Source: a bacterium BMS3Abin14 (GTDB lineage: Bacteria; BMS3Abin14). From it: a stretch of DNA of 64,000 nucleotides. Where the stretch lies: contig BDTG01000046.1 in the NCBI GenBank assembly GCA_002897695.1, positions 35,411-99,410 of the forward strand, in the 5' to 3' direction. Positions 1 to 64,000 of this stretch are shown piece after piece; positions within the stretch are counted from its first letter, which is position 1, and every line of letters starts with the position of its first letter. The translations under genes were made by a program, and so were the position numbers. Under the pieces are notes generated by a model that searched no databases, was not told the origin of the DNA, and saw nothing but the letters and a program-made list of their open reading frames with translations.

Positions 1-163
1 TCGCTCCTTTCACGAAAGCATCGTCGGTTCTAAGGTGAGCACGCGAATACCCGCGATACCATAACCCTGCGACCAGTCCTATGATCACCACCATTGTGAA
101 AATGGCGAAGGCCATGCGCTTTTTTTTGCCGTTCTTCCCCGGTGCGGGTGCCGTTTCCGTCAT
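1..163 (-). CDS. HlyD/EmrA-type efflux membrane-fusion protein, N-terminal fragment (runs off the window)
   Basis: Manual translation from the ATG at 163 (GGAGG upstream) gives MTETAPAPGKNGKKKRMAFAIFTMVVIIGLVAGLWYRGYSRAHLRTDDAFVKGA: a basic N-terminus, one TM helix and the TDDA(F/Y)V motif of EmrA-like adaptors. It follows tolC. Confidence 0.8.
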   Translation of the reverse strand, partial: MTETAPAPGKNGKKKRMAFAIFTMVVIIGLVAGLWYRGYSRAHLRTDDAFVKGA

Positions 164-175
164 CTCAAACCTCCA

Positions 176-1486
176 TCATTTTCCATGGTTATATGCTTCA
201 ACAAGGTCCAAGCCCTGGGCAAAAATAAGGAGCGCCGTTTCCCGCTGCAGTCCGTAAAGGGCGCTCCAGTAACTGGTTTTGGCCCGCGCCAGCAATGTCA
301 CAGAATCCTGGACGCCGGTGGCGGTGGATTCACCTTCCTCGTAGCGCAGGGTCAGTAGCCTCAGGTTCTCCTCTGCCTGTTTCACCCCATCCTGCGCAGC
401 CGCCAATCGTTCATCCGCGCTCCTCAACCCGAGGACTGCCTCCCTGACCTCCAGTCCCACCCTCCCGACTGCGGCCTCTCTCTCTACCCTCAGCGCATCC
501 AGTTGGGCCTCGGCCTGCCTGAGTTTTGCGCCCATTCTCCCACCTGAGTAAAGGTTCAGAGTTACCCCGGCCGTCAAATTCCAGTTGGACTCATGGACCA
601 TATACTCGTTCTCCTCATAATCGAATCCTCCATTAAGGGAGATGGTCGGATAGGACGAAGCCCGGAGAGAGCGGACGGTCGCCTCCTTTGCCTCGATCCT
701 TGATTGCAGTTCCCTCAATTCCGGCCGCAGATTCTCAGCAGTACGGGTGGCCAGATCGAGATCCGGTTTCGGATAAAATGTGGCTGTGGAGATCTCATCC
801 GGCTTTACCTGTGCCGACAGGGGACGGAGAAGGAGGTTGTTGACCACCGATGCCCGGACGGAAAGGGCGCTTTGGGCGGAGACTTTTTTTTGCATGGCGT
901 CCGAAAGGACAACCTTGGCTCGCAGGAGATCGTTCACGGTTACGAGACCCTCCTCGTACATCGCCTTTGCCTCTCCCATGTGGCTTTCGTACCGGCTGAC
1001 CTCGTCCTGGGCCACATCCAGCTGTTTTTCAGCCTCCAGAAGGGCGATGTAGGCCATTATGAAATCGCGTGCGACAGCGTTCCGCGTTGTTTCGGTACTG
1101 AATCCCTGCGCCCTGGACCTCAGGGCGGCGGCCCTGAGCGAGGATGAACTTCTCCCGAAATCGTAGAGGAGCTGACTCGCCCTGAAACCGTAGGACAGTG
1201 AGTTCTTGTCGGCCACGGGAACCGGGCCGGACGGACCGAAACGGGCCTCCGGCTGATAGGCGAGCAATGACTGCCTCGCGAACAGCGCCACTTGGGGAAG
1301 CCGCTTTGAACGGGAAAGTGATATTTCCTCCGCGGCGGCATCCTGATTGGCAGCGGCAATTTGAACCCTTCTGCCCCTGGAAGTGACGATCCCCAGCCCC
1401 TCCTGGAGCGTCAGTGCATGGCCGGTGCCTGGAACGGTCCACGGCAGCAGCAAAACCAACAGTAAAATCAGCAATGAGCGTCTCAT
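176..1486 (-). CDS. TolC-family outer membrane efflux protein
   Basis: 436 aa, signal peptide, two OEP-like repeats (SRSKRLPQV / RASSYPTISL, LNLYSGG), operon context. Confidence 0.9.
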   Translation of the reverse strand: MRRSLLILLLVLLLPWTVPGTGHALTLQEGLGIVTSRGRRVQIAAANQDAAAEEISLSRSKRLPQVALFARQSLLAYQPEARFGPSGPVPVADKNSLSYGFRASQLLYDFGRSSSSLRAAALRSRAQGFSTETTRNAVARDFIMAYIALLEAEKQLDVAQDEVSRYESHMGEAKAMYEEGLVTVNDLLRAKVVLSDAMQKKVSAQSALSVRASVVNNLLLRPLSAQVKPDEISTATFYPKPDLDLATRTAENLRPELRELQSRIEAKEATVRSLRASSYPTISLNGGFDYEENEYMVHESNWNLTAGVTLNLYSGGRMGAKLRQAEAQLDALRVEREAAVGRVGLEVREAVLGLRSADERLAAAQDGVKQAEENLRLLTLRYEEGESTATGVQDSVTLLARAKTSYWSALYGLQRETALLIFAQGLDLVEAYNHGK

Positions 1487-1498
1487 GTCAGCCTCTTC

Positions 1499-2104
1499 CT
1501 ACTCCTTATTGTCCTGCACGATAATTCCGTTCATGAAGATGTCCACGAAATCCTTGACGGTCCCGGCGACCTCCATGGGCGGAAGTTCCCGTCCCCTTAT
1601 GATGCACTCCACCACAAAGTGGGAAAAAAGCGTTCGCAGAAATATCCTCGCCGCCGTGCCTGAATCCAATTGCCGCATCTTCCCTTCAGCCCTCAGGCCC
1701 TCAAGATACCCCTCAACGGCCTTTTCCATGTCCCTGACGAATCGCATGTGAACACGCCGCACCTTTTCGGGGTAGGTGTTGAATTCGGAGAGGATGATCC
1801 TGACCATCCTTTTCCTCTCCTTGAGAGTCTCGACATATTGGATTCCGATGGTCTCCAGAGCTTCCCGGCAAGACATTCCCTGAACCTCTTCCAGGAGGTG
1901 GATGAGCCGGGGAAGAAATGTACGGGAATTTAAGACCTCCTCGAAAAGCGCTTCCTTCTTTCCAAAATGCCGGAACAGTGTAAGCTCCGAGACCTCGGCC
2001 AGGTTGGCTATCTCACGGGTAGAGGCGCCGAGATATCCTTTTTCGGATATCAGTTCCAGTGTTGCCTCGATGAGTTTTTCCTTTGTATCGGACTTCTCAG
2101 CCAT
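1499..2104 (-). CDS. TetR/AcrR-family transcriptional regulator
   Basis: HTH motif GYLGASTREIANLAEVSELTLFRHFGKKEALF. Likely start ATG 2104; the ORF extends to 2134. Confidence 0.92.
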   Translation of the reverse strand: MAEKSDTKEKLIEATLELISEKGYLGASTREIANLAEVSELTLFRHFGKKEALFEEVLNSRTFLPRLIHLLEEVQGMSCREALETIGIQYVETLKERKRMVRIILSEFNTYPEKVRRVHMRFVRDMEKAVEGYLEGLRAEGKMRQLDSGTAARIFLRTLFSHFVVECIIRGRELPPMEVAGTVKDFVDIFMNGIIVQDNKE

Positions 2105-2161
2105 ATTAAGTATTTCTGCCTGTTCCGGTTCCAATGTAGATAGGGTCGCAAAAAACCATTA

Positions 2162-2207
2162 ATGTAAGTAAGCGCTTACATAATAGGCGGAGGGAGAAAA
2201 TTGTCAA
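2162..2207 (-). promoter_or_regulatory. sigma70 promoter (TTGACA-N16-TATTAT) overlapping a palindromic TetR operator ATGTAAG-N6-CTTACAT
   Basis: On the minus strand, -35 is at 2202-2207 and -10 at 2180-2185. A perfect 7-bp inverted repeat (2162-2168 / 2175-2181) lies directly upstream of tetR. Confidence 0.7.
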
Positions 2208-2373
2208 GCCGGTTGGGACAGGAAAAACGGGCCTGCCGTGACGGCCGTGTGAGGATTATGATATAGTTCTCACGGTGCCACTTGCCGAAGGCAGCCCTTG
2301 CGGCAGTTGAGGGAGACCGTGTGGGAGACACGGTGGAGATGAAGATCGGCAGGACACCGTCAAGGAGGTCGGG

Positions 2374-3249
2374 ATGGGGAAAACAGCGTTGGTACTTAGC
2401 GGCGGGGGCGCCAAGGGCGCCTTCCAGGTAGCAGCGGAAAAGTACGCCAGGGAGGAACACGGCTACCACTGGGACATCATCGCGGGCGTTTCGGTGGGAG
2501 CTCTCAACGGGGCCATGCTGGCCATGGAGAAATTCGACCAGCTCGATCAGCTCTGGAAAACCCTCTCGAACAGGTGCGTTTATACGGGGAAGTGGAACTT
2601 ATGGGCGGCCATCCGGCTCCTGTTTGGAGCCAAATCCATCTATGGCAACGAACCCCTTCGGGAGATCATCGAAAGAGAGGTCGAGCCTGACAAAATCAAG
2701 GCGGACCTGCGTGTGGGCGCGGTTTCCCTCAGCAACGGAAACTACACCATATACCGTAAGGACGATCCCAATCTCAAACATGCCATCCTGGCTTCCACTG
2801 TCATGCCTATTATCTGGCCCCCGCAGCATGTATCTGCAGAATGTCAGTACATGGTCGATGGGTCCCTGAGGAGGTTCAGCCCTATCGGTGATGTTCTTGA
2901 CACGGATCCTGACGAGGTGGTTATCATCAGCTGCAGGCCTCAAAAGCCCGGCATTATTGACAAACCGTTCAAAAACATCCTGGATATCGGGATCCGGACC
3001 TACGACATCGCATCCGACGAAATCGTCTCCGGGGACATCGCGGAGTTCCTGCACATTAACAGAAACGTCCGTGAGGCAGCCAACGGCGGGGTAACCCTTC
3101 ACAACGTCAAGGGCAAAGAGTACAGGGAGTACCGGTGCCGGATCATTGAACCCGTGGAGTCGCTTGGCAGCATGATGGACTTTTCCCACGATGCGATCAA
3201 ACGATCCATGAAAATCGGCAGGGAGAGGGCAAAAGAGATCCTCGGTTAA
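2374..3249 (+). CDS. Patatin-like phospholipase
   Basis: GGGAKG oxyanion motif, GVSVG nucleophile elbow, DGS in place of the usual DGG. Confidence 0.9.
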   Translation: MGKTALVLSGGGAKGAFQVAAEKYAREEHGYHWDIIAGVSVGALNGAMLAMEKFDQLDQLWKTLSNRCVYTGKWNLWAAIRLLFGAKSIYGNEPLREIIEREVEPDKIKADLRVGAVSLSNGNYTIYRKDDPNLKHAILASTVMPIIWPPQHVSAECQYMVDGSLRRFSPIGDVLDTDPDEVVIISCRPQKPGIIDKPFKNILDIGIRTYDIASDEIVSGDIAEFLHINRNVREAANGGVTLHNVKGKEYREYRCRIIEPVESLGSMMDFSHDAIKRSMKIGRERAKEILG

Positions 3250-3273
3250 CCTCGTCAATCAAAGGGCCGCCTT

Positions 3274-5481
3274 TTGGAACATGCCGCAAATAATTTCCTG
3301 ACGGGGTTGAGCCAGCATGCTCTTCTCGTCTACATCTTTATCTTCGTCGTAGCTTTTTCAGAATCGTTCGCCTTTGTCGGCCTCTTCGTCCCCGGCGCCG
3401 TTTTCGCGGTTACCGCCGGGTTCCTCGCCGCGAGGGGGTTATTCGACTTCCAGGCCCTGGCCCTGGCCGGAGCGGCGGGCGCCGTTCTGGCAGACCTCGC
3501 CAGTTATTACCTGGCCCGTTTCTATGGATCGAGAATCACCGGAGGAAAACTCTACGTAAAATATCAACCATACCTGGAGAGGGGAAACAGGTTTATAGAA
3601 AAACACGGCGGCAAGAGCGTCTTCTTCGGACGATTTGTAGGCTTCATTCGCCCCGTAGTCCCATTCCTGGCCGGCCTGCTGAAGATGAATTCGGTCAAAT
3701 TCACCATCTACGCCACTGTGAGCGGGATCCTGTGGGCCTACCTCTATATAGGCGCCGGGTACCTTTTCGGTGAAAGCTGGAAGGTGGTGGAGGCCTGGAC
3801 AGGCAAATTAAGCATCCTTCTCCTTTTGATCGTTATTATCCTTTATTTGGCAAGGCACGTTGCCAGGCTGACGGGAAGGAAGTTGGCAGGTGCCGGAAGT
3901 TTTCTTGGTTCAGTTGTGGGTAGTGTGGCGGCTTCGCTTTCGGAAAATCCGTATGTTTCCGGTTTTTCGTCCCGCCATCCCTCGCTTGCCGGGTTTTTCA
4001 AACGACGATTTGACAAGAACAGTGCTTCGGGCATCCTTCTGACCACCGGTTTCCTGGTTACAGCCTTTTTTTTCTATCTCTTTATCGCCGTGGTTGAGGA
4101 CGTTGTTTTTCACGACCCGTTGACCAGCCTTGACAGGACCATCTTCTACGCCCTGCAGGGTGTCCATTCACGGTTCGCCGACGAGTTCTTCGTCTTTATC
4201 ACCACCATGGGAAGCTCGGTGCCGGTCATGATCTCCTTTCTGGTAATTCTGGGTATCCTGGCAGTCAATCGAAAAAGGCTGGAAGCATTTTTCTTCGCAT
4301 TCAACTTCATCGGTGGCGTGGTTTTTCTCATGGCCATGAAGTATCTCTTCCAGAGACCGCGCCCGGAAGCTATTTATCAGTTCTTCAGTGAAACGACTCC
4401 ATCCTTCCCAAGCGGGCACACTTTCATTGCCACGGCGGTACTGGGGCTCGGGCTCTATTTCCTGATCCGTTTCGTGAGGACCGGCGGCGCTAGAACCGCC
4501 GCAGTCTTTTCCTATCTCCTCTTCATCTTCCTTGTGGGTCTCAGCCGTATTTACCTTGGGGTCCACTGGTTCAGCGACGTGCTGGGGGCCTGTTTCGCCG
4601 GATTCGTCTGGATCAGCATGGTGATCACCTCCTATGAATATGTTATCAAGCGCGACAGTCCAAAAAACAGGGGCGCCGATAGATCAAGGTGGATTCCAGT
4701 GGCAGTTGCCGTTCTGGCCGTATTGGGCGTGGTGGGAAATGTGTCCTACTCCATCCGAAAGACCGGTTCTATTATCAGAAATGTCCAGGTGGTCCCCCCG
4801 GTGGTCAGGAAGTTTTCCGGTGAAATGGGGAAGGTTGTAAGGAAGGAGATCCCACCCTTTACCGAGACCATTCTCGGAAACCGGGCCGCACCTATCCAGG
4901 TGGTTTTTTCAGGGGGCCCGAAATGGACCGAAGGGATTCTCAGGGCTTCCGGCTTCGTCCGTAAAGATGAGATGCGAGTGAGGGACCTTTTCGACTACCT
5001 TGTCATGACCCTGAAACAACGGATCCGGGACCCGTTGCCATCCGTCCTTTACTACTACCGCAACCGCTCCCAGGGGGGCACGTGGGTAAAATCCGGACCG
5101 GACGGCACGTACCCTGAGATGGTCATCCGTTTATGGAACGCACAGACCACGGTGAACGGGTCCCCTGTCTCGGTTGCGACGGTTGATATTGAGAAGGGCC
5201 TCTACCGGGCCCTTCCGTGGCTGGAACTTCCAATCCCCGTCTGCAACGTCTCTCTGCCGGACGCCAGGAGGGAGTTTCGAGCCTACCTTGAGAAGAGGAA
5301 TGTGATATCCCCTATTCCCTCACCTCGGTCCTCTCCCCCGACGGGGAGAGGAAAAACCCGAACAGGGCTCGACATTGAGTCCCTGAAAATCATGGATTCC
5401 GTGGTGGGAAGGAATATCCTTCACCAGCAATACTACTGGGATGGGAAGATCCTGCTGGTGAGGCCCACCGGGGTTCCATGA
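3274..5481 (+). CDS. Bifunctional DedA / PAP2 phosphatase membrane protein with an LssY-like C-terminal domain
   Basis: DedA motifs (ESFAFVGLFVPG, FGRFVGFIRP), intact PAP2 motifs (RPRP, SFPSGH, SRIYLGVHWFSDV), soluble C-terminal domain. Confidence 0.85.
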   Translation: MEHAANNFLTGLSQHALLVYIFIFVVAFSESFAFVGLFVPGAVFAVTAGFLAARGLFDFQALALAGAAGAVLADLASYYLARFYGSRITGGKLYVKYQPYLERGNRFIEKHGGKSVFFGRFVGFIRPVVPFLAGLLKMNSVKFTIYATVSGILWAYLYIGAGYLFGESWKVVEAWTGKLSILLLLIVIILYLARHVARLTGRKLAGAGSFLGSVVGSVAASLSENPYVSGFSSRHPSLAGFFKRRFDKNSASGILLTTGFLVTAFFFYLFIAVVEDVVFHDPLTSLDRTIFYALQGVHSRFADEFFVFITTMGSSVPVMISFLVILGILAVNRKRLEAFFFAFNFIGGVVFLMAMKYLFQRPRPEAIYQFFSETTPSFPSGHTFIATAVLGLGLYFLIRFVRTGGARTAAVFSYLLFIFLVGLSRIYLGVHWFSDVLGACFAGFVWISMVITSYEYVIKRDSPKNRGADRSRWIPVAVAVLAVLGVVGNVSYSIRKTGSIIRNVQVVPPVVRKFSGEMGKVVRKEIPPFTETILGNRAAPIQVVFSGGPKWTEGILRASGFVRKDEMRVRDLFDYLVMTLKQRIRDPLPSVLYYYRNRSQGGTWVKSGPDGTYPEMVIRLWNAQTTVNGSPVSVATVDIEKGLYRALPWLELPIPVCNVSLPDARREFRAYLEKRNVISPIPSPRSSPPTGRGKTRTGLDIESLKIMDSVVGRNILHQQYYWDGKILLVRPTGVP
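5317..5353. repeat. REP-like palindrome (CCCTCACC...CCTCTCCC-type) inside the DedA-PAP2 CDS
   Basis: Perfect 10-bp stem TCCTCTCCCC-CGAC-GGGGAGAGGA (5329-5352), preceded by CCCTCACC. Confidence 0.65.
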
Positions 5482-5732
5482 GGCCGGCAAGCGAATGTTT
5501 GCGGCATATTTTCGGTCCGGTTCTGAAACACCCGTTCGATAATCGAACACCCCATGCGGGGACAAATCTGATCTTCGCTTCATTGCTGCATCGCGCAACA
5601 CACTGATAACATTAAAATATTTCCTTTTTACCATTCACCGCTCTTCAGTGGCCCGCCTCTTGCTCTGTTGACCATCGACAGTGGGCATCAGAACCACGAC
5701 CATATCAACCATATTTTCTCAGGAGGTGGGAC

Positions 5733-6110
5733 ATGAACGAGTATCAGAGCAGTGAAGTGGAGACAGACGAAAGCCGGGCCTGTCTCGTGCTGGAAGATGG
5801 AGGACGCCTGGAACTTACAGGCGATGAGATCGTCATCGGCCGGATGGATCCCCTGGAGGACATTCATCCGGATATAGATCTTGGCGCCCTGGGCGGCCTG
5901 GAAATGGGTGTCTCACGACGCCACGCCGCGATTTTCCTGGAGGACGAAAAATTCTCGCTGGAGGATCTTGGCAGCGCCAACGGAACTATTATCAATCGCG
6001 AGAGGGTCCAGGCCGGCGACAGGGTTACGCTCAACGAGGGGGACGTTATTTACCTGGGACGGTTTAAAGCCGTCTTCCAGGCATCCCACAACGATGGAGG
6101 TTCACTATGA
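5733..6110 (+). CDS. Stand-alone FHA-domain protein
   Basis: Canonical FHA residues IGR, VSRRHA and GSANGT. AGGAGG RBS. ATGA overlap with the next gene. Confidence 0.9.
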   Translation: MNEYQSSEVETDESRACLVLEDGGRLELTGDEIVIGRMDPLEDIHPDIDLGALGGLEMGVSRRHAAIFLEDEKFSLEDLGSANGTIINRERVQAGDRVTLNEGDVIYLGRFKAVFQASHNDGGSL

Positions 6111-8224
6111 AAGCCATAGGCAACAGGGTTGCCAGAATGTCGTTCGTCGGGTGCAGTGCGGCCCTCTGCGCAGCTTTACCCCTGGGGTTGATCCTGTCCC
6201 TCTCGCCCGGTGCATCCCTGCTGGCCGTACTTTTCGGTTTCATCGTCGGGGGCGCCCTCGCCGGTTTTCTAACGGCGTTCGATCTCCTGTGGACCCAGCG
6301 AAACGGTGAACTGGTCAATCGCGTGCTGCAAGCGGTGGCTGCGGGTTCCACGGGCGGCGCATTGGGCGCATGGCTGGGTCAGGTTCTGTTTCGTCTGTGG
6401 GGAAACCGTCTCGTGGCCGGCCCTGCCGCGGGAATTATCCTCCCTCTGTCTTTCGGAACGGCAGTCGGCTGGGGAGTGACAGGCCTTGGGGTCGGTCTGG
6501 CCATTACGCTTCCTTTCCAATCCGCCAGACCCCGTTGGCTCATCGCCGCCATCGGCGGAACGGTGGGCGGCGCGGTGGGTGGTCTGTTGATGCAGTTCCT
6601 GCAGCCGCTAATGGGTCCCGTAAGCCTGATCTTCGGCCTGCCCGTGTTTGGCGCGGCTGTTGGATTCGGCATTTCGTGGGCTGAAAGGGCGCTTTCATCC
6701 CTGCGCCTTCAGATACTCGAGGGTCCCGGGCGGGGATCGGAGTTTACCCTTGGGAAAAATACCCTCATAGGAAGCGAGGGGAAATGCACCGTCCGCCTGA
6801 CCGAAGCCGGGGTGGCGCCCAGGCATGCCCGCATTTTCCGCAAGGGGAGCGGGCTTTTCTTCGAAGATCTGGGCTCATCGGCAGGAAGCGTCCTGAACGA
6901 ACGCAAGGTGGCAGGCACGGCAGCCGGTGTTTCCCATGGCGACCTGATCACCATCGGCAAAACACTTCTGCGGGTCAATGCTCCCGGTCTGAAAACAGGC
7001 ATGGCTTCCACCGCCTCCCTGGCAGCACTCGCGGGGCTGTGCATCATGGGCCTTTTCCCGGCTCCATCTGCCGCTTCCGGGCTGAATGCAGCTTCGGCCG
7101 GCCGGCTCGCCCGCATCACCCAGGTTGACACGTCAAGATACCCTGTCGTGGATCTTTACGCCGTGCTTCCGGGCGACCTGAGGCCAGGAAGCATCCATGG
7201 CCTGGCCGTGCTGGAGGGAAAGAAGGAAACGTCTCTTCTCGAGGTGAGGGACCTTAAAAAGGGTTCCAGGGATGCCCCGCTCTCCATCTCCATCGTCCTT
7301 GACACGAGCTCAAGCATGCGAGGCCGGAAACTGGCCGAGGCCAAGGACGCCGTATACAGGTTTTCCAGGAGCATCCCCACTGAGGCCAGGATCAACCTCA
7401 TATCATTCAACGATGCCGTCCATGTAATATCGACCGGGCTTCCGGCGAGCCTCATCTACAGGAACGTCGCGGATCTCTCCGCCTCGGGACATACAGCGTT
7501 GTTCGACGGAATTGTCACGGGGTCCAACCTGATCCGCAACGAAGCCGGAAGAAAGGTGGTCATAACACTGACCGATGGCATGGCAAACAGAGGTGAAAGC
7601 TCCATGGGAGACGCGGTTGCAGCCGCTGAAAATGATGGGGTAAGCCTTCTTTTCGTAGGGCTTGGCCCGGATGCCAGACGTGTGAGATTGGGCGATATGG
7701 CCGCCAGAACAGGAGGAAGAGCGGTATTTACCTCGGATCCATCCGAGCTTTCAACCCTGTTTGAGACCTACGCTGCGGAACTTTCCAGGGAGGTGCTTGT
7801 CCGGTACCGTTCAACCATTCCGGACGCTCCTGTTGTGCCTGTGACACTACGCCTTACATCGGGGAACACTGAGTCCATTCTCAACGCACGCTACCTGTCT
7901 CCCCGGGCCTCCTTCATGGGGACATCCGGTACATCCTCCTGGGTTCTCTTTCTACTCGGATTTATCGGGCCGGTGGGGCTTCTCGCCGCTGGACGCCTTA
8001 CATCCTACAATATGGCCAAGGATCCGTTTCTTCTCGTGGAGGGTTCCTCCAGAGCGACCCGTCTCATCACCAGGGTCCTTTCCAACGATGGAATGACGGT
8101 TCCGATGTCCATCGGCGGCAAGACTGTTCTCGTCAACAACCAACCCGTAAAGGGCACCCGCACCCTAAGGAGTGGAGAGGCCCTGACCTGGGGCGACACA
8201 ACCATCCTGTTCAGAAAGGGTTGA
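6107..8224 (+). CDS. Multi-pass membrane protein with a degenerate FHA domain, a vWA domain and a C-terminal FHA-like tail
   Basis: Gly-rich TM region (about aa 10-190), FHA-like segment (GVAPRHARI, EDLGS), hydrophobic segment, vWA with intact MIDAS (DTSSS, HTALFD, LTDG), a further TM, then LVNNQPV...LRSGEALTWG. Confidence 0.8.
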   Translation: MKAIGNRVARMSFVGCSAALCAALPLGLILSLSPGASLLAVLFGFIVGGALAGFLTAFDLLWTQRNGELVNRVLQAVAAGSTGGALGAWLGQVLFRLWGNRLVAGPAAGIILPLSFGTAVGWGVTGLGVGLAITLPFQSARPRWLIAAIGGTVGGAVGGLLMQFLQPLMGPVSLIFGLPVFGAAVGFGISWAERALSSLRLQILEGPGRGSEFTLGKNTLIGSEGKCTVRLTEAGVAPRHARIFRKGSGLFFEDLGSSAGSVLNERKVAGTAAGVSHGDLITIGKTLLRVNAPGLKTGMASTASLAALAGLCIMGLFPAPSAASGLNAASAGRLARITQVDTSRYPVVDLYAVLPGDLRPGSIHGLAVLEGKKETSLLEVRDLKKGSRDAPLSISIVLDTSSSMRGRKLAEAKDAVYRFSRSIPTEARINLISFNDAVHVISTGLPASLIYRNVADLSASGHTALFDGIVTGSNLIRNEAGRKVVITLTDGMANRGESSMGDAVAAAENDGVSLLFVGLGPDARRVRLGDMAARTGGRAVFTSDPSELSTLFETYAAELSREVLVRYRSTIPDAPVVPVTLRLTSGNTESILNARYLSPRASFMGTSGTSSWVLFLLGFIGPVGLLAAGRLTSYNMAKDPFLLVEGSSRATRLITRVLSNDGMTVPMSIGGKTVLVNNQPVKGTRTLRSGEALTWGDTTILFRKG

Positions 8225-8359
8225 TGATTTGCTATAGACCATATTGCCGCTGGTTTGACCTCTTCTCCCAACTATGATAGCTAAAAAAGGGCTTTTTCCG
8301 ACGTGTACGGCGCCTCTCCGGTGCCGGCACGATTCCTTCTACAGTTGGGGTTGATGCCG

Positions 8360-8776
8360 ATGCCTATTGACGACAAAAACGACTTTTTCCCTACCCAGAC
8401 CATCCCCAAAAGGAGAGGAGCAGCCAAACCGGACCGGCCGGCTAAAGCATACATGGCTGTTCTCACCGGCGCCAAGGCAGGCAGTCAGTATCCATTGTTG
8501 AACGACAGGCAGACGGTCATCGGCCGATCCCCTGGTTGTGAAATACATATCGACGACCCCGACGCGTCCCGTCGGCACGCCGCCGTTCAACCCTTCGGAA
8601 ATGACTACTACCTCATGGACATGGGCAGCACAAACGGGACATTGGTTAACGGAAAGCCTGTTGAGAAGCGCATTCTCAAACACGGCGACAAGATCACCCT
8701 TGGCAAACAGGTCCTTCAATTCATCATCCTCGGCCCGGATGGGGGACCTTATGCCGGCGAGTTAATGAAAGGCTAG
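8360..8776 (+). CDS. Stand-alone FHA-domain protein with an N-terminal Thr-containing tail
   Basis: IGRS, ASRRHA, GSTNGT. Start ATG 8360 (or 8354); the ORF extends to 8303. Confidence 0.88.
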   Translation: MPIDDKNDFFPTQTIPKRRGAAKPDRPAKAYMAVLTGAKAGSQYPLLNDRQTVIGRSPGCEIHIDDPDASRRHAAVQPFGNDYYLMDMGSTNGTLVNGKPVEKRILKHGDKITLGKQVLQFIILGPDGGPYAGELMKG

Positions 8777-8798
8777 GAGCAAAAATCCTGCACGTCAT

Positions 8799-10058
8799 AT
8801 GAGCCATAAACTTGGGAAATATGTGGTCCTTGATGAGATTGGCCGGGGGGGTATGGCGACAGTATACCGCGCCAGGCAGGAATCTCTTGACCGGATCGTG
8901 GCCATCAAAGAGCTTAACCTTTCCAGCACAACTTCCGACATCAAGGCAAAAGAGAGGTTCCAGATGGAGGCCCGGGCAGCGGCATCACTCGACCATCCCA
9001 ATATCATTACCATCCACGACTTCTGGGAAAAGGGCAGCAAGGCATATATCGCCATGGAATACGTCGAGGGCCTGGAACTGAAGGAGGCCCTTGACCATCA
9101 CGGCGCTCTGGATTCTGTCCTCGCCGCCCAGGTCTGCATCCAGGTTTGTGCTGCACTAAGTTACGCACACGAACGGGGAATGATCCACAGGGATGTCAAG
9201 CCGGGCAACATCATGCTGTCGGCCCGTGGTGATGTCAAGCTGGCCGACTTCGGCATTGTCTTCATTGCGGGAACCGCTGATCTGACAACGACCGGACAGA
9301 TCATCGGCACCCCGTCCTATATGTCTCCCGAACAGATCAGGGGGGAGGACCCCGGTCCGGTGTCGGACATCTTCAGCCTCGGCATTGTCCTTTACGAATG
9401 CGTTACCGGCGCCAAGCCGTTCAGCGGCCCCAACGATGTAGCCCTGACCCACGCCATCATTCGGAAACGGCCGGTCAGACCCCGGCGCCTGAACTCCCGT
9501 ATTTCCAGAAGGCTGTCAGGCATTATCATGAAGTGCCTGCGAAAAAAATCCCGCCGGCGTTTTGCCACCATGGATGAACTGGCAGCCGCCCTTCAGCGCA
9601 CCCTTCCGAGGAGGGCTCCCGATGCCGCCAGGGCTCTGGCCAGGCTTGTCACCGGGATACAGCGTGAGGGAGAGGCCGGCGCCACCGTCCCAATGTCGCC
9701 ATCGAAGGCCATGCTCTCCGGGAGGAGTATCTTCATACCCGCAGTGGTCACGATCGTGCTGGCCGCTGTGTTTCTCCTGGCAGTTCTGTCCGGCTCCCTC
9801 AGGGAAGCAACGCATTTCGACAGCGGTGGAGCTTTGGGAACCGTTCCCCTCATGATTGTCGCCTATCCATGGGCAGAGGTCACCGTGGACGGCAGCACGC
9901 TCGGCTATACTCCATCGGCCAGACCCTTTCAGGTTTCCCCGGGACGCCACACCCTGGTCCTGACAAACACCAGGTTCGGTTCCCGAACCTTCAAACTCGA
10001 CATTACCCGGGAAAAGCCCATAAGCATCAGGGTTGATTTTCTGCAGGAGAAAAAATGA
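8799..10058 (+). CDS. Hanks-type Ser/Thr protein kinase with a TM helix and C-terminal PEGA-like domain
   Basis: GRGGMATV, VAIKE, HRDVKPGN, DFG and GTPSYMSPEQ all intact. TM helix, then YPWAEVTVDG..LGYTP...PGRHTL. Confidence 0.93.
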   Translation: MSHKLGKYVVLDEIGRGGMATVYRARQESLDRIVAIKELNLSSTTSDIKAKERFQMEARAAASLDHPNIITIHDFWEKGSKAYIAMEYVEGLELKEALDHHGALDSVLAAQVCIQVCAALSYAHERGMIHRDVKPGNIMLSARGDVKLADFGIVFIAGTADLTTTGQIIGTPSYMSPEQIRGEDPGPVSDIFSLGIVLYECVTGAKPFSGPNDVALTHAIIRKRPVRPRRLNSRISRRLSGIIMKCLRKKSRRRFATMDELAAALQRTLPRRAPDAARALARLVTGIQREGEAGATVPMSPSKAMLSGRSIFIPAVVTIVLAAVFLLAVLSGSLREATHFDSGGALGTVPLMIVAYPWAEVTVDGSTLGYTPSARPFQVSPGRHTLVLTNTRFGSRTFKLDITREKPISIRVDFLQEKK

Positions 10059-10954
10059 CTTCCGCGGAACAGGTCGTCAGATCGGTGACATTTACCCTTG
10101 TTGCAATGTTTATCCTCTCCGTATTTCCCCCGAGCCCGCATGCCGCGTCGATCCGGCATACTGTTGCGAAGGGGGAATCGCTGGCCGGGATAGCACTGCA
10201 ATTTTACGGGGACAGGTCACATTTTAGGGAGATCGCTCTGTATAACGGGATCGAAAATCCCGCCTTGGTTCGGCCGTCCATGAAGATCCGGCTGCCTTTT
10301 TCAGAAATGGTCACCATGCAGCGTGGGGAAAGCATAAGCGTGCTGGCTAAAAAGGCATGGGGAAATCCCAAACTTTTCCCCATCCTCGCAGTGGCCAACG
10401 GAATTCGCAACCCACAATCGGTTTCGGCCGGGACCAGGCTGAGAATTCCTGTTATGGTCCCGTACAAACTGGGCAGAGGGGAGAGCCTCTCCACGGTAGC
10501 GAAGAACTTTTACGGCAACCCCAAAGCGTACACCAGTATCGCGCTGGCAAGCGGCATTGCCCGACCCGACCGGGTTCCAGTCGGTACGGCCCTGAGAATA
10601 CCGTTGATCCTGATACGTTCTTCGGGCCGAAGGAACGCTGGAATCGCAGTTGCCCATCCCGGTTCCAAGATCGCGAAAGTTGCAGCCTCAGGGCCGAAAG
10701 AGGCCCAGAGGGCCTTCAGGAGAGGAGAGTTTGAAAAAGCCAGGGACCTGATGGAGAGCGGCCTTCCCATGCTCAGGGGAAAAGATCGGGCAAAAACCCT
10801 TCGCCTGCTGGCCTCATGTTATTATGCGTTCGGGGAAAGGAAAAAGGCCATAATGGCGCTAAGGGAATCGTATGTCCTCGATCCAGGATTCGTCCCGGAC
10901 CCGGCCATGGTAAACCCGGAGATGATGGCCCTTTACGGCAAGGCCAGGAAATAA
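10055..10954 (+). CDS. Secreted protein with three LysM repeats and a C-terminal TPR-like domain
   Basis: Signal-peptide-like N-terminus. Three repeats of the form (V/K)xxGESL...(Y/W)G...IAxxxGI..P.......LRIP. TPR-like helices LLASCYYAFGERKKA. ATGA overlap with the kinase. Confidence 0.85.
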   Translation: MTSAEQVVRSVTFTLVAMFILSVFPPSPHAASIRHTVAKGESLAGIALQFYGDRSHFREIALYNGIENPALVRPSMKIRLPFSEMVTMQRGESISVLAKKAWGNPKLFPILAVANGIRNPQSVSAGTRLRIPVMVPYKLGRGESLSTVAKNFYGNPKAYTSIALASGIARPDRVPVGTALRIPLILIRSSGRRNAGIAVAHPGSKIAKVAASGPKEAQRAFRRGEFEKARDLMESGLPMLRGKDRAKTLRLLASCYYAFGERKKAIMALRESYVLDPGFVPDPAMVNPEMMALYGKARK

Positions 10955-10994
10955 AAACGGGTCATTTCTCACGCCCGCGAGAAACATGATTAAT

Positions 10995-11426
10995 TTACCT
11001 GTCGTCGGCTCGGCGTGTGTTGTATACCGCCCTGCCTTCCGCAACGATCGTGCTCCTGTCGCCGGCGGGATACACAATGGAATGGACGACGCTGACACGG
11101 TTGCCCATGCGGACCACATTGGACTCAACACAGATATCGCAGTTCGGGCCGGGCCTGAGAAAATCGGTTCTCATGTCAACAGTGGCGATGAGATCCCGAA
11201 GCTCGAACCGGGACCACACCGCAAGGCCGCCGCACGCGTCGATCACGGCGGAGAGGACCCCGCCGTGCAAAGCGGGCCTCCTGGCGTCACCAACCAGCTC
11301 ATCCCTGAAGGGAACCGTTACCCTGGCAAACCCCTCCCTGCACTCTTCCACTTTAATGCCCAGCAGCTTGTTGAACGGGATATCTTCCTCCATGAAACGC
11401 ACAAGCTCACCGCAGTCCTTCGCCAT
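10995..11426 (-). CDS. PaaI-family hotdog-fold thioesterase
   Basis: IPFNKLLG, LHGGVLSAVID, ATVDMRTDFLRP. Confidence 0.9.
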   Translation of the reverse strand: MAKDCGELVRFMEEDIPFNKLLGIKVEECREGFARVTVPFRDELVGDARRPALHGGVLSAVIDACGGLAVWSRFELRDLIATVDMRTDFLRPGPNCDICVESNVVRMGNRVSVVHSIVYPAGDRSTIVAEGRAVYNTRRADDR

Positions 11427-11438
11427 CAGGATCTCCTC

Positions 11439-11783
11439 TTACCCCCGGATCATTACCAGCAGCATCTTGAAGCGTTCAGGCGCATTGACCGCGTGTGGTA
11501 TGTCGGCGGGCATGAGGACCGTCTGGCCGGCGGATGTCAACACCGGTTCTCCTCCGATAACCACCTCCGCCGTCCCGTCAAGAACCTGCACGATGGCGTC
11601 AAACGGCGCCGAGTGCTCACTTAATCCCTGCCCCTTATCGAAAGCAAAGAGGGTCACCGTTCCCACTTTGCTCTGGACGAGGGCTCTGCTCACGATGGAA
11701 CCATCTGAATATTCCACCATCTTTTCAAGATCGACTGCCTTCGAGGGAGGAAGCCCCCCTGAAATACCTTTGATCTGCGCCAT
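11439..11783 (-). CDS. Cupin-domain protein
   Basis: FAFDKGQGLSEHSAPFDA and MPADIPHAV cupin motifs. Confidence 0.88.
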   Translation of the reverse strand: MAQIKGISGGLPPSKAVDLEKMVEYSDGSIVSRALVQSKVGTVTLFAFDKGQGLSEHSAPFDAIVQVLDGTAEVVIGGEPVLTSAGQTVLMPADIPHAVNAPERFKMLLVMIRG

Positions 11784-11862
11784 GTTTTTCTCCCTGTGAA
11801 GTTGCTTCAGTTACTTTGGACGGATTGAATAAATTCATATTGATAGAGTCGTGAAAAGCATC

Positions 11863-12981
11863 TTATATCTTATCACGGCGAGAGGCATTGACCCCTGTCA
11901 ATAAATCCTCATACTTCCCGGCCATTGTCCGCCATGAGAGCCATTCGAGGGAAGGGGGAGCAATTTCCCTGACAGCCAGTGGGTCCAAGCACATCATATG
12001 AAGCCGGCGGGCCAGTTCGTCTATTTCCTTCTCTACGTTGTCCGGCATGGATGGATATCGGAACAATTCCGGGAAGAACTCCGCGTAGGCAAGCCGTTCC
12101 GGGACCATGGGTATACACCCCGCGGCCACGGCCTCAAGTACAGCTAATCCCTGGAAATCGTGGAGGGCGGTGGAAACTACCACATCGCTTGTCTGGAGAA
12201 TCCTGCGATAATCGTCACCGTCCTTCGCAAAGCCCCATGTGGCAATATGGTCCCCCAGCCGATCTCGCGCCTCATCGAATATGGGTGGACAGTCCCTGAA
12301 TCTTTGCCCCACCACGTGCACCCTGAACGGCGCCTCCAGGTCCGCGAGCCTGAAAAGGACCGCGAAGAACCGTTCCGGCGCCTTATCATGTTCCCACCGG
12401 TGATTCCACACCAGCGTCAGTGGGACCGAACGGGCCGGCTGCCGGTGCTCCACAAAACAATGACCTGGAAGGGGGACCGGGAGAATTGCAGAACGGGATG
12501 CTAAATCCTCGACAATACCGGGAGGCACGCAGTCCGGGAATCCCTTGAGAAGCCTCACCGCTCCCTCAATCATGGTGTCATGGTTGAAGGCAGAATTAAA
12601 GACCACCCGGTCAGCCGCAAGCGCTGTAAAAAGATTGGTGAGCTTGTAGTTCTGCCCTTCTTTTCTCGCCAGGCGTTCCGGATAGGCAAACTGGTTCTCG
12701 TGAAAATAGGCCACCGTGGGGATGCCCGCCAGCTCCGGCACGAGTCCCCGCAATTCAGCCAGATTCGTCATGGAGGTGGCGATAATTCTATCGTACCCTG
12801 CCAAGAGGATTTCCCGTGATCCGTACGCCCATGAGAGTGCGTTCCCGCGGCTGCGCCAGGCAAACATCCTGGGAGGAAGGGTCAGAACCGTCCACTCATG
12901 AGCGGAAAGGTGACGGACCAGCCCTTCCCGCCACATCCTGTGGCTGGAAGCATCGTACGCCGACAGAAGGAGAATTTTCAA
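11863..12981 (-). CDS. DUF3524 / GT-B glycosyltransferase (GTDC1/QTMAN-like family)
   Basis: N-terminal SHRMW..GL...LPPRMFAWRSRG, YFHENQFAYP, WNHRWEHDK, and GT4-like HDFQGLAVLEA. TTG start. Confidence 0.8.
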   Translation of the reverse strand: MKILLLSAYDASSHRMWREGLVRHLSAHEWTVLTLPPRMFAWRSRGNALSWAYGSREILLAGYDRIIATSMTNLAELRGLVPELAGIPTVAYFHENQFAYPERLARKEGQNYKLTNLFTALAADRVVFNSAFNHDTMIEGAVRLLKGFPDCVPPGIVEDLASRSAILPVPLPGHCFVEHRQPARSVPLTLVWNHRWEHDKAPERFFAVLFRLADLEAPFRVHVVGQRFRDCPPIFDEARDRLGDHIATWGFAKDGDDYRRILQTSDVVVSTALHDFQGLAVLEAVAAGCIPMVPERLAYAEFFPELFRYPSMPDNVEKEIDELARRLHMMCLDPLAVREIAPPSLEWLSWRTMAGKYEDLLTGVNASRRDKI

Positions 12982-13005
12982 GTTGAACCCGGCAGGAAGG
13001 ACCGT

Positions 13006-14292
13006 TCAGTCGTCGAAATCCCCACCCTGACCCCTGTCGGTGTTGATCTCGCCGGCCATCTTGATAATCTGTTTTTCCGTCCACTGTTCCGGGTCCTCGA
13101 TCCTCCCCACTTTGGGACCCAGGTCGAAGGAGCCGGCCTGAAGGATAGACCGGATGGCCAGAGGAGCTGTGTCCACGGCGTTAAAAACATCCTTAAGCAG
13201 ATGGTATACGAAGTCCTCAACGGCCTGAACACTCCTCTCCCTTATTTCCGCAGGCTGGCTGAGAAGGTGGTTTTCGAAAGGACGGTTCAGCTTCTTGTAG
13301 TTGACGCCCCTGATCCCGTTCTCCTTTGCGTATGCCACCATCTTCGCCCACAGTTCGTCGGAGACCCCATCACCCGACACCTTTGCAAACTCACCATCGT
13401 CGTCTAAAAACGCGTTTCCGTAATCGTTGACCCGAACTCCCCAGCTCACCATCTGCAAAGCGGTGGCAACATTGGCTTTGGTGGTGAAGGTCTCCCCGAC
13501 GATTTTTCGAAGCCTGTCACTGCTGTTCCCGGATGTGCCGTGCTGGGCGCCGGAAACCATGTAAGGCTTCAGGGCGGCGTGGATTCGTGTGGTGAGACCC
13601 ACCTGGATGCCGGCGTCGCTCTGTTCGATCCCGTGGGTCGTGCCGTTGTTCAGGGCGATCCAGTCCGGAAATATGCCGTGAGCGTTAAGCCCCCTGATCA
13701 GAAAAAGGGCCTCGGCCTCGGTGGACAGCCCTTCTTTGCCCTTGATCTCACCTACCTCCGTTTCCAGGCCGGCCCACCCGGGGACATAGCCCGCAAGTTC
13801 GATACCGGCCAGCAGGTTCCTGTCGTCTTGGAGGTGCGAAGCATCGATGGCAATGGAAGTGATCCCAGCGCCAAACAGGGTGGGGATCTCCACACGGGCC
13901 GCCGCGACATCGACATCGTTCTTGATGCCATAATGGTCAGCATGGATGGCAACCGGAACGGTGATGCCCATCTCGTTGGCCAGGGAATCGGCCACCCGGG
14001 CCAGGTTCCAGAAGCTGACATCACAGTAGGCGCTGACGCCGCCCTCGGACTTGGCAATCTCCAGAATGATGGCGGCGTTGGCTCTCTGGGCTGCACGCAG
14101 AACTCCCCTGATGACGAACTGGTTCCTGCCGTTGGCTGCGATTGTCATTGCCCGGCCCTTGGCTATCATGGCCCGATCAATGGCTTTTCCGCTCACGAGG
14201 AGAGCTCTGGAATTTGGAAACAGCTTGACTATATTTGGTGGACGCCCTATCTCCAGCGCTCTATTGAAATCCTTCGTGGATACGGCTGACAT
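13006..14292 (-). CDS. fba: Class II fructose-bisphosphate aldolase
   Basis: IHADH, IDASH, EVGEI, NNGTTHG, QHGTSG motifs. ATG 14292 with GGAGG RBS. Confidence 0.85.
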   Translation of the reverse strand: MSAVSTKDFNRALEIGRPPNIVKLFPNSRALLVSGKAIDRAMIAKGRAMTIAANGRNQFVIRGVLRAAQRANAAIILEIAKSEGGVSAYCDVSFWNLARVADSLANEMGITVPVAIHADHYGIKNDVDVAAARVEIPTLFGAGITSIAIDASHLQDDRNLLAGIELAGYVPGWAGLETEVGEIKGKEGLSTEAEALFLIRGLNAHGIFPDWIALNNGTTHGIEQSDAGIQVGLTTRIHAALKPYMVSGAQHGTSGNSSDRLRKIVGETFTTKANVATALQMVSWGVRVNDYGNAFLDDDGEFAKVSGDGVSDELWAKMVAYAKENGIRGVNYKKLNRPFENHLLSQPAEIRERSVQAVEDFVYHLLKDVFNAVDTAPLAIRSILQAGSFDLGPKVGRIEDPEQWTEKQIIKMAGEINTDRGQGGDFDD

Positions 14293-14423
14293 TTTTGACT
14301 TCCTCCCGTAACAAACGGCTCCAGCCACTCGAACCGGTTTCGAGATGGCTGCCCCTCTCCCTGCACTTAGATTACACGCTCACATGGGAGAAAATCAAGT
14401 CCGTCAATCTTGATATGTTAATT

Positions 14424-14449
14424 TTGACAGGGTCGTAAAAAGTCATCAA
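14424..14449. repeat. 26-bp TTGA...TCAA element overlapping the rlmKL stop codon
   Basis: TTGACAGGGTCGTAAAAAGTCATCAA; 18/26 identical to 48245-48270. Confidence 0.4.
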
Positions 14450-16605
14450 CTTTTCCTCGTGATCCTCCAGCAGTTGTGTACCCCCGGGTTTCTGGCGAAG
14501 TCCCTGGGAATTGTTCGGGCGGTGATGTCCTCAACATTGAGGTCGGCAAGGGAGTCGGAGCCCATCTCAAATCCCCGACGATTATTGGAGAAAATGAGTG
14601 TGCCGTCCCCGTACAGGAGTTTAGCGGTCTCCGTTATCAGCGTTATGTGGTCCCTTTGAACATCGAAGGTGCCTTCCATCCCCCTGGATGCCGAAAAGGT
14701 GGGGGGGTCCAGGAAGATCAGGTGATAGCGGGCCTTCGTATTCCTGACCCATTTGATGCAGTCGGCCTTGATGAAACGGTGGTCCTTCCCCTTCAGGCCG
14801 TTCAATGCCATGTTTTTTCGAGCCCAATCGGTATAGGTGTTGGACATGTCCACGGAGGTGGTGGAGGAAGCGCCGCCCGCAGCTGCGTAGACAGAGGCTG
14901 CGCCAGTGTATGCGAAAAGGTTCAAAAATGTTTTTCCCCGGGCCATTTCCCGGATCATCGCCCGCGTTAGCCGATGGTCCAGAAAAAGACCGGTGTCGAG
15001 GTAGTCCTCCAGGTTGACGAGGAACTTCAGCCCTCCCTCGACCATCTCGTGAAAACGCCCCGATTCACGCAGTTTTTCATACTGGCTCCGGCCCCTCTGA
15101 CGCTCCCTGACTTTCAGAAAAATCTTTTCCGCGGGGGTCTTCAACACTTCCGGGATGATGGACATCACCTGCTGTAGCCGGGCTTTGGCATCCTCCGCGT
15201 CTACCGTGACCGGCGCACGGTACTCCTGAACATGAACCAGGTCTCCGTAAAGATCCACCGCGACATTGTACTCCGGGACATCCGCCCCGTAGATTCGGTA
15301 ACAGGAGATCCCTTCCTTCTTTGCCCACTTGCCGATGGTACGGATGTTTTTGCGAAGGCGGTTGGCAAACATCTCCCCGCCGGTCTCCCGAAAGGCGGTG
15401 GGATTCGGAATTTTGGGCCACCCCCCCGCCGTCAGTGTTTCCTGGAAAAAACGGTCTTTTTCGACATTAAAGTGGATGAGCTTGCACCTGATAGCGCCAT
15501 TATACAGGGTGTGAGTCCTGGTGGCCCGCATTCCCATCATCTTTCCGAGGTCGGGGTTTCCCGTAAAAACAGAGGCGTTCCAGCCCTCAAAATTTTTCCT
15601 GAGCGTATCCCCCAGCATTTCGTAAAGCCCCTTTAATCTGTCAAGCTCGCCCTGCCGGACCCCGTAGGGCGGGTTGACCGCCACGAGGCCACGAATTCCC
15701 TCCTCCGGGGAACGAAGAGCACCTATATCCCTGCGCTGGAAGGTTATTTTTCCCTCCAGTCCCGCCCGATTCACATTTTCGCGGGCAGATTTCAGGATTT
15801 TGCCGTCCGAATCATATCCATTTATAATCGGCAAACGGGTGAGCCCATCCTGTTTCCGGTATCGGGCCTCCACCTGCAAATGTGTCCAGACCCTTGGGTC
15901 GAACCCCTTCCAGCCCGTAAACCCGAAATAGGTTCGTAAAAGCCCCGGGGCAATATCCGCGGCCATGAGGGCCGCCTCGATGGGCAGGGTTCCCGCACCG
16001 CACATCGGGTCGATAAACGACCGGCCCTCGGCTGCCATCTGCGGCCAACCGGCTCTGGCGAGAATGGCGGCGGCAAGGTTCTCCTTCAGGGGGGCAGTCC
16101 CCTTATTGCGGCGATATCCGCGTTTGTGGAGACTCTCACCGGAAAGGTCGAGGCTGATGGTCGCCTCGTTTCGGTGGATGTGGGCGTTTATGCGCAGATC
16201 GGGATTATTGACCTGTACGGATGGGCGCCGGCCAAACTGGTCCCGAAAGCGGTCAACTACCGCGTCCTTGATCTTCAGTGCGGCGTACCGGGAGTGTGAT
16301 ATTTCCGAGCCGGAGACGGTCGCGTCTACGGCCAGGGTGCTGTCCGGGGAAAGGTGGTCCTCCCAGGGGATGGACCGGGCGCCATCATAAAGATCCTCGG
16401 GGGTCGCAGCATGAAAGACCGCCAGGGGCATCAGAACACGATTGGCAAACCTCGACCAGAGGCAGACCCGGAGGGCCGTTTCCACAGCGCCATCGAAGGA
16501 CACCCCGGAACGGGTCTCCTTCACGTTTGAAGCTTCCATGCCGCGCAGTTCGTCGGCGAGAAGCGATTCGATCCCGAGGGGGCATGTGACGAAAAATGAA
16601 TGCAT
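14446..16605 (-). CDS. rlmKL: Bifunctional 23S rRNA m2G2445/m7G2069 methyltransferase RlmKL
   Basis: THUMP domain, DPMCGAGT, NPPYG, second MTase (YLDTGLFLDHR, LNLFAYTG, DPPTFS). 719 aa. Confidence 0.95.
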   Translation of the reverse strand: MHSFFVTCPLGIESLLADELRGMEASNVKETRSGVSFDGAVETALRVCLWSRFANRVLMPLAVFHAATPEDLYDGARSIPWEDHLSPDSTLAVDATVSGSEISHSRYAALKIKDAVVDRFRDQFGRRPSVQVNNPDLRINAHIHRNEATISLDLSGESLHKRGYRRNKGTAPLKENLAAAILARAGWPQMAAEGRSFIDPMCGAGTLPIEAALMAADIAPGLLRTYFGFTGWKGFDPRVWTHLQVEARYRKQDGLTRLPIINGYDSDGKILKSARENVNRAGLEGKITFQRRDIGALRSPEEGIRGLVAVNPPYGVRQGELDRLKGLYEMLGDTLRKNFEGWNASVFTGNPDLGKMMGMRATRTHTLYNGAIRCKLIHFNVEKDRFFQETLTAGGWPKIPNPTAFRETGGEMFANRLRKNIRTIGKWAKKEGISCYRIYGADVPEYNVAVDLYGDLVHVQEYRAPVTVDAEDAKARLQQVMSIIPEVLKTPAEKIFLKVRERQRGRSQYEKLRESGRFHEMVEGGLKFLVNLEDYLDTGLFLDHRLTRAMIREMARGKTFLNLFAYTGAASVYAAAGGASSTTSVDMSNTYTDWARKNMALNGLKGKDHRFIKADCIKWVRNTKARYHLIFLDPPTFSASRGMEGTFDVQRDHITLITETAKLLYGDGTLIFSNNRRGFEMGSDSLADLNVEDITARTIPRDFARNPGVHNCWRITRKS

Positions 16606-16655
16606 AGGGTACTGTTACCGGGCAGGAATCAACGCAAAGCAATACCGGCATGCAC

Positions 16656-16731
16656 GATTGCTTCACACGGGTTAAGTTCGCAATGACTGTTTCTGCCACT
16701 GCGAGGCCGAGCCCCGAACCGCGGCAGCCTC
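16656..16731. repeat. Degenerate inverted pair of GTCATTGCGA-type REP arms
   Basis: GATTGCTTC...TCGCAATGAC, a 7-bp centre, then GCCACTGCGAGG...GCGGCAGCCTC; the inner arms match 8/10. Confidence 0.5.
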
Positions 16732-16744
16732 AGGAGGCCTATAG

Positions 16745-18742
16745 CTATTCCTCTGTACGGAAGCGGTCGATTTCCTCTTTCAGGAGACCGGCCTGATCGG
16801 TCAATTTTTTGACCATCGTGTCAAGATGTTTTGCTGCACTGAGGCTGGATTGGGTAATGTTCTTGATTTCCAGAACATTGCCGACAATCGTATCACTGGC
16901 CATGGCCTCCTCCTTGATTGATTCCAGAATTCTCTTTGCCATCATCATCGTCTCTTCGCTGGATTTTCCGATCCCGGTGACACCCTTGGCCTGTTCGCTG
17001 GTGGCCATTGTCACGACCCCGGCCAGATTTTTCATGTTTTCCACCGCCAGGATGATCTGTTCACTGCCCAGAGACTGCTCCCTGGTGGCCTCGGCTATCT
17101 GCTGAAACTTTTCGGACATACCGTTGGCCATCACCATGAGCTGCCTGATGGAGTCCGCCTGCTCCGTCGTTGTGAGGGCTATGGCCTTGGATGCCTCCGC
17201 CGCCTCCTGTGTGTTTTCGCCGGCAATCTTGAATGTCTCACTTACCGCCCTGATGAGTTCGACCCCCTCTTCGACCCTTCTTACTCCAAGGTTCACGCTC
17301 TCAACAGCTTTTTTCGATTCTTTCTGTGTGCTGGAAATCAGTGTGGTAATTTCCTTGGTTGAGTCCGTTGTCTTATCGGCCAGGTCACGCATTTCGCCGG
17401 CTACCACCGCAAAACTCTTTCCATGCTCACCGGCCTGAGCCGCAATAATAGCGGCGTTAAGGGCCAGCAGACCAGTTTGATCGTTGACCTCCTCAATGAT
17501 CTCGACGATTTTTCCTATATCCTTGGTTTTCTCGGCCAGATTTTCAATTGCGCCGGCCGCAGTGTCCACAATCTCCTTGGCCTCGACAATGCCGGTGACT
17601 GCTTTTTCGACCGATTTTACGCCCTCCAGCGCCACGGCCCCCGAGACCATCTCAGAAAGTTCATAGGCCCTTTTCGCCTTCTCTTCCACCGCCTTGATGG
17701 ATTGGTCCGTTTCAGTAATTGCGGATGTGACCTCGGAAATGCCCGCCGACAGTTTCTCCACGTTTTCGGCAACGCCATGAATGGATGAATTCATCTGGTT
17801 GATTGAGGACGATGTCTGCTCAATAGAGGTTGACAGGCTCCCGGCGCTTTCGGAAACCTTCTCGATAGAGGCTCCGATTTCAAGGACAGACGAGGAATTT
17901 TCCTCGGCCGATCTTGACATTCCTTCCACACTTTCGGAGATCGTTTTCATGGTCCTGCTCATCTCCTCAATGGAGACGGAGGCGTCATTGACCGCACCGG
18001 TCTGACGATCGGTCCCCATGGACAGGTCACTGGATACGTTGGATATCTCCATCGCCCCGGCATTCAAATCCGCGAAAGTGTTTCGAACCCTGCCGACCAT
18101 GTCAACCAGGCTGCCCCGCATCTGATTGAACGTATCCGAAAGTTGGCCAAACTCATCATTGGTAGCTACTTTCGTCTCTGCCAGCAGATTTCCAGCCGCT
18201 ATTTCCCTTGTGTTCTTGACAAGTGTAACCAGAGGCCTGTTAACAAGGAAGACGACCAAACCATAGAGTGAAACCAGGAGGATGACCACGGTGACTGCGG
18301 CGCCCAGGCCGAGCATTCTTATCAGGGAGGCGAGTTTCTCCTCAATAACACCGGTTGAATAGTGGATGGTAACCTTTCCCATGGTTTTACCGTCCTCAAC
18401 AATGTTGAACACGTATTCCCTGTAGGGCCCTTTTCCAGGGTCACCGGCTTCCTTCATCTCGGAGAGGTCGGTTCCGAACTGGACAAGGCCGTAAACCAGG
18501 TTCCCGTCCTGTTGAACATCGTCGGTCAATGTCTGCTCAATGGCCTGGTAATCGAAATAATGGAGGCTTTCCAGCGTCTTGCTCCCAATGGAGGCAGCCA
18601 GGGTCTGGGCATTGCCGTCAAACCATTTATACATCTCGGAACGCACACCCTTAATGGAACTGTATGTAATCGTGCCTCCCAAAAACAGGCCAACCCCGAA
18701 AAAAACCAGCATAAAAAGGGAAATCTTATGGACTATTTTCAT
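16745..18742 (-). CDS. Methyl-accepting chemotaxis protein
   Basis: Two TM helices, HAMP domain, long signalling domain with hairpin LLALNAAIIAAQAGEHGKSFAVVA. Confidence 0.93.
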   Translation of the reverse strand: MKIVHKISLFMLVFFGVGLFLGGTITYSSIKGVRSEMYKWFDGNAQTLAASIGSKTLESLHYFDYQAIEQTLTDDVQQDGNLVYGLVQFGTDLSEMKEAGDPGKGPYREYVFNIVEDGKTMGKVTIHYSTGVIEEKLASLIRMLGLGAAVTVVILLVSLYGLVVFLVNRPLVTLVKNTREIAAGNLLAETKVATNDEFGQLSDTFNQMRGSLVDMVGRVRNTFADLNAGAMEISNVSSDLSMGTDRQTGAVNDASVSIEEMSRTMKTISESVEGMSRSAEENSSSVLEIGASIEKVSESAGSLSTSIEQTSSSINQMNSSIHGVAENVEKLSAGISEVTSAITETDQSIKAVEEKAKRAYELSEMVSGAVALEGVKSVEKAVTGIVEAKEIVDTAAGAIENLAEKTKDIGKIVEIIEEVNDQTGLLALNAAIIAAQAGEHGKSFAVVAGEMRDLADKTTDSTKEITTLISSTQKESKKAVESVNLGVRRVEEGVELIRAVSETFKIAGENTQEAAEASKAIALTTTEQADSIRQLMVMANGMSEKFQQIAEATREQSLGSEQIILAVENMKNLAGVVTMATSEQAKGVTGIGKSSEETMMMAKRILESIKEEAMASDTIVGNVLEIKNITQSSLSAAKHLDTMVKKLTDQAGLLKEEIDRFRTEE

Positions 18743-18797
18743 TTTTTCTCACTCGCCCTCGCATAAAAACAGCAACATTTTCGTATAGCAAATCCGA

Positions 18798-19544
18798 TCA
18801 GAAACTGAAGTTGAAGGTTTCAGGATCAATGTGGGCTTTTTTAATATTATCGTAGGTATGGCTGAAGTCACCCTCCGTTGTCCTGATGAACGTCCTGGCC
18901 TTAAAGGCCTCTTTGACCTCCATGGCCAACGGTGACCTGTCGTTGCCAAGCCCGGTAAGCACGTTCCCCAGTTTCTTTCCAAGCCTGTCGTAGGTCCTGT
19001 TGGTCAGGATAAGGGTGTTGTTGGGATTTTCAGCAACATCCCCTCCAATAATCTCCAGGTCGGGGTACTTGCTCTGGTCCCACACCAGGTTCTTGAAAAT
19101 CGCATAGTCCGCAGCGCCGTTTCTGACCGCGTTGAGTGCGGTCTGATGTGACTTTACTATAAGTGGGGTGAAATAATTCTCGGGTTTTGTCCCTTCCTTC
19201 AGCAGGGTTCGGGCAAATATCTCTCCCGACGAGGCCAAAGCAGTGTATGCAACCCGCTTCCCTTGAAATGTGCTCATACCCCTGAAGGCGCCGGAAAACA
19301 TCCCGTCAGCCTCTCCCGACCGAAAAAGGTTCACGGCATCGGGGTAGTCTTTAGCTATCTTGAGCCTGATGGATGGAAAACCATCGATCCTGGCCTGGAT
19401 ATATTTACTGAGCACGGCATATTTCGGGCCCTCCACCCTGGCATTCCTGGAGGCCATAATAACCAGGTTGAAGGTATCAGCAGCCTGTACAGACCCGCAA
19501 AGAAGAAAAGACCCCGCTGCAAGTAAAATGATGATCTTTTTCAT
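18798..19544 (-). CDS. PhnD/SsuA-like periplasmic substrate-binding protein (appears internally shortened)
   Basis: Signal peptide MKKIIILLAAG, GEADGMFSG, FQGKRVAY..LASSG, HQTALNAVRNGAADYA. ATG 19544. Confidence 0.7.
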   Translation of the reverse strand: MKKIIILLAAGSFLLCGSVQAADTFNLVIMASRNARVEGPKYAVLSKYIQARIDGFPSIRLKIAKDYPDAVNLFRSGEADGMFSGAFRGMSTFQGKRVAYTALASSGEIFARTLLKEGTKPENYFTPLIVKSHQTALNAVRNGAADYAIFKNLVWDQSKYPDLEIIGGDVAENPNNTLILTNRTYDRLGKKLGNVLTGLGNDRSPLAMEVKEAFKARTFIRTTEGDFSHTYDNIKKAHIDPETFNFSF

Positions 19545-19650
19545 TTTTCTCACCTTTCTTTTCAAAAAAAACTACCGAATATCCGGTGTCCATACGGAAT
19601 CGTCATGAATCTGGACTCATTACAGGCAATGTACTATACATCCACAGCGG

Positions 19651-19689
19651 ATGGCAACCTGCGGCCTGTTAACACCTGCAGTTTGCCAT
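19651..19689 (-). terminator. Possible hairpin downstream of yajQ
   Basis: ATGGCAACCTGCGG / CTGCAGTTTGCCAT inverted arms with few mismatches; no clear U-tract. Confidence 0.3.
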
Positions 19690-19723
19690 GGGAGGGTGTG
19701 AGCGGCGCCGAAAATGAGGCCTT

Positions 19724-20215
19724 TCAGCTTTTCATGTTGACGAACTGAAGCGGGATTTCCAGATCCGTGCCCTTAAGCATCCCTATGACATTCTGGAGGT
19801 CATCGAGCTTTTTCCCGGTCACCCTCACCTGGTCATCCTGGATGGCGGCCTGAACCTTGAGCTTCCGGTCCTTAATCAGCTTGACTATCTTTTGGGCAAG
19901 GTCCCTTTCGATGCCCTGATTGATCACAGCCTCGCATTTCAGCTGTCCTCCGGAGGTTCCCTCCGGGTCGCCTACAGCAAGACATTTCGGGTCGATCTTG
20001 CGGCGGACCAGATTGGAGACAATAATATCCTGGATCGCCTTCATCTTCATCTTGTCCTCAGCGACCATTTTTATGGTGCCCCCTTCCCGGTTGAGATCCA
20101 CCTCTGATTTACCCCGGCGGAGATCATAGCGTGTCATAATCTCTTTTCTGGTATTGTTGATCGCATTGTCCACTTCCTGCATATCCACCTTGCTTACAAT
20201 GTCAAACGACGGCAT
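19724..20215 (-). CDS. yajQ: YajQ-family nucleotide (c-di-GMP)-binding protein
   Basis: MPSFDIVSKVD, VQAAIQDDQVRVTGKKLDDLQ, LQFVN. Confidence 0.95.
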   Translation of the reverse strand: MPSFDIVSKVDMQEVDNAINNTRKEIMTRYDLRRGKSEVDLNREGGTIKMVAEDKMKMKAIQDIIVSNLVRRKIDPKCLAVGDPEGTSGGQLKCEAVINQGIERDLAQKIVKLIKDRKLKVQAAIQDDQVRVTGKKLDDLQNVIGMLKGTDLEIPLQFVNMKS

Positions 20216-20289
20216 ATCCCTTGACCTCCTGTTTGTTCCGGTTTTCCACAGTCCATCCGCCTTCTCTCAATGAGCTACGGCGCGACATG

Positions 20290-20334
20290 GAGTCCAGAGT
20301 CCAGAGTCCAGAGTCCAGAGTCCAGAGTCCAGAG
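20290..20334. repeat. Perfect heptamer tandem repeat (GAGTCCA)6 plus GAG
   Basis: Read directly from the sequence; intergenic, 75 bp upstream of the yajQ start. Confidence 0.97.
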
Positions 20335-20375
20335 AAAATCATAACACAGTGGGCCTGCCCCCCATCCATTCACCG

Positions 20376-22118
20376 CTAATACAGCGCAGTGCCGGCCTCC
20401 AGGTACTCGTGGAATCTCATCGAAAATCGGGCCCCATCCCCGCCGGACACATCAAGAGCGCCGCCGAGCTGGTCAACCAGAAGCGCCACAAGTTGCAGGC
20501 CCATGGATTTTGTTTCGCGAACATCAAACCCGTCCGGCAACCCTACTCCATTGTCTGAAACAGTCAACTCATACTCACCGCGGGCCAACTCCCTGAATCC
20601 GATGCGTATCTCGCCCTCCCTCCCACCGGGAAAAGCGTGCTGGAGAGAGTTGGATATCAGCTCGTTGATGATGAGACCGCACGGAATGGCGGTATCCACC
20701 ACCATCTCGATATGTTCCGTCTCCAGGATGAGCTTAACCCGGTCCTGCTTTGCCCCGTATGACTGGAACAGGTTGGACGTCAGGTTCTGTATGTAGGCGG
20801 CCAGATCCACATGAGCCAGGTCAGCGGCCTGGTAGAGCTCCTCGTGAATGAGCGCCATGGTGATGACCCTGTTCTGGCTCTCCCTGTAGATATTCCTTGT
20901 CTCATCGTCAGTGACGTGATGCGCCTGAAGATTCATGAGCCCGGAGATAACCTGAAGGTTGTTCTTGACGCGGTGGTGGATCTCCTTGAGAAGCAGATCC
21001 TTTTCCTCCACTGACGCGGTCAGCATGTCCTGAGCCGCCTTGAGTTCATTGATGTCCCGCGTTACGGAAAGGATGTGCGGCACCCCTCTCAGGCTGAAGG
21101 ATTTGGCTGACATGAGGCCCGTTACCAACCGGCCGTCTTTCATGCGAAAGATAGCCTCCATATTTTCCACCTTGCCGGTCCTCTTCAAACCTTCGACAAG
21201 CTTTTCCCTGTCCCCGGGGTCGGCCCAGACGTCTATTTCCAAAGAGGATTTTCCCAGAACATCCTCCCTGGAGTACCCGGTAATACCAGTGAAGCCCTCG
21301 TTGATGTCGATGTATATCCCATCTTCCAGCCGGTTGATGTTGATGGAATCGGGGCTGGTCCTGAACGCCGTCCTGAACCGTTCCTCCGACTCTTTCAGGG
21401 CATCCTCGGCCAGCTTTCTCTTGCTGATATCACGGGTCACCCCCATCAGGCCGATGGCCTTCCCGTCCGTATCACGAAGAAACCGGATCGTAACCTCCCC
21501 CCAGACCGTGCCACCATCCTTATGGATAAACTCCAGCTCAAGGGTCCTGGACCGGTCGGGGTCCCCGCCGCCTGTGGACTCAAGAGCGATTTCCTCTTCA
21601 AAGTATCGCTGGACTATCCTGAAGGAATCCGGGGTAACCGTATCCTTCAGTTTCATCTGAATCATTTCGTCCACCGAATAGCCACGCATGCGCGTTACCG
21701 ACGGGCTGATGTATGTCCAGTTGAAATCGAGGTTCATGGTCCAGATGATATCGGTGACGTTTTCTGTGAGAAACCTGTACTTTACCTCGCTTTCCCTCAT
21801 CCTCCCTATGCCGCCGGCCAGGCGCTCAAACTCCCGGGTTCCCCGACAGGCAGGGAGATCATCCTTCTCCATGGAACGGATTATCTGCCCAATAGGCCTG
21901 TTGATATTCCAGCGCAGCAAAAGGTAAAGGAGGACCGCGGCGAACGCAAGTATGAGAACCGTGGTCAGGTAAGCGTAGTTGATGAAACGGACCTGATAAT
22001 CCCTGAGGGCGCCAAAGACGAAAACGCGCAACCCAACCCCTATGAGCGACAGGATGAATACAACCGGCGCGATGATTCGGAAATTAAGCCCGTTAATGAT
22101 GTCAGGTTTACTTTTCAT
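20376..22118 (-). CDS. Membrane PAS-PAS sensor histidine kinase, HisKA_2 type
   Basis: Two TM helices, two PAS/PAC domains, LKEIHHRVKNNLQ H-box, HATPase (ELISNSLQHAF, DNGVG). ATG 22118 overlaps the ABC-F stop by 11 bp. Confidence 0.9.
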   Translation of the reverse strand: MKSKPDIINGLNFRIIAPVVFILSLIGVGLRVFVFGALRDYQVRFINYAYLTTVLILAFAAVLLYLLLRWNINRPIGQIIRSMEKDDLPACRGTREFERLAGGIGRMRESEVKYRFLTENVTDIIWTMNLDFNWTYISPSVTRMRGYSVDEMIQMKLKDTVTPDSFRIVQRYFEEEIALESTGGGDPDRSRTLELEFIHKDGGTVWGEVTIRFLRDTDGKAIGLMGVTRDISKRKLAEDALKESEERFRTAFRTSPDSININRLEDGIYIDINEGFTGITGYSREDVLGKSSLEIDVWADPGDREKLVEGLKRTGKVENMEAIFRMKDGRLVTGLMSAKSFSLRGVPHILSVTRDINELKAAQDMLTASVEEKDLLLKEIHHRVKNNLQVISGLMNLQAHHVTDDETRNIYRESQNRVITMALIHEELYQAADLAHVDLAAYIQNLTSNLFQSYGAKQDRVKLILETEHIEMVVDTAIPCGLIINELISNSLQHAFPGGREGEIRIGFRELARGEYELTVSDNGVGLPDGFDVRETKSMGLQLVALLVDQLGGALDVSGGDGARFSMRFHEYLEAGTALY

Positions 22119-23955
22119 TCTCCCACTTCCTGCGGGTGGTCTCCAGATCTTCGGTTGCCAGGCATAAAAGTTCATAATGTCTTTCGATGTCGGCTGAAAG
22201 CCCATGGTTTTGTCTTGAAAGTTCCGGGATCCTTTCCACGGTTCCGGCGGTGGATGCATTTACCAGGGCTTCCTCATTTTCCCGTAAGCTCCGCTCCAGG
22301 ACCGCAATAGTTTTCTCCAGCTCATCGGCCTTGGCCTCAAGGGGCCGGAGAGTCCGGGAACGTTCGCGGATGGCATCGGCTCTTTCTTTGCGAGCTGCCT
22401 TGCTTCGAGTCGACCTGGATACCCTGTCCTTTTTTCTCTGGCCCTTGTGACCCTCGACGGGTTCCTCTGCCCGCCAGCCCATCTCCCGGATAAACTGTTT
22501 ATATGTCCCTTCAAAAACAGATACCGCGCCATTGTCAAACACGATCAAACGGTTGGCAAACGCATCCAGAAACCGCTCATTGTGGGTAACCATGACAAGC
22601 GCCCCGTCAAACCGCCCCAGCGCGTCGAAAAGGGCCTCGCCGGACTCCATGTCAAGATGGTTGGTAGGCTCATCGAGAAGAAGGAGGTGAACAGGATCCA
22701 GCAGAAGCTTTCCCAGAAGGACCCTGCATTTCTCGCCGCCTGACAGGACAGAGATTCTTTTCGAGGCGTCGTCGGAGACGAACATCATCCTCCCGCAGAT
22801 GGACATGGCCTTCTGGAGGGACCCATCAGGGTCGGAGGACCTGATCTCCTCAACCACGGAGCGCTCCGGCAGAAGGCGTTCCACATTGGTCTGGCCATAG
22901 TAACCCACCTTGAGCCTGGGGTGGGATTTAACCTCCCCTCGCCCCGGGGAGAGTTCCCCGGCCAGGAGGCGCAACAGTGTGGATTTGCCCTTCCCGTTGG
23001 CACCGATCACCCCGATGCGGTCTCCCTGGCCCACAACCACATTCAGATCCTCCATCAGTTCTATCTGCTGCCCGGGGTAGCAGAAGGAAAGGCCGGAGAC
23101 ATCCAGCATCACCCTGGACCTGAAGGGCATCGACCTGAAGGAAAAATGTAGTGATCGGATCTGATCGAGCTTCTGCGAAACGCCAAGCTTCTCCAGTGTC
23201 TTTATGCGGGACTGGACAAGGCCTCCGAGTCTGGCTTTTGCCCTGAACTTTCTGATAAACTCCTCTGTATGCCGCCTTTTTTTCTCCAGGTTCACTCGGG
23301 ATTTTTCAAAAATCTCCTCCTCCGTTGCAATCTGGCAATAGTATTTCACGGTATCGCCGGGGATCTTCCGGAATTTCCTGCGATGGATCCCCATGGTGTG
23401 GGTGGTCACCTTGTCCATGAACCCCCTGTCATGCGTAATAAGCAGCATTTCGCCGCTCCATGCCTTGAAAAACCTCTCCAGCCACCTGATGGCAATGATA
23501 TCCAGATAGTTGGTGGGTTCATCGAGGAGGAGGAGATCAGGCCGGGAGACCAGAAGCCTCGCAAGGTTCAGGCGTACCTGGAAGCCGCCGGAAAATTCCA
23601 GAGGGGAACGTCCCTGGTCACCGCTGGAAAATCCAAGCCCGGCCAGAACCTTTTCGGCCTTCCACAGATCGTCACGCTCACTGTGCTGCAGACCCTGAGC
23701 CGCCTCCATGAGAGCGGTCGGCTGGGAAAACTGGAGTGTTTGAGCAAGATGTCCAATACGGTAACCTCTGGGAATCGCGAGACTTCCCGAGTCCGGAGAC
23801 TCCTCACCGGTGACAAGACGAAGGAGAGTGGTCTTGCCATGCCCGTTTCGGCCCACAAGTCCCACCCGTTCGCCCCGGTTGATGCTGAAAGTCACCTCGT
23901 CGAAAAGGACGTTGGAGCCGTATGATTTGGAGAGATTTACCACCTTGAGCATCAT
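22108..23955 (-). CDS. ABC-F family ATP-binding protein (YheS/Uup-like)
   Basis: Two NBDs (GRNGHGKTT, FSGG, LDEPTNYLD; GANGKGKST, LSGG, LDEPTNHLD), no TM, C-terminal coiled coil. Confidence 0.93.
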   Translation of the reverse strand: MMLKVVNLSKSYGSNVLFDEVTFSINRGERVGLVGRNGHGKTTLLRLVTGEESPDSGSLAIPRGYRIGHLAQTLQFSQPTALMEAAQGLQHSERDDLWKAEKVLAGLGFSSGDQGRSPLEFSGGFQVRLNLARLLVSRPDLLLLDEPTNYLDIIAIRWLERFFKAWSGEMLLITHDRGFMDKVTTHTMGIHRRKFRKIPGDTVKYYCQIATEEEIFEKSRVNLEKKRRHTEEFIRKFRAKARLGGLVQSRIKTLEKLGVSQKLDQIRSLHFSFRSMPFRSRVMLDVSGLSFCYPGQQIELMEDLNVVVGQGDRIGVIGANGKGKSTLLRLLAGELSPGRGEVKSHPRLKVGYYGQTNVERLLPERSVVEEIRSSDPDGSLQKAMSICGRMMFVSDDASKRISVLSGGEKCRVLLGKLLLDPVHLLLLDEPTNHLDMESGEALFDALGRFDGALVMVTHNERFLDAFANRLIVFDNGAVSVFEGTYKQFIREMGWRAEEPVEGHKGQRKKDRVSRSTRSKAARKERADAIRERSRTLRPLEAKADELEKTIAVLERSLRENEEALVNASTAGTVERIPELSRQNHGLSADIERHYELLCLATEDLETTRRKWENEK

Positions 23956-23986
23956 TTAATACCGGTTGGATTTTTTCGATGAATGA

Positions 23987-25576
23987 TCAGGTCATGTCGA
24001 TTCCGGCCTCGCGGTACTCCTCAAAGGAAACGGTGAACCGTGCCCCTCCCTTCCTTTCCAGTTCTATTGTACCGCCAAGCTGTTCGACCAGGAGACTGAC
24101 CAGCTTCAAGCCGAGAGATTTGATCCTGAAAACATCCAGATCCTTCGGAAAGCCCACACCGTCGTCGGCCACGGATAAAGTATATCTCTTTTCGCCGTTG
24201 GATACGAACCGAACCTTTATAGTTCCGTGCCGGCCTCCAGGAAAAGCATGTTTAAGCGAATTACTCACCAGCTCATTGAGGATCAGGCCGCATGGAATGG
24301 CCGTATCCACGACCATATTGACATCCTCGAGATCCAGCTCAAGGGACAGGGCATCAGGATCGATAATGTAGGATGTGAAAAGATTTTTGACAAGGGTCCT
24401 GATGTAGTCGGAAAAAACCACACTTGCCAGATCCCTGGCCTGGTACAGTTCCTCGTGGATCAGCGCCATCGTCTTCACCCTGTTCTGGCTCTCCTTGAAG
24501 ATGGCTTTAACATCCTCATCCCGGACATAATGGGACTGGAGGTTAAGGAGGCCGGAAACAACCTGCAGGTTGTTCTTCACCCTGTGATGTATCTCCTTCA
24601 GGAGGATCTCTTTCTCGGCCAGGGAGTCCCTGATCCTGTCCTCGGCCAGCTTGCGGCCCGTGATGTCCCGAATGATGCCCAACACAACCCCGGAACCTGA
24701 AAATTCGAAGAAGTGGGAACTTACCTCCACCGGCACTTTCTCACCGTCCTTCGATACCAGAATTCTTTCGAAGACAGCGCTGCCCACGGTCCGGAACTTT
24801 TCCCCAACCTCAACCAGGTCGGTTATGGACTCCGGCTTGACGAAATCCAGGGGGGTCATTTCCAGGAGTTCCTCCCTGGTGTAGCCGATCATGGCGCAAA
24901 GCCTGTCGTTCACCTCGAGGACTCTTCCGGGCCGTCCATCCTTCTGGACTTCGTGGAACACAAGGCCATCGTTGGCCTTATTGAAAAGTATGCGGTATTT
25001 CTCCTCGCTGCTCTTGAGCACCATCTCCAGCCGCTTAAGATCTGTGATGTCCTCCAGAACGCTCAGCGCATGGGACACGTTGCCCTGGTCGTCAAAAAGG
25101 GGCAGGATGGTCTCCTTCGTATATCGCCCGGGAAGTGGGGCGGTGATGTCCTGAGGGCCGATGATCGTCCCCTGCTCAATCACCCTGGTGAGGTTCCGAA
25201 TGACTCCTGATTTACCTGGGCCCTCCGGCATGAAATCCTCAGGTTTTTTACCAAGAACCTCGTCCGGGTCAAAGCCGGTGACAGAGCTGAATGCGCGGCT
25301 GACCCTGACAACCCTCATCTCAGCGTCATGCAGGACGAAGGCCACGGGGGATCCATCCAGCATCTTCTCATCAAGTTCCTGCAACTCCGCCAGTTTCTTT
25401 TTTGCCGACGCCAGATCGGACACATCCCCGGCAACGGCAGGGGCTTTCCCCTTTCCCGGGCGGCCAGGAAAAAGGATCGGCCTGAACAGGCCGACAGCGA
25501 AGGCGCAAGCGGCCCCGATTAAAATGCCGACCAACAAAGATCCTGTCACCTGCGCCTCCTTATTCCCGGGGGTCAT
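23987..25576 (-). CDS. PAS-PAS sensor histidine kinase, HisKA_2 type (paralogue of 20376-22118)
   Basis: One TM helix, two PAS domains, LKEIHHRVKNNLQ, ELVSNSLKHAF, DDGVG. Confidence 0.9.
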   Translation of the reverse strand: MTPGNKEAQVTGSLLVGILIGAACAFAVGLFRPILFPGRPGKGKAPAVAGDVSDLASAKKKLAELQELDEKMLDGSPVAFVLHDAEMRVVRVSRAFSSVTGFDPDEVLGKKPEDFMPEGPGKSGVIRNLTRVIEQGTIIGPQDITAPLPGRYTKETILPLFDDQGNVSHALSVLEDITDLKRLEMVLKSSEEKYRILFNKANDGLVFHEVQKDGRPGRVLEVNDRLCAMIGYTREELLEMTPLDFVKPESITDLVEVGEKFRTVGSAVFERILVSKDGEKVPVEVSSHFFEFSGSGVVLGIIRDITGRKLAEDRIRDSLAEKEILLKEIHHRVKNNLQVVSGLLNLQSHYVRDEDVKAIFKESQNRVKTMALIHEELYQARDLASVVFSDYIRTLVKNLFTSYIIDPDALSLELDLEDVNMVVDTAIPCGLILNELVSNSLKHAFPGGRHGTIKVRFVSNGEKRYTLSVADDGVGFPKDLDVFRIKSLGLKLVSLLVEQLGGTIELERKGGARFTVSFEEYREAGIDMT

Positions 25577-25792
25577 ACCCCTTCATTTCAGCCCCTGGCA
25601 TTCATCCTATCTTTCCTGCCTTTTTACGGCAATACCTTTTGGTTCCGGTAACCTCGATGCTTCGATACCTTCACTCCCCCTTACTCCCATACCGGCAAGG
25701 AGTGTAGAGATGAGTGGTTCCCTATGAACCGGAAATATTATACAGTCGGCCCATGAGTGTTCCCGGCATAGAGGACAGGACAGGCGGCTTGG

Positions 25793-26836
25793 ATGGGAAT
25801 TGAACAGAACAGGATCTCCGTGGCCCTGCTGGCCGTGTTGACGACTGTGGCGGTGGGTTTCGTATTGCAGCAGGCCCAGTCCGTAATCCTTCCTCTGATA
25901 ATTGCGTGGCTGCTCTCCTTCATTCTGGCGCCTGCCGTCAATATGATAGCAGGAAAGAAGGTCCCCAGACCCATAGCCATTTTACTTGTCCTGGCCCTGC
26001 TCATGGGGATCCTCTACATTGGCATCATTTTCCTCAACGGCCGAATAACTACAGTCATCACCGCGTTTCCAAAATATCATAGCCGGTTCAATGAGATTGT
26101 CCAGCTTGCGGGCAACAGGTTGAACCTGGTCCATAACCCACTTTCCGACGTGAACTGGATGGTCACCCTGCGCACGTTCCTCGTGAAACTGTCCGGATCG
26201 CTCCTGTTCATTCTGAACAACCTGATTCTCGTGATTATCTTCCTGGTGTTCATCCTCCTCGGCAATCCATATCTCAGGTTCAAGATCAAAAAAGCCCTCT
26301 CAGACGAAAATGCCGGGAAGGTTACCCTCATCATCAACACCATATCTTCCCAGTTCAGCCGCTACCTGGTTATGCAGTTCATCATCAGCCTTGTCACCGG
26401 AGTCCTCGTCTGGCTCTCACTGACCGTAATTGGAGTAGACTTCGCGGTAACGTGGGGTGCGTTGGCTTTTCTCCTCAACTTCATCCCCACTATTGGATCC
26501 ATAATCTCTGCGGTTCCTCCCATTCTCCTTGCGTTCATTCAGTTCTTCCCCGCGTTCTGGCCTGGAGTGGCGACGTTGGCCGCGCTTCTGACCATTCACA
26601 TGATCATCGGAGGCGCCGTCGCACCCAAGGTGGTTGGGGACAGATTGAACCTGAGCCCGGTGGTAATCCTTCTGTCCCTGTTGTTCTGGGGCTGGCTATG
26701 GGGAATTATCGGGGCGCTCCTCTCCGTCCCCATCGCCTCGGCTGTCAAGATCCTGTGCGAAAATGTGGAGGAGTTGAAACCCATAAGCATAATGATGGGA
26801 TCGGGAAAAGCTTACCAGAAGGAATTCTCGGAGTAG
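25793..26836 (+). CDS. AI-2E family transporter
   Basis: Multi-TM; FLLNFIPTIGSII, LSPVVILLSLLFWGWLWGIIGALLSVP. Confidence 0.9.
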   Translation: MGIEQNRISVALLAVLTTVAVGFVLQQAQSVILPLIIAWLLSFILAPAVNMIAGKKVPRPIAILLVLALLMGILYIGIIFLNGRITTVITAFPKYHSRFNEIVQLAGNRLNLVHNPLSDVNWMVTLRTFLVKLSGSLLFILNNLILVIIFLVFILLGNPYLRFKIKKALSDENAGKVTLIINTISSQFSRYLVMQFIISLVTGVLVWLSLTVIGVDFAVTWGALAFLLNFIPTIGSIISAVPPILLAFIQFFPAFWPGVATLAALLTIHMIIGGAVAPKVVGDRLNLSPVVILLSLLFWGWLWGIIGALLSVPIASAVKILCENVEELKPISIMMGSGKAYQKEFSE

Positions 26837-26889
26837 GATTGGGAGGCCAAGCCGCAGGCGTGCCGGACCGGTGGTGAGATATGCAGTTG

Positions 26890-28371
26890 TTACATGAGAG
26901 ACAGGACCGACAGCCTCGCAGCCTCCAGAACGCCGCCCGGCAGAATTCCCAGAATGAGAGTGCCGGTCAATGCCAGAGCTATTCCGGCCCATAGGATCAG
27001 TGAGCGGGGGGAGACGGCAAACTCGCCCTCGGGCTCTCTCATATACATGAGGACAATAATGCGGAGGTAGTAGAACGCCGCTACAACACTGTTAAGAAGT
27101 CCGATCACGACAAGGGTGTAATACCCCCCCTGTATACCGGCATAAAACACATACAGCTTGGCAGCGAATCCTGCCGTGGGGGGAATCCCCGCCAGGGAAA
27201 GCATGAAGATCATCATGGCCAGCGCAGCGCCCGGCGCCCGTCTGGACAGCCCCTGAAAGTCGTCCAGGTTCTCTCCCGTCATATTCTCACGTTTGAGATA
27301 TATAAGGATCGCAAAAGCGCCGATATTCATGAAAGTGTACGACAGAAGGTAAAACATGACGGAAGATATGGCACGATCAGGCCGGCCGTTCACCGAAGCA
27401 ACCACTCCAATAAGGATGTATCCAACATGGGCTATTGAGGAATAGGCCAGCATCCGTTTTACGTTTTTTTGTCTCAGCGCAGTGAGGTTTCCCAGGGTCA
27501 TTGTCAATACACTGAGGACAACGACGAGGACCTCCCAGTCCCCCTTCATCTGGGGGAGCGCTTCCATTAAAATTCGGATAAGCGCCGCCAACCCGGCTGC
27601 CTTGGGACCGGCCGACATAAAGCCTGTCACCGGGGTGGGAGCGCCCTGATATACATCGGGGGTCCACATGTGGAATGGAACAACGGATATTTTGAAGGAA
27701 AAACCAACCAGCACCATGAACATCCCGGCCAGGAGAGGAACGTCTTTGAGTAACGCCGGATGGGAGTTGATGGCGTCGGCGATTTTATCAAAATGCGTGC
27801 TGCCGGTGACACCGTAAATATAGGACATTCCAAAAAGCGTGATGCAGGTGGCAACAGAGCCCAGAATGAAATATTTCAGCCCGGCCTCGTTTGATTTAAG
27901 ATCAGTCCTGAAAAATCCGGCCAGAATATAGAGGGAAATAGAGAGTATCTCCAGGCCCAGGAAGATGGTGATAAGTTCCCTTCCCACGGCCATTACCATC
28001 ATTCCGACCGTAGCCAGAAGGAGAAGGGCATAATATTCCGCGTGGTCCCCGGTCCCGCCTTCCTTCATGAAGCGGAGCGAAAGCGTCATGGTAAGAATCA
28101 GCCCGAACAGAAATATCACCTTGAAGAAGGTTGCGTAGGGATCAAGAACAATCGAATTTCCGAAAGTCGAGACGTTAAGACCGGCCTCGGACAGGGTCAC
28201 CGCAAGCGCCACAACAGCCCCGGCCATACCGATAGTAAAGGATGCGCTATGCTTCTTCGTCCGGGTGACCAGTTCCCAAAGAACGACCAGGAATGCGGTC
28301 GCCGTGAGTATCAACTCCGGAGCAATGACCCTGAAATCCGGGATAAGAATAGTCAAACTCTGCATGGGCAC
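26890..28371 (-). CDS. nuoN: NADH-quinone oxidoreductase subunit N
   Basis: EAGLKYF, FKISVVPFHMWTPDVYQGAP, KRMLAYSSIAH. Confidence 0.95.
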   Translation of the reverse strand: MPMQSLTILIPDFRVIAPELILTATAFLVVLWELVTRTKKHSASFTIGMAGAVVALAVTLSEAGLNVSTFGNSIVLDPYATFFKVIFLFGLILTMTLSLRFMKEGGTGDHAEYYALLLLATVGMMVMAVGRELITIFLGLEILSISLYILAGFFRTDLKSNEAGLKYFILGSVATCITLFGMSYIYGVTGSTHFDKIADAINSHPALLKDVPLLAGMFMVLVGFSFKISVVPFHMWTPDVYQGAPTPVTGFMSAGPKAAGLAALIRILMEALPQMKGDWEVLVVVLSVLTMTLGNLTALRQKNVKRMLAYSSIAHVGYILIGVVASVNGRPDRAISSVMFYLLSYTFMNIGAFAILIYLKRENMTGENLDDFQGLSRRAPGAALAMMIFMLSLAGIPPTAGFAAKLYVFYAGIQGGYYTLVVIGLLNSVVAAFYYLRIIVLMYMREPEGEFAVSPRSLILWAGIALALTGTLILGILPGGVLEAARLSVLSLM

Positions 28372-28377
28372 TTTTCC

Positions 28378-30021
28378 TTAATTCAACCCCTCAACCGGGG
28401 GGAGAGCGTTAACGCCGTTGAACGTAATGGAATGCCGATCCACATTCACAGCCAACTTGACCGCGGAAGAATCCACATCCAGGCCGGCGGATTGCGCCTT
28501 TTTCAGCTCGATCCGTGCGGATTTGGCTGATTCCACCCGCAAGACCACCTGTTTCGCCGCCGGTTCAATAATTTTCAGAAACGGTTTGGGATAGATCCCC
28601 ACCCAGAACATCAGAACGACCAGGGGCGCCAGAGTAGCTATCTCACGCATGTTGATATCCAAAAGTTTGCGGTTCTCCTCGTGGGTGATCTCTCCGAACA
28701 TTATCTTCTTGTACATGTGAAGCATATATACCGCCCCGAGGATAATGCCGGTTGACGCCAGGACGCCAAAGACAAACAATCCGGATTTAAATGCCCCGAG
28801 AAGAATCAGAAATTCACCGACAAAACCGTTGAGCCCTGGAAGCCCAATGGAGGAGAAAGTGGCAATTCCAAGAATTGCCGCATAAACAGGCATCACCGAG
28901 GCCAGACCACCGAAATCATCCAGAAGCCGGGTATGCCTTCGTTCATAGATAATCCCGACGAGAAGGAACAGAGCTCCGGTGGAGAGCCCATGGTTTATCA
29001 TCTGGAGGATACCGCCCTGCAGACCCTGGAAAGAGAGGGTAAAGATTCCCAGCATTACAAAACCCAGATGGCTCACGGATGAATAGGCGACAAGTTTCTT
29101 GGCATCAGGCTGCACCCAGGCCACCAGAGCACCGTAAATGATTCCGATGACTGAAAGGGCCAGAACCACCGGAATCGCCCTGATGGCGGCGTCGGGCAGG
29201 ATTGGGAGGGAAAACCGGACAAAACCGTACGTTCCCATTTTCAGCAGAACACCCGCAAGGATCACTGAACCTGCGGTGGGCGCCTCAACATGTGCGTCGG
29301 GAAGCCACGTGTGGAAGGGGAAAAGAGGAACCTTGATGGCGAACCCGAGGAATAGCCCCCAGAAGGCCCACATCTGGACATTCCTCGGGATATTGGACGT
29401 GAGCAGCCTGATGACATCGAAGGTATAGACCCCGGTGGCCGAATGGTATGAAAAATATATGAGCAGAAAACCTATAAGCATGAAGAGACTGCCGATCAGG
29501 GTGTAAAGGAAGAACTTCACCGCTGCGTAAATTCGGCGCTGCCCACCCCATACGCCGATAATGAGCGCCATGGGGATCAGCTCAATTTCCCAGAAAACAT
29601 AGAAAAGGACGAGATCGAGAGCAAAGAACACACCCAGCATGGCGGACTGAAGAACCAGGAAAGCAACCATATATTCTTTGACACGGTCCTTGATGGCCGA
29701 GAAAGAGGATAAAATGGCGATCACACCGAGGAGCGTGGTCAGCAGGGCCAGAAGAAGGCTGATCCCGTCCACTCCCATGATGTAGCTGATACCGAGCCCC
29801 GGAATCCACCTGGCCCTCTCCACAAACTGGAACCCGGATTGCCCGACGTTGTATTGGGCAAGGAGCACCATGGAAACCAGGAAATCCGCGACGGCGATTA
29901 CCAGCGCTGTATTCCGGATGAGGTTAACCTTTTTACCCGGCACCAGAAGGGCAAGCAGCAATGCGCCAACGGCCGGCAGGTAAACTATGACTGATAATAT
30001 TGGGAAGGTCATATGTTCCAT
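28378..30021 (-). CDS. nuoM: NADH-quinone oxidoreductase subunit M
   Basis: FYVFWE, KVPLFPFHTWLPDAHVEAP, KKLVAYSSVSH; ~45-aa C-terminal extension. Confidence 0.95.
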   Translation of the reverse strand: MEHMTFPILSVIVYLPAVGALLLALLVPGKKVNLIRNTALVIAVADFLVSMVLLAQYNVGQSGFQFVERARWIPGLGISYIMGVDGISLLLALLTTLLGVIAILSSFSAIKDRVKEYMVAFLVLQSAMLGVFFALDLVLFYVFWEIELIPMALIIGVWGGQRRIYAAVKFFLYTLIGSLFMLIGFLLIYFSYHSATGVYTFDVIRLLTSNIPRNVQMWAFWGLFLGFAIKVPLFPFHTWLPDAHVEAPTAGSVILAGVLLKMGTYGFVRFSLPILPDAAIRAIPVVLALSVIGIIYGALVAWVQPDAKKLVAYSSVSHLGFVMLGIFTLSFQGLQGGILQMINHGLSTGALFLLVGIIYERRHTRLLDDFGGLASVMPVYAAILGIATFSSIGLPGLNGFVGEFLILLGAFKSGLFVFGVLASTGIILGAVYMLHMYKKIMFGEITHEENRKLLDINMREIATLAPLVVLMFWVGIYPKPFLKIIEPAAKQVVLRVESAKSARIELKKAQSAGLDVDSSAVKLAVNVDRHSITFNGVNALPPVEGLN

Positions 30022-30120
30022 GTAGCCCTTTCTCTACCCGACGATGCCAGCCTGATTTGTTCCTGGAAAATCAGCGCAGCAACCATCCTGCCGGGCCGAC
30101 ACCGGCGAAAGAAACCGTAA

Positions 30121-32052
30121 TTACACCAAAAAAGTCCAGAAAAGCACCACGACCAAACCAACGGCCATGGCCAGAGCATAGTTTTGAACAAAACCGGTCT
30201 GAAGCCTGGCAAGAAATCCGCCGGCCCGATCCGCGCCATTGGCAATTCCATGAAGCGTTCCGTCGATGACTCCACCATCGAACCCTGTCCACAGAAGGTT
30301 CCCAAGGCGATTAAGCGGCCTGGTGATGATCATCTCGTAGAACTCGTCCACCCACCACTTATGGTAAAAAAGGTCGTAAAGAAAACTGTAGTCTTTCCTG
30401 ATCTCCTCGGCAATCTGGGGTTTGCGCAGAATAATGGCCAGAGCAAGCCAGATGCCCCCGACAGCCACCACGACCGAGACCCCCATCAGACCGAGTTCCG
30501 AAGCGACGGAATGGACGGCCTCGGCCATCTCCCCTGCATGCTCGGTAACGGCGCCGAATACGGGGCCAAGCCAACTGTGCAGGAGATGCCATTTCTCCAC
30601 AATCGGGATCCCGGCAAACCCGCCGACAGTCGAAAGAAATGCAAGGATAACCAGCGGTACAGTCATGACCGATGGGGACTCATGTGCGTGTTTAGCCACT
30701 TCCGGGTCCAGCCTCGACTCACCGTGAAACACCAGGTAGACCAGCCGGAACATGTAAAAAGCCGTCATAAAAGCGGTAACCACACCGGCAAACCACAGGA
30801 GGAAACCACCTCCGTACTTTGAATTGAAGGCGGCGTTGAGGATCTCGTCCTTCGACATGAAGCCCGCCAATGGAGGGATGCCGGAAATGGCCAGGGACGC
30901 CACGACAAATGTCTTATAGGTTGTGGGCATGATCTTTCTCAACCCGCCCATCTTTCGTATGTCCAGCTCCCCGGAAAGGCCATGCATGACGCTGCCCGCA
31001 CACATGAACAACAGAGCCTTGAAAAATGCGTGGGTCATGAGATGAAAGATCGCAGTCGTGTATGCTCCAACACCGACCGCCAGGAACATGTATCCCAACT
31101 GGCTTATCGTGGAGTAGGCCAGGACGCGTTTGAAATCGTTCTGAACAAGTGCAATGGTGGCAGCGAAAAAGGCGGTCAATGCCCCAATTGATGCAATCAC
31201 CATCATGGTTGGGGGGGCCATTTCAAAAAGAACATGACTGCGGCAGACCATATAGACCCCGGCGGTCACCATCGTGGCGGCATGGATGAGGGCGGAAACC
31301 GGTGTCGGGCCCTCCATGGCGTCGGGCAGCCAGATATGGAGAGGCAGCTGGGCGGATTTTCCGATCGCGCCGAGAAAGAGCAGCATGGTGATCAGGATGA
31401 CCATCGGGTCTCCCTGGCTGAACACCTGGTGGGCTCGGCCGAAAACCTCGGCGTATGACAGGGAACCGAAGTGGATGGCGATAAGAAGCATTCCAATCAT
31501 GAAGCCGAAATCGCCCACGCGGTTGACGATGAAAGCCTTCTTCCCCGCCGCCGAGGCGCTCTCCTTTTTGAACCAGAAGCCAATGAGCAGATAGGAACAG
31601 AGCCCCACCCCTTCCCAACCGACGAACATGACCAGGAAGCTGTTGCCGAGCACAAGCATGAGCATGGCGAAAACAAAAAGATTCAGATACAGAAAATAAC
31701 GGGCCACACCCTCATCGTGTTCCATATAGCCGATACTGTAGACATGGATGAGGAATCCGACCCCCGTGATCACCAGGATCATCACGGATGAAAGTGGATC
31801 AAGCAGGAACCCGATGGGGACTGAAAAGTCGCCGGAGCCGATCCACTGGAACAGGTTGATATTGAAAACCCTGGAGCCGGCCTCCATTCCAGTCAATCCT
31901 GAAATGGCCACCACCGAGGCCAGGAACGCCGAGGCCACCGAGCCGCATGCCAGTATCCCCACCGCTGACCTTGACAGGCGCCGGCGGAAGACGAGGTTGG
32001 CGATCACCGCCAGGAGAGGGAAGAGTGGTACCAGGACTACCGCTTCTGTCAT
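30121..32052 (-). CDS. nuoL: NADH-quinone oxidoreductase subunit L
   Basis: GWEGVGLCSYLLIGFW, KSAQLPLHIWLPDAMEGPTPVSALIHAATMV, C-terminal lateral helix region. Confidence 0.95.
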   Translation of the reverse strand: MTEAVVLVPLFPLLAVIANLVFRRRLSRSAVGILACGSVASAFLASVVAISGLTGMEAGSRVFNINLFQWIGSGDFSVPIGFLLDPLSSVMILVITGVGFLIHVYSIGYMEHDEGVARYFLYLNLFVFAMLMLVLGNSFLVMFVGWEGVGLCSYLLIGFWFKKESASAAGKKAFIVNRVGDFGFMIGMLLIAIHFGSLSYAEVFGRAHQVFSQGDPMVILITMLLFLGAIGKSAQLPLHIWLPDAMEGPTPVSALIHAATMVTAGVYMVCRSHVLFEMAPPTMMVIASIGALTAFFAATIALVQNDFKRVLAYSTISQLGYMFLAVGVGAYTTAIFHLMTHAFFKALLFMCAGSVMHGLSGELDIRKMGGLRKIMPTTYKTFVVASLAISGIPPLAGFMSKDEILNAAFNSKYGGGFLLWFAGVVTAFMTAFYMFRLVYLVFHGESRLDPEVAKHAHESPSVMTVPLVILAFLSTVGGFAGIPIVEKWHLLHSWLGPVFGAVTEHAGEMAEAVHSVASELGLMGVSVVVAVGGIWLALAIILRKPQIAEEIRKDYSFLYDLFYHKWWVDEFYEMIITRPLNRLGNLLWTGFDGGVIDGTLHGIANGADRAGGFLARLQTGFVQNYALAMAVGLVVVLFWTFLV

Positions 32053-32063
32053 CGTCTCTTCTC

Positions 32064-32366
32064 CTAGCCCTTCATCAGGTTGATTTCATCAACGTTGACG
32101 GTCTCACGATTGCGGAACAGGGCCACGAGAATCGCGAGACCCACGGCCGCCTCCGCGGCTGCCACCGTCATCACAAAAAACACAAATACCTGTCCCGCCA
32201 TATTGTGTATATAGTGGGAAAAGGCGATCAGGTTGATATTCACGGCATTAAGCATCAGCTCAATGGACAGAAGAATTATGATGATGTTCCTCCGGAGGAG
32301 TACCCCCAGAAGACCGATAACAAACAGAATGGCCCCGAGGACCAGATAGTGCGTAAGGGTAATCAT
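32064..32366 (-). CDS. nuoK: NADH-quinone oxidoreductase subunit K
   Basis: [22 protein letters not shown]. Confidence 0.95.
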
Positions 32367-32875
32367 TCCGCGCTCTCCCTTCGAGCCAGGACCACAGCCC
32401 CGAAAATCGCCACCAACAGAACCAGGGATGCCAGTTCAAACGGAAACAGAAACGTTGTGTAAAGGCTCGCGCCCACAGCTTCGGTATTTCCCCCGAAGAC
32501 GTTGCCGACAAGTTTGGCGACCGGACGGGAAAATGAACCCTGAACCGCAAGAATGACAAGTTCAAGCGCAAGCGCGATGCCGGCGACCATGGCAAAGAAT
32601 CGCTGGCGGTGTATTATCCTCAGCTCCCTGGTGCCGGAAAGATTCAGCAGGGTAACGACAAAAAGGTAAAGGACCATAATAGCCCCGGTGTAGACCAGAA
32701 TCTGAACGGCAGCCAGAAATTCGGCGTCCAGCAGGACAAAAAGACCCGCGATATGGAAGAAACACGGGATGAGGAATATCACCGAATGGACGGGGTTGGA
32801 ACGGGAAACCGACAGCACGGCCGTCACTACCGTAACCACCGCAAAATAGTAAAACAACAATGAATACAGATTCAT
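32363..32875 (-). CDS. nuoJ: NADH-quinone oxidoreductase subunit J
   Basis: [33 protein letters not shown]. Confidence 0.93.
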
Positions 32876-32885
32876 CAGCCGCTCC

Positions 32886-33332
32886 CTACAGGTCCTTGTA
32901 CTGGGGGTCGTCCCCCTTGGCCAGCATAGTCTCTTTGGTCACCTTCAGATTGCCGGGGTCGGTGACAGTCAACTCATAATCGTTCCCCATCCAGACGGCA
33001 TCAACGGGACAGACCTCCTGGCAGAATCCGCAATAGATGCAGAGCCCCAGGTCGATCTGGTAGAAATCGACGTTTTTCTCGTGCTCCTCGCCCTCGGAGG
33101 TTACGATGGTAATGGCATCGGATGGGCAGATCGCCGCACACAGGGCACAGCCCACGCACCTCTCCTTGCCGTCCGGATGCCGTTTGAGAATCTGAGCGCC
33201 TCTATATCGGGGGGGCGGTTCCCAACGCACCTCCGGATATCTGAGGGTAACCGGCTTGGAGAAAAAATATCTGATGGTAAGAGTCAGCCCCTGAATCAGG
33301 TCAGTTTGGAAAATGTTGGTCAGCAGGCCCAC
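32886..33332 (-). CDS. nuoI: NADH-quinone oxidoreductase subunit I
   Basis: TLRYPE, CVGCALCAAICP and CIYCGFCQEVCP (2x[4Fe-4S]). Confidence 0.95.
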   Translation of the reverse strand: MGLLTNIFQTDLIQGLTLTIRYFFSKPVTLRYPEVRWEPPPRYRGAQILKRHPDGKERCVGCALCAAICPSDAITIVTSEGEEHEKNVDFYQIDLGLCIYCGFCQEVCPVDAVWMGNDYELTVTDPGNLKVTKETMLAKGDDPQYKDL

Positions 33333-33343
33333 TGCGATCTCTC

Positions 33344-34363
33344 CTATAAAATTCCGGATATTCTGATGATACCGGACAAAAAGACATTAAAAATTGCGAG
33401 AGGAAGAAGAACTTTCCAGCCAAGCCCCATGAGCTGGTCATACCGGAGTCTGGGAAACGTCCACCGCACCCAGACCATGAAGAAGAGAAAAAATCCAACC
33501 TTCAACAAAAACCAGACGACAGGCATGACATAGGCCACAAACGCGGCGGGCAGCGCCGAATCGATGATGGGCCCGACAATAGGCAGCGGGAGCCACCCCC
33601 CGAAGAACAGAACGACCAGAACGCAGGATATGGAGATCATGGAAACGTACTCGGCCATGAAGAAGAGGGCGAACTTCATGGATGAGTATTCCACGTGATA
33701 ACCGGCCACAAGCTCCTGCTCGGCCTCGGGAAGGTCAAAGGGAAGACGGTTGGTCTCGGCGAAGGCCGCGACCAGAAAAAGGAGAAATCCCAGGAACTGC
33801 GGGATGACAAACCATAGCCCACGCTGCGCCTCCACGATCTGCACCATTGACAGGGAACGCGAGTACATGAGCACCCCTATGATGGAGAGTCCGAGGGTCA
33901 GTTCATAGCTGATCATCTGCGCAGCGGACCGCAACCCGCCCATGAGAGCGTACTTGTTGTTGGATGACCACCCGGCCAGAACCAGCCCGTAAACGCCCAG
34001 AGATGAGATGGAAAGTATGTACACGATGCCGATATTCAGATCGGATATCTGGAGATGGGGCCCGATGGGGATGACGGCGAACGTCAGCAGAGCCGGAATA
34101 AATGCCATGAGCGGCGCCAGGACAAAGAGAACCTTGTCGGCATTGGAAGGCATTATATCTTCCTTGAAAAAGAGCTTGAGCGCATCTGCGATGGGCTGAA
34201 GAAGCCCAAAAGGACCCACATAAAGTGGTCCGTGCCGATTCTGGATATGACCCGACACCTTCCTTTCAACCCACACCATAACCGGCACACCCGTCAGGGC
34301 CACGATGAGGATACCCACTATTTTCAGCAGGATGACGAACAAGAAAAGCCAGATATTCTCCAT
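33344..34363 (-). CDS. nuoH: NADH-quinone oxidoreductase subunit H
   Basis: ERKV..IQNRHGP, GLLQPIADALKLFFKE, AETNRLPFDLPEAEQELVAG. Confidence 0.95.
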   Translation of the reverse strand: MENIWLFLFVILLKIVGILIVALTGVPVMVWVERKVSGHIQNRHGPLYVGPFGLLQPIADALKLFFKEDIMPSNADKVLFVLAPLMAFIPALLTFAVIPIGPHLQISDLNIGIVYILSISSLGVYGLVLAGWSSNNKYALMGGLRSAAQMISYELTLGLSIIGVLMYSRSLSMVQIVEAQRGLWFVIPQFLGFLLFLVAAFAETNRLPFDLPEAEQELVAGYHVEYSSMKFALFFMAEYVSMISISCVLVVLFFGGWLPLPIVGPIIDSALPAAFVAYVMPVVWFLLKVGFFLFFMVWVRWTFPRLRYDQLMGLGWKVLLPLAIFNVFLSGIIRISGIL

Positions 34364-34386
34364 AACCTTCCCTTAGTGTCAGATCC

Positions 34387-35385
34387 TTAATATTCCATGG
34401 CGCCGGATCGCTTGATTTCTCCAACCTTCTCGAGGAGGAAAAAGGCGTCCGTGTTCTCAGGATTGAGCTTAATAGCGTTGTTGAGCACCTCTTCGGCCTT
34501 GTCCAGCAGTCCAAGATGAACGTAGCTGTTGCCCAGGTGATACAGGGCGCTGGAATCCATCGGATCGAGTTCTTTAACCCGGTTGAAGCTGGCCGCGGCG
34601 TCCTCATGTGACCCCTTCCTGGCCTGAGCAACTCCCAGATGGTAGTAGGCGGCTGTAAATTGAGGTGACAGAGCCAGCGTTTGTTCGTATGCCTTGACGG
34701 CATCCTGCATGTTGCCCAGGTGGAAGTAGACCTGCCCCAGCCAGTAGTAGGCCATGACGTATCCGGGGGAGATCTCCACCACCTTCCTGAGGGCATCCTC
34801 AGCATCCTTCAGCATGCCTTTCTGGAAATAAACGGTCCCCAATACGTACATGGCCCTTGCGAAGGTGGGTGATATTTCGAGGGATCGCCGCAACTCCTCT
34901 ACCGCGTCGTCGAGCTTGGCGTTCTTCTGGTGGAGCAGGGCAAGACGGTAATGAATCTGGGCGGTGTCGGGTATCATCTTTTCCACCCGGTTGAAATGAA
35001 ACTCCGAATCAGGAAGAAGACCCATGGAGTAGCATGTCATTCCAAGGCGATAATGAACCGCGGGAGATGTGGGATTTGCGGCCTCAGCCTTCTTGAAACA
35101 CTCCAGGGCCGCCGACAGCATCCCCTTGTCGTAGTAGGCAACCCCCATGTAGTAATGGGTCATCTGAAAATCAGGCACCAGTTCGAGGGTTTCTTCCCAG
35201 CGCTTAAGCGCGTCGTCGAAGTGCCCCTGGTGGTAGAGGGAACTTCCATCGCGGTAGAGCTTTTCGGCCTTCTCCTTGTTGGAAAGAGCCTCATGGTCAT
35301 CGACCGTCGCCTCAAGCTTGTTGCCGCACTCCTTGCAGTAGCGGCTGTCCTCCGGGATCAACAGATTGCATGCCGGGCAGATCAT
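34387..35385 (-). CDS. Zinc-ribbon plus multi-TPR protein inserted in the nuo operon
   Basis: N-terminal CPAC...CKEC followed by roughly eight TPR-like repeats (e.g. HYYMGVAYYDKG, YYHLGVAQARKG). Confidence 0.85.
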   Translation of the reverse strand: MICPACNLLIPEDSRYCKECGNKLEATVDDHEALSNKEKAEKLYRDGSSLYHQGHFDDALKRWEETLELVPDFQMTHYYMGVAYYDKGMLSAALECFKKAEAANPTSPAVHYRLGMTCYSMGLLPDSEFHFNRVEKMIPDTAQIHYRLALLHQKNAKLDDAVEELRRSLEISPTFARAMYVLGTVYFQKGMLKDAEDALRKVVEISPGYVMAYYWLGQVYFHLGNMQDAVKAYEQTLALSPQFTAAYYHLGVAQARKGSHEDAAASFNRVKELDPMDSSALYHLGNSYVHLGLLDKAEEVLNNAIKLNPENTDAFFLLEKVGEIKRSGAMEY

Positions 35386-35390
35386 TTTTG

Positions 35391-38171
35391 TTACCCTCCC
35401 GAAATTTCCGGCCCTGTTTTATCCGAGGCCTGAAGTTTCTTTTGCTGGATCTCCTGAACAGTCTTTTTTATTTTGGTGAGTTGTCCTCCGACATCTCTCT
35501 CCTCAACAACAATTCTCTCCGTCTTCTCCGCCGCCACACAGGTAATCCCCTTCTCCTTGACCGCGCTGTACCCGAAGAGGGCGTTGACATGCACATCCCG
35601 GTAGTGGGTGGGGACGAAGATGGTACCGGGCAGGCTCCGGTCGGTGACCCTGACCTCCACTTCCGTTATTCCCTTCATGCCCGTCAGCCTGATCCAGTCG
35701 CCGGTTTTGATCTCAAGGGCCTCCGCATCCACGGGGTTGACCTCCGCCACGGCGGCAGGGGCGACCTCATTGAGTCCCTTGGCCATTGTCGTAGTCGTTC
35801 CCGAGTGGTAAAGCAGGGTCCCGGGGATCAGTATGTAGGGGTAATTGGCTGTGGTTTTTTTGGGCTCCTGATAGTGGACGGGCCTGACGCGGCCAAGTCC
35901 GCTGGGGAACCTGTCCATGTGGAGAACCTCGGTTCCAGGATGGTCGGGCCGGGGGCACGGCCAGTGGAGACCGTCCTTCTCCAGCCGGTCGGGCCTGATG
36001 CCGGCGTAAAACGGGATAATGCGGGCTATCTCCTCAGTTATATCCATGCCGTTTGCGAAATCCATGGGATAGCCCAAAAGGGTAGATAGCTCGGTGATTA
36101 TCTTCCAGTCATCCCGCGTGTGGGCCGGGCTTTCAATGGCCTTTCGGACACGCTGGACGCGGCGGTCTGTGTTGGTGAAGGTTCCGTCCTTTTCCGGACC
36201 GCATGATGTCGGGAGAAGGACGTCGGCGAGAAGCGCCGTGTCGGTGAGAAACATGTCCTGAACAATGAGCAGATCCAGGTTTTTGAGCGCTTTTTTCACC
36301 GCCTCCCGGTCCGGGAAAGAGGAAAGAGGGTTTTCCCCCATAACGTACAGCCCTTTCAGCCGGCCCTTCTTCGCCTCAAGGATCATCCCCTCGGCAGAGA
36401 GCCCATCGGTGGCGGGCAGCTTCGTTTTCCATTGTCCCTCGAACCACTCCCTGTTCCCCTCGGAGGCCACCGGCTGATACCCGGGGAAAAACTCGCACAG
36501 GGCGCCCATGTCCATGGAGCCCTGCACGTTGTTATACTCCGACATGGGAATAACACCGGCTCCAAGCCGGCCCACATTACCGGTGACAAGGGCGAGGTTT
36601 ACAGCGGCCGCAACCGTGTCCTCCCCTGTATAAGGGCTTGCCGATCCCAGTGTGATGAGGATAGTGGCATGTTCGGCTGCAGCCATGAGGCGAGCGGCAT
36701 CGCGGACTTGCTCGGCCGGGACACCCGTTACTTCCTTCATCTTCTCAGGAGCATAATCCTGCAGGGAGGCCCGCAGTTCCTCCAAACCGGTCACCCGTTT
36801 TTCACAGAATCCCTTATCTTCCAGCCCCTCATCGAATATGGTGAAGGCCATGGAATTCAGCAGGGCAACGCTCGTCCCCGGAGAATGCCGCATCCAGTTA
36901 TCGGCGAACCGTGTAATCTTTACTTTCCGGCTGTTGGCAACGAGGAGCCGTGCCTTTCCGGACCTGACCTGTTTGAGGACCTTCAGCCCCGCAATATGAT
37001 CATCCTCCGTGATGTTCGAATCCAGGGTGAAAATGAGGTCCGAGTGTGTAAGATCATTCAGGGTGTTGGTGGGAGCCTCAACGCCGAAGGCCTTTCTGAG
37101 GGCTTCCATGCCTGGAAAATGGGCGAATCTGGCGATGGAGTCGACATTGTTGGTGCCCACCGCCGCCCGCATGAATTTTTGAAAAAGGTAGTTCTCCTCA
37201 TTTGTGCACCTGGCCGAGGCGATTCCTCCCAGAGCATCCGCTCCATGTTCATCGCGAATCCCCGTCAGGCCCTGCGCGATATATTCGTAGGCCTCATCCC
37301 AGGTGACGGGGACCAGTTCGCCGTCCTTGCGTATTCTGGGCTCGGTTATCCTGTCGGGATGGTGGACGTACTCGTAGCCGAACCGCCCCTTGCAGCAGAG
37401 GAATCCGCTGTTAATGGAACCCTCGTCATCTACACCGAGAACATGGTATATCCGGTCACCCTTGACCTCGAGATTGAGGGTGCATCCCACACCACAGAAA
37501 GGGCATGTGGTACGAACCGGGGTCAATTCCCAGGAGGGGGCCGTATACTTGTAGATCCTGCTGTAAAGGGAGCCCACAGGACAGGCCTGGATGCATTGGC
37601 CGCAGAATTCACAGTCCAGCGTTCTGGCGAAGGAAGGCTCAACGACCGTCGGAAAACCGCGGTTGGTGAAGTCCAGTTCCCCTTCGCCCTGCACTTCGTC
37701 ACAGATTCTCACGCAGCGGCCGCAGAGGATGCAACGGTTCTGGTTCATCTCTATGAGGGGAGACAGGTAGTCGATCCTCTTTTTCACCTGGATGTATCCG
37801 AACCGTCCGTAATCCTTGCCATGCTCAAAGGTCATGTCCTGGAGACCGCAGCGCCCTGACTGAGGGCAAATGGGGCACTCCAGCGGATGGTAAGTCAGGA
37901 GAAGTTCCAGGACCGTTTCACGGGCCCTCTTGACCCGGGCCGTGTCAGTGTGGATATCCATTCCGTCTGCAACGGGCATAACGCAGGAGGCGAAAAGCCG
38001 GTCAGAGCCCTCCACCTCCACAACGCACATGCGGCATGAACCGAAGGGCATCAAATGCTTGTAGTCACAGAAAGTGGGTATCTCCACATCCAGCATGCGT
38101 GCCGCTTCCAGGATGGTGATTCCCCTCGGTACCTCTACCTTTTTTCCATCGATAGTCAGGGTTACATTCAT
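35391..38171 (-). CDS. FdhF/NuoG-like Fe-S subunit of the second module (BfuA-like); no Mo/W-ligating Cys/Sec
   Basis: [2Fe-2S] (C..GSCRMC), HPLECPIC...C, 2x[4Fe-4S] (CILCGRC / CEFCGQC), CPFCGVGC...C. DSIARFAH at the FDH active-site loop. Confidence 0.85.
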   Translation of the reverse strand: MNVTLTIDGKKVEVPRGITILEAARMLDVEIPTFCDYKHLMPFGSCRMCVVEVEGSDRLFASCVMPVADGMDIHTDTARVKRARETVLELLLTYHPLECPICPQSGRCGLQDMTFEHGKDYGRFGYIQVKKRIDYLSPLIEMNQNRCILCGRCVRICDEVQGEGELDFTNRGFPTVVEPSFARTLDCEFCGQCIQACPVGSLYSRIYKYTAPSWELTPVRTTCPFCGVGCTLNLEVKGDRIYHVLGVDDEGSINSGFLCCKGRFGYEYVHHPDRITEPRIRKDGELVPVTWDEAYEYIAQGLTGIRDEHGADALGGIASARCTNEENYLFQKFMRAAVGTNNVDSIARFAHFPGMEALRKAFGVEAPTNTLNDLTHSDLIFTLDSNITEDDHIAGLKVLKQVRSGKARLLVANSRKVKITRFADNWMRHSPGTSVALLNSMAFTIFDEGLEDKGFCEKRVTGLEELRASLQDYAPEKMKEVTGVPAEQVRDAARLMAAAEHATILITLGSASPYTGEDTVAAAVNLALVTGNVGRLGAGVIPMSEYNNVQGSMDMGALCEFFPGYQPVASEGNREWFEGQWKTKLPATDGLSAEGMILEAKKGRLKGLYVMGENPLSSFPDREAVKKALKNLDLLIVQDMFLTDTALLADVLLPTSCGPEKDGTFTNTDRRVQRVRKAIESPAHTRDDWKIITELSTLLGYPMDFANGMDITEEIARIIPFYAGIRPDRLEKDGLHWPCPRPDHPGTEVLHMDRFPSGLGRVRPVHYQEPKKTTANYPYILIPGTLLYHSGTTTTMAKGLNEVAPAAVAEVNPVDAEALEIKTGDWIRLTGMKGITEVEVRVTDRSLPGTIFVPTHYRDVHVNALFGYSAVKEKGITCVAAEKTERIVVEERDVGGQLTKIKKTVQEIQQKKLQASDKTGPEISGG

Positions 38172-38177
38172 GTCCCG

Positions 38178-39992
38178 CTATTCCTTCACCACAGCGTTGA
38201 ACCTGCACACCTCGAAGCATGTATTGCATTTGGTGCACATGTCTTGGTCGATGACATGGACCTCTTTCCTGTTCCCGGAGATCGCCCCAACCGGACACTT
38301 TTTCGCGCAGACCGTGCAACCAGTGCAGGCGTCCTCCAGGATCCGATATGTGATAAGGGCGGTGCATACCTTGGCAGGGCATATCTTGTCCCGGATATGC
38401 GCCTCGTATTCGTTTCTGAAGTACCGGAGGGTGGAGAGTACCGGGTTGGGGGCGGTCTGACCGAGGCCGCACAGGGAGGTGCGCTTGATCTCCTGCCCCA
38501 GGTCCTCCAGGTTCTTCAGGTCCCCCATGGTACCCTCGCCCGCGGTGATACGTTCGAGGACCCCCAGCATGGTCTTTGTACCCAGCCGGCAGGGAACACA
38601 CTTGCCGCACGACTCGGCAGTCGTGAATTCAAGGAAAAACCGCGCCACGTCCACCATGCAGTCGGTTTCGTTCATGACCACAACTCCGCCGGAGCCCATC
38701 ATGGCGCCCGCCTGGATGAGGGAATCGTAATCGATGGCGGTATCGCCCAGGTCGGCGGGCAGGCATCCGCCCGAGGGCCCTCCCAGTTGGGCCGCTTTGA
38801 ACTGGCTGCCTCCATCGACCCCGCCGCCGATGTCGTAGATTATCTCCTTAAGCTGGGTTCCCGCCGGGACCTCGATGAGTCCCGTATTCTTGATCTTCCC
38901 CGTGAGCGCGAAGACTTTTGTGCCCTTGGTGCCCTTTGTACCCACACTGGCACAGCTCTCGGCGCCGTTGAGGATAATGGGCGGCACGTTTGCGAAGGTC
39001 TCCACGTTGTTTATGTTGGAGGGTTTGGCCCACAGGCCCTTATGGGCCGGAAACGGAGGCCTGGACCTGGGCATTCCACGTCTCCCTTCGATGGAAGCCA
39101 TCAGGGCCGTCTCCTCGCCGCAGACAAAGGCGCCGGCGCCCTCCTTGACCCTGAGCTTGAAAGAAAAATCGGTTCCCAAAATCCGGTCGCCCAGGTAACC
39201 CTTCTCCTCAGCCTGCATGATGGCCAGTTTGAGGCGCTTGATGGCAAGTGGATACTCTGCGCGGCAGTAAATATAGCCGTAGCTGGCACCGATGGCATAG
39301 GCGGCGATGATCATCCCCTCAATTACCGCATGGGGATCGCCCTCAAGAACGCTCCGGTCCATGAACGCTCCAGGATCGCCCTCATCGGCGTTACAGATCA
39401 GGTACTTGGGCTCTCCGGCGGCGTTGGCGCAAAAATCCCATTTCAGCCCGGTGGGGAACCCTCCTCCGCCCCGACCCCTGAGGCCTGACCGCTTAACGAC
39501 CTCCCTGATGATGGTGGGGGACATGGTGTTGATGGCCTTCTCCGTCGCCTTGTATCCGTCGGTCTCGAGGTAGTCCTCCACCTTCTCCGGATCTATAAAC
39601 CCACAGCGCCTGAGGACGACACGTTTCTGCTTCTTGAAGACGGGCATCTCCTCATAGGTCGGTATCCCCTTGTATGGCCTGTGCCCCTCCGAAACGATCT
39701 GGCCGATGGCGTATTCGGTGACCGGCTTTCCCCCTACAAGGTGGCTTTCGAGGATACCGGGCACCATCTCGGGGGTCACCTTGGCATAGGTGACCCGTGC
39801 CTTTCCCGGCAGCACCACATCCAAAAGGACCTCCTGGTAGCACATGCCGATGCACCCCGTCTTCAGGATAGGAACCTCGATGGAGAGGGACTTGAGGTAG
39901 TCCTCTACCTCGCTGAGGATGCCCTTCGCACCTGTAGCAAGCCCGCAGGTTCCCATTCCAATGACGATCATTTTTTCGCTGTCATATCCCAT
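38178..39992 (-). CDS. Long NuoF/HydB (BfuB)-type flavin subunit, 604 aa
   Basis: N-terminal thioredoxin-like Cys motif (GTCG...GCIGMC), GRGGGGFP, ADEGDPGAFMDR, ESCGKCVPC..CGLG, H-x4-C-x4-C, C-terminal 2x[4Fe-4S]. Confidence 0.88.
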   Translation of the reverse strand: MGYDSEKMIVIGMGTCGLATGAKGILSEVEDYLKSLSIEVPILKTGCIGMCYQEVLLDVVLPGKARVTYAKVTPEMVPGILESHLVGGKPVTEYAIGQIVSEGHRPYKGIPTYEEMPVFKKQKRVVLRRCGFIDPEKVEDYLETDGYKATEKAINTMSPTIIREVVKRSGLRGRGGGGFPTGLKWDFCANAAGEPKYLICNADEGDPGAFMDRSVLEGDPHAVIEGMIIAAYAIGASYGYIYCRAEYPLAIKRLKLAIMQAEEKGYLGDRILGTDFSFKLRVKEGAGAFVCGEETALMASIEGRRGMPRSRPPFPAHKGLWAKPSNINNVETFANVPPIILNGAESCASVGTKGTKGTKVFALTGKIKNTGLIEVPAGTQLKEIIYDIGGGVDGGSQFKAAQLGGPSGGCLPADLGDTAIDYDSLIQAGAMMGSGGVVVMNETDCMVDVARFFLEFTTAESCGKCVPCRLGTKTMLGVLERITAGEGTMGDLKNLEDLGQEIKRTSLCGLGQTAPNPVLSTLRYFRNEYEAHIRDKICPAKVCTALITYRILEDACTGCTVCAKKCPVGAISGNRKEVHVIDQDMCTKCNTCFEVCRFNAVVKE

Positions 39993-40021
39993 CTGCCGCT
40001 ATATCCTCCTGAAGAGTGGAA

Positions 40022-40576
40022 TCATTCCCCACCCTTCGTACCGTCCATCTCCCGGAGGTTCTTGATGATCTTGTCCACCTTGGGGGGTGTCAAGTGCCCG
40101 AGCGCGTCGTCATCGATCATGATGACCGGCGCCAGCCCGCAACATCCGAGACAGGCTACCTTCTCGAATGAGGCAAATCTGTCCTCGGTGGTCTCTCCAT
40201 GCCCGACGTCGAGAATGGACTCGAGTCGGTCGATTATACCCTTGGCGCCACGGACGTGGCAGGCTGTCCCGGAGCAGGCCCGGATGATGTGGCGCCCTCT
40301 GGGCGTTAGGTGAAACTGCGTATAGAAGGTCAGAACGCCGTACACCTGGCTTCGGTAGAGCCCAAGTTCATCGGCTACAAGGTTGGCAGCCTCCTCGGGA
40401 ACGTAGCCATAGGCCGTTTGAACCCCCTGAAGAACTGGGATCAGCATCCCCCTGGCATCATTAAGCGACCCGAGGATTTCCCGCACGTGAGCAAGATCGA
40501 GCTCCTCCTCGACTTCCTCGGTCCCCGCATCCACCCGGACACCCTCCGGGGTTACCTCGGTTACATCGGCGCTCAC
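40022..40576 (-). CDS. NuoE/HydC (BfuC)-type [2Fe-2S] subunit of the second module
   Basis: CSGTACHVRG...CLGCCGLAP. GTG 40576 overlaps the upstream stop (GTGA) with a GGAGG RBS; the ORF extends to 40588. Confidence 0.88.
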   Translation of the reverse strand: MSADVTEVTPEGVRVDAGTEEVEEELDLAHVREILGSLNDARGMLIPVLQGVQTAYGYVPEEAANLVADELGLYRSQVYGVLTFYTQFHLTPRGRHIIRACSGTACHVRGAKGIIDRLESILDVGHGETTEDRFASFEKVACLGCCGLAPVIMIDDDALGHLTPPKVDKIIKNLREMDGTKGGE

Positions 40577-41040
40577 CGCCACCTCCACATGTAATTAACC
40601 ATGTCGATGTACCGTTCGTTCATTCCCCTCAGGGAGTCCACCAGTTCATCTATAATGAGCTTCATGATCTTCACGGCGTCCGCAGGGTGTTCCTCCACAA
40701 ACCGGTCGAATGACGCCCGGTCCAGCAGGTACAGCACGGTCTCTCCCTTGGCGCCGGCATCGGCCGAGTGCTCGCCTCCCGAAAGGAAGGTCATAATGCC
40801 GACGAAACGCCCCGCGGGAACGATACCCAGATTCTGGGCTTCGCCCTCTTTGGCCCTTTTCGTGATTCTCACCGCCCCCTGGCCTACCAGGTAAAGATCG
40901 CCACCCGGGGTTCCCTCGTTGAAGATCGGCCCCTTATCCTGATAGGCCCTCCTTTGAAGGACCCTTGCCAGATAATTCAAGGCATCGGCCGAAATAGTCT
41001 GGAATGACTTCATCTGTTTGAGCTGGCTAATTTCAATCAT
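40573..41040 (-). CDS. Stand-alone cyclic-nucleotide-binding-fold (Crp N-terminal-like) protein
   Basis: IFNEGTPGGDLYLVGQGAVRI...GRFVGIMTFL...HSADA; no HTH; 155 aa. Confidence 0.8.
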   Translation of the reverse strand: MIEISQLKQMKSFQTISADALNYLARVLQRRAYQDKGPIFNEGTPGGDLYLVGQGAVRITKRAKEGEAQNLGIVPAGRFVGIMTFLSGGEHSADAGAKGETVLYLLDRASFDRFVEEHPADAVKIMKLIIDELVDSLRGMNERYIDMVNYMWRWR

Positions 41041-41053
41041 CTTTCATTCCTCC

Positions 41054-43729
41054 TCAAAACTTCTCAACCCGGACCCGGACCACAGCGGTCTCCAGCCCGG
41101 CGCCGTTTTCCCCCATAAGACGGCTGACCGGTACATCGGAGAAGTGGCGCGGCAAAAAGAGCACCCCGGGCAAAAGATCGTTTGAAAACTTTACGCCGAC
41201 CGCAACCTCACCACCGGGGGAAACCACCTTGACCCGGCTTCCGTCCTCAATATCCAGCCCGGCGCCGGTGGCCTCGTTCATTGTCAGAACCGCCCTGCCG
41301 ACAAGCTGATTGAGGGATTCCGAATACCCGGTAAAACTCCCGGAGTGCATCAGCAGATTACCGACCAGCAGTGTCAGGGGATAATCCGGATCCCTTGCAA
41401 AACCTCCCCATCCTTCCACTGCTGCGAAGGAGCGCTTCACATCCGGGACCGAATCCGGCAGAAGGTGTCTGGTCCCAAGGTAACCCTCGCTGTAGACCTC
41501 CTGGGCATCCTGCCTGGTGAAGGGCCACTGAATGCCGTGGTCGGCCAGAATGCGATAGTTGATCCCGGAGTAGTACGGCACGACGCTGGAGATCTCATCG
41601 AGCACTTCCGCGGAGTTGACGTACTTGAGCCCTTCAACGCCCATGGATACACCGACTTCCGAGAATATCCTCCAGTCGGGCATGGTTTTCCCGGCCCCGT
41701 CCTGGGCTTTTTTGCTTAGCTGTACCCTTCTGTCAATGCTCGTGAGGGTGCCGTCCTTTTCGGGAAGGCCGCAGGCAGGCAGAACGACATGGGCACTGGA
41801 TGCCGTCTCCGTCAGGAACAGCTCCTGAACCACGAGGAATTTTACCCTGGCCAGGGCCTCCTCGATCATCTGCCTATCCGGAAATGTTACAACCGGGTTT
41901 ACTCCAACGAGGTACAGCGCCGAAAGCTTACCCTTCCCGGCGGCGGCGAACATCTCGTTGGCATTCATCCCCGGTTTTTTTGGAAGAACGGCATCCCAGG
42001 TTTTCTCAAGGGTTTTTACGCCCCCGGAAGATCCGACCTGAACCCACCCGGGAAGATGGCCGGGTGATACGCCCATGTCTACAACACCCTGAAAGTTGGT
42101 GTTGGAAAGGACGGGATAAATACCGCAGCCTTCCTTTCCAAGGCGGCCGGTAAGCATCAGGAGATCGATAAGAGCGTTTATCAGATCCCCGCCGTTGGGA
42201 CCCAGGGCGGCTTCCTCACCAAATATAACGGACGACTTCCCGGCGGAGATGAATTCCCTCGCAGTCTGGGTGATGTCGTTAACGGAAACGCCCGCATCCG
42301 ATGCCATCTTCTCAAGGTCAAGGCCGCCGACCGATCCCCTGAGGGCCTTCATGCCCTTATAATCCGACAGGGCCTCCTCATCGACCAGTCCCTCATCCAG
42401 CATGACCCGCATCATCCCCTTGATGAACGTCACCTCATTGCCCACGTCAAGGAGCACCGTCCGGCCTGCAAGCCGCGACAGGGCTGTACGCCTGGGTATG
42501 AGTTCGGTTACCGAAGCGCCTTTTCTAATGGCCGCCTTGATCTTGAGCCCGGCAATGGGGCTCTCCACGGTTATGTCACATCCCACGAGGAGCAGGGATT
42601 CAACATAATTAAGCTCGTCAAGAGAATTCGGCGCGGCCAGAACTCCAAGTCGTTTCTCAAGGATGGGCAGAACGAGGCGGTTCCAGTTTCCGGTCGGCGT
42701 GTCCACATTGTTGCTTTCAAAACCGACCCTGAAAATCTTCTGGAAAAGGTAGAGCTCTTCATTGGTCAGGCGGTCCGATACGACCCCGCCGATGGAGTTG
42801 CCGCCGCTCGTTTTCTTCACTTCCCCGAAACCCCTGGAAATTTCTTCCAGGGCCTCCTCCCAGGAGGCCTCGACCAGTTCATCACCCTTCCGGATCAGGG
42901 GTGATCTGAGCCGTTCGGGGTTATTGATGGCATCGTACCCGAAATAGCCCCTGGAGCACAGACTGCCGTAATTGACCCCCCTGTTTTCCGCGTTGGTCAC
43001 TTTGAGCACCTTGTTATTTCGATGATTGTAGACCAGCGTGCAGCCCACGCTGCAGTACGGACAGATGGCCTCCGTCTTGTCCATCTCCCACGTACGGAAC
43101 CTCTCCTTCATGGCCCTGGAAGTGATAGCCCCCACCGGACATACCCAGATACAGTGTCCACAGTATTCGCAGTCGAGGGACTTTTCCATGAACGGTCCCA
43201 CGATCGTCTGGGCGCCGCGGTATGACATTCCGAGGGCCGTCACCCCCTGGATCTCATCGCATATCCTGACGCACCTTTTGCACTGTATGCACCTGTTAAG
43301 ATTCCGGTCGATGAGCGGGCTGATGATATGGTCCCTCAGGATCCTCTTCTTCTCTCCGAATCTGGTCTCGCCGCTTCCGAACTTGAAGGAAATATCCTGA
43401 AGGGCGCAATCCCCGGAAGCATCACATACGGTACACTCCAGGGGATGGTTGATAAGGAAAAATTCCAGCATCATCCTCCTGGCTTTCTGGACCCGCGGCG
43501 TGTTGGTCCTGATCTCCATGCCATCCAGGACCGCCAGGGTGCAGGCCGTCTGCAGTTTGCCCATACCTTCCACTTCCACCAGGCACATACGACAGGCGCC
43601 GAGCTCGCTCAGCATGGGGTGATGACAGAATGTGGGAATATGGATACCAAGCTTCCTGGCCGCGGCGAGGACGTGAAGATGCCCGTCCACCTTGATCTGC
43701 TTTCCGTCTATTACCAGGCGGACCATCAT
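41054..43729 (-). CDS. nuoG: NADH-quinone oxidoreductase subunit G (long, FdhF-like)
   Basis: PTFCHH...GACRMC, HPLECTVC, CIQCKRC / CEYCGHC, CPYCSVGC...LC; degenerate molybdopterin-oxidoreductase C-terminal half. Confidence 0.85.
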   Translation of the reverse strand: MMVRLVIDGKQIKVDGHLHVLAAARKLGIHIPTFCHHPMLSELGACRMCLVEVEGMGKLQTACTLAVLDGMEIRTNTPRVQKARRMMLEFFLINHPLECTVCDASGDCALQDISFKFGSGETRFGEKKRILRDHIISPLIDRNLNRCIQCKRCVRICDEIQGVTALGMSYRGAQTIVGPFMEKSLDCEYCGHCIWVCPVGAITSRAMKERFRTWEMDKTEAICPYCSVGCTLVYNHRNNKVLKVTNAENRGVNYGSLCSRGYFGYDAINNPERLRSPLIRKGDELVEASWEEALEEISRGFGEVKKTSGGNSIGGVVSDRLTNEELYLFQKIFRVGFESNNVDTPTGNWNRLVLPILEKRLGVLAAPNSLDELNYVESLLLVGCDITVESPIAGLKIKAAIRKGASVTELIPRRTALSRLAGRTVLLDVGNEVTFIKGMMRVMLDEGLVDEEALSDYKGMKALRGSVGGLDLEKMASDAGVSVNDITQTAREFISAGKSSVIFGEEAALGPNGGDLINALIDLLMLTGRLGKEGCGIYPVLSNTNFQGVVDMGVSPGHLPGWVQVGSSGGVKTLEKTWDAVLPKKPGMNANEMFAAAGKGKLSALYLVGVNPVVTFPDRQMIEEALARVKFLVVQELFLTETASSAHVVLPACGLPEKDGTLTSIDRRVQLSKKAQDGAGKTMPDWRIFSEVGVSMGVEGLKYVNSAEVLDEISSVVPYYSGINYRILADHGIQWPFTRQDAQEVYSEGYLGTRHLLPDSVPDVKRSFAAVEGWGGFARDPDYPLTLLVGNLLMHSGSFTGYSESLNQLVGRAVLTMNEATGAGLDIEDGSRVKVVSPGGEVAVGVKFSNDLLPGVLFLPRHFSDVPVSRLMGENGAGLETAVVRVRVEKF

Positions 43730-45003
43730 GCTGATTCCTCCAACGTTCCGCCGTCCGGCTCTTCGCCCTTCAAATAACCCAGGTACTCATCCCTGAACTT
43801 TTCCATGGTGCTCGTCACACAGCTGACCGATGCCTCTCCCAGCCCACAGAAGGACGTGGTCCGGATGCTCTCACAAATATCCGACAGCAGATCCAGATCG
43901 GCCATGGCGCCGCGGCCCTCCAGGATCCTGTCGAATATCCTTCTGACCCAGAAAAGACCCTCCCTGCATGGAGTGCACTTACCGCAGGATTCGTGCTCGA
44001 AAAACTTGATAAGCACGTGGGTGACCTTGACCATATCGGCGGTATCGTCCAGGACCATGACGGCCCCTGATCCGAGCATGCTGCCGGCCGCAGCCAAGGC
44101 ATTGAAATCCAGCTTCACATCAAGCTGGGATTCGTCAAGACAGGCGGAAGATGCGCCTCCCGGGAAGGCCGCCTTGAAGCTCCTGTTGTCCCGCATCCCA
44201 CCGGCGTGCTCAAAGACAAGCTCACGCAGGGTAACCCCCATGGGCAGTTCATAGACCCCGGGATTGACCACGTGGCCGCTGACGGAGAAAAGCTTTGTTC
44301 CGGGGCATTCCGGCGTACCGATCCCTGCGTACCAATCACCGCCCCTCAGGAGTATCTGCGGAATGGAAGCGAGTGTTTCAACGTTGTTGACGACCGTAGG
44401 CAGGTCACTGTATCCGACGTTGACCGGGAAGGGAGGGCGAATTCTGGATTGCCCCCTTTTTCCCTCCAGGGACTCGATGAGGGCGGTCTCCTCACCGCAC
44501 ACATAAGCTCCCGCTCCCCGATGTACGGTTATCGTGAAATTGAAACCCGAGTTCAGGATGTTCTCACCGAGAAACGATCTTTCCTCAGCCTCTTTAATGG
44601 CCCGTTCCAGAACCCTGGCCCCAAAGGGGTATTCACCGCGAATGTAGATGAAGCCATACTCCGCCCCCACGGCATATGCGGCCAATGCCATCCCCTCCAG
44701 GATGGCATGGGGGTCGTTCTCGATCAGCACCCTGTCCTTGAAAGTTCCGGGCTCACCCTCGTCCGCATTGCATATGATGAACTTCGGGCTGCGCCGGTCC
44801 CGTGACGCAAAGTCCCACTTCATGCCCGCGGGAAACCCTGCCCCGCCCCGACCCCTCAGCCGGGAAAGTTTAACCTCCTCAAGGACATCCTCGGGGCCCA
44901 TTTCGTTCAAGGCCCTGGGGAGAGCAACGTATCCCTCGTTGACCAGATAGGAATCGATATGCGCCGGATTGGGCCGGTCAATATTTCGGGTCAGGATCTT
45001 CAA
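43726..45003 (-). CDS. nuoF: NADH-quinone oxidoreductase subunit F (canonical short form)
   Basis: GRGGAGFP, NADEGEPGTFKDR, YVCGEETAL, ESCGKCTPC...CGLG. Probable TTG start at 45003; the ORF extends to 45084. Confidence 0.92.
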   Translation of the reverse strand: MKILTRNIDRPNPAHIDSYLVNEGYVALPRALNEMGPEDVLEEVKLSRLRGRGGAGFPAGMKWDFASRDRRSPKFIICNADEGEPGTFKDRVLIENDPHAILEGMALAAYAVGAEYGFIYIRGEYPFGARVLERAIKEAEERSFLGENILNSGFNFTITVHRGAGAYVCGEETALIESLEGKRGQSRIRPPFPVNVGYSDLPTVVNNVETLASIPQILLRGGDWYAGIGTPECPGTKLFSVSGHVVNPGVYELPMGVTLRELVFEHAGGMRDNRSFKAAFPGGASSACLDESQLDVKLDFNALAAAGSMLGSGAVMVLDDTADMVKVTHVLIKFFEHESCGKCTPCREGLFWVRRIFDRILEGRGAMADLDLLSDICESIRTTSFCGLGEASVSCVTSTMEKFRDEYLGYLKGEEPDGGTLEESA

Positions 45004-45007
45004 AACG

Positions 45008-45499
45008 CTACGCCTTCTGCCTGTATGACTCAAGGATGCTACCAACACCGTCGGCTGAAACCTGCCGGTAGAGATCCGCATCAACCATCAGGGCCGGAGC
45101 ATGGTCGCACGCCCCTATACACTCCACTTCCACCAGTGAAAATATGCCGTCGGCAGTGGTCTGCCCCACTTCTATGCCCAGTTCCCTTTCAACCGCCCCG
45201 AGAATCTCATCCGACCCGTTGACCGAACAGCTCATGCTCCGACAGATCTGGACAAGATGCCTGCCCATGGGTTTCGTAAAGAACATGGTGTAGTAGGTGG
45301 CCACCTCAAAGGCCCTTACGTGGGGAATCTCGAGCATGTTCGCGATAAAGACGAGATCCTCCTCGTCCAGAGATTGTTTCTTTCCCTGAACGAAGTGCAG
45401 AAGGGGCATGATGGCGGACGCTTTTATGGGATATCGGCCGACAATGCCTTCCATGGCCCTGACGTCATCGGCTTTGAGGTATCCGGGGGGCGCCGTCAT
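45008..45499 (-). CDS. nuoE: NADH-quinone oxidoreductase subunit E
   Basis: ATYYTMF, CRSMSC...CIGACDHAP. Confidence 0.92.
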   Translation of the reverse strand: MTAPPGYLKADDVRAMEGIVGRYPIKASAIMPLLHFVQGKKQSLDEEDLVFIANMLEIPHVRAFEVATYYTMFFTKPMGRHLVQICRSMSCSVNGSDEILGAVERELGIEVGQTTADGIFSLVEVECIGACDHAPALMVDADLYRQVSADGVGSILESYRQKA

Positions 45500-46668
45500 C
45501 GGTCAATTTCCCCCAAGACAATATCAAGGCTCCCGATGATGGCCACCACATCGGCAAGCATATGCCCCTTGGCCATATCCATGAGGGACTGGAGATTGAC
45601 GAATGAGGGAGGACGGATTCTGAGGCGGTACGGCTTTGGCGTCCCGTCGCTGACGATATAAAAACCGATCTCGCCCTTGGGCGATTCAATGCTGGAATAT
45701 ACTTCCCCCTCGGGCGGCGCCAATCCGTCCACCACCAGTTTGAAGTGGTGGATCATGGCCTCCATCGAATCTTTCAGCCGGTCCTTGTCGGGGAAGACGT
45801 ACTTGGCGGTGCGCTCGATGAAAGGCCCTTCGGGAAGGCCCTTGACCAGCTGTCTGACCATTCGGGAACTCTGCCGCATTTCGACGAGACGGACAAGATA
45901 CCTCGCATAGATATCGCCGGCGGTCCTGACGGGAATGTCAAATTCAATCTCGTCGTAGGCCTCGTAAGGTTCGTCCCTTCGGATATCCCAATCAACACCT
46001 GAAGCACGCATAGCGGGTCCGGAAAGGCCCAGGCTGATGGCATCGGCCCGGCTGAGAACCCCGATATTCCTTGTCCTGTGCAACCATATGCGATTCTTTG
46101 TCAGAAGCCTCTCGTACTCATTGATGCGGACATCAAACTTGTCGAGGAAAGCGATGATCTTCGCATCAACACCCGCCGGGAGGTCACGGACTACACCGCC
46201 GGGACGGAAGTAGGTCATCATCATGCGTGTACCGGCGGTCTCCTCGATAATATCCAGGATGAACTCCCTCTCCCGGAAGCCGTAAAGGAGGACCGTCAGG
46301 GCGCCGATATCGGCCGCGTGGGTGCCCAGCCACACCAGGTGGCTCATGATCCGGGACAGCTCCGCAAATATGGTCCTGATATACTGCGCGCGGCGTGGAA
46401 CGTCCATCTCCAGGAGTTTTTCAACCGCCAGGATGTATGACAGATTGTTGGTGCCGGAGGAAAGATAGTCCAGTCGGTCGGTGAGAGGAATCACCTGAAG
46501 GTACTTCTTGTCTTCGGAAAGTTTTTCTATACCCCTGTGCAGATAACCGATATCGGGAACCGCGTTGACCACCGTCTCGCCGTCCAGCTCCAGGATAATC
46601 CGGAGGACGCCGTGGGTGGAGGGATGCTGAGGCCCCATGTTGATGGTCATTACTTCCTGTCTGGCCAT
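45496..46668 (-). CDS. nuoD: NADH-quinone oxidoreductase subunit D
   Basis: GPQHPSTHGVLR, GYLHRGIEK, ESPKGE, DIVLGEIDR; no NiFe CxxC motifs. Confidence 0.95.
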   Translation of the reverse strand: MARQEVMTINMGPQHPSTHGVLRIILELDGETVVNAVPDIGYLHRGIEKLSEDKKYLQVIPLTDRLDYLSSGTNNLSYILAVEKLLEMDVPRRAQYIRTIFAELSRIMSHLVWLGTHAADIGALTVLLYGFREREFILDIIEETAGTRMMMTYFRPGGVVRDLPAGVDAKIIAFLDKFDVRINEYERLLTKNRIWLHRTRNIGVLSRADAISLGLSGPAMRASGVDWDIRRDEPYEAYDEIEFDIPVRTAGDIYARYLVRLVEMRQSSRMVRQLVKGLPEGPFIERTAKYVFPDKDRLKDSMEAMIHHFKLVVDGLAPPEGEVYSSIESPKGEIGFYIVSDGTPKPYRLRIRPPSFVNLQSLMDMAKGHMLADVVAIIGSLDIVLGEIDR

Positions 46669-46679
46669 CTATTCCTCCC

Positions 46680-47189
46680 TCACCACTCTTCCCGTCCTCC
46701 GACGGGAAATTCCTTACGCAGGGGATATCCTTCGAAATCGCTGGGCATGAGTATCCTTCTCAGGTCCGGATGATCCGCAAATGGAATGCCGAAAAGATCA
46801 AAAATCTCCCTCTCCAGCCAGTCGGCTCCCCGCCACAATCCGCAGACGCTGTCTACTTCCTGCCCTTCCGAAATCCTCGTCTTGAGCCGGAAGCGCATTT
46901 TGCCGGCGATGGAAAATAGCTGATAGATGACATCGAATGGGGCCTCTTTCCTGACAGGCCAGTGGACGGCCGTAACGTCCGAGAGGAAATCGAAGGCCAG
47001 TTCCGGGTCATCCTTGAGAAAGCGAAGCGCGTCCCTGCATTTTTCGGGGGCGATGACCACTCCGACCTCACCTCGGAAGAATTCAATTTCCCGAACAGCC
47101 CCTGAAAAATTTTTGCGAAGTGCCGTAACCGCGGGATGCTTCTCCGGATCCTCCCCCGCGAAGTTCTGGCGATTCCAGTTAACCGTCAA
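46680..47189 (-). CDS. nuoC: NADH-quinone oxidoreductase subunit C
   Basis: [32 protein letters not shown]. Confidence 0.93.
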
Positions 47190-47740
47190 ATCGTCTCCTT
47201 TTTATGCGGCCCCGTAAATCCCGGCGCAACCTTGCGGGGTACCGCAGAAAAGTTTGACTGGCTGTCAATCTTCATCTGAAGGGTCATGAGCCCGTGGATG
47301 AGGGCCTCGGGACGCGGAGGGCATCCGGGAACATAGACATCCACCGGAATAACATGGTTCACCCCGGGGACCACACTGTAGGTCTGAAAGATCCCGCCGC
47401 ACGTCGCGCAGCTTCCCATGGCCAGAACCCATTTGGGGTCTGCCATCTGATCGTAAAGCTTCTTGAGCACCGGCGCCATCTTGTTTGTCACGGTCCCGGC
47501 CACGATCATAAGGTCGGCCTGCCTGGGGGAGGACCTGAAGACCTCCATGCCGAAACGGGCTATATCATATCGCGCGGCCGCGGTGGCCATCATCTCTATG
47601 GCACAACAGGCCAGCCCGAAGCCGAGGGGCCACAGCGATGATCGCTGTGCCCAGTTAATGGCGGAACTTAACGTTGTGAGAACGATATTGCCCTCATCCG
47701 GGTGTGGACCTTTATAAATGTGGGTGGGGTTTTTGCTCAT
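47186..47740 (-). CDS. nuoB: NADH-quinone oxidoreductase subunit B
   Basis: [37 protein letters not shown] 47740 overlaps the nuoA stop. Confidence 0.95.
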
Positions 47741-48111
47741 GACCAGTCCAGAGCTCCCTTCCTCCATACGTAGACATAGCCGAAGAGGAGGACAGCGATA
47801 AAGAGGATCATCTCGACGAAACCGAAGATAACCGGGTTGAAACGGTCAAAGAGGATCGCCCACGGATACAGGAACACTATTTCAACGTCAAACAGGATAA
47901 ACAGCATGCCTATGAGGTAGAATCGAACGTCAAAGCGCCCCCTGGCATCCTTGAAGGGGACCATGCCGCATTCATAGGTGGAGTTTTTCTCCGCGGTGGG
48001 ATTCTTTTTCCCCATGAAAACGGACATGACCACCATTCCACCGCCCACGCCGCCTACCGCGAGGAGGAAAATAAATACAGGCAGATAATTGAGGACGAGC
48101 TCCCCTTTCAC
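47737..48111 (-). CDS. nuoA: NADH-quinone oxidoreductase subunit A
   Basis: [34 protein letters not shown]. Confidence 0.95.
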
Positions 48112-48244
48112 CGAAAATACCTCCCCCCCCGGATTAAAGGGCGTGAAAATACCACATCAGCCGGGAATTTGAATAAGATCGTGTCTAAGGTTCCGGGGAG
48201 AATGTATACAAAAAACAATCCCCGATGTCCACAACAAATAATGA

Positions 48245-48353
48245 TTGATAATTTCGCAAGAAGCCGTCAAAGTGCCCGTTTAAGGGCTCCTGGAAGCCAC
48301 GAACCGGCCTGTGCATTGCACGCATACAGGTGGGCGCTTTGCGATTACGTCAA
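48245..48353. mobile_element. Possible degenerate MITE-like element (109 bp)
   Basis: Imperfect terminal inverted repeats TTGATAATTTCGCAA / TTGCGATTACGTCAA (10/15), internal CCTGT...ACAGG hairpin; the left end resembles 14424-14449. Confidence 0.35.
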
Positions 48354-48384
48354 GTTTACAACTCCATCAAGCCCTGATCCAGGT

Positions 48385-48416
48385 AAGAATCTGATTCAAG
48401 AAGAATCTGATTCAAG
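48385..48416. repeat. Perfect 16-bp tandem duplication AAGAATCTGATTCAAG x2
   Basis: Read directly; each unit contains the palindrome GAATC-T-GATTC. Confidence 0.95.
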
Positions 48417-48420
48417 ATTG

Positions 48421-48438
48421 ATGTGAATTTTTTTGCAA
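48421..48438. promoter_or_regulatory. Candidate Rex operator ATGTGAA-TTTT-TTTGCAA
   Basis: 11/14 match to TTGTGAA-N4-TTCACAA, in the divergent nuoA/hemL intergenic region; rex is encoded downstream. Confidence 0.5.
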
Positions 48439-48560
48439 CCAGCGCCAAGATAGTACAATTCAAAGGAATTTGCCACCTTTTTTCTTGACAGGGCATGGTG
48501 GCTATGATAGATGGAAACTCGTTGAATTTTAAGGAGTTTTCCCATTCAGGAGGTTTTGTA

Positions 48561-49859
48561 ATGACCAGATCTGCCGAACTTTTTTCCGAAGCGCAGACCG
48601 TAATACCCGGGGGCGTCAACAGCCCGGTCAGAGCCTTTAAATCCGTTGGGGGAGTTCCCCCCTTCATCAGGAAAGCCTTCGGGTCCTCCATCGAGGATGT
48701 CGATGGAAATGTTTACGTGGACTATGTGGGCTCCTATGGGCCCATGATCGCCGGACACGCCAACAGGAGGGTCCTGGATGCTATAACAGGCGCTGCCGAT
48801 AACGGCACAAGTTTTGGCGCCCCCACTGAGATGGAAACTCGGCTTTCCAGGATGGTAATCTCCGCAGTGCCTTCCATGGAGAAGATACGAATGGTGAATT
48901 CCGGGACCGAAGCCACAATGAGTGCAATCCGGGTTTCCCGTGGGGTCACGGGACGCGACCGGATCATCAAGTTCAACGGCTGCTACCACGGGCATTCCGA
49001 CGGTCTGCTGGTCCATGCCGGCTCGGGAGCGCTCACGTTCGGAGTACCCGACAGCCCCGGTGTTCCGGCCGATTTCGCAAGAAACACCCTCGTAGCTGAA
49101 TTCAACGATCTTCAGTCCGTGGAGGATCTGTTCCGTGAGAACGCAGGTGAGATCGCCGCGGTAATCGTCGAGCCCATTCCCGGCAATATGGGCGTCATCC
49201 TTCCCCGGGAGGGGTTTCTCCAGGGATTGCGGGATCTGACCACGGCTGAGGATGCCCTGTTGATCTTCGACGAGGTCATGACCGGTTTCAGGGTTTCCTA
49301 TGGCGGGGCTCAGGAACTTTACGGGATCGATCCGGACCTGACGACACTGGGCAAAATTATCGGAGGAGGGCTGCCGGTGGGAGCATACGGGGGCAAGAGC
49401 AGGTACATGTCCCAGGTGTCGCCGGAGGGGCCTATCTATCAGGCAGGCACCCTGTCGGGCAATCCCCTGGCCATGGCCGCAGGCATTGCCACATTGGAGA
49501 TCCTGTCCCAATCGGGCACGTACGGTATCCTGGAAAAGACATCCGCTGCCCTGGAAAAAGGGTTTGCCGAAATCAACCGGAAGCTTGGGGCGGATCTTGC
49601 CTTCAATCGGGTGGGTTCAATGTTTACCACCTTTTTTACGGACGGAACTGTTGACGACTTTTCCAAAGCCAAATCGTCCGATACTGCCAAATTCAGCGCC
49701 TACTTCGCCACCATGCTCAGGGAAGGCATCTACATGGCGCCGTCACAATTCGAGGCTGCATTCGTTTCCCTGGCCCACACCGATTCCGATGTCTCACGCA
49801 CTATTGACGCCCATGAAACGGCTCTTCGTGCTGTCCTGACGGCGGAACGCCTTCCATAG
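48561..49859 (+). CDS. hemL: Glutamate-1-semialdehyde 2,1-aminomutase
   Basis: [49 protein letters not shown] 48561 with AGGAGG. Confidence 0.97.
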
Positions 49860-49866
49860 CAGGGTA

Positions 49867-49896
49867 TTGACAACCGGAAAATCACTCTGCTAGATT
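49867..49896 (+). promoter_or_regulatory. sigma70-type promoter for the atp genes (TTGACA-N18-TAGATT, TGn extension)
   Basis: Read directly, upstream of atpZ. Confidence 0.55.
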
Positions 49897-49969
49897 ATGG
49901 CCTGGTTTTACGGGAGTCCATGGTGGAACACATCATTTGTTTCGCATGGCTGATGTAAGGATTTTCAGG

Positions 49970-50203
49970 ATGTCGAGGCCACGCCTTTTTTACGATCTTT
50001 TAAAATACAGCAGCCTGGGGCTGGAAATGGGAGCCGCTGTCATCATAGGGCTTCTTTTCGGAGTCTTTCTGGACAGGAAGTTCGGGACCGATCCATGGCT
50101 CACCCTTCTGTTCCTTGGTTTGGGGTTCGCTGCGGCCGTACGGGCACTCATGAGAGCTGCTCGGGACGGGGCCTTCGTGGAAAAGACGGATGATCGCCCT
50201 TGA
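49970..50203 (+). CDS. AtpZ/AtpI-family small membrane protein
   Basis: SSLGLEMG..VIIG...G..LDRKFGTDPW motif; first gene of the F0 cluster. The ORF extends to 49937. Confidence 0.85.
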   Translation: MSRPRLFYDLLKYSSLGLEMGAAVIIGLLFGVFLDRKFGTDPWLTLLFLGLGFAAAVRALMRAARDGAFVEKTDDRP

Positions 50204-50579
50204 CGGTGGATCTCGGCTCAGGCGGATTAAACTCTGGATTCTTGCACTCAGCCTGATTCCCGGCGGGGTTTCCCTCGTGCTTGCTTCAGGGGATTATGCC
50301 GCCGGCTTTGCCCTGGGCGGGGCCATAGTTCTCCTGAATTTTATTGGAACCGAACAGATTATTAAAAGTTTCGCGGCAGGCGGCGGGGCCGGCAGCGCAC
50401 TGATAGCGGTTCTGCAGTTTTTCAAGCTTGGCGTTACAGGGGCCATTATAGCCGGCATCCTTTACTGGGACGTGGTTTCACCTGTTTCTATTATCCTGGG
50501 CCTGTCGGCGCTTCCAGCCGGCTTAATGTTTGACTTTTTTCTCTTTCCCACGAACAAGCGGGATGGAAGGGAGTTATAG
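50190..50579 (+). CDS. atpI: ATP synthase protein I
   Basis: Four-TM hydrophobic protein between atpZ and atpB. Confidence 0.75.
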   Translation: MIALDGGSRLRRIKLWILALSLIPGGVSLVLASGDYAAGFALGGAIVLLNFIGTEQIIKSFAAGGGAGSALIAVLQFFKLGVTGAIIAGILYWDVVSPVSIILGLSALPAGLMFDFFLFPTNKRDGREL

Positions 50580-51293
50580 ATGGCAGCAGAGACGTTTCTC
50601 TTCCTGGATCATACCCCCATATTTACAGCCCTTGATCGGGTTGAGGGGATAGATCCGGCGCCCATTATACACGGCGCCCTGGTTTTCATCATCATCGTTG
50701 CCGGCGCATTTCTGGTAAACAGGTCACTGAAGGGCCGGAGGATCATGCCTCAGGAGAAGACGTTCTCTATTCCAAACCTCGCTGAGCTTGCCGTTTCAGG
50801 AATTCTCACATTCATGGAGGGGCTGATGGGCAAGGAGGCCAGGCGGTTTCTTCCCCTCATCGGAACCACTGCCTTCTTTATCCTCTTTTCCAATCTGATA
50901 GGCAACATACCTGGCTTCGAGGCCCCGACGAGCAACTTCAATACCACCCTTGCGTGTGCCATCGTCATCGTCGTTACAACACATATCATCGGCATCAGGA
51001 CCCACGGTACAAAGTACATCAAGCATTTCCTCGGGCCAGTCTGGTGGCTGGCCTGGTTGATTCTGCCCATTGAGATCATCAGCCATCTTGCAAGGATATT
51101 GAGCCTGTCGGTGCGTCTCTTCGGCAACATGTTCGGAGACCACCTGGTTCTTGCGACATTCATGAGTCTCGTTGTCCTGCTGGTCCCTGTGATCTTCATG
51201 GGACTTGGGCTTTTTGTCGCCTTCGTACAGACTTTTGTGTTTACACTACTGTCGATCATCTATATAACTGGAGCCCTTGAAGAGGCTCACTGA
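50580..51293 (+). CDS. atpB: F0F1 ATP synthase subunit a
   Basis: LFSNLIGNIPG, PTSNFN, SLSVRLFGNM, VQTFVFTLLS. Confidence 0.96.
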   Translation: MAAETFLFLDHTPIFTALDRVEGIDPAPIIHGALVFIIIVAGAFLVNRSLKGRRIMPQEKTFSIPNLAELAVSGILTFMEGLMGKEARRFLPLIGTTAFFILFSNLIGNIPGFEAPTSNFNTTLACAIVIVVTTHIIGIRTHGTKYIKHFLGPVWWLAWLILPIEIISHLARILSLSVRLFGNMFGDHLVLATFMSLVVLLVPVIFMGLGLFVAFVQTFVFTLLSIIYITGALEEAH

Positions 51294-51342
51294 TTATTCT
51301 GAATAGATAAAAATAGTAATTCGAGAAAGGAGATAGAACTCG

Positions 51343-51666
51343 ATGAGGAGACCTTACATCACCACGCTTATGGCCATACTCTTCCTGTTTATCATGGCGC
51401 CCGCGGCCTTTGCGGCCGAGGCCGGCGCCCTTCCAGAGCTGGTAGGATTGGGCGTTGCTTTGGCATCCGGGTTGGGAATCGGTCTTGCCGCCCTGGGCGG
51501 CGGTATCGGCCAGGGACTGGCTGTAAAGGGGGCTGTAGAGGGGCTTGCCAGAAATCCCGGAGCATCGGGCAAACTCATGGTTTTCATGATTATCGGATTG
51601 GCCATGATTGAATCCCTCGTTATCTACGCCCTGGTTATCTCTTTCCTGCTTATTTTCAAGATCTAG
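51343..51666 (+). CDS. atpE: F0F1 ATP synthase subunit c with a leader-like N-terminal extension
   Basis: GxGxGxG glycine motif, ARNP loop, AMIESLVIY. Confidence 0.95.
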
Positions 51667-51688
51667 AATATACCGGATATTTGGGCCC

Positions 51689-51717
51689 CAGGGAGGGGAT
51701 AGCCCCCTCCCTGTTTT
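51689..51717 (+). terminator. Rho-independent terminator after atpE
   Basis: CAGGGAGGGG-ATAGC-CCCCTCCCTG perfect 10-bp stem followed by TTTT. Confidence 0.8.
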
Positions 51718-51802
51718 GGAACCGTCTATGTGAAAATGCGAACTTTTTCAAGCTACCCGGGCGAACCACTGCCCGGGTACGACAAGCAGGAGGTTGGATA
51801 TA

Positions 51803-52993
51803 ATGAGGCCCTTTATTATTGCTGCTGCGGTCCTTCTTCTCGTCGCCACGCCCGCCGCCGCTTTATCGACATCCGACTGCCTCGATTGCCATTCCGACAA
51901 GGATCTGACAAAAACCGTCGACGGAAAGGATATATCCCTCTACATCAATGAGAAAACCTTCGCCGGGTCGGTCCATGGGGAAATGGATTGCACTGACTGT
52001 CATGAGGATCTGGCTGATGTTCAGGACGAACACGGCGAGATCGTAAAAAAAGTCCAGTGCGCCAACTGTCACGACGGTCCAGCCGCCTTGATGTCGCATA
52101 GCGTCCATGCCGGAGGAAATTCCGGGGTCGCGTCCGATCTGCCCGCCTGCAGTGATTGTCACGGCAAGCATGACATACTTCCCCCCGACAACGCCAAGTC
52201 TCACGTTTTCGCCCTTAACGTTCCTGAAACCTGCTGCAAGTGTCACAGCTCAGTGGAGATCGCATCCCGGCACCCCTCGCTGGACCCGAAAGTCTGCAGC
52301 GATTACGAGGCCGGAATACACGGGCTCATCCTCAGCAAAAGCGGAGTGGTTTCCTCGGCCGCCTGCAATGACTGTCACGGAAACCATGACATCAGGTCCC
52401 CCAAGGATCCCTCCTCCAGAGTGAACCGCGCAAATATCGACGGCACGTGCGGAACATGCCACGTGGGCATCGTTGAGACCTACAGGAAAAGCATTCACGG
52501 GACACTGTACGCGTCCGGATCGAAGGATGCGCCTACATGCATCTCCTGCCATGAGAGTCACCGGATAGACAGGGCAATGGCCAAGGAATTCACGGTCACC
52601 GTAACGAAACGCTGCTCCCGATGCCACCCTGATGCTGATGCCACCTTCAAAAACACGTACCATGGCCAAGTCACCGGGTTGGACTACGCCGCTGCTGCCC
52701 AATGCCCTGATTGCCACGGGGCGCACAATATCCTGCCCAAGGAGGATCCGGCCTCCATGGTCAACCCCGACAACCTCGTAACAACATGCGGAAAATGCCA
52801 TGAGGGGGCCAACGCAAACTTCGTCCTTTACATGCCCCACGCCGATTACCACAACGCGAAGAAAGATCCCGGCCTCTACTCCGTCTATCTCGCCATGGTG
52901 ATCCTGCTTTCAGGGGTGTTTATCTTCTTCGGGATCCACACCGTTCTCTGGTTCCTGAGATCCTATCAGAATGAGCGAAAAAAGCGGAATTAA
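51803..52993 (+). CDS. Periplasmic multiheme cytochrome c (11 CxxCH) with a C-terminal membrane anchor
   Basis: Signal peptide, 11 counted CxxCH motifs, C-terminal TM helix. ATG 51803 with AGGAGG. Confidence 0.93.
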   Translation: MRPFIIAAAVLLLVATPAAALSTSDCLDCHSDKDLTKTVDGKDISLYINEKTFAGSVHGEMDCTDCHEDLADVQDEHGEIVKKVQCANCHDGPAALMSHSVHAGGNSGVASDLPACSDCHGKHDILPPDNAKSHVFALNVPETCCKCHSSVEIASRHPSLDPKVCSDYEAGIHGLILSKSGVVSSAACNDCHGNHDIRSPKDPSSRVNRANIDGTCGTCHVGIVETYRKSIHGTLYASGSKDAPTCISCHESHRIDRAMAKEFTVTVTKRCSRCHPDADATFKNTYHGQVTGLDYAAAAQCPDCHGAHNILPKEDPASMVNPDNLVTTCGKCHEGANANFVLYMPHADYHNAKKDPGLYSVYLAMVILLSGVFIFFGIHTVLWFLRSYQNERKKRN

Positions 52994-53023
52994 GCGCGGG
53001 AATCGCCCTGGGAGGGTTGCAAA

Positions 53024-53890
53024 ATGAACGATTCAATGCATGTTGACCAGGCAGGGCCGGAGGACAGGTGGTATCTTCGTTTCACCTACTATCACCGATT
53101 CCTCCACGCCCTCGTAATCATCAGTTTTCTCGGGCTCGTTCTCACCGGAATGCCCTTGAAATTCAACGAGTCCGCCTGGGCAAAGGGATGGGCAAGTCTT
53201 CTCGGGGGAATTCAGACCGCCGCCTATTTTCACCGCTTTTTCGCGTTAATCACATTTCTGTACTTTTTTCTGCATCTAGTATTCGCCCTGCACTACATCG
53301 TCAAGGTAAGGAAAGAACCGTTTTTCAAGTGGTTGTTCGGCCCCAATTCAATGATGCCCTGGATAAAGGATCTGGAGGATATTATAGCCCATTTCCGATG
53401 GTTCCTGGGGTTGGGGGAGCGGCCCAGATTTGACCGATTTACCTACTGGGAGAAATTCGATTACATGGCGGTTTTCTGGGGGGTGGGAATTATCGGGATC
53501 TCCGGACTTTTACTCTGGTTCCCGGTATTTTTCTCCAGGTTCATGCCCGGATGGGTTTTTAACGTCGCCATTATTCTCCACTCCGACGAGGCCCTCCTGG
53601 CGGCCGGTTTTATCTTTACTATCCATTTCTTCAATACCCACCTCCGGCCGGAGAAATTCCCTCTGGACTTCGTTATTTTCACCGGCAGGGTCACGGAGGA
53701 AGAACTGAAACACGAAAGGCCCATGGAGTACGAAAGGCTTGTTGAAAATGGCGAGCTGAAATCCATCAGCGCCACCCCGCCAACCAGGACAACCCTCATC
53801 TGGGCGCGCATAGTCGGATTCTCCGCTTACGGAATCGGCCTGGTCATGGTTATACTCATTATCTACTCTGCTATTCAGGAACTGCACTGA
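53024..53890 (+). CDS. Di-heme cytochrome b membrane subunit (FdnI/HydC-like, CbcL b-domain-like)
   Basis: RF...HRFLH, YFHRFFA, RFTYWEKFDYMAVFWG, ILHSDEALLA, IHFFNTH. Confidence 0.88.
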   Translation: MNDSMHVDQAGPEDRWYLRFTYYHRFLHALVIISFLGLVLTGMPLKFNESAWAKGWASLLGGIQTAAYFHRFFALITFLYFFLHLVFALHYIVKVRKEPFFKWLFGPNSMMPWIKDLEDIIAHFRWFLGLGERPRFDRFTYWEKFDYMAVFWGVGIIGISGLLLWFPVFFSRFMPGWVFNVAIILHSDEALLAAGFIFTIHFFNTHLRPEKFPLDFVIFTGRVTEEELKHERPMEYERLVENGELKSISATPPTRTTLIWARIVGFSAYGIGLVMVILIIYSAIQELH

Positions 53891-53964
53891 TTCATTGACG
53901 CGATCGAATCGCGCACGCCTGAGTGTGCTGATATCTGAATTTGTACCCCACGGGAGGGCAACAT

Positions 53965-53988
53965 CCGCCGGTGGCGGTAGATTTTTTT
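53965..53988 (+). terminator. Possible weak terminator after the cytochrome b gene
   Basis: CCGCC-GGT-GGCGG stem, with a T7 tract a few bases later. Confidence 0.3.
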
Positions 53989-54018
53989 CTGCCTGAAACC
54001 GCAAACTCCCATCATTCA

Positions 54019-54073
54019 TTGACACATCAGGCCAAGGTGTGCTAAAAATCTCAATCGGGAAAGCTGTTCACAA
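54019..54073 (+). promoter_or_regulatory. Candidate promoter (TTGACA-N18-TAAAAA) followed by a Rex-like half site TTCACAA
   Basis: Perfect right half-site at 54067-54073; the left half TCGGGAA fits only with a 5-nt spacer. Confidence 0.3.
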
Positions 54074-54158
54074 GCTCTGGTGAAGTGGGAATGGGACCAG
54101 AGGGTAGGTAAACCCGTTAGAGAGCAAGCCGTTGGACCTCAAGCGACCGGTGGAAAAT

Positions 54159-55517
54159 ATGTTTAAGGGGATGCGAAGACTTCGTTTCTACGAGGTGCTG
54201 CTCCTCGTTCTCATCGCCATTATTATTGGTGCGTGGAGCATCCTGGAGATTACACGGTCCGCCCTTTTCTGCGGCAACGCCTGTCATATCATGCGCCCGT
54301 ACTACGATGACTGGAAGAAGTCCACCCATAACCAGGTGGCGTGCGTTGAGTGCCACAACCCGCCCACCACCGCCGGACAGTTAACTCCCGACTGGGGCGC
54401 CATCAAACAGATCGCCGGCTATATGACACGCCCTTACAGCGAAAGGATCAGGGCAGATATCAGCGATGCGGGTTGTCTGCAAGAGGGATGTCATTCAAAA
54501 CGCCTCCTGGATGGAAAAGTTTTCTTCCGCGAGGACATCCTTTTCGACCACCGGCCCCACCTTGGACAGCTTCGAAGAGGCAAGATCCTCCGCTGTGCCA
54601 CATGCCATTCCCAGATTGTCATGGGAAACCATGTTACTGTTGATGAAAACACCTGTTTCATATGTCACTTCAAGGACAGGGATAAAAGCAAAGCCACCGC
54701 CAGGTGCCGGCTTTGCCACGGCACTACCCCGGAACGCACCCGGTCTATGGACAAGAATTTCGACCATACCGATTACACGGCAAGAGGGGTCCGGTGCACC
54801 ATGTGCCATCCGGCCATCATCAGGGGCAATGGGGAAGTATCGGAGGATAGATGTGTTGGATGTCATAAAAAGCGCATGAAGATCAACCTGTCTCAGCCGG
54901 AGGGGTTACTCCACCGAAAACACGTCACCGACCATAACATCAGGTGTGAGGATTGCCACGATCCCATAAAACACTCCACCCCCAATGAATCCGACCTGGC
55001 GCAACTGGACTGTTCGTCCTGCCACGAGAACAAGCACAAGGCTATTTTATCCCTTTACAGGGGCCTGGGGGCTGACGGGATTGATCCGATGCCATCCCCA
55101 ATGTACGTAAGCCAGGTTGGCTGCAACGGCTGTCACCTCGCCTCCGAAGACATCACGGGTAACGCTCCGACGGCAGGCGCCGGATCTGCGAAAGATGTCT
55201 CCGCCGCCTGTGACGAGTGTCACGGTGACGGTTACCGAACGCTGGTAGCGAAATGGAAAAAGCAGCTGCATAAAAAGATCGTGTTGGCCGAACTGAAACT
55301 CAAGGAGGCGGAGAAGGCTATCGCCGTGTCCCGAGCGAACGCCGGGATTATCGACAGCGCCCGGAAAATCCTGAAAAAGAGCCGACACAATTTTCTGTTC
55401 ATACGGGCCAGCGTGCCCGTCCACAATCCAGATTATGCCGTAACCGTCCTGGACAGGACTGTGCTGGATCTGGAAAAGACCATAACCCTTGTGAGGCAGG
55501 TGAACGATGGTGTTTAA
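54159..55517 (+). CDS. Membrane-anchored NapC/NirT-like multiheme cytochrome c (10 CxxCH plus CX3CH and CX4CH)
   Basis: N-terminal TM helix, CGNACH-IMRPYY..W..STH, 12 candidate heme motifs. Start ATG 54159 or 54171. Confidence 0.9.
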   Translation: MFKGMRRLRFYEVLLLVLIAIIIGAWSILEITRSALFCGNACHIMRPYYDDWKKSTHNQVACVECHNPPTTAGQLTPDWGAIKQIAGYMTRPYSERIRADISDAGCLQEGCHSKRLLDGKVFFREDILFDHRPHLGQLRRGKILRCATCHSQIVMGNHVTVDENTCFICHFKDRDKSKATARCRLCHGTTPERTRSMDKNFDHTDYTARGVRCTMCHPAIIRGNGEVSEDRCVGCHKKRMKINLSQPEGLLHRKHVTDHNIRCEDCHDPIKHSTPNESDLAQLDCSSCHENKHKAILSLYRGLGADGIDPMPSPMYVSQVGCNGCHLASEDITGNAPTAGAGSAKDVSAACDECHGDGYRTLVAKWKKQLHKKIVLAELKLKEAEKAIAVSRANAGIIDSARKILKKSRHNFLFIRASVPVHNPDYAVTVLDRTVLDLEKTITLVRQVNDGV

Positions 55518-56151
55518 AAAAGTAAGCAGAGTCAAGATACCTGATGCGACCATCAGGCGACTATCCCTGTACGATCGTTGTCTGGAGGAACTCAAAAAAT
55601 CGGGCAACAAGATTGTTTCATCCTCCGACATTGCCCGTAAATGCGGGACCAATCCGGCACAGATAAGAAAGGATTTTGCCTATTTCGGGGAATTCGGGGT
55701 CAGAGGGGTCGGTTATTACGTGGAGAACCTCCAGGTGGACATCAAAATGGCCCTCGGGATTGATCGCCCATGGCTGTGCGCCCTGGTGGGGGCGGGAAAC
55801 CTGGGATTCGCCCTCCTGGGAACCGACTCTCTGGAAAAACGGGGCTTCAAAATCTCGGCTATCTTTGAAAAAGACCCTATTCTGGTGGAGATGGGCTCCT
55901 TCCAGGACATCCCCCTTTTCAGTATGGAAATGATGTCCCAGGTGATTTCGGACCTCGATATTCACATCGGACTCATCGCGGTCAATCCCGATACGGCGTT
56001 GAAGGTCGCCCACAACCTCATTGACTCCGGAATAAAAGGGATCCTGAACTTTACTCCCGCAACCCTCAAGGTCCCGCCAGGCATTGTTCTAAAAAACGTT
56101 GATTTCGCCATTGACCTGGAAGGGATCGCTTTTCAGCTGAGCAATCAATAA
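55507..56151 (+). CDS. rex: Redox-sensing transcriptional repressor Rex
   Basis: IPDATIRRLSLY, QIRKDFAYFGEFGVRGVGY, GAGNLG, GILNFTP. Confidence 0.96.
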   Translation: MVFKKVSRVKIPDATIRRLSLYDRCLEELKKSGNKIVSSSDIARKCGTNPAQIRKDFAYFGEFGVRGVGYYVENLQVDIKMALGIDRPWLCALVGAGNLGFALLGTDSLEKRGFKISAIFEKDPILVEMGSFQDIPLFSMEMMSQVISDLDIHIGLIAVNPDTALKVAHNLIDSGIKGILNFTPATLKVPPGIVLKNVDFAIDLEGIAFQLSNQ

Positions 56152-56201
56152 CGCGCCCGTGCAGGGGCGCGCAAATCCAGGGATTTATAAGGAAAGCGGA
56201 A

Positions 56202-56792
56202 ATGAAGAAGCTTGAGGAGCTGATCAGGCAAAGGGGCCGCGAGAGCGCTCAGGCCCAGCTGAAATATTGCGAATCGGCCGCCGGAAAGATAGATTACGCC
56301 GCCCTCAGCCTGGCCAGGATTCTCAACGCGGGTGGAAAGATCCTCATGGCCGGGAACGGGGGCTCCGCGGCGGATGCTCAGCACTTCTCGGCCGAACTCG
56401 TCGGCCGTTTTCTCATGGAAAGGCGGCCTCTGGCCTGTCTGGCGCTAACCACAAATTCCTCCGTCCTCACATCCATTGCAAACGACTATTCCTTCGAGCA
56501 GGTGTTCAGCAAACAGGTGGCCGCCCTTGGTGGGGAAAACGACGCACTGATTGCCATATCCACCAGTGGTTCATCCCCCAACATCCTCCGTGCTCTGGAA
56601 ACCGCCAACACCAGATCCATGCTGACCGTAGGCCTCACCGGGTCCGACTGCGACCGCATGGCCCCTCTTTGCGATATCTGCCTCGATGTGAACAACACAT
56701 CCACTCCCCGGGTCCAGGAGGTCCACCACCTTATCCTCCATATCATTGCCGAGCTCATCGAGATCCGGCTTTTCGCCGGGCAGGAAGCCTGA
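56202..56792 (+). CDS. gmhA: D-sedoheptulose-7-phosphate isomerase
   Basis: GNGGSAADAQHFSAEL, IANDYSFE.VFSKQ, ISTSGSS, TPRVQEVH. Confidence 0.95.
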   Translation: MKKLEELIRQRGRESAQAQLKYCESAAGKIDYAALSLARILNAGGKILMAGNGGSAADAQHFSAELVGRFLMERRPLACLALTTNSSVLTSIANDYSFEQVFSKQVAALGGENDALIAISTSGSSPNILRALETANTRSMLTVGLTGSDCDRMAPLCDICLDVNNTSTPRVQEVHHLILHIIAELIEIRLFAGQEA

Positions 56793-56795
56793 AAG

Positions 56796-57755
56796 ATGGG
56801 TGGCCCATATAAAAAGACCCCGCTGGCGGATCTCGACTTTTCCGGCCTGAAAACCTATTCGGTATTCACAAGAGACTGCAAGGTGACTTCCGGCGAGCTG
56901 GGCGTCCCCTATCCAGGAAACTCGTATCTGTCGGATTTCGTAAACGGGTTGCCGAAAATACTCGCCTCAAGGGATCTCCAGGAGGTGGCCGGATCCATCG
57001 TGCGCGCGCGAAGGGAAGAGAGGGGGGTGCTCCTCGGCATGGGTGCGCATCCCCTGAAAGTCGGGATGGGGCCTATCATTTCAGACGCCATGGAAACGGG
57101 AATCCTTACAGGAATCGCCACCAACGGCGCCGCGATTATCCACGACTATGAACTGGCGCTTCTCGGGAAAACCTCCGAGGATGTCGGGGCGGCGCTAAGT
57201 TCCGGGCTGTTCGGGATGGCCGAGGAGACCGCCGTAGGCCTGAACGGCGCTATTCGGGCCGGCGCCGAGGCCGATGAGGGGATCGGTCTTGCCGTGGGGC
57301 GATTCATAGAGGATGGCATGCTTCTCCACGCACATTCCAGCATCTTCGCGACAGCCTATCGGTGTGCCATCCCGGCAACGGTTCATGTGGCCATCGGCAC
57401 CGACATAATCCATATGCACCCGTCATGCGACGGAGCATCCACCGGAGCCGGAACCTTGAAGGATTTTCGCCTTTTCGCCCGGCAGGTTGCCGCACTGGAC
57501 GATGGTGTATTCATTAACCTTGGATCCGCCGTCATCATCCCCGAGATTTTTCTCAAGGCCTTTTCTCTCGCTCGTAATCTGGGCAATCCCATTGCCAACC
57601 TGACAACCGTCAATATGGATTTTGTTCAGCACTATCGGCCCAGGGTCAATGTGGTGCAGCGCCCCACGTCGGAATCCGGAAAAGGATACTCAATCATTGG
57701 CCATCACGAGATAATGCTTCCCCTTCTCCTGGCTGCGGTCAAGGAACTCATGTGA
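56796..57755 (+). CDS. Uncharacterised deoxyhypusine-synthase-like-fold protein (recalled as GSU2086 family)
   Basis: [52 protein letters not shown]. Similarity judged from memory. Confidence 0.6.
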
Positions 57756-58234
57756 TAAAATCAGGCTTCTACACCGGGAAAACCATCTCCGAGGCAGCGG
57801 CGGTCTGGAGGGCACAGGGGAAAAAGATTGTTTTTACGAACGGTTGTTTTGACCTGCTCCATCCGGGACACACGAGATACCTTAAACAGGCCAGGGACCT
57901 GGGCGACATCCTGGTAGTCGGGATTAACTCCGACGGGTCCGTCCGAAAGCTCAAGGGACCGGGCCGCCCCATCCTTACCGAAGCCGAGAGAGCAGAGGTT
58001 CTCCTCTCCCTGAAATGGGTTGATGCGGTGGTTCCGTTTTCTGAATCCACCCCCCTTGAACTGATCAATATGGTGATTCCCCACATACTGGTCAAGGGCG
58101 GGGACTGGCCGGTGAAAGAGATCGTTGGGCGTGAATTCGTAGAATCTCACGGGGGCAAGGTTTACAGCCTTCCTTTCCACCCCGGGATTTCCACATCGGA
58201 TATCATCGATCGTATCAGCAGCGCTGATTCCTAG
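57752..58234 (+). CDS. rfaE2: D-glycero-beta-D-manno-heptose 1-phosphate adenylyltransferase
   Basis: [36 protein letters not shown]; GTGA overlap. Confidence 0.93.
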
Positions 58235-58235
58235 G

Positions 58236-61200
58236 ATGTTTCCTGTTACAGAGATCCTGGAGGATCTTAAGCAGCACGGGGTTTCGTCCATATCAGGCCT
58301 CGGCCTCCCGGCCGCCGCATGTCTGGCTGCCTCCCTTCCTGATCCGAACCGCCTCGTCATCGTTACTCCGGACGAGGAAAGCGCCGACACCCTCAGGGAG
58401 GATCTCTCATTCTTCCTGCCCGGGCAGAACGTCGGGGCGCTTTCGCCGGAGGAAGCGCTACCGTACGAGAGGATGCTCCCCGACATTGAGCGGTCCTCCC
58501 TGCGAATCAGCGCCCTTCTCGCCGCGGGATCCGGCGCCGCGCCGGTGATCATTCCCTGTACGGCTCTCCTCCAACCCACCATCCCTCCCGGCCTTCTGAC
58601 CCGCATTTCCCTGAGAATCAATACAGGAGAGGACATGGACAGGGAGATGACCCTGCAGAACCTGTCGACCATGGGATATACGAAGGTGCCTTCGGTCTCC
58701 CAGATGGGCGAGATGGCGGTGCGGGGCGGCATAATGGACATCTTCTCCCCCGGGCACCTGTTTCCAGTGCGGATTGAGCTTTGGGGAAACTCCGTGCAGT
58801 CCATTCGGACATTTGACACTGAGAATCAGCGCAGTCTGGAGCGGTTAGAGACCGCGGTTGTACTCCCTGTGACGGAAATCCTGCGGACTCCCGAGATCCT
58901 TTCCGGGGGCCGGAGGCGCCTCAGCGATTTTCTTCTCGCCCAGGGACTTTCGTCCAGGGAACGGGAAAAGATATTGGTCCCCTGGGACCAGGGTCTGGAT
59001 TTTCCCGGCATCGTCAATTTTCTTCCGATTATTTACGGGGTCCAAAGCCTCCCGGCGGATCATTTCTCTCCGGGATGCATTGTTATCCTTCTGGAACCCG
59101 AGCAGATCCTGCGCAGGATGGAAGGTTTCATGGCCTCCGCCGGCGCCCGGCTTTCAAAAGAATCCCCTTCCCCCGACGAGGCCTACGCTGACCCAAAAGC
59201 GATTATGGCAAACCTCAGCCGCAACAGCATTCTGCAGATTCGGTCTTTCGACCATGAAAACAGCCACTCCTACGGATGTCCGTCCCTTCTGCCGCCCGGT
59301 GCAGCCCTGTCTCAGCCGGCAAGATTCCGTGAATTGGGAGAATTTCTGGAGGAAGGGCAATATGATCGAATTGTCATCTCCGCACACTCCAACGGAGCCG
59401 CCGACAGGCTCCTTGCGCTCTTTTCAGGCATCAGCCACAAGATAAACAGGCGGACGACGACAGACGGGATGAAACAGTGGGAGGGCATCAATGTGGTGAG
59501 CGTTCCTCTGTCTGGAGGGTTTTCCATCCCGGGACGGAAAATCGGTTTCATCAGCGACTCTGACCTGTTCGGACGTGTTAAAAGGCATAAATCCAGGCGG
59601 CCGTTTCTCCCGGAGTGGGATCTCCCCATAGGCTCACTCGCGCCGGGTGACTTTGTTGTCCACATCGAGCATGGGATTGGTAGATATCTGGGACTCAAAC
59701 AGATGGAGATTGCTAAATCCAGCGACGATTACCTCCATCTGTCCTACGCAGGGGGTGATTCCCTTTACGTGCCCGTTGAGGATATGAACCGGGTTCAGCG
59801 ATTCAGGAGTTCATCCGACAGACCGCCCTCACTCAGCAAACTCGGAGGCGCCGGCTGGGTCCGGGCAAAGAACCGGGTCCGCCGGTCGTTGAAATTAATG
59901 GCCGACGAGTTGCTGGCAATAGCGGCAAGACGGGAGACCGCGCCGGGCATATCCTCTCCCGAACCCGACGCCATCTTCAGGGAGTTCGAGGCCTCCTTTC
60001 CCTGGTCGGAGACACCTGATCAGGAGAGATGCATCAACGAGGTCATTTTCGACATGATGCAGCCCCATCCCATGGACCGCCTCGTGTGCGGGGATGTTGG
60101 ATACGGAAAAACGGAGGTCGCACTGAGAGCGGCATTCCTCTCCGTCCTCGGCGGCAAACAGGTGGCGGTTCTCGTGCCGACGACAGTCCTGGCCCAACAG
60201 CACTATGGGAACTTTATCCAGCGTCTTGGGCCGTTTCCGGTTACGGTCGGCCTTCTGAGCCGCTTTGTGTCTCCCAGGGACCGGAAGCGCACTCTCGGTG
60301 ACCTTGAAAAGGGTGTCGTGGACATTGTCATCGGAACACACCGAATCTTGTCCGCTGATGTAAAATTCCGCAACCTGGGGCTGTTGATTATCGACGAGGA
60401 GCATCGTTTCGGGGTTAAACACAAGGAAACGCTGAAAAGGATGCGGGAGACAGTGGATGTCCTGACCCTTTCCGCCACTCCCATTCCCCGAACGCTCTTT
60501 CAGGCGTTTTCCGGCCTCCGCAGCCTTTCCCTTATCCATACCCCTCCGGCCGACCGAAAGGCGATCCATACCGAAATACGATATTTCGACGAGGGCCTGA
60601 TCCGGGACGCGATAGTCAGGGAGTTGGCAAGGGGAGGACAGGTATATATCGTTCACAACAGGGTCGCAAGCATCGGGGCATTCAGGGATATGGTCCAGCG
60701 GCTCGTTCCCGATGCCCGGTTGGGAATGGCCCACGGCCAGATGGGGGAAAGCGAGCTTGAAGGGGTCATGGTCGGCTTCCTCAAAGGGGAGTTGGATGTT
60801 CTGGTAACCACCGCCATTATCGAGTCAGGGCTCGACATTACCAATGCCAACACGCTCATCATCAACCGGGCCGATCGTTTCGGCCTGGCCCAACTTTACC
60901 AACTCCGTGGGAGGGTCGGACGCTCTGCGGCCCTGGCATACGCGTACCTTTTAATTCCTCCCCAATCGTCCCTGACGCCCAAAGCAAAAAAACGCCTCGC
61001 CAGCCTCAGGGATCTGACCGACCTTGGTTCCGGCTTCAAGCTCGCATCTTACGACCTGGAGATACGCGGGTCGGGCAACCTTCTCGGGCAGGAACAGTCC
61101 GGGCACATCGGCGCGGTTGGCCTCGACCTGTATTCCCAGCTCCTGGAACAGGCCGTCAGGGAATCAACCGGTCAGGTTACGGAAGAGCCAGTGGAGCCCG

Positions 61201-61625
61201 TTATCCACCTGGATATGCCTGCCCTGCTCACGGAGGAATATCTTCCGGACGTTGGAGAACGCCTCACCCTTTACAAAAGATTGGCAAGTGCAAGGACACC
61301 GGCTGAGCTGAAAGAGCTGCGGGACGAGGCCGTGGACCGTTTCGGGAGGTTTCCGACTGAGGTTCTCGGCCTGTTCTCCCGGATGGAGGTCCTCATTCTT
61401 GCCCGAGGGCTCAGGGTGGAACACATAGATGTGGCAGGGTCATTTTACCTCGTTGCCTTTCACCCCCAGGCCAAAATATCTCCGGACGCACTTCTTGGCC
61501 TCCTTTCGACCGACAGCCGTCTTGCCTTCCTGCCCCCGACCACACTCAGGCTCGATATCTCCGCCATGCAAAACTCCGGAGACCGCCTGGGGTATCTTAA
61601 GGAAACCTTGCGGTCCTTATTGTGA
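58236..61625 (+). CDS. mfd: Transcription-repair coupling factor
   Basis: UvrB-homology region, CarD/RID ([11 protein letters not shown]), [35 protein letters not shown]-terminus. Confidence 0.97.
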
Positions 61626-61644
61626 TCTGCTAATAACCAGCCCT

Positions 61645-62625
61645 ATGAATAGAAAAACCTTTGTAATCCTTTCGATTTTCCTGCTCGCGGCTTTGACCGC
61701 CGGCATCTTTTTTCTACGGGAAAACCGTCCGGAGCCGCCGATTCCAGCCACACCCGCCGAAAAACCGGTCGCCTCGGTCAATGGACAGGTCATAACCGTC
61801 AAAACCTTTCAGACAAAATTCACCAAGTTCGCCACCCGCCTTCATCTGCCGTGGAAGGAAAACACCGCCGCCGCGAAAGAACTCAAAATGAGTTTTCTTA
61901 ATAAACTCATTGAAACCGAGCTGCTGCTGCAGGAAGCCCGCATGCGGAATCTGACCGTGACCGACGATGAGCTCAACAGGGAGATCAACCTTCTCAAGGA
62001 GGATTATCCGAAGGACACCCTCGACGCAGCCCTGGTTCAGATAGGCATGAAACTTGATGAATGGAAGTCGGACCGGCGGGAAAAACTGCTTATCGACAAG
62101 GTCATAGAAAAGGAAGTGGACAGCGTCATCCACGTCAGTGACGATGATGTAAAGGCATACTACGACAGCCATAAAAAAGATTTCAAAGTCCCTCTCATGG
62201 TAAAAGCGCGGCAGATCGTTGTAGCCACGGAAGCAGAGGCTAAATCCCTTAGATCGAGGCTGCTTCGCGGGGGAAATTTCGCGAAAATTGCCGAACAGTT
62301 TTCCCTGAGCCCCGACGCCAAACAGGGTGGTGAGCTTGGCGTTTTCGCGAGGGGACAGATGCCCGAGGAATTTGACAAGGTAGTTTTTCGTTATCGGGTC
62401 GGCACCATCAGCCGGGTGGTCCACTCCCCGTACGGTTTTCATGTCTTCCAGGTGGAAGATCGAATCCCGCCCCACACTCGGTCCCTCAAGGACGCGACTG
62501 GGGAGATCAGGAAAAACATCTTTCAGTCAAGGCAGGAATCATTTTTTCACGATTGGATGGACGCGCTGAAAAAGGGGGCCAAGATAACGATCTATCCTGA
62601 CAACCTTCAGCAGGGGCCGCAGTAA
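61645..62625 (+). CDS. SurA-N / parvulin (PpiC) peptidyl-prolyl isomerase
   Basis: N-terminal TM helix, SurA-N helices, KARQIVV, FSLSPDAKQGGELG, SPYGFHVFQV. ATG 61645; the ORF extends to 61429 inside mfd. Confidence 0.88.
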   Translation: MNRKTFVILSIFLLAALTAGIFFLRENRPEPPIPATPAEKPVASVNGQVITVKTFQTKFTKFATRLHLPWKENTAAAKELKMSFLNKLIETELLLQEARMRNLTVTDDELNREINLLKEDYPKDTLDAALVQIGMKLDEWKSDRREKLLIDKVIEKEVDSVIHVSDDDVKAYYDSHKKDFKVPLMVKARQIVVATEAEAKSLRSRLLRGGNFAKIAEQFSLSPDAKQGGELGVFARGQMPEEFDKVVFRYRVGTISRVVHSPYGFHVFQVEDRIPPHTRSLKDATGEIRKNIFQSRQESFFHDWMDALKKGAKITIYPDNLQQGPQ

Positions 62626-63545
62626 TGTTCAGAAAAAGCCTTCTCGCCGGCGCCGCCATTCTCCTCCTGTTTTCTCTCCCCGCTAATGCGGGCGACAGGG
62701 TTGTCGCCAGGGTGGGGCAACGGGCCATAACCAGCCGTGATGTCCGGTATTTTCAGAAGGAAAACCAGGATCTGCCTTTCCCCAAGGCGTTGCAGGCTTT
62801 GGTAAAACAACGCCTCATCCTGGCCTGGGCCGCCGATAACGGGGTCAGAATAAATGACAATGAACTGAAAAATATCATAACCTCCATACGAAAAAACAAT
62901 AGCCTTACCGAGGATCAGTTTGCAATAGCCCTGTCAAGGGAGGGAACGACCAGGACCACCTTCATGGAGAGGGTCCGGGACGAGGTTACCGCATCCAGAG
63001 CGATGTCACTGGCAGTGAGCAGGCGGCTCAAAGTTGACGAAGCGGATATCAGGGAGATGTATCGGAAAAAATACCATGAGACCAGCTCCGTCACGGTTCG
63101 CCACATCCTTTTTTCTGTGAAGAAGAACGCCTCGGATCTGGAGATAAAAAACGCCAGGGAAAAAGCCGTTAAACTGTTGGCCCGGATAAGGAACGGAAAA
63201 CCGTTTGAGGAGGCCGCCGTGGAGTTTTCCGAGGATGCCGTGACAGCCGCCAAGGGAGGATATCTGGGGACCTTCAGCGAAGGTGAACTTCTGCCGGAGT
63301 TGGAGAAGGTTATAAGCCAGATGGCCCCCGGAGAAATTGCCGGCCCGGTCCGGACAGCAGCAGGTTTTCACCTGGTTCAGCTTATCAAAAGAGAAACCGT
63401 TCAACCGCCTGCCTTTGATGACGTACGCAAAGATCTTGTCGAAAAGTGGAAAAAAGGCAGGAGGGAGCCTGAACTAAAGAAATGGCTTGGCGAACTCAGG
63501 GAAAAATATTACGTCGAGATCTTTCCGGATGATAAACAACTGTGA
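62625..63545 (+). CDS. surA: SurA-like peptidyl-prolyl isomerase / chaperone
   Basis: Signal peptide, DRVVARVG, VRHILF, FSED..TAAKGGYLG, GFHLVQL. Confidence 0.82.
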   Translation: MFRKSLLAGAAILLLFSLPANAGDRVVARVGQRAITSRDVRYFQKENQDLPFPKALQALVKQRLILAWAADNGVRINDNELKNIITSIRKNNSLTEDQFAIALSREGTTRTTFMERVRDEVTASRAMSLAVSRRLKVDEADIREMYRKKYHETSSVTVRHILFSVKKNASDLEIKNAREKAVKLLARIRNGKPFEEAAVEFSEDAVTAAKGGYLGTFSEGELLPELEKVISQMAPGEIAGPVRTAAGFHLVQLIKRETVQPPAFDDVRKDLVEKWKKGRREPELKKWLGELREKYYVEIFPDDKQL

Positions 63546-63835
63546 GCCGAGGCGATTCACCTCCTGAACGCCTGCGGCTTGACCTGTACCTTAAACGATC
63601 CCACCTGGTTAAAAGAAGGCCCCTTGCGGCCATCCTCTGCAAAAACGACCACATCAAGGTTGACGGCCGACAGGCAATGCCTGGAAAAGCTGTCTTTGTG
63701 GGAAACCGTATTGAGGTCAGGTACGCCAGAAAGCTGCTTTTAGTGAAGGTAACCGGGCTCCCGGCTGACGCCCGGCGGGGCCAGGACTGCTATGAGGTCA
63801 TCTCTTCGGAAAACCTGGATGATGACCTCTTCTAG
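63542..63835 (+). CDS. S4-domain RNA-binding protein (HslR/YabO-like)
   Basis: LRLDLYLKRSHLVKRRPLA...IKVDG...PGK.V.VG.RIEV. Confidence 0.85.
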   Translation: MSRGDSPPERLRLDLYLKRSHLVKRRPLAAILCKNDHIKVDGRQAMPGKAVFVGNRIEVRYARKLLLVKVTGLPADARRGQDCYEVISSENLDDDLF

Positions 63836-63870
63836 ATAGAAATATAACTCGCGTGAGGAACACCTCAATC

Positions 63871-63934
63871 TTTATCGCAGAGGACCGCAAAGAGCGCCTA
63901 TCACAGGGTTTCCTCTGCGGCACTCCGCGTTAAA
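63871..63934. repeat. CGCAGAG-type REP-like imperfect palindrome
   Basis: CGCAGAGGA (63876-63884) / TCCTCTGCG (63911-63919) perfect inverted core; the outer arms also partly pair. Confidence 0.6.
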
Positions 63935-63946
63935 GGAATTATCACC

Positions 63947-64000
63947 TTAATCCTTACCACGGGCACCAAGGAACTTCTTGACCTTCGATTCCCGCACAAG
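63947..64000 (-). CDS. C-terminal 17 residues of an unidentified gene running off the window
   Basis: Frame reads LVRESKVKKFLGARGKD-stop, convergent on the S4 gene. Confidence 0.45.
   Translation of the reverse strand, partial: LVRESKVKKFLGARGKD

Follow-up and report, generated by a model that had tools for sequence, protein, structure and literature searches.

A conserved Ser/Thr-kinase and FHA gene cluster of an uncultured marine bacterium, probably wired to sigma-54 transcription

Introduction

Several described systems combine a Ser/Thr kinase with vWA or FHA proteins. The TerY-P triad (Anantharaman et al. 2012, as reviewed in PMC11090510 and PMC4978471) consists of a TerY-like vWA protein, a PP2C phosphatase and a Ser/Thr kinase, and PMC11090510 reports it as a stand-alone defence system. 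In Sulfolobus, ArnA and ArnB, a Zn-ribbon-FHA protein and a vWA/beta-sandwich protein, are phosphorylated by ArnC/ArnD (PMC6509490, PMC12852372). The threonine-phosphorylation pathway of T6SS comprises PpkA, PppA and Fha1, together with periplasmic TagR or RtkS (PMC10482370). The Deinococcus radiodurans operon DRA0331-0334 encodes a vWA protein, a membrane kinase, an FHA protein and an FHA-PP2C protein, and has been linked to the DNA-damage response (bioRxiv 10.64898/2026.01.23.701218).

Here we analyse five genes of an uncultured marine bacterium that form a Ser/Thr-kinase signalling cluster and lie at positions 5733-10954 of a 64-kb stretch of DNA (hereafter the window). We consider it probable that the genes encode a Hanks-type Ser/Thr-kinase module that reaches across the inner membrane and is connected to sigma-54 transcription. 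A sequence-only reading had already proposed a Ser/Thr-kinase/FHA module with extracytoplasmic domains and without a recognised name, and the conservation of the cluster in about 13 related genomes supports it; its term 'phosphorelay', however, is wrong for Hanks-type phosphorylation read by docking domains. New here are a conserved sigma-54 promoter and enhancer site before g1, plus a sigma-70-like element before g3. Judged from sequence, transcription is most likely the output of the cluster, which the first reading had overlooked.

Results

An ORF check returned the five co-oriented genes described earlier (g1 to g5, Table 1), and the two ATGA couplings were located as overlaps at 6107-6110 and 10055-10058. 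The genes had been taken for a single compact module; the genes and overlaps hold, but the cluster is probably not one unit, because the sigma-70-like element conserved before g3 suggests two transcription units, g1-g2 and g3-g5. All 11 own-clade intergenic regions examined contain this element, in many cases following a GC-rich hairpin; the window matches it once and shuffled sequence never. Such a second promoter-like element mirrors the two-operon arrangement of Nitrospirota. The g3 ORF opens at GTG 8303, although translation probably starts at ATG 8354 or 8360. Two absences noted earlier were also seen in our searches: no PP2C was found in the 64-kb window by tblastn or six-frame HMM search, and no secretion-system core gene was present among the 39 window ORFs scanned. 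T6SS families were absent both from these ORFs and from the related loci. The flanking genes are metabolic or redox and vary from genome to genome, and the window ORF scan found no nuclease, helicase, mobile element or defence gene next to the cluster.

Table 1. Features of the cluster and its control region (positions in the window)
Feature	Position	Strand	Evidence or remark
Enhancer-like palindrome GTTCGATAATCGAAC	5534..5548	+	114 nt upstream of sigma-54 promoter
Sigma-54 type -24/-12 promoter TGGCCCGCCTCTTGCT	5649..5664	+	69 nt before ATG 5733
g1, small cytoplasmic FHA protein, 125 aa	5733..6110	+	Pfam FHA, E 1e-16
g2, membrane protein, 705 aa	6107..8224	+	Pfam FHA/YscD-like and VWA; hydropathy; AlphaFold; Foldseek
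g2, six glycine-rich N-terminal helices	6125-6694	+	
g2, FHA fold 1	6704-6979	+	
g2, first TM helix	6998-7075	+	Hydropathy
g2, extracytoplasmic beta-sandwich plus vWA (predicted)	7112-7897	+	
g2, MIDAS DTSSS	7301-7315	+	
g2, second TM helix	7928-8002	+	Hydropathy
g2, C-terminal remnant of second FHA	8024-8221	+	
Sigma-70-like element TTTGACCTC-N6-CAACTATGATAGC, between g2 and g3	8254..8281	+	Conserved in own clade
g3, GarA/OdhI-like FHA protein	8354..8776	+	Pfam FHA, E 2e-22
g3, N-terminal-tail Thr in PTQT, upstream of canonical FHA	8390-8401	+	
g4, Hanks-type Ser/Thr kinase	8799..10058	+	Pkinase, E 5e-58
g4, kinase domain	8820-9608	+	
g4, single TM helix	9723-9791	+	Hydropathy
g4, extracytoplasmic PEGA-like domain	9837-10046	+	Sub-threshold Pfam
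g5, exported LysM/TPR-like protein	10055..10954	+	Pfam LysM, TPR_14; AlphaFold
g5, signal or anchor helix	10055-10147	+	
g5, three LysM modules	10157-10606	+	Pfam
g5, TPR-like five-helix domain, after disordered linker	10697-10951	+	
Hairpin, terminator-like	10963..10986	.	10-pair stem between g5 and convergent thioesterase gene

The two small FHA proteins both carry canonical phosphothreonine-binding residues, in g1 as GR, SRRH and SANGT. The g1 gene, whose ATG 5733 is preceded by an AGGAGG ribosome-binding site, is orthologous to genes for Zn-ribbon-FHA proteins but no longer encodes the Zn ribbon: the N-terminal MNxCPxC...C..C motif is found in most g1 orthologues and is missing from window g1 and from one related locus (L043), while all Nitrospirota g1 homologues have the Zn-ribbon cysteines. 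Among solved structures, GarA and OdhI come closest to g3. The Thr of the g3 tail is invariant, being conserved in the own clade and in Nitrospirota, and the layout of a tail Thr followed by an FHA domain suggests that g3 works like these proteins, though it reaches only 69 bits on the NCBIfam OdhI model against a 200-bit cut-off.

The label 'membrane-vWA' given earlier to g2 is right as to membrane and vWA, but omits an FHA fold and a degenerate second FHA. Hydropathy and an AlphaFold model (pLDDT 73) together predict that the vWA lies outside the membrane and the FHA folds in the cytoplasm. Foldseek matched the model to ITIH1, ArnB (8s05, 5a8j) and 4fx5. The MIDAS residues D399-x-S401-x-S403, T463 and D490 are invariant across 16 g2 homologues, so that the MIDAS had correctly been called intact. 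In an alignment with Nitrospirota homologues, the second FHA of g2 shows an internal deletion of roughly 27 residues and the C-terminal Zn ribbon is lost. The g2 FHA folds are without the canonical pThr-binding Arg/Ser/Asn, which we count against the sigma-54 reading. The weakest g2 homologue among the matches listed is a vWA fused to TadB.

The kinase g4 is intact, as stated before, with a G-loop (15-20), K37, HRDVKPGN (130-137), DFG (150-152) and SPE (176-178); its activation loop contains TTT. The extracytoplasmic PEGA-like domain proposed earlier is only partly secured: PEGA (PF08308) is the sole family matched by the orthologous kinase C-termini (7/7, best E 9e-5), but window g4 itself scores 18.2 bits against a gathering cut-off of 20.8. 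The claim of a secreted 3xLysM-TPR protein agrees with the signal or anchor helix of g5, its Pfam LysM and TPR_14 matches (TPR_14 on the segment, 24.1 bits against a cut-off of 23.5) and an AlphaFold model of pLDDT 84 with three LysM and a five-helix TPR-like domain. The g5 family is confined to the own clade.

The gene order recurs in about 13 related metagenomic genomes of the own clade, a co-occurrence the lack of which would have refuted the sequence-only reading, and Nitrospirota and a third lineage (L041) keep the core order too. Comparison of relatives shows a chromosomal locus in conserved synteny. One relative is without g3 and another without the kinase C-half and g5; both count against our reading, and the parts are therefore not strictly interdependent. 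In Nitrospirota, a first operon encodes PP2C, a soluble vWA (22.7 bits on vWA-TerF-like against a cut-off of 29.4), a Zn-ribbon-FHA protein, a membrane protein and a kinase, and is followed by a divergent FHA-sigma54 activator and then by FHA, PP2C and a second kinase. Sequence comparison indicates that the window cluster is a reduced derivative of this PP2C-containing locus. The lack of PP2C, which an HMM search extended to within 10 kb of every own-clade locus, would thus be a lineage-specific neighbourhood loss and not a design principle.

The sigma-54 promoter has GG at -24 and GC at -12 and the right distance to the start codon, and TGGCCCGCCTCTTGCT is the only match in the window to TGGCACN5TTGCW with one mismatch. 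It occupies the same position in 9/9 own-clade loci first examined, plus two more (L043 and L044), and is present in every own-clade locus having upstream DNA, against a background rate of P about 0.015 per locus. In 14/14 Nitrospirota loci the homologous operon has TGGCAY-N5-NTGCA ahead of its first gene, and L041 also carries the promoter. The palindrome GTTCGATAATCGAAC is the sole zero-mismatch match to CCGTTCGANNNNCGAAC across 64 kb, and in the own-clade loci that a strict scan recovered, the motif lies 112-114 nt upstream of the -24 element; it shares the core TTCGA-N3-TCGAA with 14/14 Nitrospirota loci. There is about one such UAS-promoter pair per locus, at constant spacing. From its sequence and conservation, this upstream activator sequence is the probable binding site of the FHA-sigma54 activator; the palindrome of L041 differs, which counts against the sigma-54 reading.

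Myxococcus has an established class of enhancer-binding proteins with an FHA domain: NtrC-type AAA+ activators in which the receiver domain is replaced by FHA, implying Ser/Thr-kinase control. Jelsbak and co-workers reportedly described such sigma-54 enhancer-binding proteins in Myxococcus xanthus in 2005 (cited in PMC12288465). The FHA-sigma54 activator considered here has this layout too but is tied to one conserved cluster with a recognizable enhancer site and promoter, although in the window its gene is unlinked. It adjoins the cluster in five own-clade species and in nearly all Nitrospirota loci, and the activators share 49-50% identity along the whole protein; their FHA has GT/GS in place of GR, another point against the sigma-54 reading. 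The absence of the activator gene, like that of PP2C, from the 64-kb window also counts against this reading, and we infer the output regulator from the relatives and the cis element. The runs located in a search for expression data were of DNA or of unknown type. The promoter, the enhancer palindrome and the adjacent activator in relatives make transcription the most likely output.

Discussion

Each of the described systems matches the cluster in part. Like TerY-P, the window couples a vWA protein to a Hanks kinase, with PP2C too in the Nitrospirota version, and TerY-P has been proposed as a phosphorylation-dependent switch, as we propose here. The window is nevertheless without PP2C and without a soluble TerY-like vWA, no PADLOC TerY model matched in it, and its vWA is the ectodomain of a membrane protein, between the two g2 TM helices. 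Where the TerY-P kinase has a Zn ribbon or OB fold at its C-terminus, g4 has a TM helix followed by a PEGA-like domain. FHA proteins and a sigma-54 activator form integral parts of the cluster, to which no DNA-processing or defence genes are linked.

The likeness to ArnA/ArnB lies in the g1 orthologues, which are Zn-ribbon-FHA proteins, in the ArnB-type vWA plus beta-sandwich fold of the g2 ectodomain (Foldseek 8s05, 5a8j) and in the adjacent soluble vWA/Zn-ribbon-FHA pair of Nitrospirota loci. The logic, phosphorylation-dependent FHA docking on a Thr-rich C-terminus, would also be shared. In contrast to ArnA, however, window g1 is without the Zn-ribbon cysteine pairs, and the system is bacterial, with no archaellum connection and a proposed output via sigma-54. 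The ArnB-like fold is flanked by TM helices in g2 and predicted to be extracytoplasmic, so that, unlike ArnB, it could not be a direct FHA target.

With the T6SS pathway, the cluster has in common a membrane Hanks kinase and, on the proposed reading, its activation from the periplasm with an accessory periplasmic protein and an FHA protein that reads the mark. PpkA carries a periplasmic vWA domain, whereas here vWA and kinase are on separate proteins, T6SS genes and PppA are absent, and the likely output is a transcription activator and not machine assembly. DRA0331-0334 resembles the cluster as an operon with a vWA protein, a transmembrane Hanks kinase and a stand-alone FHA protein, but it carries PP2C and is without the membrane FHA-vWA protein, LysM, PEGA and sigma-54 elements.

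The analogy drawn earlier with PASTA-kinase/FhaA systems is fair, although TerY-P, ArnA/ArnB, PpkA/Fha1 and GarA are nearer. The catalytic domain of g4 resembles that of PknB, the kinase has a peptidoglycan-binding module associated with it, and g3 has the GarA/OdhI order of tail Thr and FHA with scores well under the equivalog cut-offs. However, in place of PASTA on the kinase there is LysM, carried by another protein; the cluster belongs to a diderm, and PP2C, RodA and PBP genes are absent here.

Other explanations can be weighed on the same evidence. A tentative one, the sequence-only model taken at face value, which we hold to be unlikely, is that LysM-TPR senses cell-wall state or foreign cells and engages PEGA and vWA, the small FHA proteins being post-translational end effectors with no transcriptional arm. 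It accords with the prediction of three ectodomains on the same membrane side, with the 4-nt g4/g5 overlap, which all orthologous loci with complete copies of the two genes retain, with the joint appearance of PEGA and g5 in the own clade only, and with the resemblance of g3 to GarA/OdhI, which act by binding enzymes. Yet it gives no place to the conserved sigma-54 promoter and its enhancer site or to the linked activator, and the Nitrospirota homologues have the same core without PEGA, absent from their kinases, or a LysM partner.

More doubtful is a regulator of envelope growth or division of the PknB/FhaA/FhaB(FipA) type, in which the LysM partner would read peptidoglycan as PASTA does and the FHA proteins would scaffold wall-synthesis and division proteins at the membrane. 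LysM binds peptidoglycan, g2 is membrane-anchored, as is FhaB, and NCBIfam gives partial matches to FhaB/FipA for g2 and g3, and to the catalytic domains of PASTA kinases for g4. These matches fall far under the cut-offs (55-74 bits against 125; 326 against 450 for NF033483, which covers only residues 6-279 of g4, its catalytic domain); PASTA, RodA, PBP, FtsW and PP2C genes are absent from all loci examined for them, and the variable metabolic or redox neighbours also speak against this role.

We regard it as very unlikely that the cluster is an anti-phage or conflict system akin to the TerY-P triad. The ancestral-looking Nitrospirota locus does have PP2C, soluble vWA and kinase in a row, and PADLOC kinase-based models match g4, but they match only its generic kinase domain, leaving g1, g2, g3 and g5 unmatched; the locus is moreover syntenic and chromosomal without defence neighbours, its proteins are membrane and periplasmic, and neither a Zn ribbon nor an OB fold is present at the C-terminus of the kinase. 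Hardly credible is an accessory role in the regulation of a secretion system or pilus (T6SS phosphorylation, T3SS YscD-like, Tad) with core genes elsewhere in the genome: the FHA folds match the YscD cytoplasmic-domain model and weakly TagH, there is the vWA-TadB fusion, and the PpkA/Fha1 pathway shares domain kinds (PMC10482370), but the scores lie far under the family cut-offs (TagH 38-51 bits against 120), no secretion or pilus core gene occurs in the 64 kb of the window or, for about 40 related loci, at a distance of up to 10 kb, and no locus examined maps onto a T6SS, T7SS or Tad cluster.

We favour a kinase module with a sigma-54 output, which might operate as follows. The kinase and its LysM partner would be made constitutively and, at the peptidoglycan, respond to some envelope cue. 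The kinase would autophosphorylate on the TTT of its activation loop and then phosphorylate Thr sites on the g3 tail and, probably, the Thr-rich cytoplasmic C-terminus of g2, the phosphothreonines serving as docking sites for FHA domains. Docking of the FHA-sigma54 activator would switch its ATPase, and the activator would act from TTCGA-N3-TCGAA on the sigma-54 promoter to induce g1-g2, the products of which may act back on the pathway by providing docking sites or competing for them. The cluster is thus best read as a probable envelope-sensing kinase/FHA phospho-docking module feeding a sigma-54 activator, one that resembles known systems and belongs to none of them.

Conserved kinase/FHA/vWA cluster

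The five-gene cluster picked out by the sequence-only reading is real at the gene level. That reading had described five co-oriented genes with two ATGA couplings, and the ORFs are present with such overlaps at both the g1/g2 and g4/g5 junctions. They encode a small FHA protein (g1), a membrane FHA/vWA protein (g2), a GarA-like FHA protein (g3), a Hanks kinase (g4) and a LysM/TPR-like protein (g5); a 10-pair hairpin lies 3' of g5, before a convergent thioesterase gene. While the gene-level description was correct, its interpretation was only partly right, and corrections are needed on the transcription units and on the start of g3, which is probably the ATG at 8354 or 8360.

Features of the cluster and its surroundings, with sites in related loci (positions without a locus label are those of the window)
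Feature	Position	Size or sequence	Remarks
g1	5733-6110	125 aa	FHA (Pfam, NCBIfam)
g2	6107-8224	705 aa	FHA/YscD-like and VWA (Pfam, NCBIfam)
g3 (ORF)	8303-8776		FHA (Pfam, NCBIfam)
g4	8799-10058	419 aa	Pkinase, E 5e-58 (Pfam, NCBIfam)
g5	10055-10954	299 aa	LysM and weak TPR (Pfam, NCBIfam)
Enhancer palindrome, window copy	5534-5548	GTTCGATAATCGAAC	Predicted site
Sigma-54 -24/-12 promoter	5649-5664	TGGCCCGCCTCTTGCT	Sole 1-mismatch match to TGGCACN5TTGCW in 64 kb
Second promoter-like element	8254-8281	TTTGACCTC-N6-CAAMTRTGRTAGC	Sigma-70-like, g2-g3 intergenic
Patatin-like phospholipase gene	2374-3249		Between TetR and VTT/PAP2/LssY genes
VTT/PAP2/LssY fusion gene	3274-5481	735 aa	VTT (DedA-like), PAP2 phosphatase, LssY C-terminal; directly upstream of the cluster
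Glycosyltransferase gene	11863-12981		QTMAN_N, E 7e-56
Positive AT skew, + strand	28001-34000	0.23-0.25	Over minus-strand nuoL/M/N-type genes
TPR protein gene	34387-35385		Between nuoG and nuoH
Complex I region	35391-45084		Two successive NuoF-like/NuoG-like pairs
First pair, NuoF-like with NuoG-like	38178-39992 with 35391-38171		
Second pair, NuoF-like with NuoG-like	43726-45084 with 41054-43729		
Shortened kinase gene, L003	12726-13400		Complete genome CP070698.1
Palindromes, L041	1790-1830	CTCCGGAATCCGGAG (two)	
Second enhancer-like site, L028	5526-5663	TTTACGAAAATCGAATCC	Includes sigma-54-like element
Tandem repeats, L044	5460-5500		
Tandem repeats, L005	~2590-2635		
Tandem repeats, L013	~8735-8775		

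Close homologues of g2 number 46, every one of them metagenomic. A profile search of 1.84 billion representatives returned thousands of partial vWA/FHA matches, with the full architecture in only ~13 clusters, and across a species-level genome collection the family splits in two, the window's own clade (50-88% identity) and Nitrospirota (~30%, full length). Own-clade records are labelled only 'bacterium', 'Proteobacteria/Pseudomonadota bacterium' or 'Deltaproteobacteria bacterium', and the window sequence is present in marine, marine-sediment and hydrothermal-vent metagenome runs. A search for RNA runs found contig-level ones only, typed as DNA or unknown.

The gene order proved to be conserved. 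It recurs in every own-clade locus long enough (L001, L004, L005, L006, L043 and L044; L014, L008, L009 and L013 were also counted, but are cut by contig ends), and each locus with this order retains the 4-nt g4/g5 overlap. The two exceptions are L011, without g3, and L003 (same as L010), without the C-terminal half of g4 and the whole of g5. In L003 the kinase gene ends after residue 182 and g1, g2 and g3 are intact; either the sensor half has decayed or the assembly is at fault. L043, the nearest relative, is syntenic with the window on both flanks, and the cluster is therefore a vertically inherited chromosomal locus.

All Nitrospirota loci carry a larger version. One operon encodes a PP2C phosphatase, a soluble vWA protein, a Zn-ribbon-FHA protein, a g2-like protein and kinase 1; divergent from it stands the gene for an FHA-sigma54 activator (FHA, AAA+, HTH_8), followed by FHA, PP2C and kinase 2. 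Of the two kinases, the second is closer to g4 (47-50% identity), and g3 has its counterpart in the FHA protein that precedes kinase 2. The L041 locus, from a third lineage, combines an activator, vWA, FHA, g2-like protein and kinase, and L042 a Zn-ribbon-FHA protein, PP2C and g2-like protein. The window cluster is therefore a reduced fusion of the two Nitrospirota units, having lost the two PP2C genes along with the soluble vWA and kinase 1 and gained a PEGA-like ectodomain and g5. As had been noted from the sequence, PP2C is absent from the window, and it is equally absent within 10 kb of any own-clade locus. All in all, the cluster is best regarded as one lineage's variant of a broader kinase/FHA/vWA/sigma-54 locus that is itself uncharacterised.

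Docking proteins

In g2, hydropathy and an AlphaFold model (pLDDT 73) give six glycine-rich N-terminal helices, an FHA fold (residues 200-291), a TM helix, a beta-sandwich plus vWA (residues 336-597), a second TM helix and a conserved 65-residue tail. The six-helix region matched no Pfam family with sequences from three lineages. The vWA MIDAS was rightly called intact, its residues D399, S401, S403, T463 and D490 being invariant in 16 homologues. Since both FHA-type parts must sit on the ATP side of the membrane, the vWA domain is predicted from the topology to be extracytoplasmic; Foldseek neighbours of this ectodomain are the vWA-plus-beta-sandwich proteins ITIH1, ArnB (8s05, 5a8j) and 4fx5. 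The first FHA fold lacks the canonical Arg, Ser and Asn, having GS, PRH and SAG instead of GR, SxxH and NG. Alignment with the Nitrospirota homologues identifies the tail as a second FHA domain minus ~27 residues, including the GR and H motifs, and also without their terminal Zn ribbon. Despite these losses the tail is the best conserved region of g2, with six invariant Thr, a TT pair included.

Both small FHA proteins retain the canonical GR, SRRH and S(T/A)NG motifs. An invariant Thr stands ~40 residues ahead of the FHA core of g3 (PTQT; T-x-x-I/M across the clade) and is also found in Nitrospirota, and the closest solved relatives of g3 are GarA and OdhI. By its tail Thr, FHA domain and this kinship, g3 is thus laid out as a phospho-switch, whose FHA domain could, by analogy, bind its own phosphorylated tail. 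Orthologues of g1 open with a CxxC...CxxC Zn ribbon, as in ArnA; the ribbon has been lost in the window and in L043.

Kinase and LysM partner

The kinase is intact as described, with G-loop, K37, HRDVKPGN, DFG and SPE motifs and a TTT run in its activation loop. The extracytoplasmic PEGA-like domain assigned to it is less firm: PEGA is the sole family matched by all seven orthologous C-termini (best E 9e-5), but the C-terminal 88 residues of the window copy score 18.2 bits, under the threshold of 20.8, and the PEGA-like profile had no match among PDB sequences. The description of g5 as a 3xLysM-TPR protein holds. Pfam finds three LysM stretches, and in the AlphaFold model (pLDDT 84) an N-terminal helix is followed by three beta-alpha-alpha-beta modules, a disordered linker and a TPR-like domain of five helices. 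In the search made with g5, comparable homologues are confined to ~49 clusters, and the members sampled from these are in own-clade loci. Neither PEGA nor g5 was found in the Nitrospirota loci examined.

Sigma-54 promoter and enhancer site

The sigma-54 promoter lies 69 nt ahead of the g1 start codon, which is preceded by an AGGAGG site, and the same element is found at this position in every own-clade locus having upstream DNA. In Nitrospirota, 14 of 14 loci have TGGCAY-N5-NTGCA ahead of the gene that opens the homologous operon, and L041 has TGGCACCCCCCTTGCC ahead of its vWA gene. From background rates, such a match has a chance of ~1.5% in an own-clade locus and 0.7% in one of Nitrospirota; the loci, being related, are not independent, but the surrounding intergenic DNA is otherwise divergent.

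A palindrome, cGTTCGA-N3/5-CGAACa, stands 112-114 nt upstream of the -24 element in the window and in the own-clade loci recovered by a strict scan; the remaining own-clade loci have degenerate copies at roughly the same place. Nitrospirota have TATTCGAAAATCGAATA and a second copy at 133-157 nt, and TTCGA-N3-TCGAA is the core common to both groups. The pairing of this enhancer-like site (UAS) with a promoter occurs once in the window and essentially once per related locus, and a search for further regulon members gave no second pair in the former and essentially none in the latter. In L028, a Nitrospirota locus, another enhancer-like site, followed 122 nt downstream by a sigma-54-like element, stands ~1.5 kb upstream of the main pair and may mark an extra regulon member. 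In L041 the two palindromes ahead of the sigma-54 promoter, at distances of 138 and 159 nt, are of a different enhancer sequence from this core, though the L041 activator is 50% identical.

The FHA-sigma54 activators of the three lineages share 49-50% identity over their full length. The activator gene adjoins the cluster in five own-clade species and nearly all Nitrospirota loci; it is absent from the window, L043, L044, L003 and the 2.6 kb of upstream DNA in L005. Despite this, the palindrome is clear in the window, L043, L005 and L003, and is degenerate in L044.

In most own-clade relatives the stretch from enhancer site to promoter also contains short tandem repeats of ~7 nt, immediately 5' of the -24 element, such as (CTACTTT)x5, (GTACTTT)x3 and (CACTCTA)x3; those of L003, L006 and L011 occupy the same relative place as the tabulated ones, and the window has T-tracts only. 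These repeats may provide intrinsic bending in place of IHF, or a binding site for another factor. Further intergenic DNA of own-clade genomes is filled with other heptamer-like tandem repeats.

The sigma-70-like element between g2 and g3 is found in 11 of 11 own-clade loci examined, often behind a GC hairpin; scanning the region with sigma-70 and terminator consensus patterns was uninformative and missed it. With a sigma-54 promoter before g1 and this element before g3, the cluster therefore most likely comprises two transcription units, a putatively sigma-54-dependent g1-g2 and g3-g5 under a sigma-70-like promoter, for which starts are predicted near 5675 and near 8290. This layout matches the two operons of Nitrospirota.

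Genomic setting

Outside the cluster, the 64 kb is by its genes the ordinary chromosome of a diderm whose redox genes resemble those of an anaerobe: a TolC-like OEP, TetR regulator, patatin, VTT/PAP2/LssY fusion, thioesterase, QTMAN-like glycosyltransferase, FBP aldolase, RlmL, MCP, PAS-HisKA_2 kinases, complex I operon, multihaem cytochromes, Rex, Mfd and SurA. An Rfam scan of the window found no RNA family. The patatin gene is absent from the otherwise syntenic L043, and is therefore a recent gain in the window or a loss in L043. The position of the VTT/PAP2/LssY gene is kept in L043, not in more distant relatives. The glycosyltransferase, which has the N-terminal domain of tRNA-queuosine alpha-mannosyltransferase, is also encoded near the cluster in L004. 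The AT skew over the membrane-subunit genes probably stems from the T-rich codons of hydrophobic proteins.

Proposed mechanism and alternatives

We are fairly confident that the cluster is a kinase/FHA module in which sigma-54 and an enhancer control the first two genes. The composite reading, an envelope-sensing kinase/FHA docking module that feeds a sigma-54 activator, is on balance probable. What the analysis shows is that the parts exist and are conserved, on which side of the membrane g2, g4 and g5 are predicted to lie, where the promoters and enhancer site are, and that the activator is linked in relatives. The kinase and g5 would be made constitutively and together form the sensor, with the LysM modules holding g5 on peptidoglycan. 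An envelope cue, possibly read jointly with the MIDAS site of g2, would switch on the kinase, which would phosphorylate itself in the activation loop, g3 on its tail Thr and g2 in its Thr-rich tail. These marks would be read by FHA domains, and the activator, through its own, would couple them to ATPase activity and to an open complex at the g1 promoter. Once induced, g1 and g2 would act back on the docking equilibrium. Dephosphorylation would have to be the job of an unlinked phosphatase. Peptidoglycan sensing as the input is a tentative proposal, more doubtful than not.

The literal model of the sequence-only reading, a trans-envelope signalling module with no transcriptional arm, leaves the cis elements unaccounted for, and is further weakened by the Nitrospirota version without PEGA and LysM; we consider it unlikely. 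A wall-growth scaffold of the PknB/FhaA type, conceivable as the physiological role, is unsupported by neighbour genes or family scores and seems less likely still. A TerY-P-like defence role is contradicted by gene context and by PADLOC, which matches the generic kinase domain only, and is rejected as highly improbable. An accessory role in secretion or pilus formation, for which a core gene is found in none of ~40 loci, is the least credible and is likewise rejected.

In its proposed way of working, the cluster resembles the TerY-P triad (as defined in PMC11090510 and PMC4978471), ArnA/ArnB (PMC6509490, PMC12852372), the T6SS PpkA/PppA/Fha1 pathway (PMC10482370), GarA/OdhI, the Deinococcus radiodurans DRA0331-0334 operon and the FHA-type enhancer-binding proteins of Myxococcus (listed among the references of PMC12288465). 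It lacks at least one defining feature of each family tested and is therefore placed in none of them. Within the limited literature searched, no paper was found on the cluster, the membrane FHA/vWA protein or the enhancer site.

It is possible, at somewhat short of an even chance, that we are dealing with a previously undescribed signalling design, conserved from an uncultured marine lineage to Nitrospirota. In this design a Hanks kinase and a membrane FHA/vWA receptor would control a sigma-54 enhancer-binding protein via phosphothreonine-FHA docking, not His-Asp phosphotransfer, with its own enhancer site and autoregulation; in the window's clade a PEGA ectodomain and a peptidoglycan-bound LysM/TPR co-sensor would have been fitted to it and its linked PP2C phosphatases shed.

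Implications

Ser/Thr kinases are common among bacteria; for the majority, to our knowledge, it is not known what they respond to or how they act on gene expression. Here, in a compact and conserved cluster, sequence is enough to propose the complete path, from an envelope-exposed kinase and a peptidoglycan-binding partner, through FHA docking proteins and an FHA-type sigma-54 activator, to a recognisable enhancer site and promoter. Because all the organisms are uncultured environmental bacteria, its impact lies in mechanism rather than application. A reporter fusion in a heterologous host would allow a kinase-to-sigma-54 circuit to be tested directly, and the evolution of the module is visible in the two PP2C and two kinases of Nitrospirota versus the stripped core with new ectodomains here.

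Follow-up and report, generated by a model that had tools for sequence, protein, structure and literature searches.

Organization of the operon

The window, meaning the whole 64,000-nucleotide stretch of DNA that was analysed, comes from an uncultured marine-sediment bacterium. A single minus-strand operon runs from position 48111 to 26890 (Table 1). The ORF listing, matches to Pfam and NCBIfam models and reading of the junctions give the order nuoABCD, nuoEFG, a gene for a cNMP-fold protein, a second set of head genes (E'F'G'), a gene for a Zn-ribbon/TPR protein, and nuoHIJKLMN. The original prediction had claimed this order with two EFG sets, joined by overlaps or short gaps, and both claims hold. 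The gap table and the junctions reveal ATGA/GTGA overlaps or spacings of 5-29 nucleotides, and the 99 nucleotides between nuoL and nuoM are the sole larger gap. No internal promoter or terminator signals above chance were found in the operon (their frequency is no higher than in shuffled sequence). GC3 is even over all operon genes, which all appear to be co-transcribed.

Table 1. Features of the operon in the window
Feature	Coordinates	Strand	Length (aa)	Basis and remarks
nuoA	47737..48111	-	124	GTG start, first in operon; NCBIfam NuoA models 1e-30
nuoB	47186..47740	-	184	Read from nuoA ATGA overlap; TIGR01957 239 bits, cut-off 143
nuoC	46680..47189	-	169	TIGR01961 136 bits, cut-off 122
nuoD	45496..46668	-	390	Quinone-module subunit; TIGR01962 587 bits, cut-off 459
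nuoE	45008..45499	-	163	Canonical-head [2Fe-2S] subunit; TIGR01958 148 bits, cut-off 142; PF01257
nuoF	43726..45003	-	425	Canonical head; TIGR01959 573 bits, cut-off 559
nuoG	41054..43729	-	891	Canonical head; TIGR01973 481 bits, cut-off 470
cNMP-fold protein	40573..41040	-	155	CRP/FNR effector domain alone; PF00027 60 bits
E'	40022..40588	-	184-188	BfuC/HydC-type [2Fe-2S] subunit; PF01257
F'	38178..39992	-	604	BfuB/HydB-type; Pfam, full-length PDB matches, Cys map
G'	35391..38171	-	926	BfuA/NuoG-type; 5/5 N-terminal Fe-S motifs
Zn-ribbon/TPR protein	34387..35385	-	332	CxxC-x11-CxxC and TPR; TPR Pfam families
nuoH	33344..34363	-	339	NF004741 377 bits, cut-off 305
nuoI	32886..33332	-	148	TIGR01971 149 bits, cut-off 113
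nuoJ	32363..32875	-	170	NuoJ NCBIfam models 2e-41
nuoK	32064..32366	-	100	NF004321 142 bits, cut-off 91
nuoL	30121..32052	-	643	NF005141 783 bits, cut-off 556
nuoM	28378..30021	-	547	TIGR01972 627 bits; 99-nt gap 5' of gene
nuoN	26890..28371	-	493	Last in operon; named from place after nuoM and 14-TM-like sequence

As was also claimed, the operon encodes a true complex I. In addition to its TIGR01962 match, NuoD has a C-terminus of the NuoD type (...LDIVLGEIDR), and inspection of its sequence revealed no NiFe cysteine motifs. The nuoN assignment is accompanied by 68-71% identity to the gene in the nuoN position of L023, L025 and L027.

Four more assemblies from this species match at 99.7-99.99% DNA identity over whatever part of the operon each holds. 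An assembly artefact or chimera was considered and rejected, given the agreement of these assemblies and the presence of the layout at 11 more loci, three of which are on closed chromosomes.

Some smaller features of the locus can be noted. The longest ORF for nuoB extends to 47767. A 383-bp stretch 5' of nuoA is common to the divergent hemL gene, and the next gene after nuoN is a convergent one for an AI-2E family transporter (25793-26836).

The canonical head

The start of nuoF was set at the TTG at 45003, 4 nucleotides past the nuoE stop codon, and the longest-ORF start at 45084 was discarded. NuoF consists of the FMN/NADH core only, without N- or C-terminal extra domains, and its PDB matches span just the HydB/NuoF core. 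It is 63-86% identical to NuoF of other dual-head genomes, where 63% represents L011. According to a motif scan and the active-site columns, NuoG keeps all five N-terminal Fe-S motifs, and its Mo-like domain is wholly degenerate. Within the window, the pairwise identities are 29% for E/E', 46% for F/F' and 37% for G/G'. Thus, the two heads are old paralogues and a recent duplication is ruled out.

The Bfu-type head

By its sequence matches, E'F'G' is a predicted Bfu module of the HydABC/Stn/Nfn type, in agreement with the original prediction. F' aligns over its full length with five solved bifurcating BfuB subunits at 770-819 bits (9bov_B, 7t2r_B, 8oh5_B, 9n5u_B and 7q4v_B). The best PDB matches of E', for which the GTGA overlap at 40576 is the probable start, are HydC/NfnC/StnC of bifurcating enzymes (162-134 bits), ahead of FDH gamma (110) and NuoE (103).

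F' has a Trx-like N-terminal domain and an FMN/NADH core that bears the N3 cluster, together with a His/Cys hinge and an extra C-terminal ferredoxin-like 2x[4Fe-4S] domain of the type found in HydB, StnB and NfnB. Its motifs for FMN/NADH, for N3 and for the Cys/His hinge are all intact, as are both C-terminal CxxCxxCxxxC motifs. There are just three cysteines in the N-terminal domain, likewise in the StnB and 9bov_B alignments, which makes its [2Fe-2S] cluster uncertain. Most dual-head relatives have an F' with a GltD/NfnB-like NAD(P)H-FAD module instead of the ferredoxin-type domain, and so the term 'ferredoxin head' is not valid clade-wide.

G' is FdsA-like from end to end, with 610 bits to the R. 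capsulatus-type FdsA (9wxb_B, 6tg9_A). However, the catalytic Cys/Sec is replaced by Ala (ARVCH to ARFAH) and the catalytic Arg by Ser (PLRGQ to PMSEY). Both residues are gone in all G' orthologues, including those in which G' is the sole G subunit. Because they are absent, G' is best read as a NuoG-type Fe-S wire with a dead formate dehydrogenase site, a feature that had no place in the original account. Assignment of G' as a formate dehydrogenase was rejected on the same residues. Its match to TIGR01591, at 645 bits, lies under the cut-off of 666. All five cluster motifs are common to G and G', among them that of the His-ligated cluster, which has to point towards NuoI. At its C-terminus, G' carries some 50 additional, hydrophilic amino acids. 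This long extension is specific to the main dual-head clade and is missing from dual-head L011 and L030.

The accessory proteins

The cNMP-fold protein belongs to a narrow family. It is a stand-alone effector domain in which no DNA-binding domain was found. In an alignment to PKA and CRP, invariant Ile82 and His91 stand where the phosphate-binding cassette canonically has Glu and Arg, and sensing of cAMP or cGMP is doubtful for this reason. The RAKEGEAQ loop is near-invariant (K64 is present in at least 90% of aligned sequences), and the last 14 residues (ERYIDMVNYMWRWR) are invariant or almost so. The AF2 model (pLDDT 86.5) has a C-terminal helix of 35 residues and resembles M. tuberculosis CRP in Foldseek (TM 0.8). 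The gene overlaps the E' start. It is present in 12 of 12 dual-head loci versus none of seven single-head contigs, an association that goes back to a small number of independent events in evolution, perhaps 2-4.

The Zn-ribbon/TPR protein matches no specific NCBIfam family above cut-off, and its Zn ribbon is kept in relatives except L011. Its gene follows the Bfu head: dual-head operons have it, as do some of the Bfu-only ones, but no canonical-only operon does. Among Bfu-only operons, it is present in L023, relocated behind nuoN in L029 and missing from L025. The two accessory genes differ in distribution, with one tracking the dual state and the other the Bfu head.

Distribution and history of the locus

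A synteny search, one of the checks originally proposed, uncovered the dual-head layout in no fewer than 12 related genomes, three times on closed chromosomes, and linkage to nuo genes is conserved. Each of the 12 dual-head loci has E'F'G' placed between nuoG and nuoH. Every dual-head ORF is intact with complete cofactor motifs across at least 12 loci that share about 52-90% protein identity. With the deep-branching L011 left aside, these loci share identities with the window of 75-86% for nuoF, 71-81% for F', 65-78% for G' and 63-65% for nuoG.

Two other states occur at the orthologous locus, which is marked by hemL, atpI/B/E and a multihaem cytochrome upstream and EamA downstream. Operons of 14 genes carry EFG alone on four contigs (L026, L027, L028 and JGI 3300042731), and three different 14-gene operons carry E'F'G' alone (L023/L024, L025 and L029). 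These single-head states were mostly judged from contigs, and the other head could sit elsewhere in those genomes. Each head is the only N-module in some operon, and the arms concerned share 70-89% identity. The existence of complete nuo operons with either head indicates that each can serve alone, and suggests that the heads are interchangeable parts.

Separate phylogenies, also proposed originally, were made for G/G' and F/F' by NJ on gap-free columns (not model-based ML), with each half rooting the other. The deepest branch in each paralogue half is dual-head L011 (93-100% NJ bootstrap), and single-head forms are nested inside. This supports a history in which the dual state is ancestral in the group and single-head operons arose later through loss or block exchange, contrary to the original view of the cNMP-E'F'G'-TPR genes as an inserted block. 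Dual-head L030 falls within the Bfu-only G' clade (100% bootstrap). The membrane arm of L016/L017 clusters with Bfu-only genomes (100%), and its NuoH is 88-89% identical to that of L023, but the heads cluster with L015/L009 instead (G' 84% versus 61%). This disagreement between head and arm phylogenies indicates that the locus is a mosaic in which head blocks have moved between arms.

Possible functions of the two heads

We give about an even chance to a model wherein one scaffold is served by two alternative input heads that compete for one docking site. The original prediction had offered this arrangement and a co-expressed soluble Bfu enzyme as two readings. The former is the better supported, because each head appears to serve alone in relatives. 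The sequences directly show the gene content, the domains and cofactor motifs, their conservation and the three states of the locus. From these we infer that each head docks, that docking is mutually exclusive, that bifurcation or confurcation takes place and that the accessory proteins have roles in the system.

In the competing-heads model, NuoABCD and NuoHIJKLMN would form a single quinone and proton-pumping scaffold. The canonical NuoEFG head would use NADH only, and the Bfu head would join the quinone pool to NAD(H) and to low-potential ferredoxin. Running forward, the Bfu head would pass electrons from NADH and reduced ferredoxin to quinone with greater driving force for pumping; in reverse, quinol oxidation driven by the proton motive force would yield reduced ferredoxin and NADH. 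G' would contribute an Fe-S wire alone, since its formate dehydrogenase site is dead. Loss of the Cys/Sec and Arg would likewise leave a free E'F'G' without a third-substrate site, and a docked one would have quinone. Because all genes are apparently co-transcribed, selection between the heads would have to occur at the protein level. If a ligand-dependent selector or blocker is involved, the cNMP-fold protein, which has no HTH, is the best candidate; it occurs only where the heads coexist, and its gene overlaps the E' start. The Zn-ribbon/TPR protein might be an accessory or assembly factor for the Bfu head. Counting against the model, two heads per transcript for one site would be wasteful unless the free pool has a role.

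This surplus of free heads fits an alternative in which only one head docks, most simply canonical NuoEFG, and the other trimer forms a soluble co-transcribed enzyme with the cNMP-fold and TPR proteins. Such an enzyme might work as a ferredoxin:NAD+ oxidoreductase. In relatives with a GltD fusion it might instead be a transhydrogenase, and their F' variants look like soluble Nfn/Stn-type enzymes. NuoEFG-type and Bfu trimers are stable as soluble units in known systems, and every solved relative of F' is a soluble enzyme. However, a free trimer whose G' has no catalytic Mo site would have no third substrate and would be unable to bifurcate. Bfu-only operons without another N-module and canonical-only operons without Bfu imply that each head is a complex I head somewhere, and the unvarying position of E'F'G' between nuoG and nuoH also argues against this alternative, which we consider unlikely.

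It is quite unlikely that both heads sit on one particle at once, with one G-type subunit on the Q-module and the second trimer attached to the first. Attachment could run through a dimer of the cNMP-fold protein, through the TPR protein or through the G' extension, giving an enlarged N-module with two flavin sites. HydABC/Stn-type trimers oligomerise via their A subunits (structures 7P5H and 8OH5), which lends this reading some precedent. Co-transcribed genes often yield matched amounts and one assembly, the modelled cNMP-fold protein has a CRP-like dimerisation helix, and the long G' extension is confined to the main dual-head clade. But L011 and L030 have two heads without that extension, each head works alone in relatives so that neither requires the other, and the shared cluster motifs of G and G' suggest the same docking geometry and thus competition.

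It is very improbable that either head is an inactive remnant in the course of loss, or that the layout is an assembly chimera: single-head derivatives demonstrate that loss occurs, but conservation of intact ORFs and complete cofactor motifs, the closed chromosomes and near-identical independent assemblies, and the basal position of the dual state all contradict it.

Relationship to known systems

A single-head, 14-subunit 'Nuo-Bfu' complex I was predicted by Schut et al. 2022 (PMC9304861); the original prediction had also mentioned earlier predictions of Bfu modules beside respiratory complexes. It comprises BfuB clades 38/39 from Geobacter, Deferribacteres, Planctomycetes and Nitrospirae, and is a genomic prediction whose support in G. 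sulfurreducens is co-expression only (PMC9304861). Like the operon in the window, it has a BfuABC-type trimer between nuoD and nuoH in the middle of a nuo operon, HydB-type extra domains in F' and quinone as the proposed third substrate. The Bfu-only operons of L023, L025 and L029 have exactly this layout. In Nuo-Bfu, however, the Bfu trimer replaces NuoEFG, whereas the operon in the window holds both heads, and its cNMP-fold and Zn-ribbon/TPR genes are not mentioned in the text of that paper (PMC9304861). We found no description of the dual-head form in the literature. Thus, novelty is narrowed to this form and its accessory genes, which appear to be undescribed.

NUO-2 of Nitrospina gracilis and a 'formate:quinone oxidoreductase'-like operon of Kuenenia (Lucker et al. 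2013, PMC3578206) have an FDH-like NuoG and a NuoF that carries three additional clusters, one [2Fe-2S] and two [4Fe-4S], and are proposed to tie the quinol pool to ferredoxin via reverse electron transport (PMC3578206). All three features resemble those described here. However, N. gracilis has two separate complex I gene sets and its NuoF2 is reported to lack the FMN site (PMC3578206), whereas F' retains its FMN/NADH motifs and one membrane gene set serves both heads in one operon.

The soluble Bfu enzymes compared were HydABC (7P5H, 7Q4V, 8A6T), NiFe-HydABCSL (7T2R), StnABC (8OH5) and NfnABC (9N5U). They contain full-length homologues of E' and F' with the same cofactor motifs; F' scores 648-673 bits against 8a6t_B and 7p5h_B, and E' 122 bits against 7p5h_C. 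Unlike these enzymes, the trimer in the window has no catalytic third-substrate domain (H-cluster, NiFe subunits or GltD), its Mo site is dead and its genes sit inside a nuo operon. FdsGBA (R. capsulatus 6TGA; C. necator 6VW7) has an analogous subunit trio, and G' aligns end to end with FdsA, but FdsB lacks the C-terminal 2x[4Fe-4S] domain of F' (matches end at residue 529).

Cyanobacterial NDH-1L and NDH-1MS likewise combine one conserved core with alternative modules, peripheral or membrane-bound, for different tasks. Their alternative parts are membrane and CO2-uptake subunits from separate, separately regulated loci, whereas here the alternative part is the electron-input module and both versions are encoded in one operon.

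Composition of the dual-head operon

The operon contains 19 co-oriented genes on the minus strand, running from 48111 to 26890 in the order nuoA-B-C-D, nuoE-F-G, a gene for a 155-aa cNMP-fold protein, a second set E'-F'-G', a gene for a 332-aa Zn-ribbon/TPR protein, and nuoH-I-J-K-L-M-N. The original prediction had proposed this order, and it is borne out by the ORF listing, by Pfam or NCBIfam scans of 18 of the 19 genes (all except nuoN), and by a reading of the junctions. Neighbouring genes overlap at ATGA or GTGA or are 5-29 nt apart, with the nuoL-nuoM spacer as the sole exception; overlaps or very short gaps had been claimed for the block around the second head. The equivalent spacers in relatives are similar, at about 55-75 nt. 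Two starts were corrected: that of nuoF is the TTG at 45003, and that of E' is probably the GTGA overlap at 40576.

All 14 complex I core subunits (NuoA-N) are encoded, and 13 of these are named by NCBIfam or Pfam matches. At least one model each reaches its curated cut-off for NuoB, C, D, E, F, G, H, I, K, L and M, including NuoD (TIGR01962, 587 bits versus 459), NuoF (573 versus 559) and NuoG (481 versus 470). NuoA (E 1e-30) and NuoJ (E 2e-41) match their own-family models below the cut-off only, and NuoN is named by its place after nuoM and by 68-71% identity to the gene at the same position in related operons. NuoD carries GPQHPSTHG near its N-terminus and ends in DIVLGEIDR, and it has neither CxxC pairs nor the Cys motifs of NiFe enzymes. 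Thus, the protein is predicted to form a site for quinone and not one for hydrogenase activity, and the earlier description of the system as a true complex I holds.

Four other assemblies of the same species are 99.7-99.99% identical over the part of the operon that each holds. In addition, the same layout recurs in 11 further loci from related genomes, three of them in the closed chromosomes CP070719, CP070698 and CP070682. The dual-head arrangement is therefore real.

Features of the operon and its surroundings, and locus states in related genomes (handles L009-L030 and JGI 3300042731 denote loci in relatives with an orthologous nuo operon; other coordinates refer to the window)
Feature	Location	Remarks
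TPR protein gene	34387-35385 (-)	332 aa
G' gene	35391-38171 (-)	926 aa
G' C-terminal extension	35391-35560	about 50 aa; hydrophilic, Lys/Glu/Gln-rich
F' gene	38178-39992 (-)	604 aa
cNMP-fold protein gene	40573-41040 (-)	155 aa
nuoL-nuoM spacer	30022-30120	99 nt; the one large gap between genes of the 21-kb operon
Poly-G run, 8 G	48124-48141	directly 5' of nuoA Shine-Dalgarno and GTG start
Rex-operator-like site ATGTGAATTTTTTTGCAA	48421-48438	hemL-nuoA intergenic; 3 mismatches
Cytochrome cluster	51794-55517	adjoins atp genes
11-haem cytochrome c	51794-52993	11 CxxCH
Membrane protein	53024-53890	288 aa
10-haem cytochrome c	54132-55517	
Rex gene	55507-56151	NADH/NAD+-sensing repressor; about 7 kb from operon
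GSU2086-family protein	56796-57755	402 bits, cut-off 250
Large F'	L009:11041-14121	about 1026 aa; also L013, L014, L015, L016, L017, L021
TPR protein, candidate counterpart	L029:11025-12047	340 aa; after nuoN, not between G' and nuoH
Dual-head state	window, L009, L011, L013-L017, L019, L020, L021, L030	
Bfu-only state	L023/L024, L025, L029	TPR gene in L023/L024; none in L025; after nuoN in L029
Canonical-only state	L026, L027, L028, JGI 3300042731	

The second head

The second head was originally described as a Bfu-type module, and its subunits match accordingly. F' aligns over its full length with five solved BfuB proteins (770-819 bits), namely those of NiFe-HydABCSL (7T2R), StnABC (8OH5), NfnABC (9N5U) and HydABC (7Q4V), along with 9BOV. 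Its core, residues 166-532, is the NuoF-like FMN/NADH and [4Fe-4S] region, and residues 550-600 carry two CxxCxxCxxxC motifs (Cys 556-566 and 586-596) of a 2x[4Fe-4S] ferredoxin-like domain. The FMN/NADH motifs, the N3 cluster, the His/Cys hinge and both C-terminal motifs are intact. The N-terminal thioredoxin-like domain, a putative [2Fe-2S] domain, also aligns with BfuB, but it has only three Cys residues (16, 47 and 51), a pattern shared by StnB (8oh5_B) and 9bov_B in the alignments. The canonical NuoF is a bare core with no extra domains. E' is a NuoE-like [2Fe-2S] subunit with a C-x4-C ... C-x3-C motif, and its best matches are HydC, NfnC and StnC (162-134 bits), above NuoE or the gamma subunits of FDH.

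G' aligns end to end with FdsA of NAD-dependent formate dehydrogenase (610 bits), and scores 644.7 against the FdhA model TIGR01591, under the cut-off of 666.25. Ala stands in place of the catalytic Cys/Sec (ARFAH versus ARVCH in FdsA), with Gly or Ser at this position in other G' proteins. The catalytic Arg has given way to Ser (PMSEY versus PLRGQ), or to Pro in the dual-head locus L011. The active-site His is kept, though it is lost in the L011 and L025 orthologues. Because the catalytic Cys and Arg are gone in every G' orthologue, whereas genuine FdhA proteins in the same alignment keep ARLCH and PLRGQ, we rejected the idea that G' is an active formate dehydrogenase serving a formate:quinone enzyme. 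G and G' have the same five Fe-S motifs in their N-terminal parts, the His-ligated cluster among them. These matches, the dead catalytic site and the intact Fe-S motifs together indicate that E'F'G' is, as judged from its sequence, a Bfu-type trimer in which the A subunit acts as an electron wire and has no substrate site of its own. By homology, such a trimer might carry out coupled bifurcation involving NAD(H), ferredoxin and a third substrate.

The two heads are old paralogues, with identities of 29% (E/E'), 46% (F/F') and 37% (G/G'), values that are too low for a recent tandem duplication of nuoEFG. Recent insertion of either head from a foreign source can likewise be set aside, since no compositional signal is seen and the paralogue trees favour ancient coexistence; GC3 is 0.68-0.76 in both heads versus 0.62-0.73 in the arm. 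The C-terminal extension of G' may be a tether or docking element. Only G' proteins of the main dual-head clade have it; those of L011, L030 and all Bfu-only loci lack it.

The F' protein of most dual-head relatives is larger and carries a GltD/NfnB-like module (Fer4_20 plus Pyr_redox_2, an FAD/NAD(P)H unit) in place of the C-terminal 2x[4Fe-4S] ferredoxin-type domain. Thus, the second head in these organisms would be linked to NADH/NADPH rather than to ferredoxin. The HydB-type F' of 595-608 aa is kept in the window, L011, L030 and the Bfu-only genomes.

The cNMP-fold and TPR proteins

The cNMP-fold protein consists of a CRP/FNR-type effector domain (PF00027, 60 bits) and a 35-residue C-helix, and nothing more. 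Its AF2 model (pLDDT 86.5) resembles M. tuberculosis CRP (Foldseek TM 0.8), and the Foldseek matches cover only the effector domains of CRP and GlxR. The chain ends after the C-helix at residue 155, with no C-terminal HTH. PKA and CRP hold the cyclic phosphate with a Glu (G-E-L) and an Arg (R-[ST]-A) of the phosphate-binding cassette; the aligned residues here are Ile82 and His91, which are invariant in 14 of 14 family members. These replacements make canonical sensing of cAMP or cGMP doubtful. A surface loop, RAKEGEAQ, and the last 14 residues, ERYIDMVNYMWRWR, are nearly invariant.

The family is narrow. A word-indexed search recovered 39 clusters at 55% identity or more, and an exhaustive search of 1.84 billion cluster representatives yielded only two full-length close matches (64% and 68%), below which were matches of at most 39% identity or summed hits from multi-CNB-domain proteins. 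The gene is found in 12 of 12 dual-head loci and in none of seven single-head contigs.

The TPR protein reaches no specific curated family. Its N-terminal CxxC-x11-CxxC ribbon is kept in all orthologues except that of L011. Across the loci its gene goes with the Bfu head, and this linkage may persist even where the gene has moved, as may be the case in the Bfu-only locus L029.

Locus states and exchange of heads

The closest outgroups of G' (59-65% identity) and of canonical G (52-57%) both come from the same chromosomal locus in related organisms, with hemL, atpI/B/E and a multihaem cytochrome upstream and EamA downstream. The locus exists in three states, with both heads, the Bfu head only or the canonical head only, and the arm proteins encoded there are about 60-90% identical across these genomes. 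The relatives' records come from marine sediment, cold-seep and vent-chimney metagenomes, and most single-head cases are known as contigs only; the single-head MAGs include GCA_032250785.1 and GCA_029210545.1. The E'F'G' genes are linked to nuo genes both in the 12 dual-head loci and in the Bfu-only operons; a lack of such linkage had been named as evidence against the original prediction.

Head phylogenies, also proposed with that prediction, were built for G/G' and F/F' by neighbour joining (NJ) on gap-free columns. Because the pairs are paralogous, the two halves of a joint tree can be used to root one another. Dual-head L011 is basal in both halves (93-100% NJ bootstrap), single-head forms are nested within dual-head diversity, and G' of dual-head L030 falls inside the Bfu-only clade (100%). 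In the simplest reading of these trees, both heads would have been together in the common ancestor, and single-head operons would have arisen later, when a head block was lost or exchanged.

The dual-head loci L016 and L017 are mosaics. Their nuoA-D and nuoH-K flanks are closest to Bfu-only genomes (100% for the NuoH-K arm; NuoH 88-89% identical to L023 versus 74-76% to L015), whereas their head block is closest to dual-head L015 and L009 (G' 84% versus 61%). This conflict implies that heads have moved between arms by recombination, presumably with the N-module block swapped as a whole by homologous exchange and with breakpoints close to nuoD|nuoE and TPR|nuoH.

Transcription signals

A separate promoter for E'F'G' would have favoured an independent enzyme. 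Consensus scans for a promoter or terminator between the heads gave nothing beyond the level of shuffled sequence, although this is a weak test. No RNA element was found in the whole window with Rfam at gathering thresholds. The Rex-operator-like site upstream of nuoA is not significant, as the window holds three such 3-mismatch sites and 28% of shuffles equal that number. We also considered the poly-G run before nuoA as a slippage site, but its length is constant in four assemblies of the species, and thus there is no sign of slippage variation. Given no sign of separate transcription, selection between the heads would have to act on the proteins themselves.

Proposed alternative N-modules on one scaffold

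We favour a model, about as likely as not, in which one Q/P-module scaffold accepts two alternative N-modules. For each head there is a relative in which it is the only N-module, and so each must be able to dock. The identical cluster motifs of G and G' suggest the same docking geometry and hence competition. With the Bfu head in place, NAD(H) and ferredoxin would be connected to the quinone pool, either in the forward direction, as confurcation with extra driving force, or in reverse, as ferredoxin reduction driven by pmf; the present data cannot tell these apart.

One alternative is that one head is a soluble enzyme that is merely co-transcribed. However, the Mo site of G' is dead, leaving free E'F'G' with no third substrate, whereas docked E'F'G' has quinone, and we judge this alternative unlikely. 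Slightly less likely still is that both heads sit on one particle, a proposal that must be set against the shared docking geometry suggested for G and G'. That one head is a relic, or the arrangement an artefact, is contradicted by conservation and is highly improbable.

Under the model of alternative N-modules, head choice would be made at the protein level. The best candidate for a selector is the cNMP-fold protein, since its gene overlaps the E' start and occurs only where both heads coexist, a correlation that reflects few independent evolutionary events. Taken jointly, a complex I scaffold would swap heads after translation between NADH-only and bifurcation-type NADH/ferredoxin operation (NADH/NADPH in relatives), as set by a ligand-sensing, HTH-less CRP-like protein acting directly on the enzyme. 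This full scheme is a tentative one that we consider improbable as a whole. If true, it would represent a new level of complex I regulation, with a built-in means of alternating between ordinary respiration and electron transport linked to ferredoxin, forward or reverse.

Relation to known systems

Among described systems, the nearest is the predicted 14-subunit Nuo-Bfu, where BfuABC takes the place of NuoEFG and for which forward confurcation with extra driving force was proposed (PMC9304861). Our Bfu-only loci correspond to it exactly. Nitrospina gracilis NUO-2 and the Kuenenia operon embody the same idea, and pmf-driven ferredoxin reduction was proposed for NUO-2, but these systems differ in that NuoF2 reportedly lacks an FMN site and in having two complexes with separate membrane genes (PMC3578206). 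Full-text literature searches returned the single-head Nuo-Bfu and N. gracilis NUO-2, with no account of a nuo operon that encodes two N-modules, none of cNMP-fold and TPR genes in that setting, and no mention of accession CP070719. We therefore take the dual-head operon to be a new form of a predicted kind.

Docking of a Bfu trimer on complex I, and its energetics, have so far been argued from gene order alone. The loci provide a natural experiment, in which one kind of membrane arm is found with the NADH head, the Bfu head or both and in which heads appear to have moved between arms, and thus N-module modularity becomes testable. They also offer two candidate specificity factors: the cNMP-fold protein may serve head coexistence, and the TPR protein the Bfu head. 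Should the Bfu head couple quinol and pmf to ferredoxin, or to NADPH where F' is fused to a GltD-like module, this would account for the way in which bacteria of sediments and vents supply carbon fixation that depends on ferredoxin, or get rid of reduced ferredoxin when they lack Rnf.

Neighbouring genes

The two multihaem cytochromes and the membrane protein between them suggest a quinol-linked or extracellular electron-transfer module of the Geobacter-like type. The same cytochrome neighbours are present in L025-L028. Together with Rex and the GSU2086-family protein, the cytochromes give only a hint of affinity to a Desulfuromonadota/Geobacter-like anaerobe.

Follow-up and report, generated by a model that had tools for sequence, protein, structure and literature searches.

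In the 64,000-nucleotide stretch analysed here (the window), from contig BDTG01000046.1 of the uncultured anaerobic bacterium BMS3Abin14, two input heads of complex I are encoded in one operon, whose genes follow the order nuoABCD-EFG-cNMP-E′F′G′-TPR-HIJKLMN and are separated by gaps of 4-29 nt (Table 1). The start of E′ overlaps the stop of the cNMP-fold gene, and E′ lies 29 nt upstream and G′ 6 nt downstream of F′, which are the adjoining positions of BfuC and BfuA. On independent contigs, gene callers place the start of the short nuoF at 45003, giving 425 aa, and not at 45084. When an internal promoter or terminator was sought between EFG and E′F′G′, consensus matches were no commoner than in shuffled sequence. 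An identical 604-aa F′, flanked by the same genes, was found on at least eight contigs, which belong to independent assemblies in ENA, NCBI and Logan and, therefore, the layout of the locus is not an assembly artefact. A chimeric MAG as the origin of the unusual F′ end was rejected on the same agreement of independent assemblies.

Table 1. Features of the dual-head nuo operon, in coordinates of the window.
Feature	Coordinates	Strand	Evidence
nuoA, nuoB, nuoC, nuoD, upstream of both modules	45496..48111	minus	context
NuoE, canonical, 163 aa	45008..45499	minus	Pfam, equivalog search
NuoF, canonical short, 425 aa (longest ORF extends to 45084)	43726..45003	minus	TIGR01959, signatures
NuoG, canonical, 891 aa	41054..43729	minus	Pfam; TIGR01973 passed (481.5 vs 470.05)
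cNMP-binding-fold protein, 155 aa, between modules	40573..41040	minus	Pfam PF00027
E′, BfuC/HydC-type [2Fe-2S] subunit, 184-188 aa	40022..40588	minus	Pfam PF01257, PDB matches
F′, BfuB/HydB-type flavoprotein, 604 aa	38178..39992	minus	Pfam, phmmer, motif mapping, AF2/Foldseek
G′, FdsA/NuoG-like BfuA subunit, 926 aa	35391..38171	minus	Pfam, PDB match, motif mapping
Zinc-ribbon/TPR protein, 332 aa, between G′ and nuoH	34387..35385	minus	Pfam, context
nuoH, I, J, K, L, M, N, downstream of both modules	26890..34363	minus	context

The upstream E, F and G are of the NuoEFG/Nqo1-3 kind; they pass the equivalog cut-offs and carry non-bifurcating signatures. In the case of the short NuoF, the score against TIGR01959 was 573.6 bits for a cut-off of 558.65, which F′ does not reach (485.5 bits). 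As a previous sequence-only reading of this DNA had stated, the short NuoF carries ADEGEPGTFKDR and lacks the N-terminal domain, the His/Cys motif and the C-terminal ferredoxin domain of its paralogue.

The F′ protein exceeds NuoF/Nqo1 by about 120 N-terminal and 70 C-terminal residues, and its domains are ordered as an N-terminal thioredoxin-like domain with three Cys, the FMN/NADH domain, SLBB, a four-helix bundle with the B1 [4Fe-4S] cluster, the Zn/B2 site and a C-terminal 2x[4Fe-4S] domain. Schut et al. (2022) defined the BfuB domain set as a 51-kDa FMN domain, SLBB, the NuoF [4Fe-4S] domain and a 4Fe-4S ferredoxin-type C-terminal domain, and the Pfam content of F′ (PF01512, PF10531, PF10589 and PF00037/PF14697) corresponds to this set. 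All the strings quoted in the sequence-only reading were located in the 604-aa minus-strand frame: residues 202-213 read ADEGDPGAFMDR, residues 309-315 RSRPPFP and residues 532-543 HIRDKICPAKVC, with CTGCTVCAKKCP beginning at residue 556 and CTKCNTCFEVC at residue 586. However, the His/Cys spacing had been miscounted as H-x4-C-x4-C, the actual motif being H532-x5-C538-x4-C543, and RSRPPFP, which had been offered as a marker of type, does not discriminate, because the short NuoF has IRPPFP and P312, P313 and P315 do not vary across the family.

A loss of B2, B3 or B4 ligands would have spoken against the assignment, and no such ligand is missing in F′, in which B1 is also complete. The B1 ligands, next to FMN, are C462, C465, C468 and C508. 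The B2/Zn site of BfuB comprises a His (H525 in A. mobile HydB, absent in non-bifurcating homologues), three Cys and a fifth ligand that is Cys or Thr (Schut et al. 2022, PMC9304861). The same arrangement, with Thr at the fifth position, was mapped in F′ on 7t2r_B as C445, T483, H532, C538 and C543. Across 28 homologues, H532, C445, C538 and C543 do not vary, while the short NuoF has Asp and Tyr where F′ has Cys445 and His532. The C-terminal 2x[4Fe-4S] domain was borne out by eight Cys within residues 556-596, ligating B3/B4 (C556, C559, C562, C566; C586, C589, C592, C596), and by Pfam Fer4/Fer4_21 matches in F′ only and not in the short NuoF. The N-terminal Cys domain is indeed thioredoxin-like, but it holds only three Cys (C16, C47 and C51), plus a conserved C130, and the CxxxxC pair found in canonical [2Fe-2S] domains is missing. 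Csac NfnB and S. ovata StnB show the same pattern, and in Csac NfnB the three-Cys site is occupied by Zn (PMC11829005).

The rule of Ala-x-Met versus Thr-x-Lys invoked in the sequence-only reading is genuine, being among the criteria published by Losey et al. 2020 (PMC7311640), whose derivation used only hydrogenases and formate dehydrogenases. According to these criteria, bifurcating beta subunits have Ala/Glu-x-Met where non-bifurcating ones have Thr/Ser-x-Lys/Ser/Ala, Phe rather than Tyr in GAGA(F/Y), and GGPSG, at positions 232/234, 367 and 427-431 of T. maritima HydB. All three are in the bifurcating state in F′ (A209-F-M211, GAGAF289 and GGPSG at 404-408) and in the non-bifurcating state in the short NuoF (T-F-K, GAGAY and GGASS). 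Additionally, all cofactor ligands and Losey signatures of F′ are present and invariant across the 28 homologues. By phmmer against the PDB, F′ matched Csac NfnB, A. mobile NiFe-HydB, S. ovata StnB, T. sibiricus NfnB and A. woodii HydB with E values from 3e-245 to 2e-230. The AF2 model (pLDDT 87) gave full-length TMq of 0.90-0.91 to bifurcating B subunits versus 0.62-0.65 to NuoF/Nqo1, and the best 15 Foldseek matches were all Bfu B subunits. By sequence and predicted fold, F′ is thus a member of the Bfu family (BfuB), in agreement with its earlier designation as a bifurcating-type subunit, and from this membership we infer a ferredoxin-coupled activity.

The E′ subunit carries the [2Fe-2S] ligands C105, C110, C146 and C150, and its best PDB matches are 7t2r_C, 8a6t_C and 9n5u_C, with FdsG and NuoE ranking behind. 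In G′, the N-terminal Fe-S motifs are complete, comprising the His-ligated HPLECPICPQSGRC, two CxxCxxCxxxC and one CxxCxxxC, and the protein, extended at its C-terminus by a tail of some 45 aa, can be aligned with FdsA over its whole length (E 1e-180). However, the molybdenum site is dead, with Ala350 for Cys/Sec and Ser545 for Arg, and the same Ala and Ser replace the catalytic Cys and Arg in every G′ of the phylum. A role of G′ as formate dehydrogenase was therefore rejected; its score against TIGR01591 is 644.7 bits, below the 666.25 cut-off, and it also fails the NuoG equivalog cut-off. Its identity between congeners is 92%, on par with NuoD, which indicates that G′ is under selection. Judged from its motifs, G′ is an iron-sulfur conduit without a catalytic molybdenum site and, since this active site is lost, E′F′G′ lacks a catalytic site at which a third substrate could react.

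The closest described system is Nuo-Bfu, a 14-subunit form of complex I that was predicted to use BfuABC as its input module and whose BfuB belongs to clades 38/39, as in Geobacter sulfurreducens (Schut et al. 2022, PMC9304861). Bfu modules within nuo operons had thus already been described, a precedent absent from the sequence-only reading, and the literature searched for enzyme assays of the Nuo type yields only this 2022 prediction. In Nuo-Bfu, as in BMS3Abin14, a BfuC-BfuB-BfuA trio lies between nuoD and nuoH, in the middle of the nuoA-N cluster, BfuA is NuoG/Fdh-like without a catalytic site, and the proposed third substrate is menaquinone. This exact layout was found in Bfu-only relatives in the phylum and in eight Desulfuromonadales/Geobacteraceae loci. 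In BMS3Abin14, by contrast, the canonical NuoEFG is not replaced but retained upstream of BfuABC, with the cNMP-fold gene between the sets and the TPR gene after them. Additionally, F′ is only 57-59% identical to its Desulfuromonadales counterparts and differs in its N-terminal domain, which is of the three-Cys NfnB/StnB type. No earlier report of two NuoEFG-type sets in one operon was found in the full-text literature searched, nor in Spero et al. 2015, which does not prove their absence elsewhere. What is new here is the context, a canonical and a Bfu head in one complex I operon, and not the Bfu-type head itself.

Other relatives share parts of this architecture. The best matches of F′ are the NfnABC/StnABC transhydrogenases of C. 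saccharolyticus (9bov/9bp5), S. ovata (8oh5) and T. sibiricus (9n5u), with E values from 3e-245 to 8e-238 and TMq of 0.90-0.91. Like F′, they have three Cys in the N-terminal domain, a B2 site of the Zn type that includes Thr, and B3/B4 in the C-terminal domain. However, the BMS3Abin14 module has no NfnL/GltD-like domain, and sister species fuse this domain to the C-terminus of F′ and not to subunit A. The HydABC [FeFe] enzymes (T. maritima 7p5h, A. woodii 7q4v, T. kivui 8a6t) and the NiFe-HydABCSL of A. mobile (7t2r) share with F′ the BfuBC core and all ligand positions, residue-mapped on 7t2r_B, whereas G′ lacks an H-cluster or NiFe partner and the N-terminal domain of HydB has a four-Cys [2Fe-2S] site instead of the three Cys of F′. 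In the case of FdsABG (R. capsulatus 6tg9, C. necator 6vw7), FdsA matches G′ over its full length, but in G′ the Mo-ligand Cys is replaced by Ala and the catalytic Arg by Ser, and FdsB is without the C-terminal clusters of F′ and resembles it less in fold (TMq 0.76-0.80).

The dual-head layout is present in 11 of the 16 species of this small candidate phylum. The cNMP-fold gene, found in 11 of the 16 genomes, is a marker of the dual operon, and homologues of its product number only 39 in a set of 5.8 billion proteins. An assignment to MBNT15, suggested by the literature, was set aside because the nuo layout published for that taxon is different; in NCBI, relatives are labelled 'Deltaproteobacteria/Pseudomonadota bacterium'. 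In ten of the eleven dual operons, those of the congener G001 and nine other species, F′ is fused C-terminally to a GltD/NfnL-like FAD/NADPH domain that replaces the ferredoxin-docking end; only the BMS3Abin14 species combines both heads with the classical F′ end. In fact, no GltD-like domain was detected by Pfam in its E′, F′ or G′, whereas an Nfn-Bfu enzyme would be expected to contain one. An apparent split of F′ near residue ~415 in the relative G003 proved to be a scaffold gap, a run of N, and not a gene rearrangement. In five syntenic nuo operons of related lineages, orthologous E′F′G′ is the sole input module, with 78-80% (F′) and 59-61% (G′) identity to the BMS3Abin14 copies. Residues 1-414 of F′ track the genus's own GltD-fused allele, while residues 415-604 and the F′/G′ junction track the allele of the Bfu-only relatives; in sequence terms, F′ of BMS3Abin14 is a recombinant. 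As the classical end occurs in all five operons with E′F′G′ as sole head and in none of the ten with the fusion, it appears to go with the capacity to be the sole head.

On balance, E′F′G′ is predicted to be a second, Bfu-type input head of complex I, beside the NADH-only NuoEFG. Its docking partner is most likely the complex I of the same operon, with G′ making the contact to NuoB/C/D/I and a Nuo-Bfu as the result, since E′F′G′ has no site for a third substrate and its orthologue is the sole input module in syntenic sister operons; its only obvious outlet would be the quinone module of complex I. The C-terminal two-cluster domain docks ferredoxin in solved relatives of F′, and electrons from NADH and reduced ferredoxin would pass together through E′F′G′ to menaquinone or, in the reverse mode, the proton-motive force would drive the formation of NADH and reduced ferredoxin. 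The same genome encodes Rnf and at least four 2-oxoacid:ferredoxin oxidoreductases, which points to ferredoxin as a major electron carrier. The canonical NuoEFG would then provide an NADH-only isoform, and two forms of complex I would be produced in the cell. Some observations sit uneasily with this reading: it is not obvious how one head could be selected over the other when both are encoded in one operon, the oxidation of both donors by menaquinone is downhill, as set out below, and the prevalence of the GltD fusion in dual operons suggests that, alongside a canonical EFG, the second module has a different, Nfn-like role and may be soluble.

The last of these observations leads to a rather unlikely alternative, in which E′F′G′ is a soluble or peripheral Bfu enzyme riding in the nuo operon, with its third partner elsewhere or as a leftover of the relatives' NADPH-linked Nfn-like enzyme, and complex I uses NuoEFG only. 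The fusions in the other dual operons give the module the look of an NfnABC with shuffled domains, most of the nearest homologues from outside the phylum are Nfn-Bfu, and the NuoF and NuoG equivalog cut-offs are passed by canonical F and G and failed by F′ and G′, all of which would suit such an enzyme. However, with neither a GltD domain nor a live Mo site, the BMS3Abin14 module has no third substrate alone. When a displaced copy of the fused domain was sought elsewhere in the genome, none was found, the best GltD-like paralogues, encoded away from the operon, being only 34-43% identical to it. Additionally, orthologues with the same C-terminal end serve as the only input module in the five related nuo operons.

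It is also conceivable, though unlikely, that E′F′G′ docks on complex I without coupling its donors, as a plain entry for NADH and/or ferredoxin, a ferredoxin:quinone route like that of cyanobacterial NDH-1. With menaquinone at -74 mV, the oxidation of NADH and that of ferredoxin are both downhill (Table 1 of PMC9304861), each half-reaction being exergonic, so that energetic coupling would be dispensable and the Bfu features could be inherited and unused; besides, the residue signatures come from other enzyme classes, as mentioned above. On the other hand, the bifurcation core (FMN, B1, C1, the Zn site and B3/B4) is invariant, its conservation matching that in enzymes for which bifurcation has been shown, and an FMN/NADH site would be needless for simple ferredoxin entry. 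Finally, a redundant duplicate in decay, to which the two paralogous sets in one operon and the identity of E′ (79%) and F′ (84-86%) between congeners, below that of flanking genes, might point, is highly improbable, because the reading frames are uninterrupted, no cofactor ligand has been lost, F′ is identical in many independent samples, G′ is as conserved as stated above and the mosaic origin of F′ explains its lower identity.

Beyond the predicted second head itself, it may tentatively be proposed, as a possible but doubtful extension, that heads are exchangeable in this phylum: an NADH-only EFG would coexist with a Bfu head whose third port is swapped by recombination between the ferredoxin-docking end and the NfnL/GltD NADPH domain, the cNMP-fold and Zn-ribbon/TPR proteins acting as switching or assembly factors. 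If this were true, one transcript would give rise in the BMS3Abin14 species to both an NADH-only and an NADH-plus-ferredoxin proton-pumping complex I. The phylum provides a comparison series at one syntenic locus, namely a canonical head alone, a Bfu head alone, both with the NADPH-domain fusion and both with the classical end, and thereby ready constructs for expression and structural work. Nuo-Bfu, in which NADH and ferredoxin would feed jointly into complex I, is a prediction bearing on energy conservation in anaerobes that use low-potential menaquinone, and also on the evolution of the NADH module of complex I.

The assignment made in the sequence-only reading, that F' is a bifurcating-type flavoprotein opposite in character to the short NuoF, proved correct as judged by signatures, PDB matches and predicted fold. 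All strings quoted there were found in the two proteins: F' carries ADEGDPGAFMDR at residues 202-213, RSRPPFP at 309-315, HIRDKICPAKVC at 532-543 and CxxCxxCxxxC twice (556-566 and 586-596), versus ADEGEPGTFKDR in the short NuoF, which is without the extra domains of F'. The extra C-terminal clusters are indeed confined to F', the only one of the two with ferredoxin-type 4Fe-4S domains in Pfam. The rule invoked as established, Ala-x-Met against Thr-x-Lys, is real and matches Losey et al. (2020, PMC7311640), in which bifurcating and non-bifurcating beta subunits are separated by Ala/Glu-x-Met versus Thr/Ser-x-Lys/Ser/Ala near the NADH site, by Phe versus Tyr in GAGA(F/Y)xCGEE, and by GGPSG in the SLBB domain of the bifurcating proteins. 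At all three positions F' is in the bifurcating state, the short NuoF having T-x-K, Tyr and GGASS. RSRPPFP does not discriminate, since the whole family shares RPPFP, and the His/Cys motif, although present, is spaced H-x5-C-x4-C and not H-x4-C-x4-C. The five-residue B2 site includes a His that 1550 of 1558 BfuB sequences have and non-bifurcating homologues lack (Schut et al. 2022, PMC9304861). None of these ligands is missing: the site of A. mobile HydB (7t2r_B) maps to C445, T483, H532, C538 and C543 of F', the fifth position being Thr as in about two thirds of BfuB proteins. Where F' has Cys445 and His532, the short NuoF has Asp and Tyr. The N-terminal thioredoxin-like domain is also present, with three Cys (C16, C47, C51) and a conserved C130 instead of the canonical four-Cys [2Fe-2S] pattern. 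The same three-Cys pattern is that of NfnB and StnB, and in C. saccharolyticus NfnB the corresponding site holds Zn (PMC11829005); since the authors of that work conclude that FMN, B1 and C1 make up the minimal bifurcation site (PMC11829005), lack of an N-terminal [2Fe-2S] cluster would be no argument against bifurcation.

Among all PDB sequences, the top phmmer matches of F' were bifurcating B subunits, namely C. saccharolyticus NfnB (9bov_B, 3e-245), A. mobile NiFe-HydB (1e-243), S. ovata StnB (4e-243), T. sibiricus NfnB (8e-238) and A. woodii HydB (2e-230), with the T. kivui and T. maritima HydB proteins next and FdsB (1e-122) and Nqo1/NuoF (~1e-115) below them. An AlphaFold2 model built with 28 homologues (pLDDT 87, pTM 0.85) retrieved only Bfu-family B subunits among its top 15 Foldseek matches, the query-normalised TM being 0.90-0.91 for the best full-length Bfu entries, 0.76-0.80 for FdsB and 0.62-0.65 for NuoF. 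The short NuoF passes the NCBIfam NuoF equivalog cut-off of 558.65 bits with 573.6, and F' falls below it with 485.5. Taken alone, the claim on F', although correct, is the rediscovery of a published class.

Regarding the partners, the best matches of E' are BfuC/HydC chains (7t2r_C, 2e-46), above FdsG and NuoE. The alignment of G' to the alpha subunit of NAD-dependent formate dehydrogenase (6tg9_A, 1e-180) runs from end to end and shows Ala350 in place of the Mo-ligand Cys and Ser545 in place of the catalytic Arg, losses shared by every G' of the phylum. G' scores slightly below the Fdh-alpha cut-off and also below that for NuoG, which the upstream NuoG passes; the N-terminal cluster motifs, the His-ligated one included, are complete in both. 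E'F'G' is therefore, by its predicted ligands, a complete Bfu BC core on an iron-sulfur conduit, without a catalytic site for a third substrate.

Genes of the nuo operon of the window (all positions in the window).
Feature	Position	Strand	Remark
nuoA	47737-48111	minus	first gene of operon
nuoB, nuoC		minus	between nuoA and nuoD
nuoD	45496-46668	minus	
nuoE	45008-45499	minus	
short nuoF	43726-45003	minus	
nuoG	41054-43729	minus	
cNMP-binding-fold gene	40573-41040	minus	junction of two heads
E'	40022-40588	minus	
F'	38178-39992	minus	604 aa
G'	35391-38171	minus	
zinc-ribbon/TPR gene	34387-35385	minus	after G'
nuoH through nuoN	34363 down to 26890	minus	

Neighbouring genes overlap or stand 4-29 nt apart, promoter and terminator consensus matches do not exceed their frequency in shuffled sequence, and the region from nuoA to nuoN reads as one transcription unit. 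At least eight contigs, drawn from independent assemblies of ENA, NCBI and Logan, carry the exact 604-aa F' in the same nuoD-E-F-G-cNMP-E'-F'-G'-TPR-nuoH context, which excludes a chimeric bin as the source of the layout. In dual-head operons, G' ends in a conserved tail of ~45 aa (…KIKKTVQEIQ…SGG; window 35391-35530) that is missing in Bfu-only G' and in canonical NuoG.

The window genome, 2.28 Mb in 49 contigs, is from a phylum that is represented by only 16 species, all of one family and divided among nine genera. Comparison of the nuo locus in 14 of the 16, a single syntenic locus with hemL and ATP synthase F0 genes upstream, revealed four head layouts. Ten species, including the congener G001, have a dual operon (EFG, cNMP, E', a 1026-aa F', G', TPR); two relatives (G005, G006) and three further metagenomic contigs have the Bfu-only order nuoABCD-E'F'(604-608 aa)G'(867-887 aa)-H..N, the arrangement that Schut et al. 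call Nuo-Bfu; G008 and probably G013 are canonical-only; and the dual operon with the classical end occurs in the window species only. In the fused F' (L081:5887-8967 in G001; also L082, L086-L091 and L001), the BfuB core (1-548) is followed, after residue ~548, by a GltD/NfnL-like FAD/NADPH domain (Pfam Fer4_20 + Pyr_redox; two [4Fe-4S], FAD, NADPH) that replaces the ferredoxin-docking B3/B4 end; the enzyme resembles NfnABC, except that subunit B, not A, carries the NADPH domain. All ten species' copies of this fusion lie in dual-head nuo operons (10/10), and the classical end goes with absence of the canonical EFG in 5/5 operons, the window species being the sole exception. The cNMP-fold gene, present in 11 of 16 genomes, marks the dual layout; its protein, with only 39 homologues (>=55% identity) among 5.8 billion proteins, is confined to dual-head operons of the phylum. 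Related domains were also seen elsewhere: G006 carries a stand-alone E' and F'::GltD pair with no adjoining G' (contig C155, L084:7746-11344), its Bfu-only nuo operon lying elsewhere, and the window genome has a GltD-like domain in a 653-aa open frame ~200 nt past the window end (G000:C46:99615-100910; 34% identical to the F'-fused domain) and another GltD-like gene on contig C19 (43%).

The F' of the window species appears to be a mosaic. Protein identity to G001 is 85-93% in flanking genes, 79% in E' and 84-86% in F'. By sliding DNA identity, the last ~300 nt of F' are 0.82-0.85 to the Bfu-only G006 and only 0.59-0.65 to G001, returning to ~0.9 to G001 in G' immediately after the F' end. Of the sites that tell the two alleles apart, 17 of 21 in residues 1-414 are of the GltD class and 12 of 14 in residues 415-551 are of the Bfu-only class, the latter type being found also in the 6-nt F'/G' spacer and the first G' codons. 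The NuoD tree groups the window species with G001, and the F' core tree places its F' at the base, in an unsettled position outside the GltD clade (support 91/93). The simplest reading is that recombination put a Bfu-only allele end over the 3' third of a GltD-fused F', which would have recreated a classical BfuB inside a dual operon. The scaffold of another relative, G003, breaks in a run of N inside F' at residue ~415 (L092:9753-11207, L093:3016-5997), where the mosaic breakpoint of the window species also lies, which could reflect allele heterogeneity in the population or coincidence. Bfu-only and canonical-only layouts are nested inside the dual one in the NuoD tree, which makes the latter paraphyletic; the dual layout thus appears to be ancestral, and those with a single head appear to have arisen by loss.

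With no predicted third-substrate site in E'F'G', and with its orthologue as sole head in five syntenic operons, the most likely outlet would be the complex I encoded around it, through the NuoI/NuoB cluster chain to menaquinone. FMN would take electrons from NADH and the B3/B4 domain of F' would take them from reduced ferredoxin, or the module would run in reverse, and NuoEFG, on the same transcript, would give an NADH-only complex I isoform. The genome encodes an Rnf cluster (RnfC, RnfD adjoining; G000:C21:27522-29422) and at least four 2-oxoacid:ferredoxin oxidoreductases, so reduced ferredoxin should be plentiful. We lean, with some reserve, towards E'F'G' docking on complex I and using ferredoxin. 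That F' is fused to GltD in nearly all dual operons hints instead at a soluble, Nfn-like job of the second module beside the canonical EFG, and a soluble enzyme is kept as a rather doubtful alternative. An uncoupled alternative entry is also improbable, although electron flow to menaquinone is exergonic from both NADH and ferredoxin and therefore needs no coupling on thermodynamic grounds; that a module with its B2 ligands and cluster motifs in place is decaying is hardly credible.

Bfu modules within nuo operons are already known as a predicted kind under the name Nuo-Bfu (PMC9304861), defined in part by BfuABC replacing NuoEFG, whereas the window operon has both. The 80 closest homologues of F' from other phyla (<=61% identity) are mostly in Nfn-Bfu trios, eight are in Desulfuromonadales/Geobacteraceae Nuo-Bfu operons, and at none of these loci was a second head found within the nuo operon. 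At two of the Nuo-Bfu loci (L046, L055), a 442-448-aa ORF that matches the short canonical NuoF stands outside the nuo operon, upstream of nuoA by a few genes, and gives these genomes too a canonical-type NuoF-like gene near their Bfu-headed complex I. Full-text literature searches and a survey of complex I phylogenomics yielded no report of two heads in one operon, of cNMP-fold and TPR genes that are lineage-specific and flank the second head, or of a flavoprotein on which a ferredoxin-docking end and an NADPH domain are exchanged for one another, and all three appear to be undescribed. The worth of the finding lies in this dual layout and in a natural variant series that makes the Nuo-Bfu hypothesis testable.
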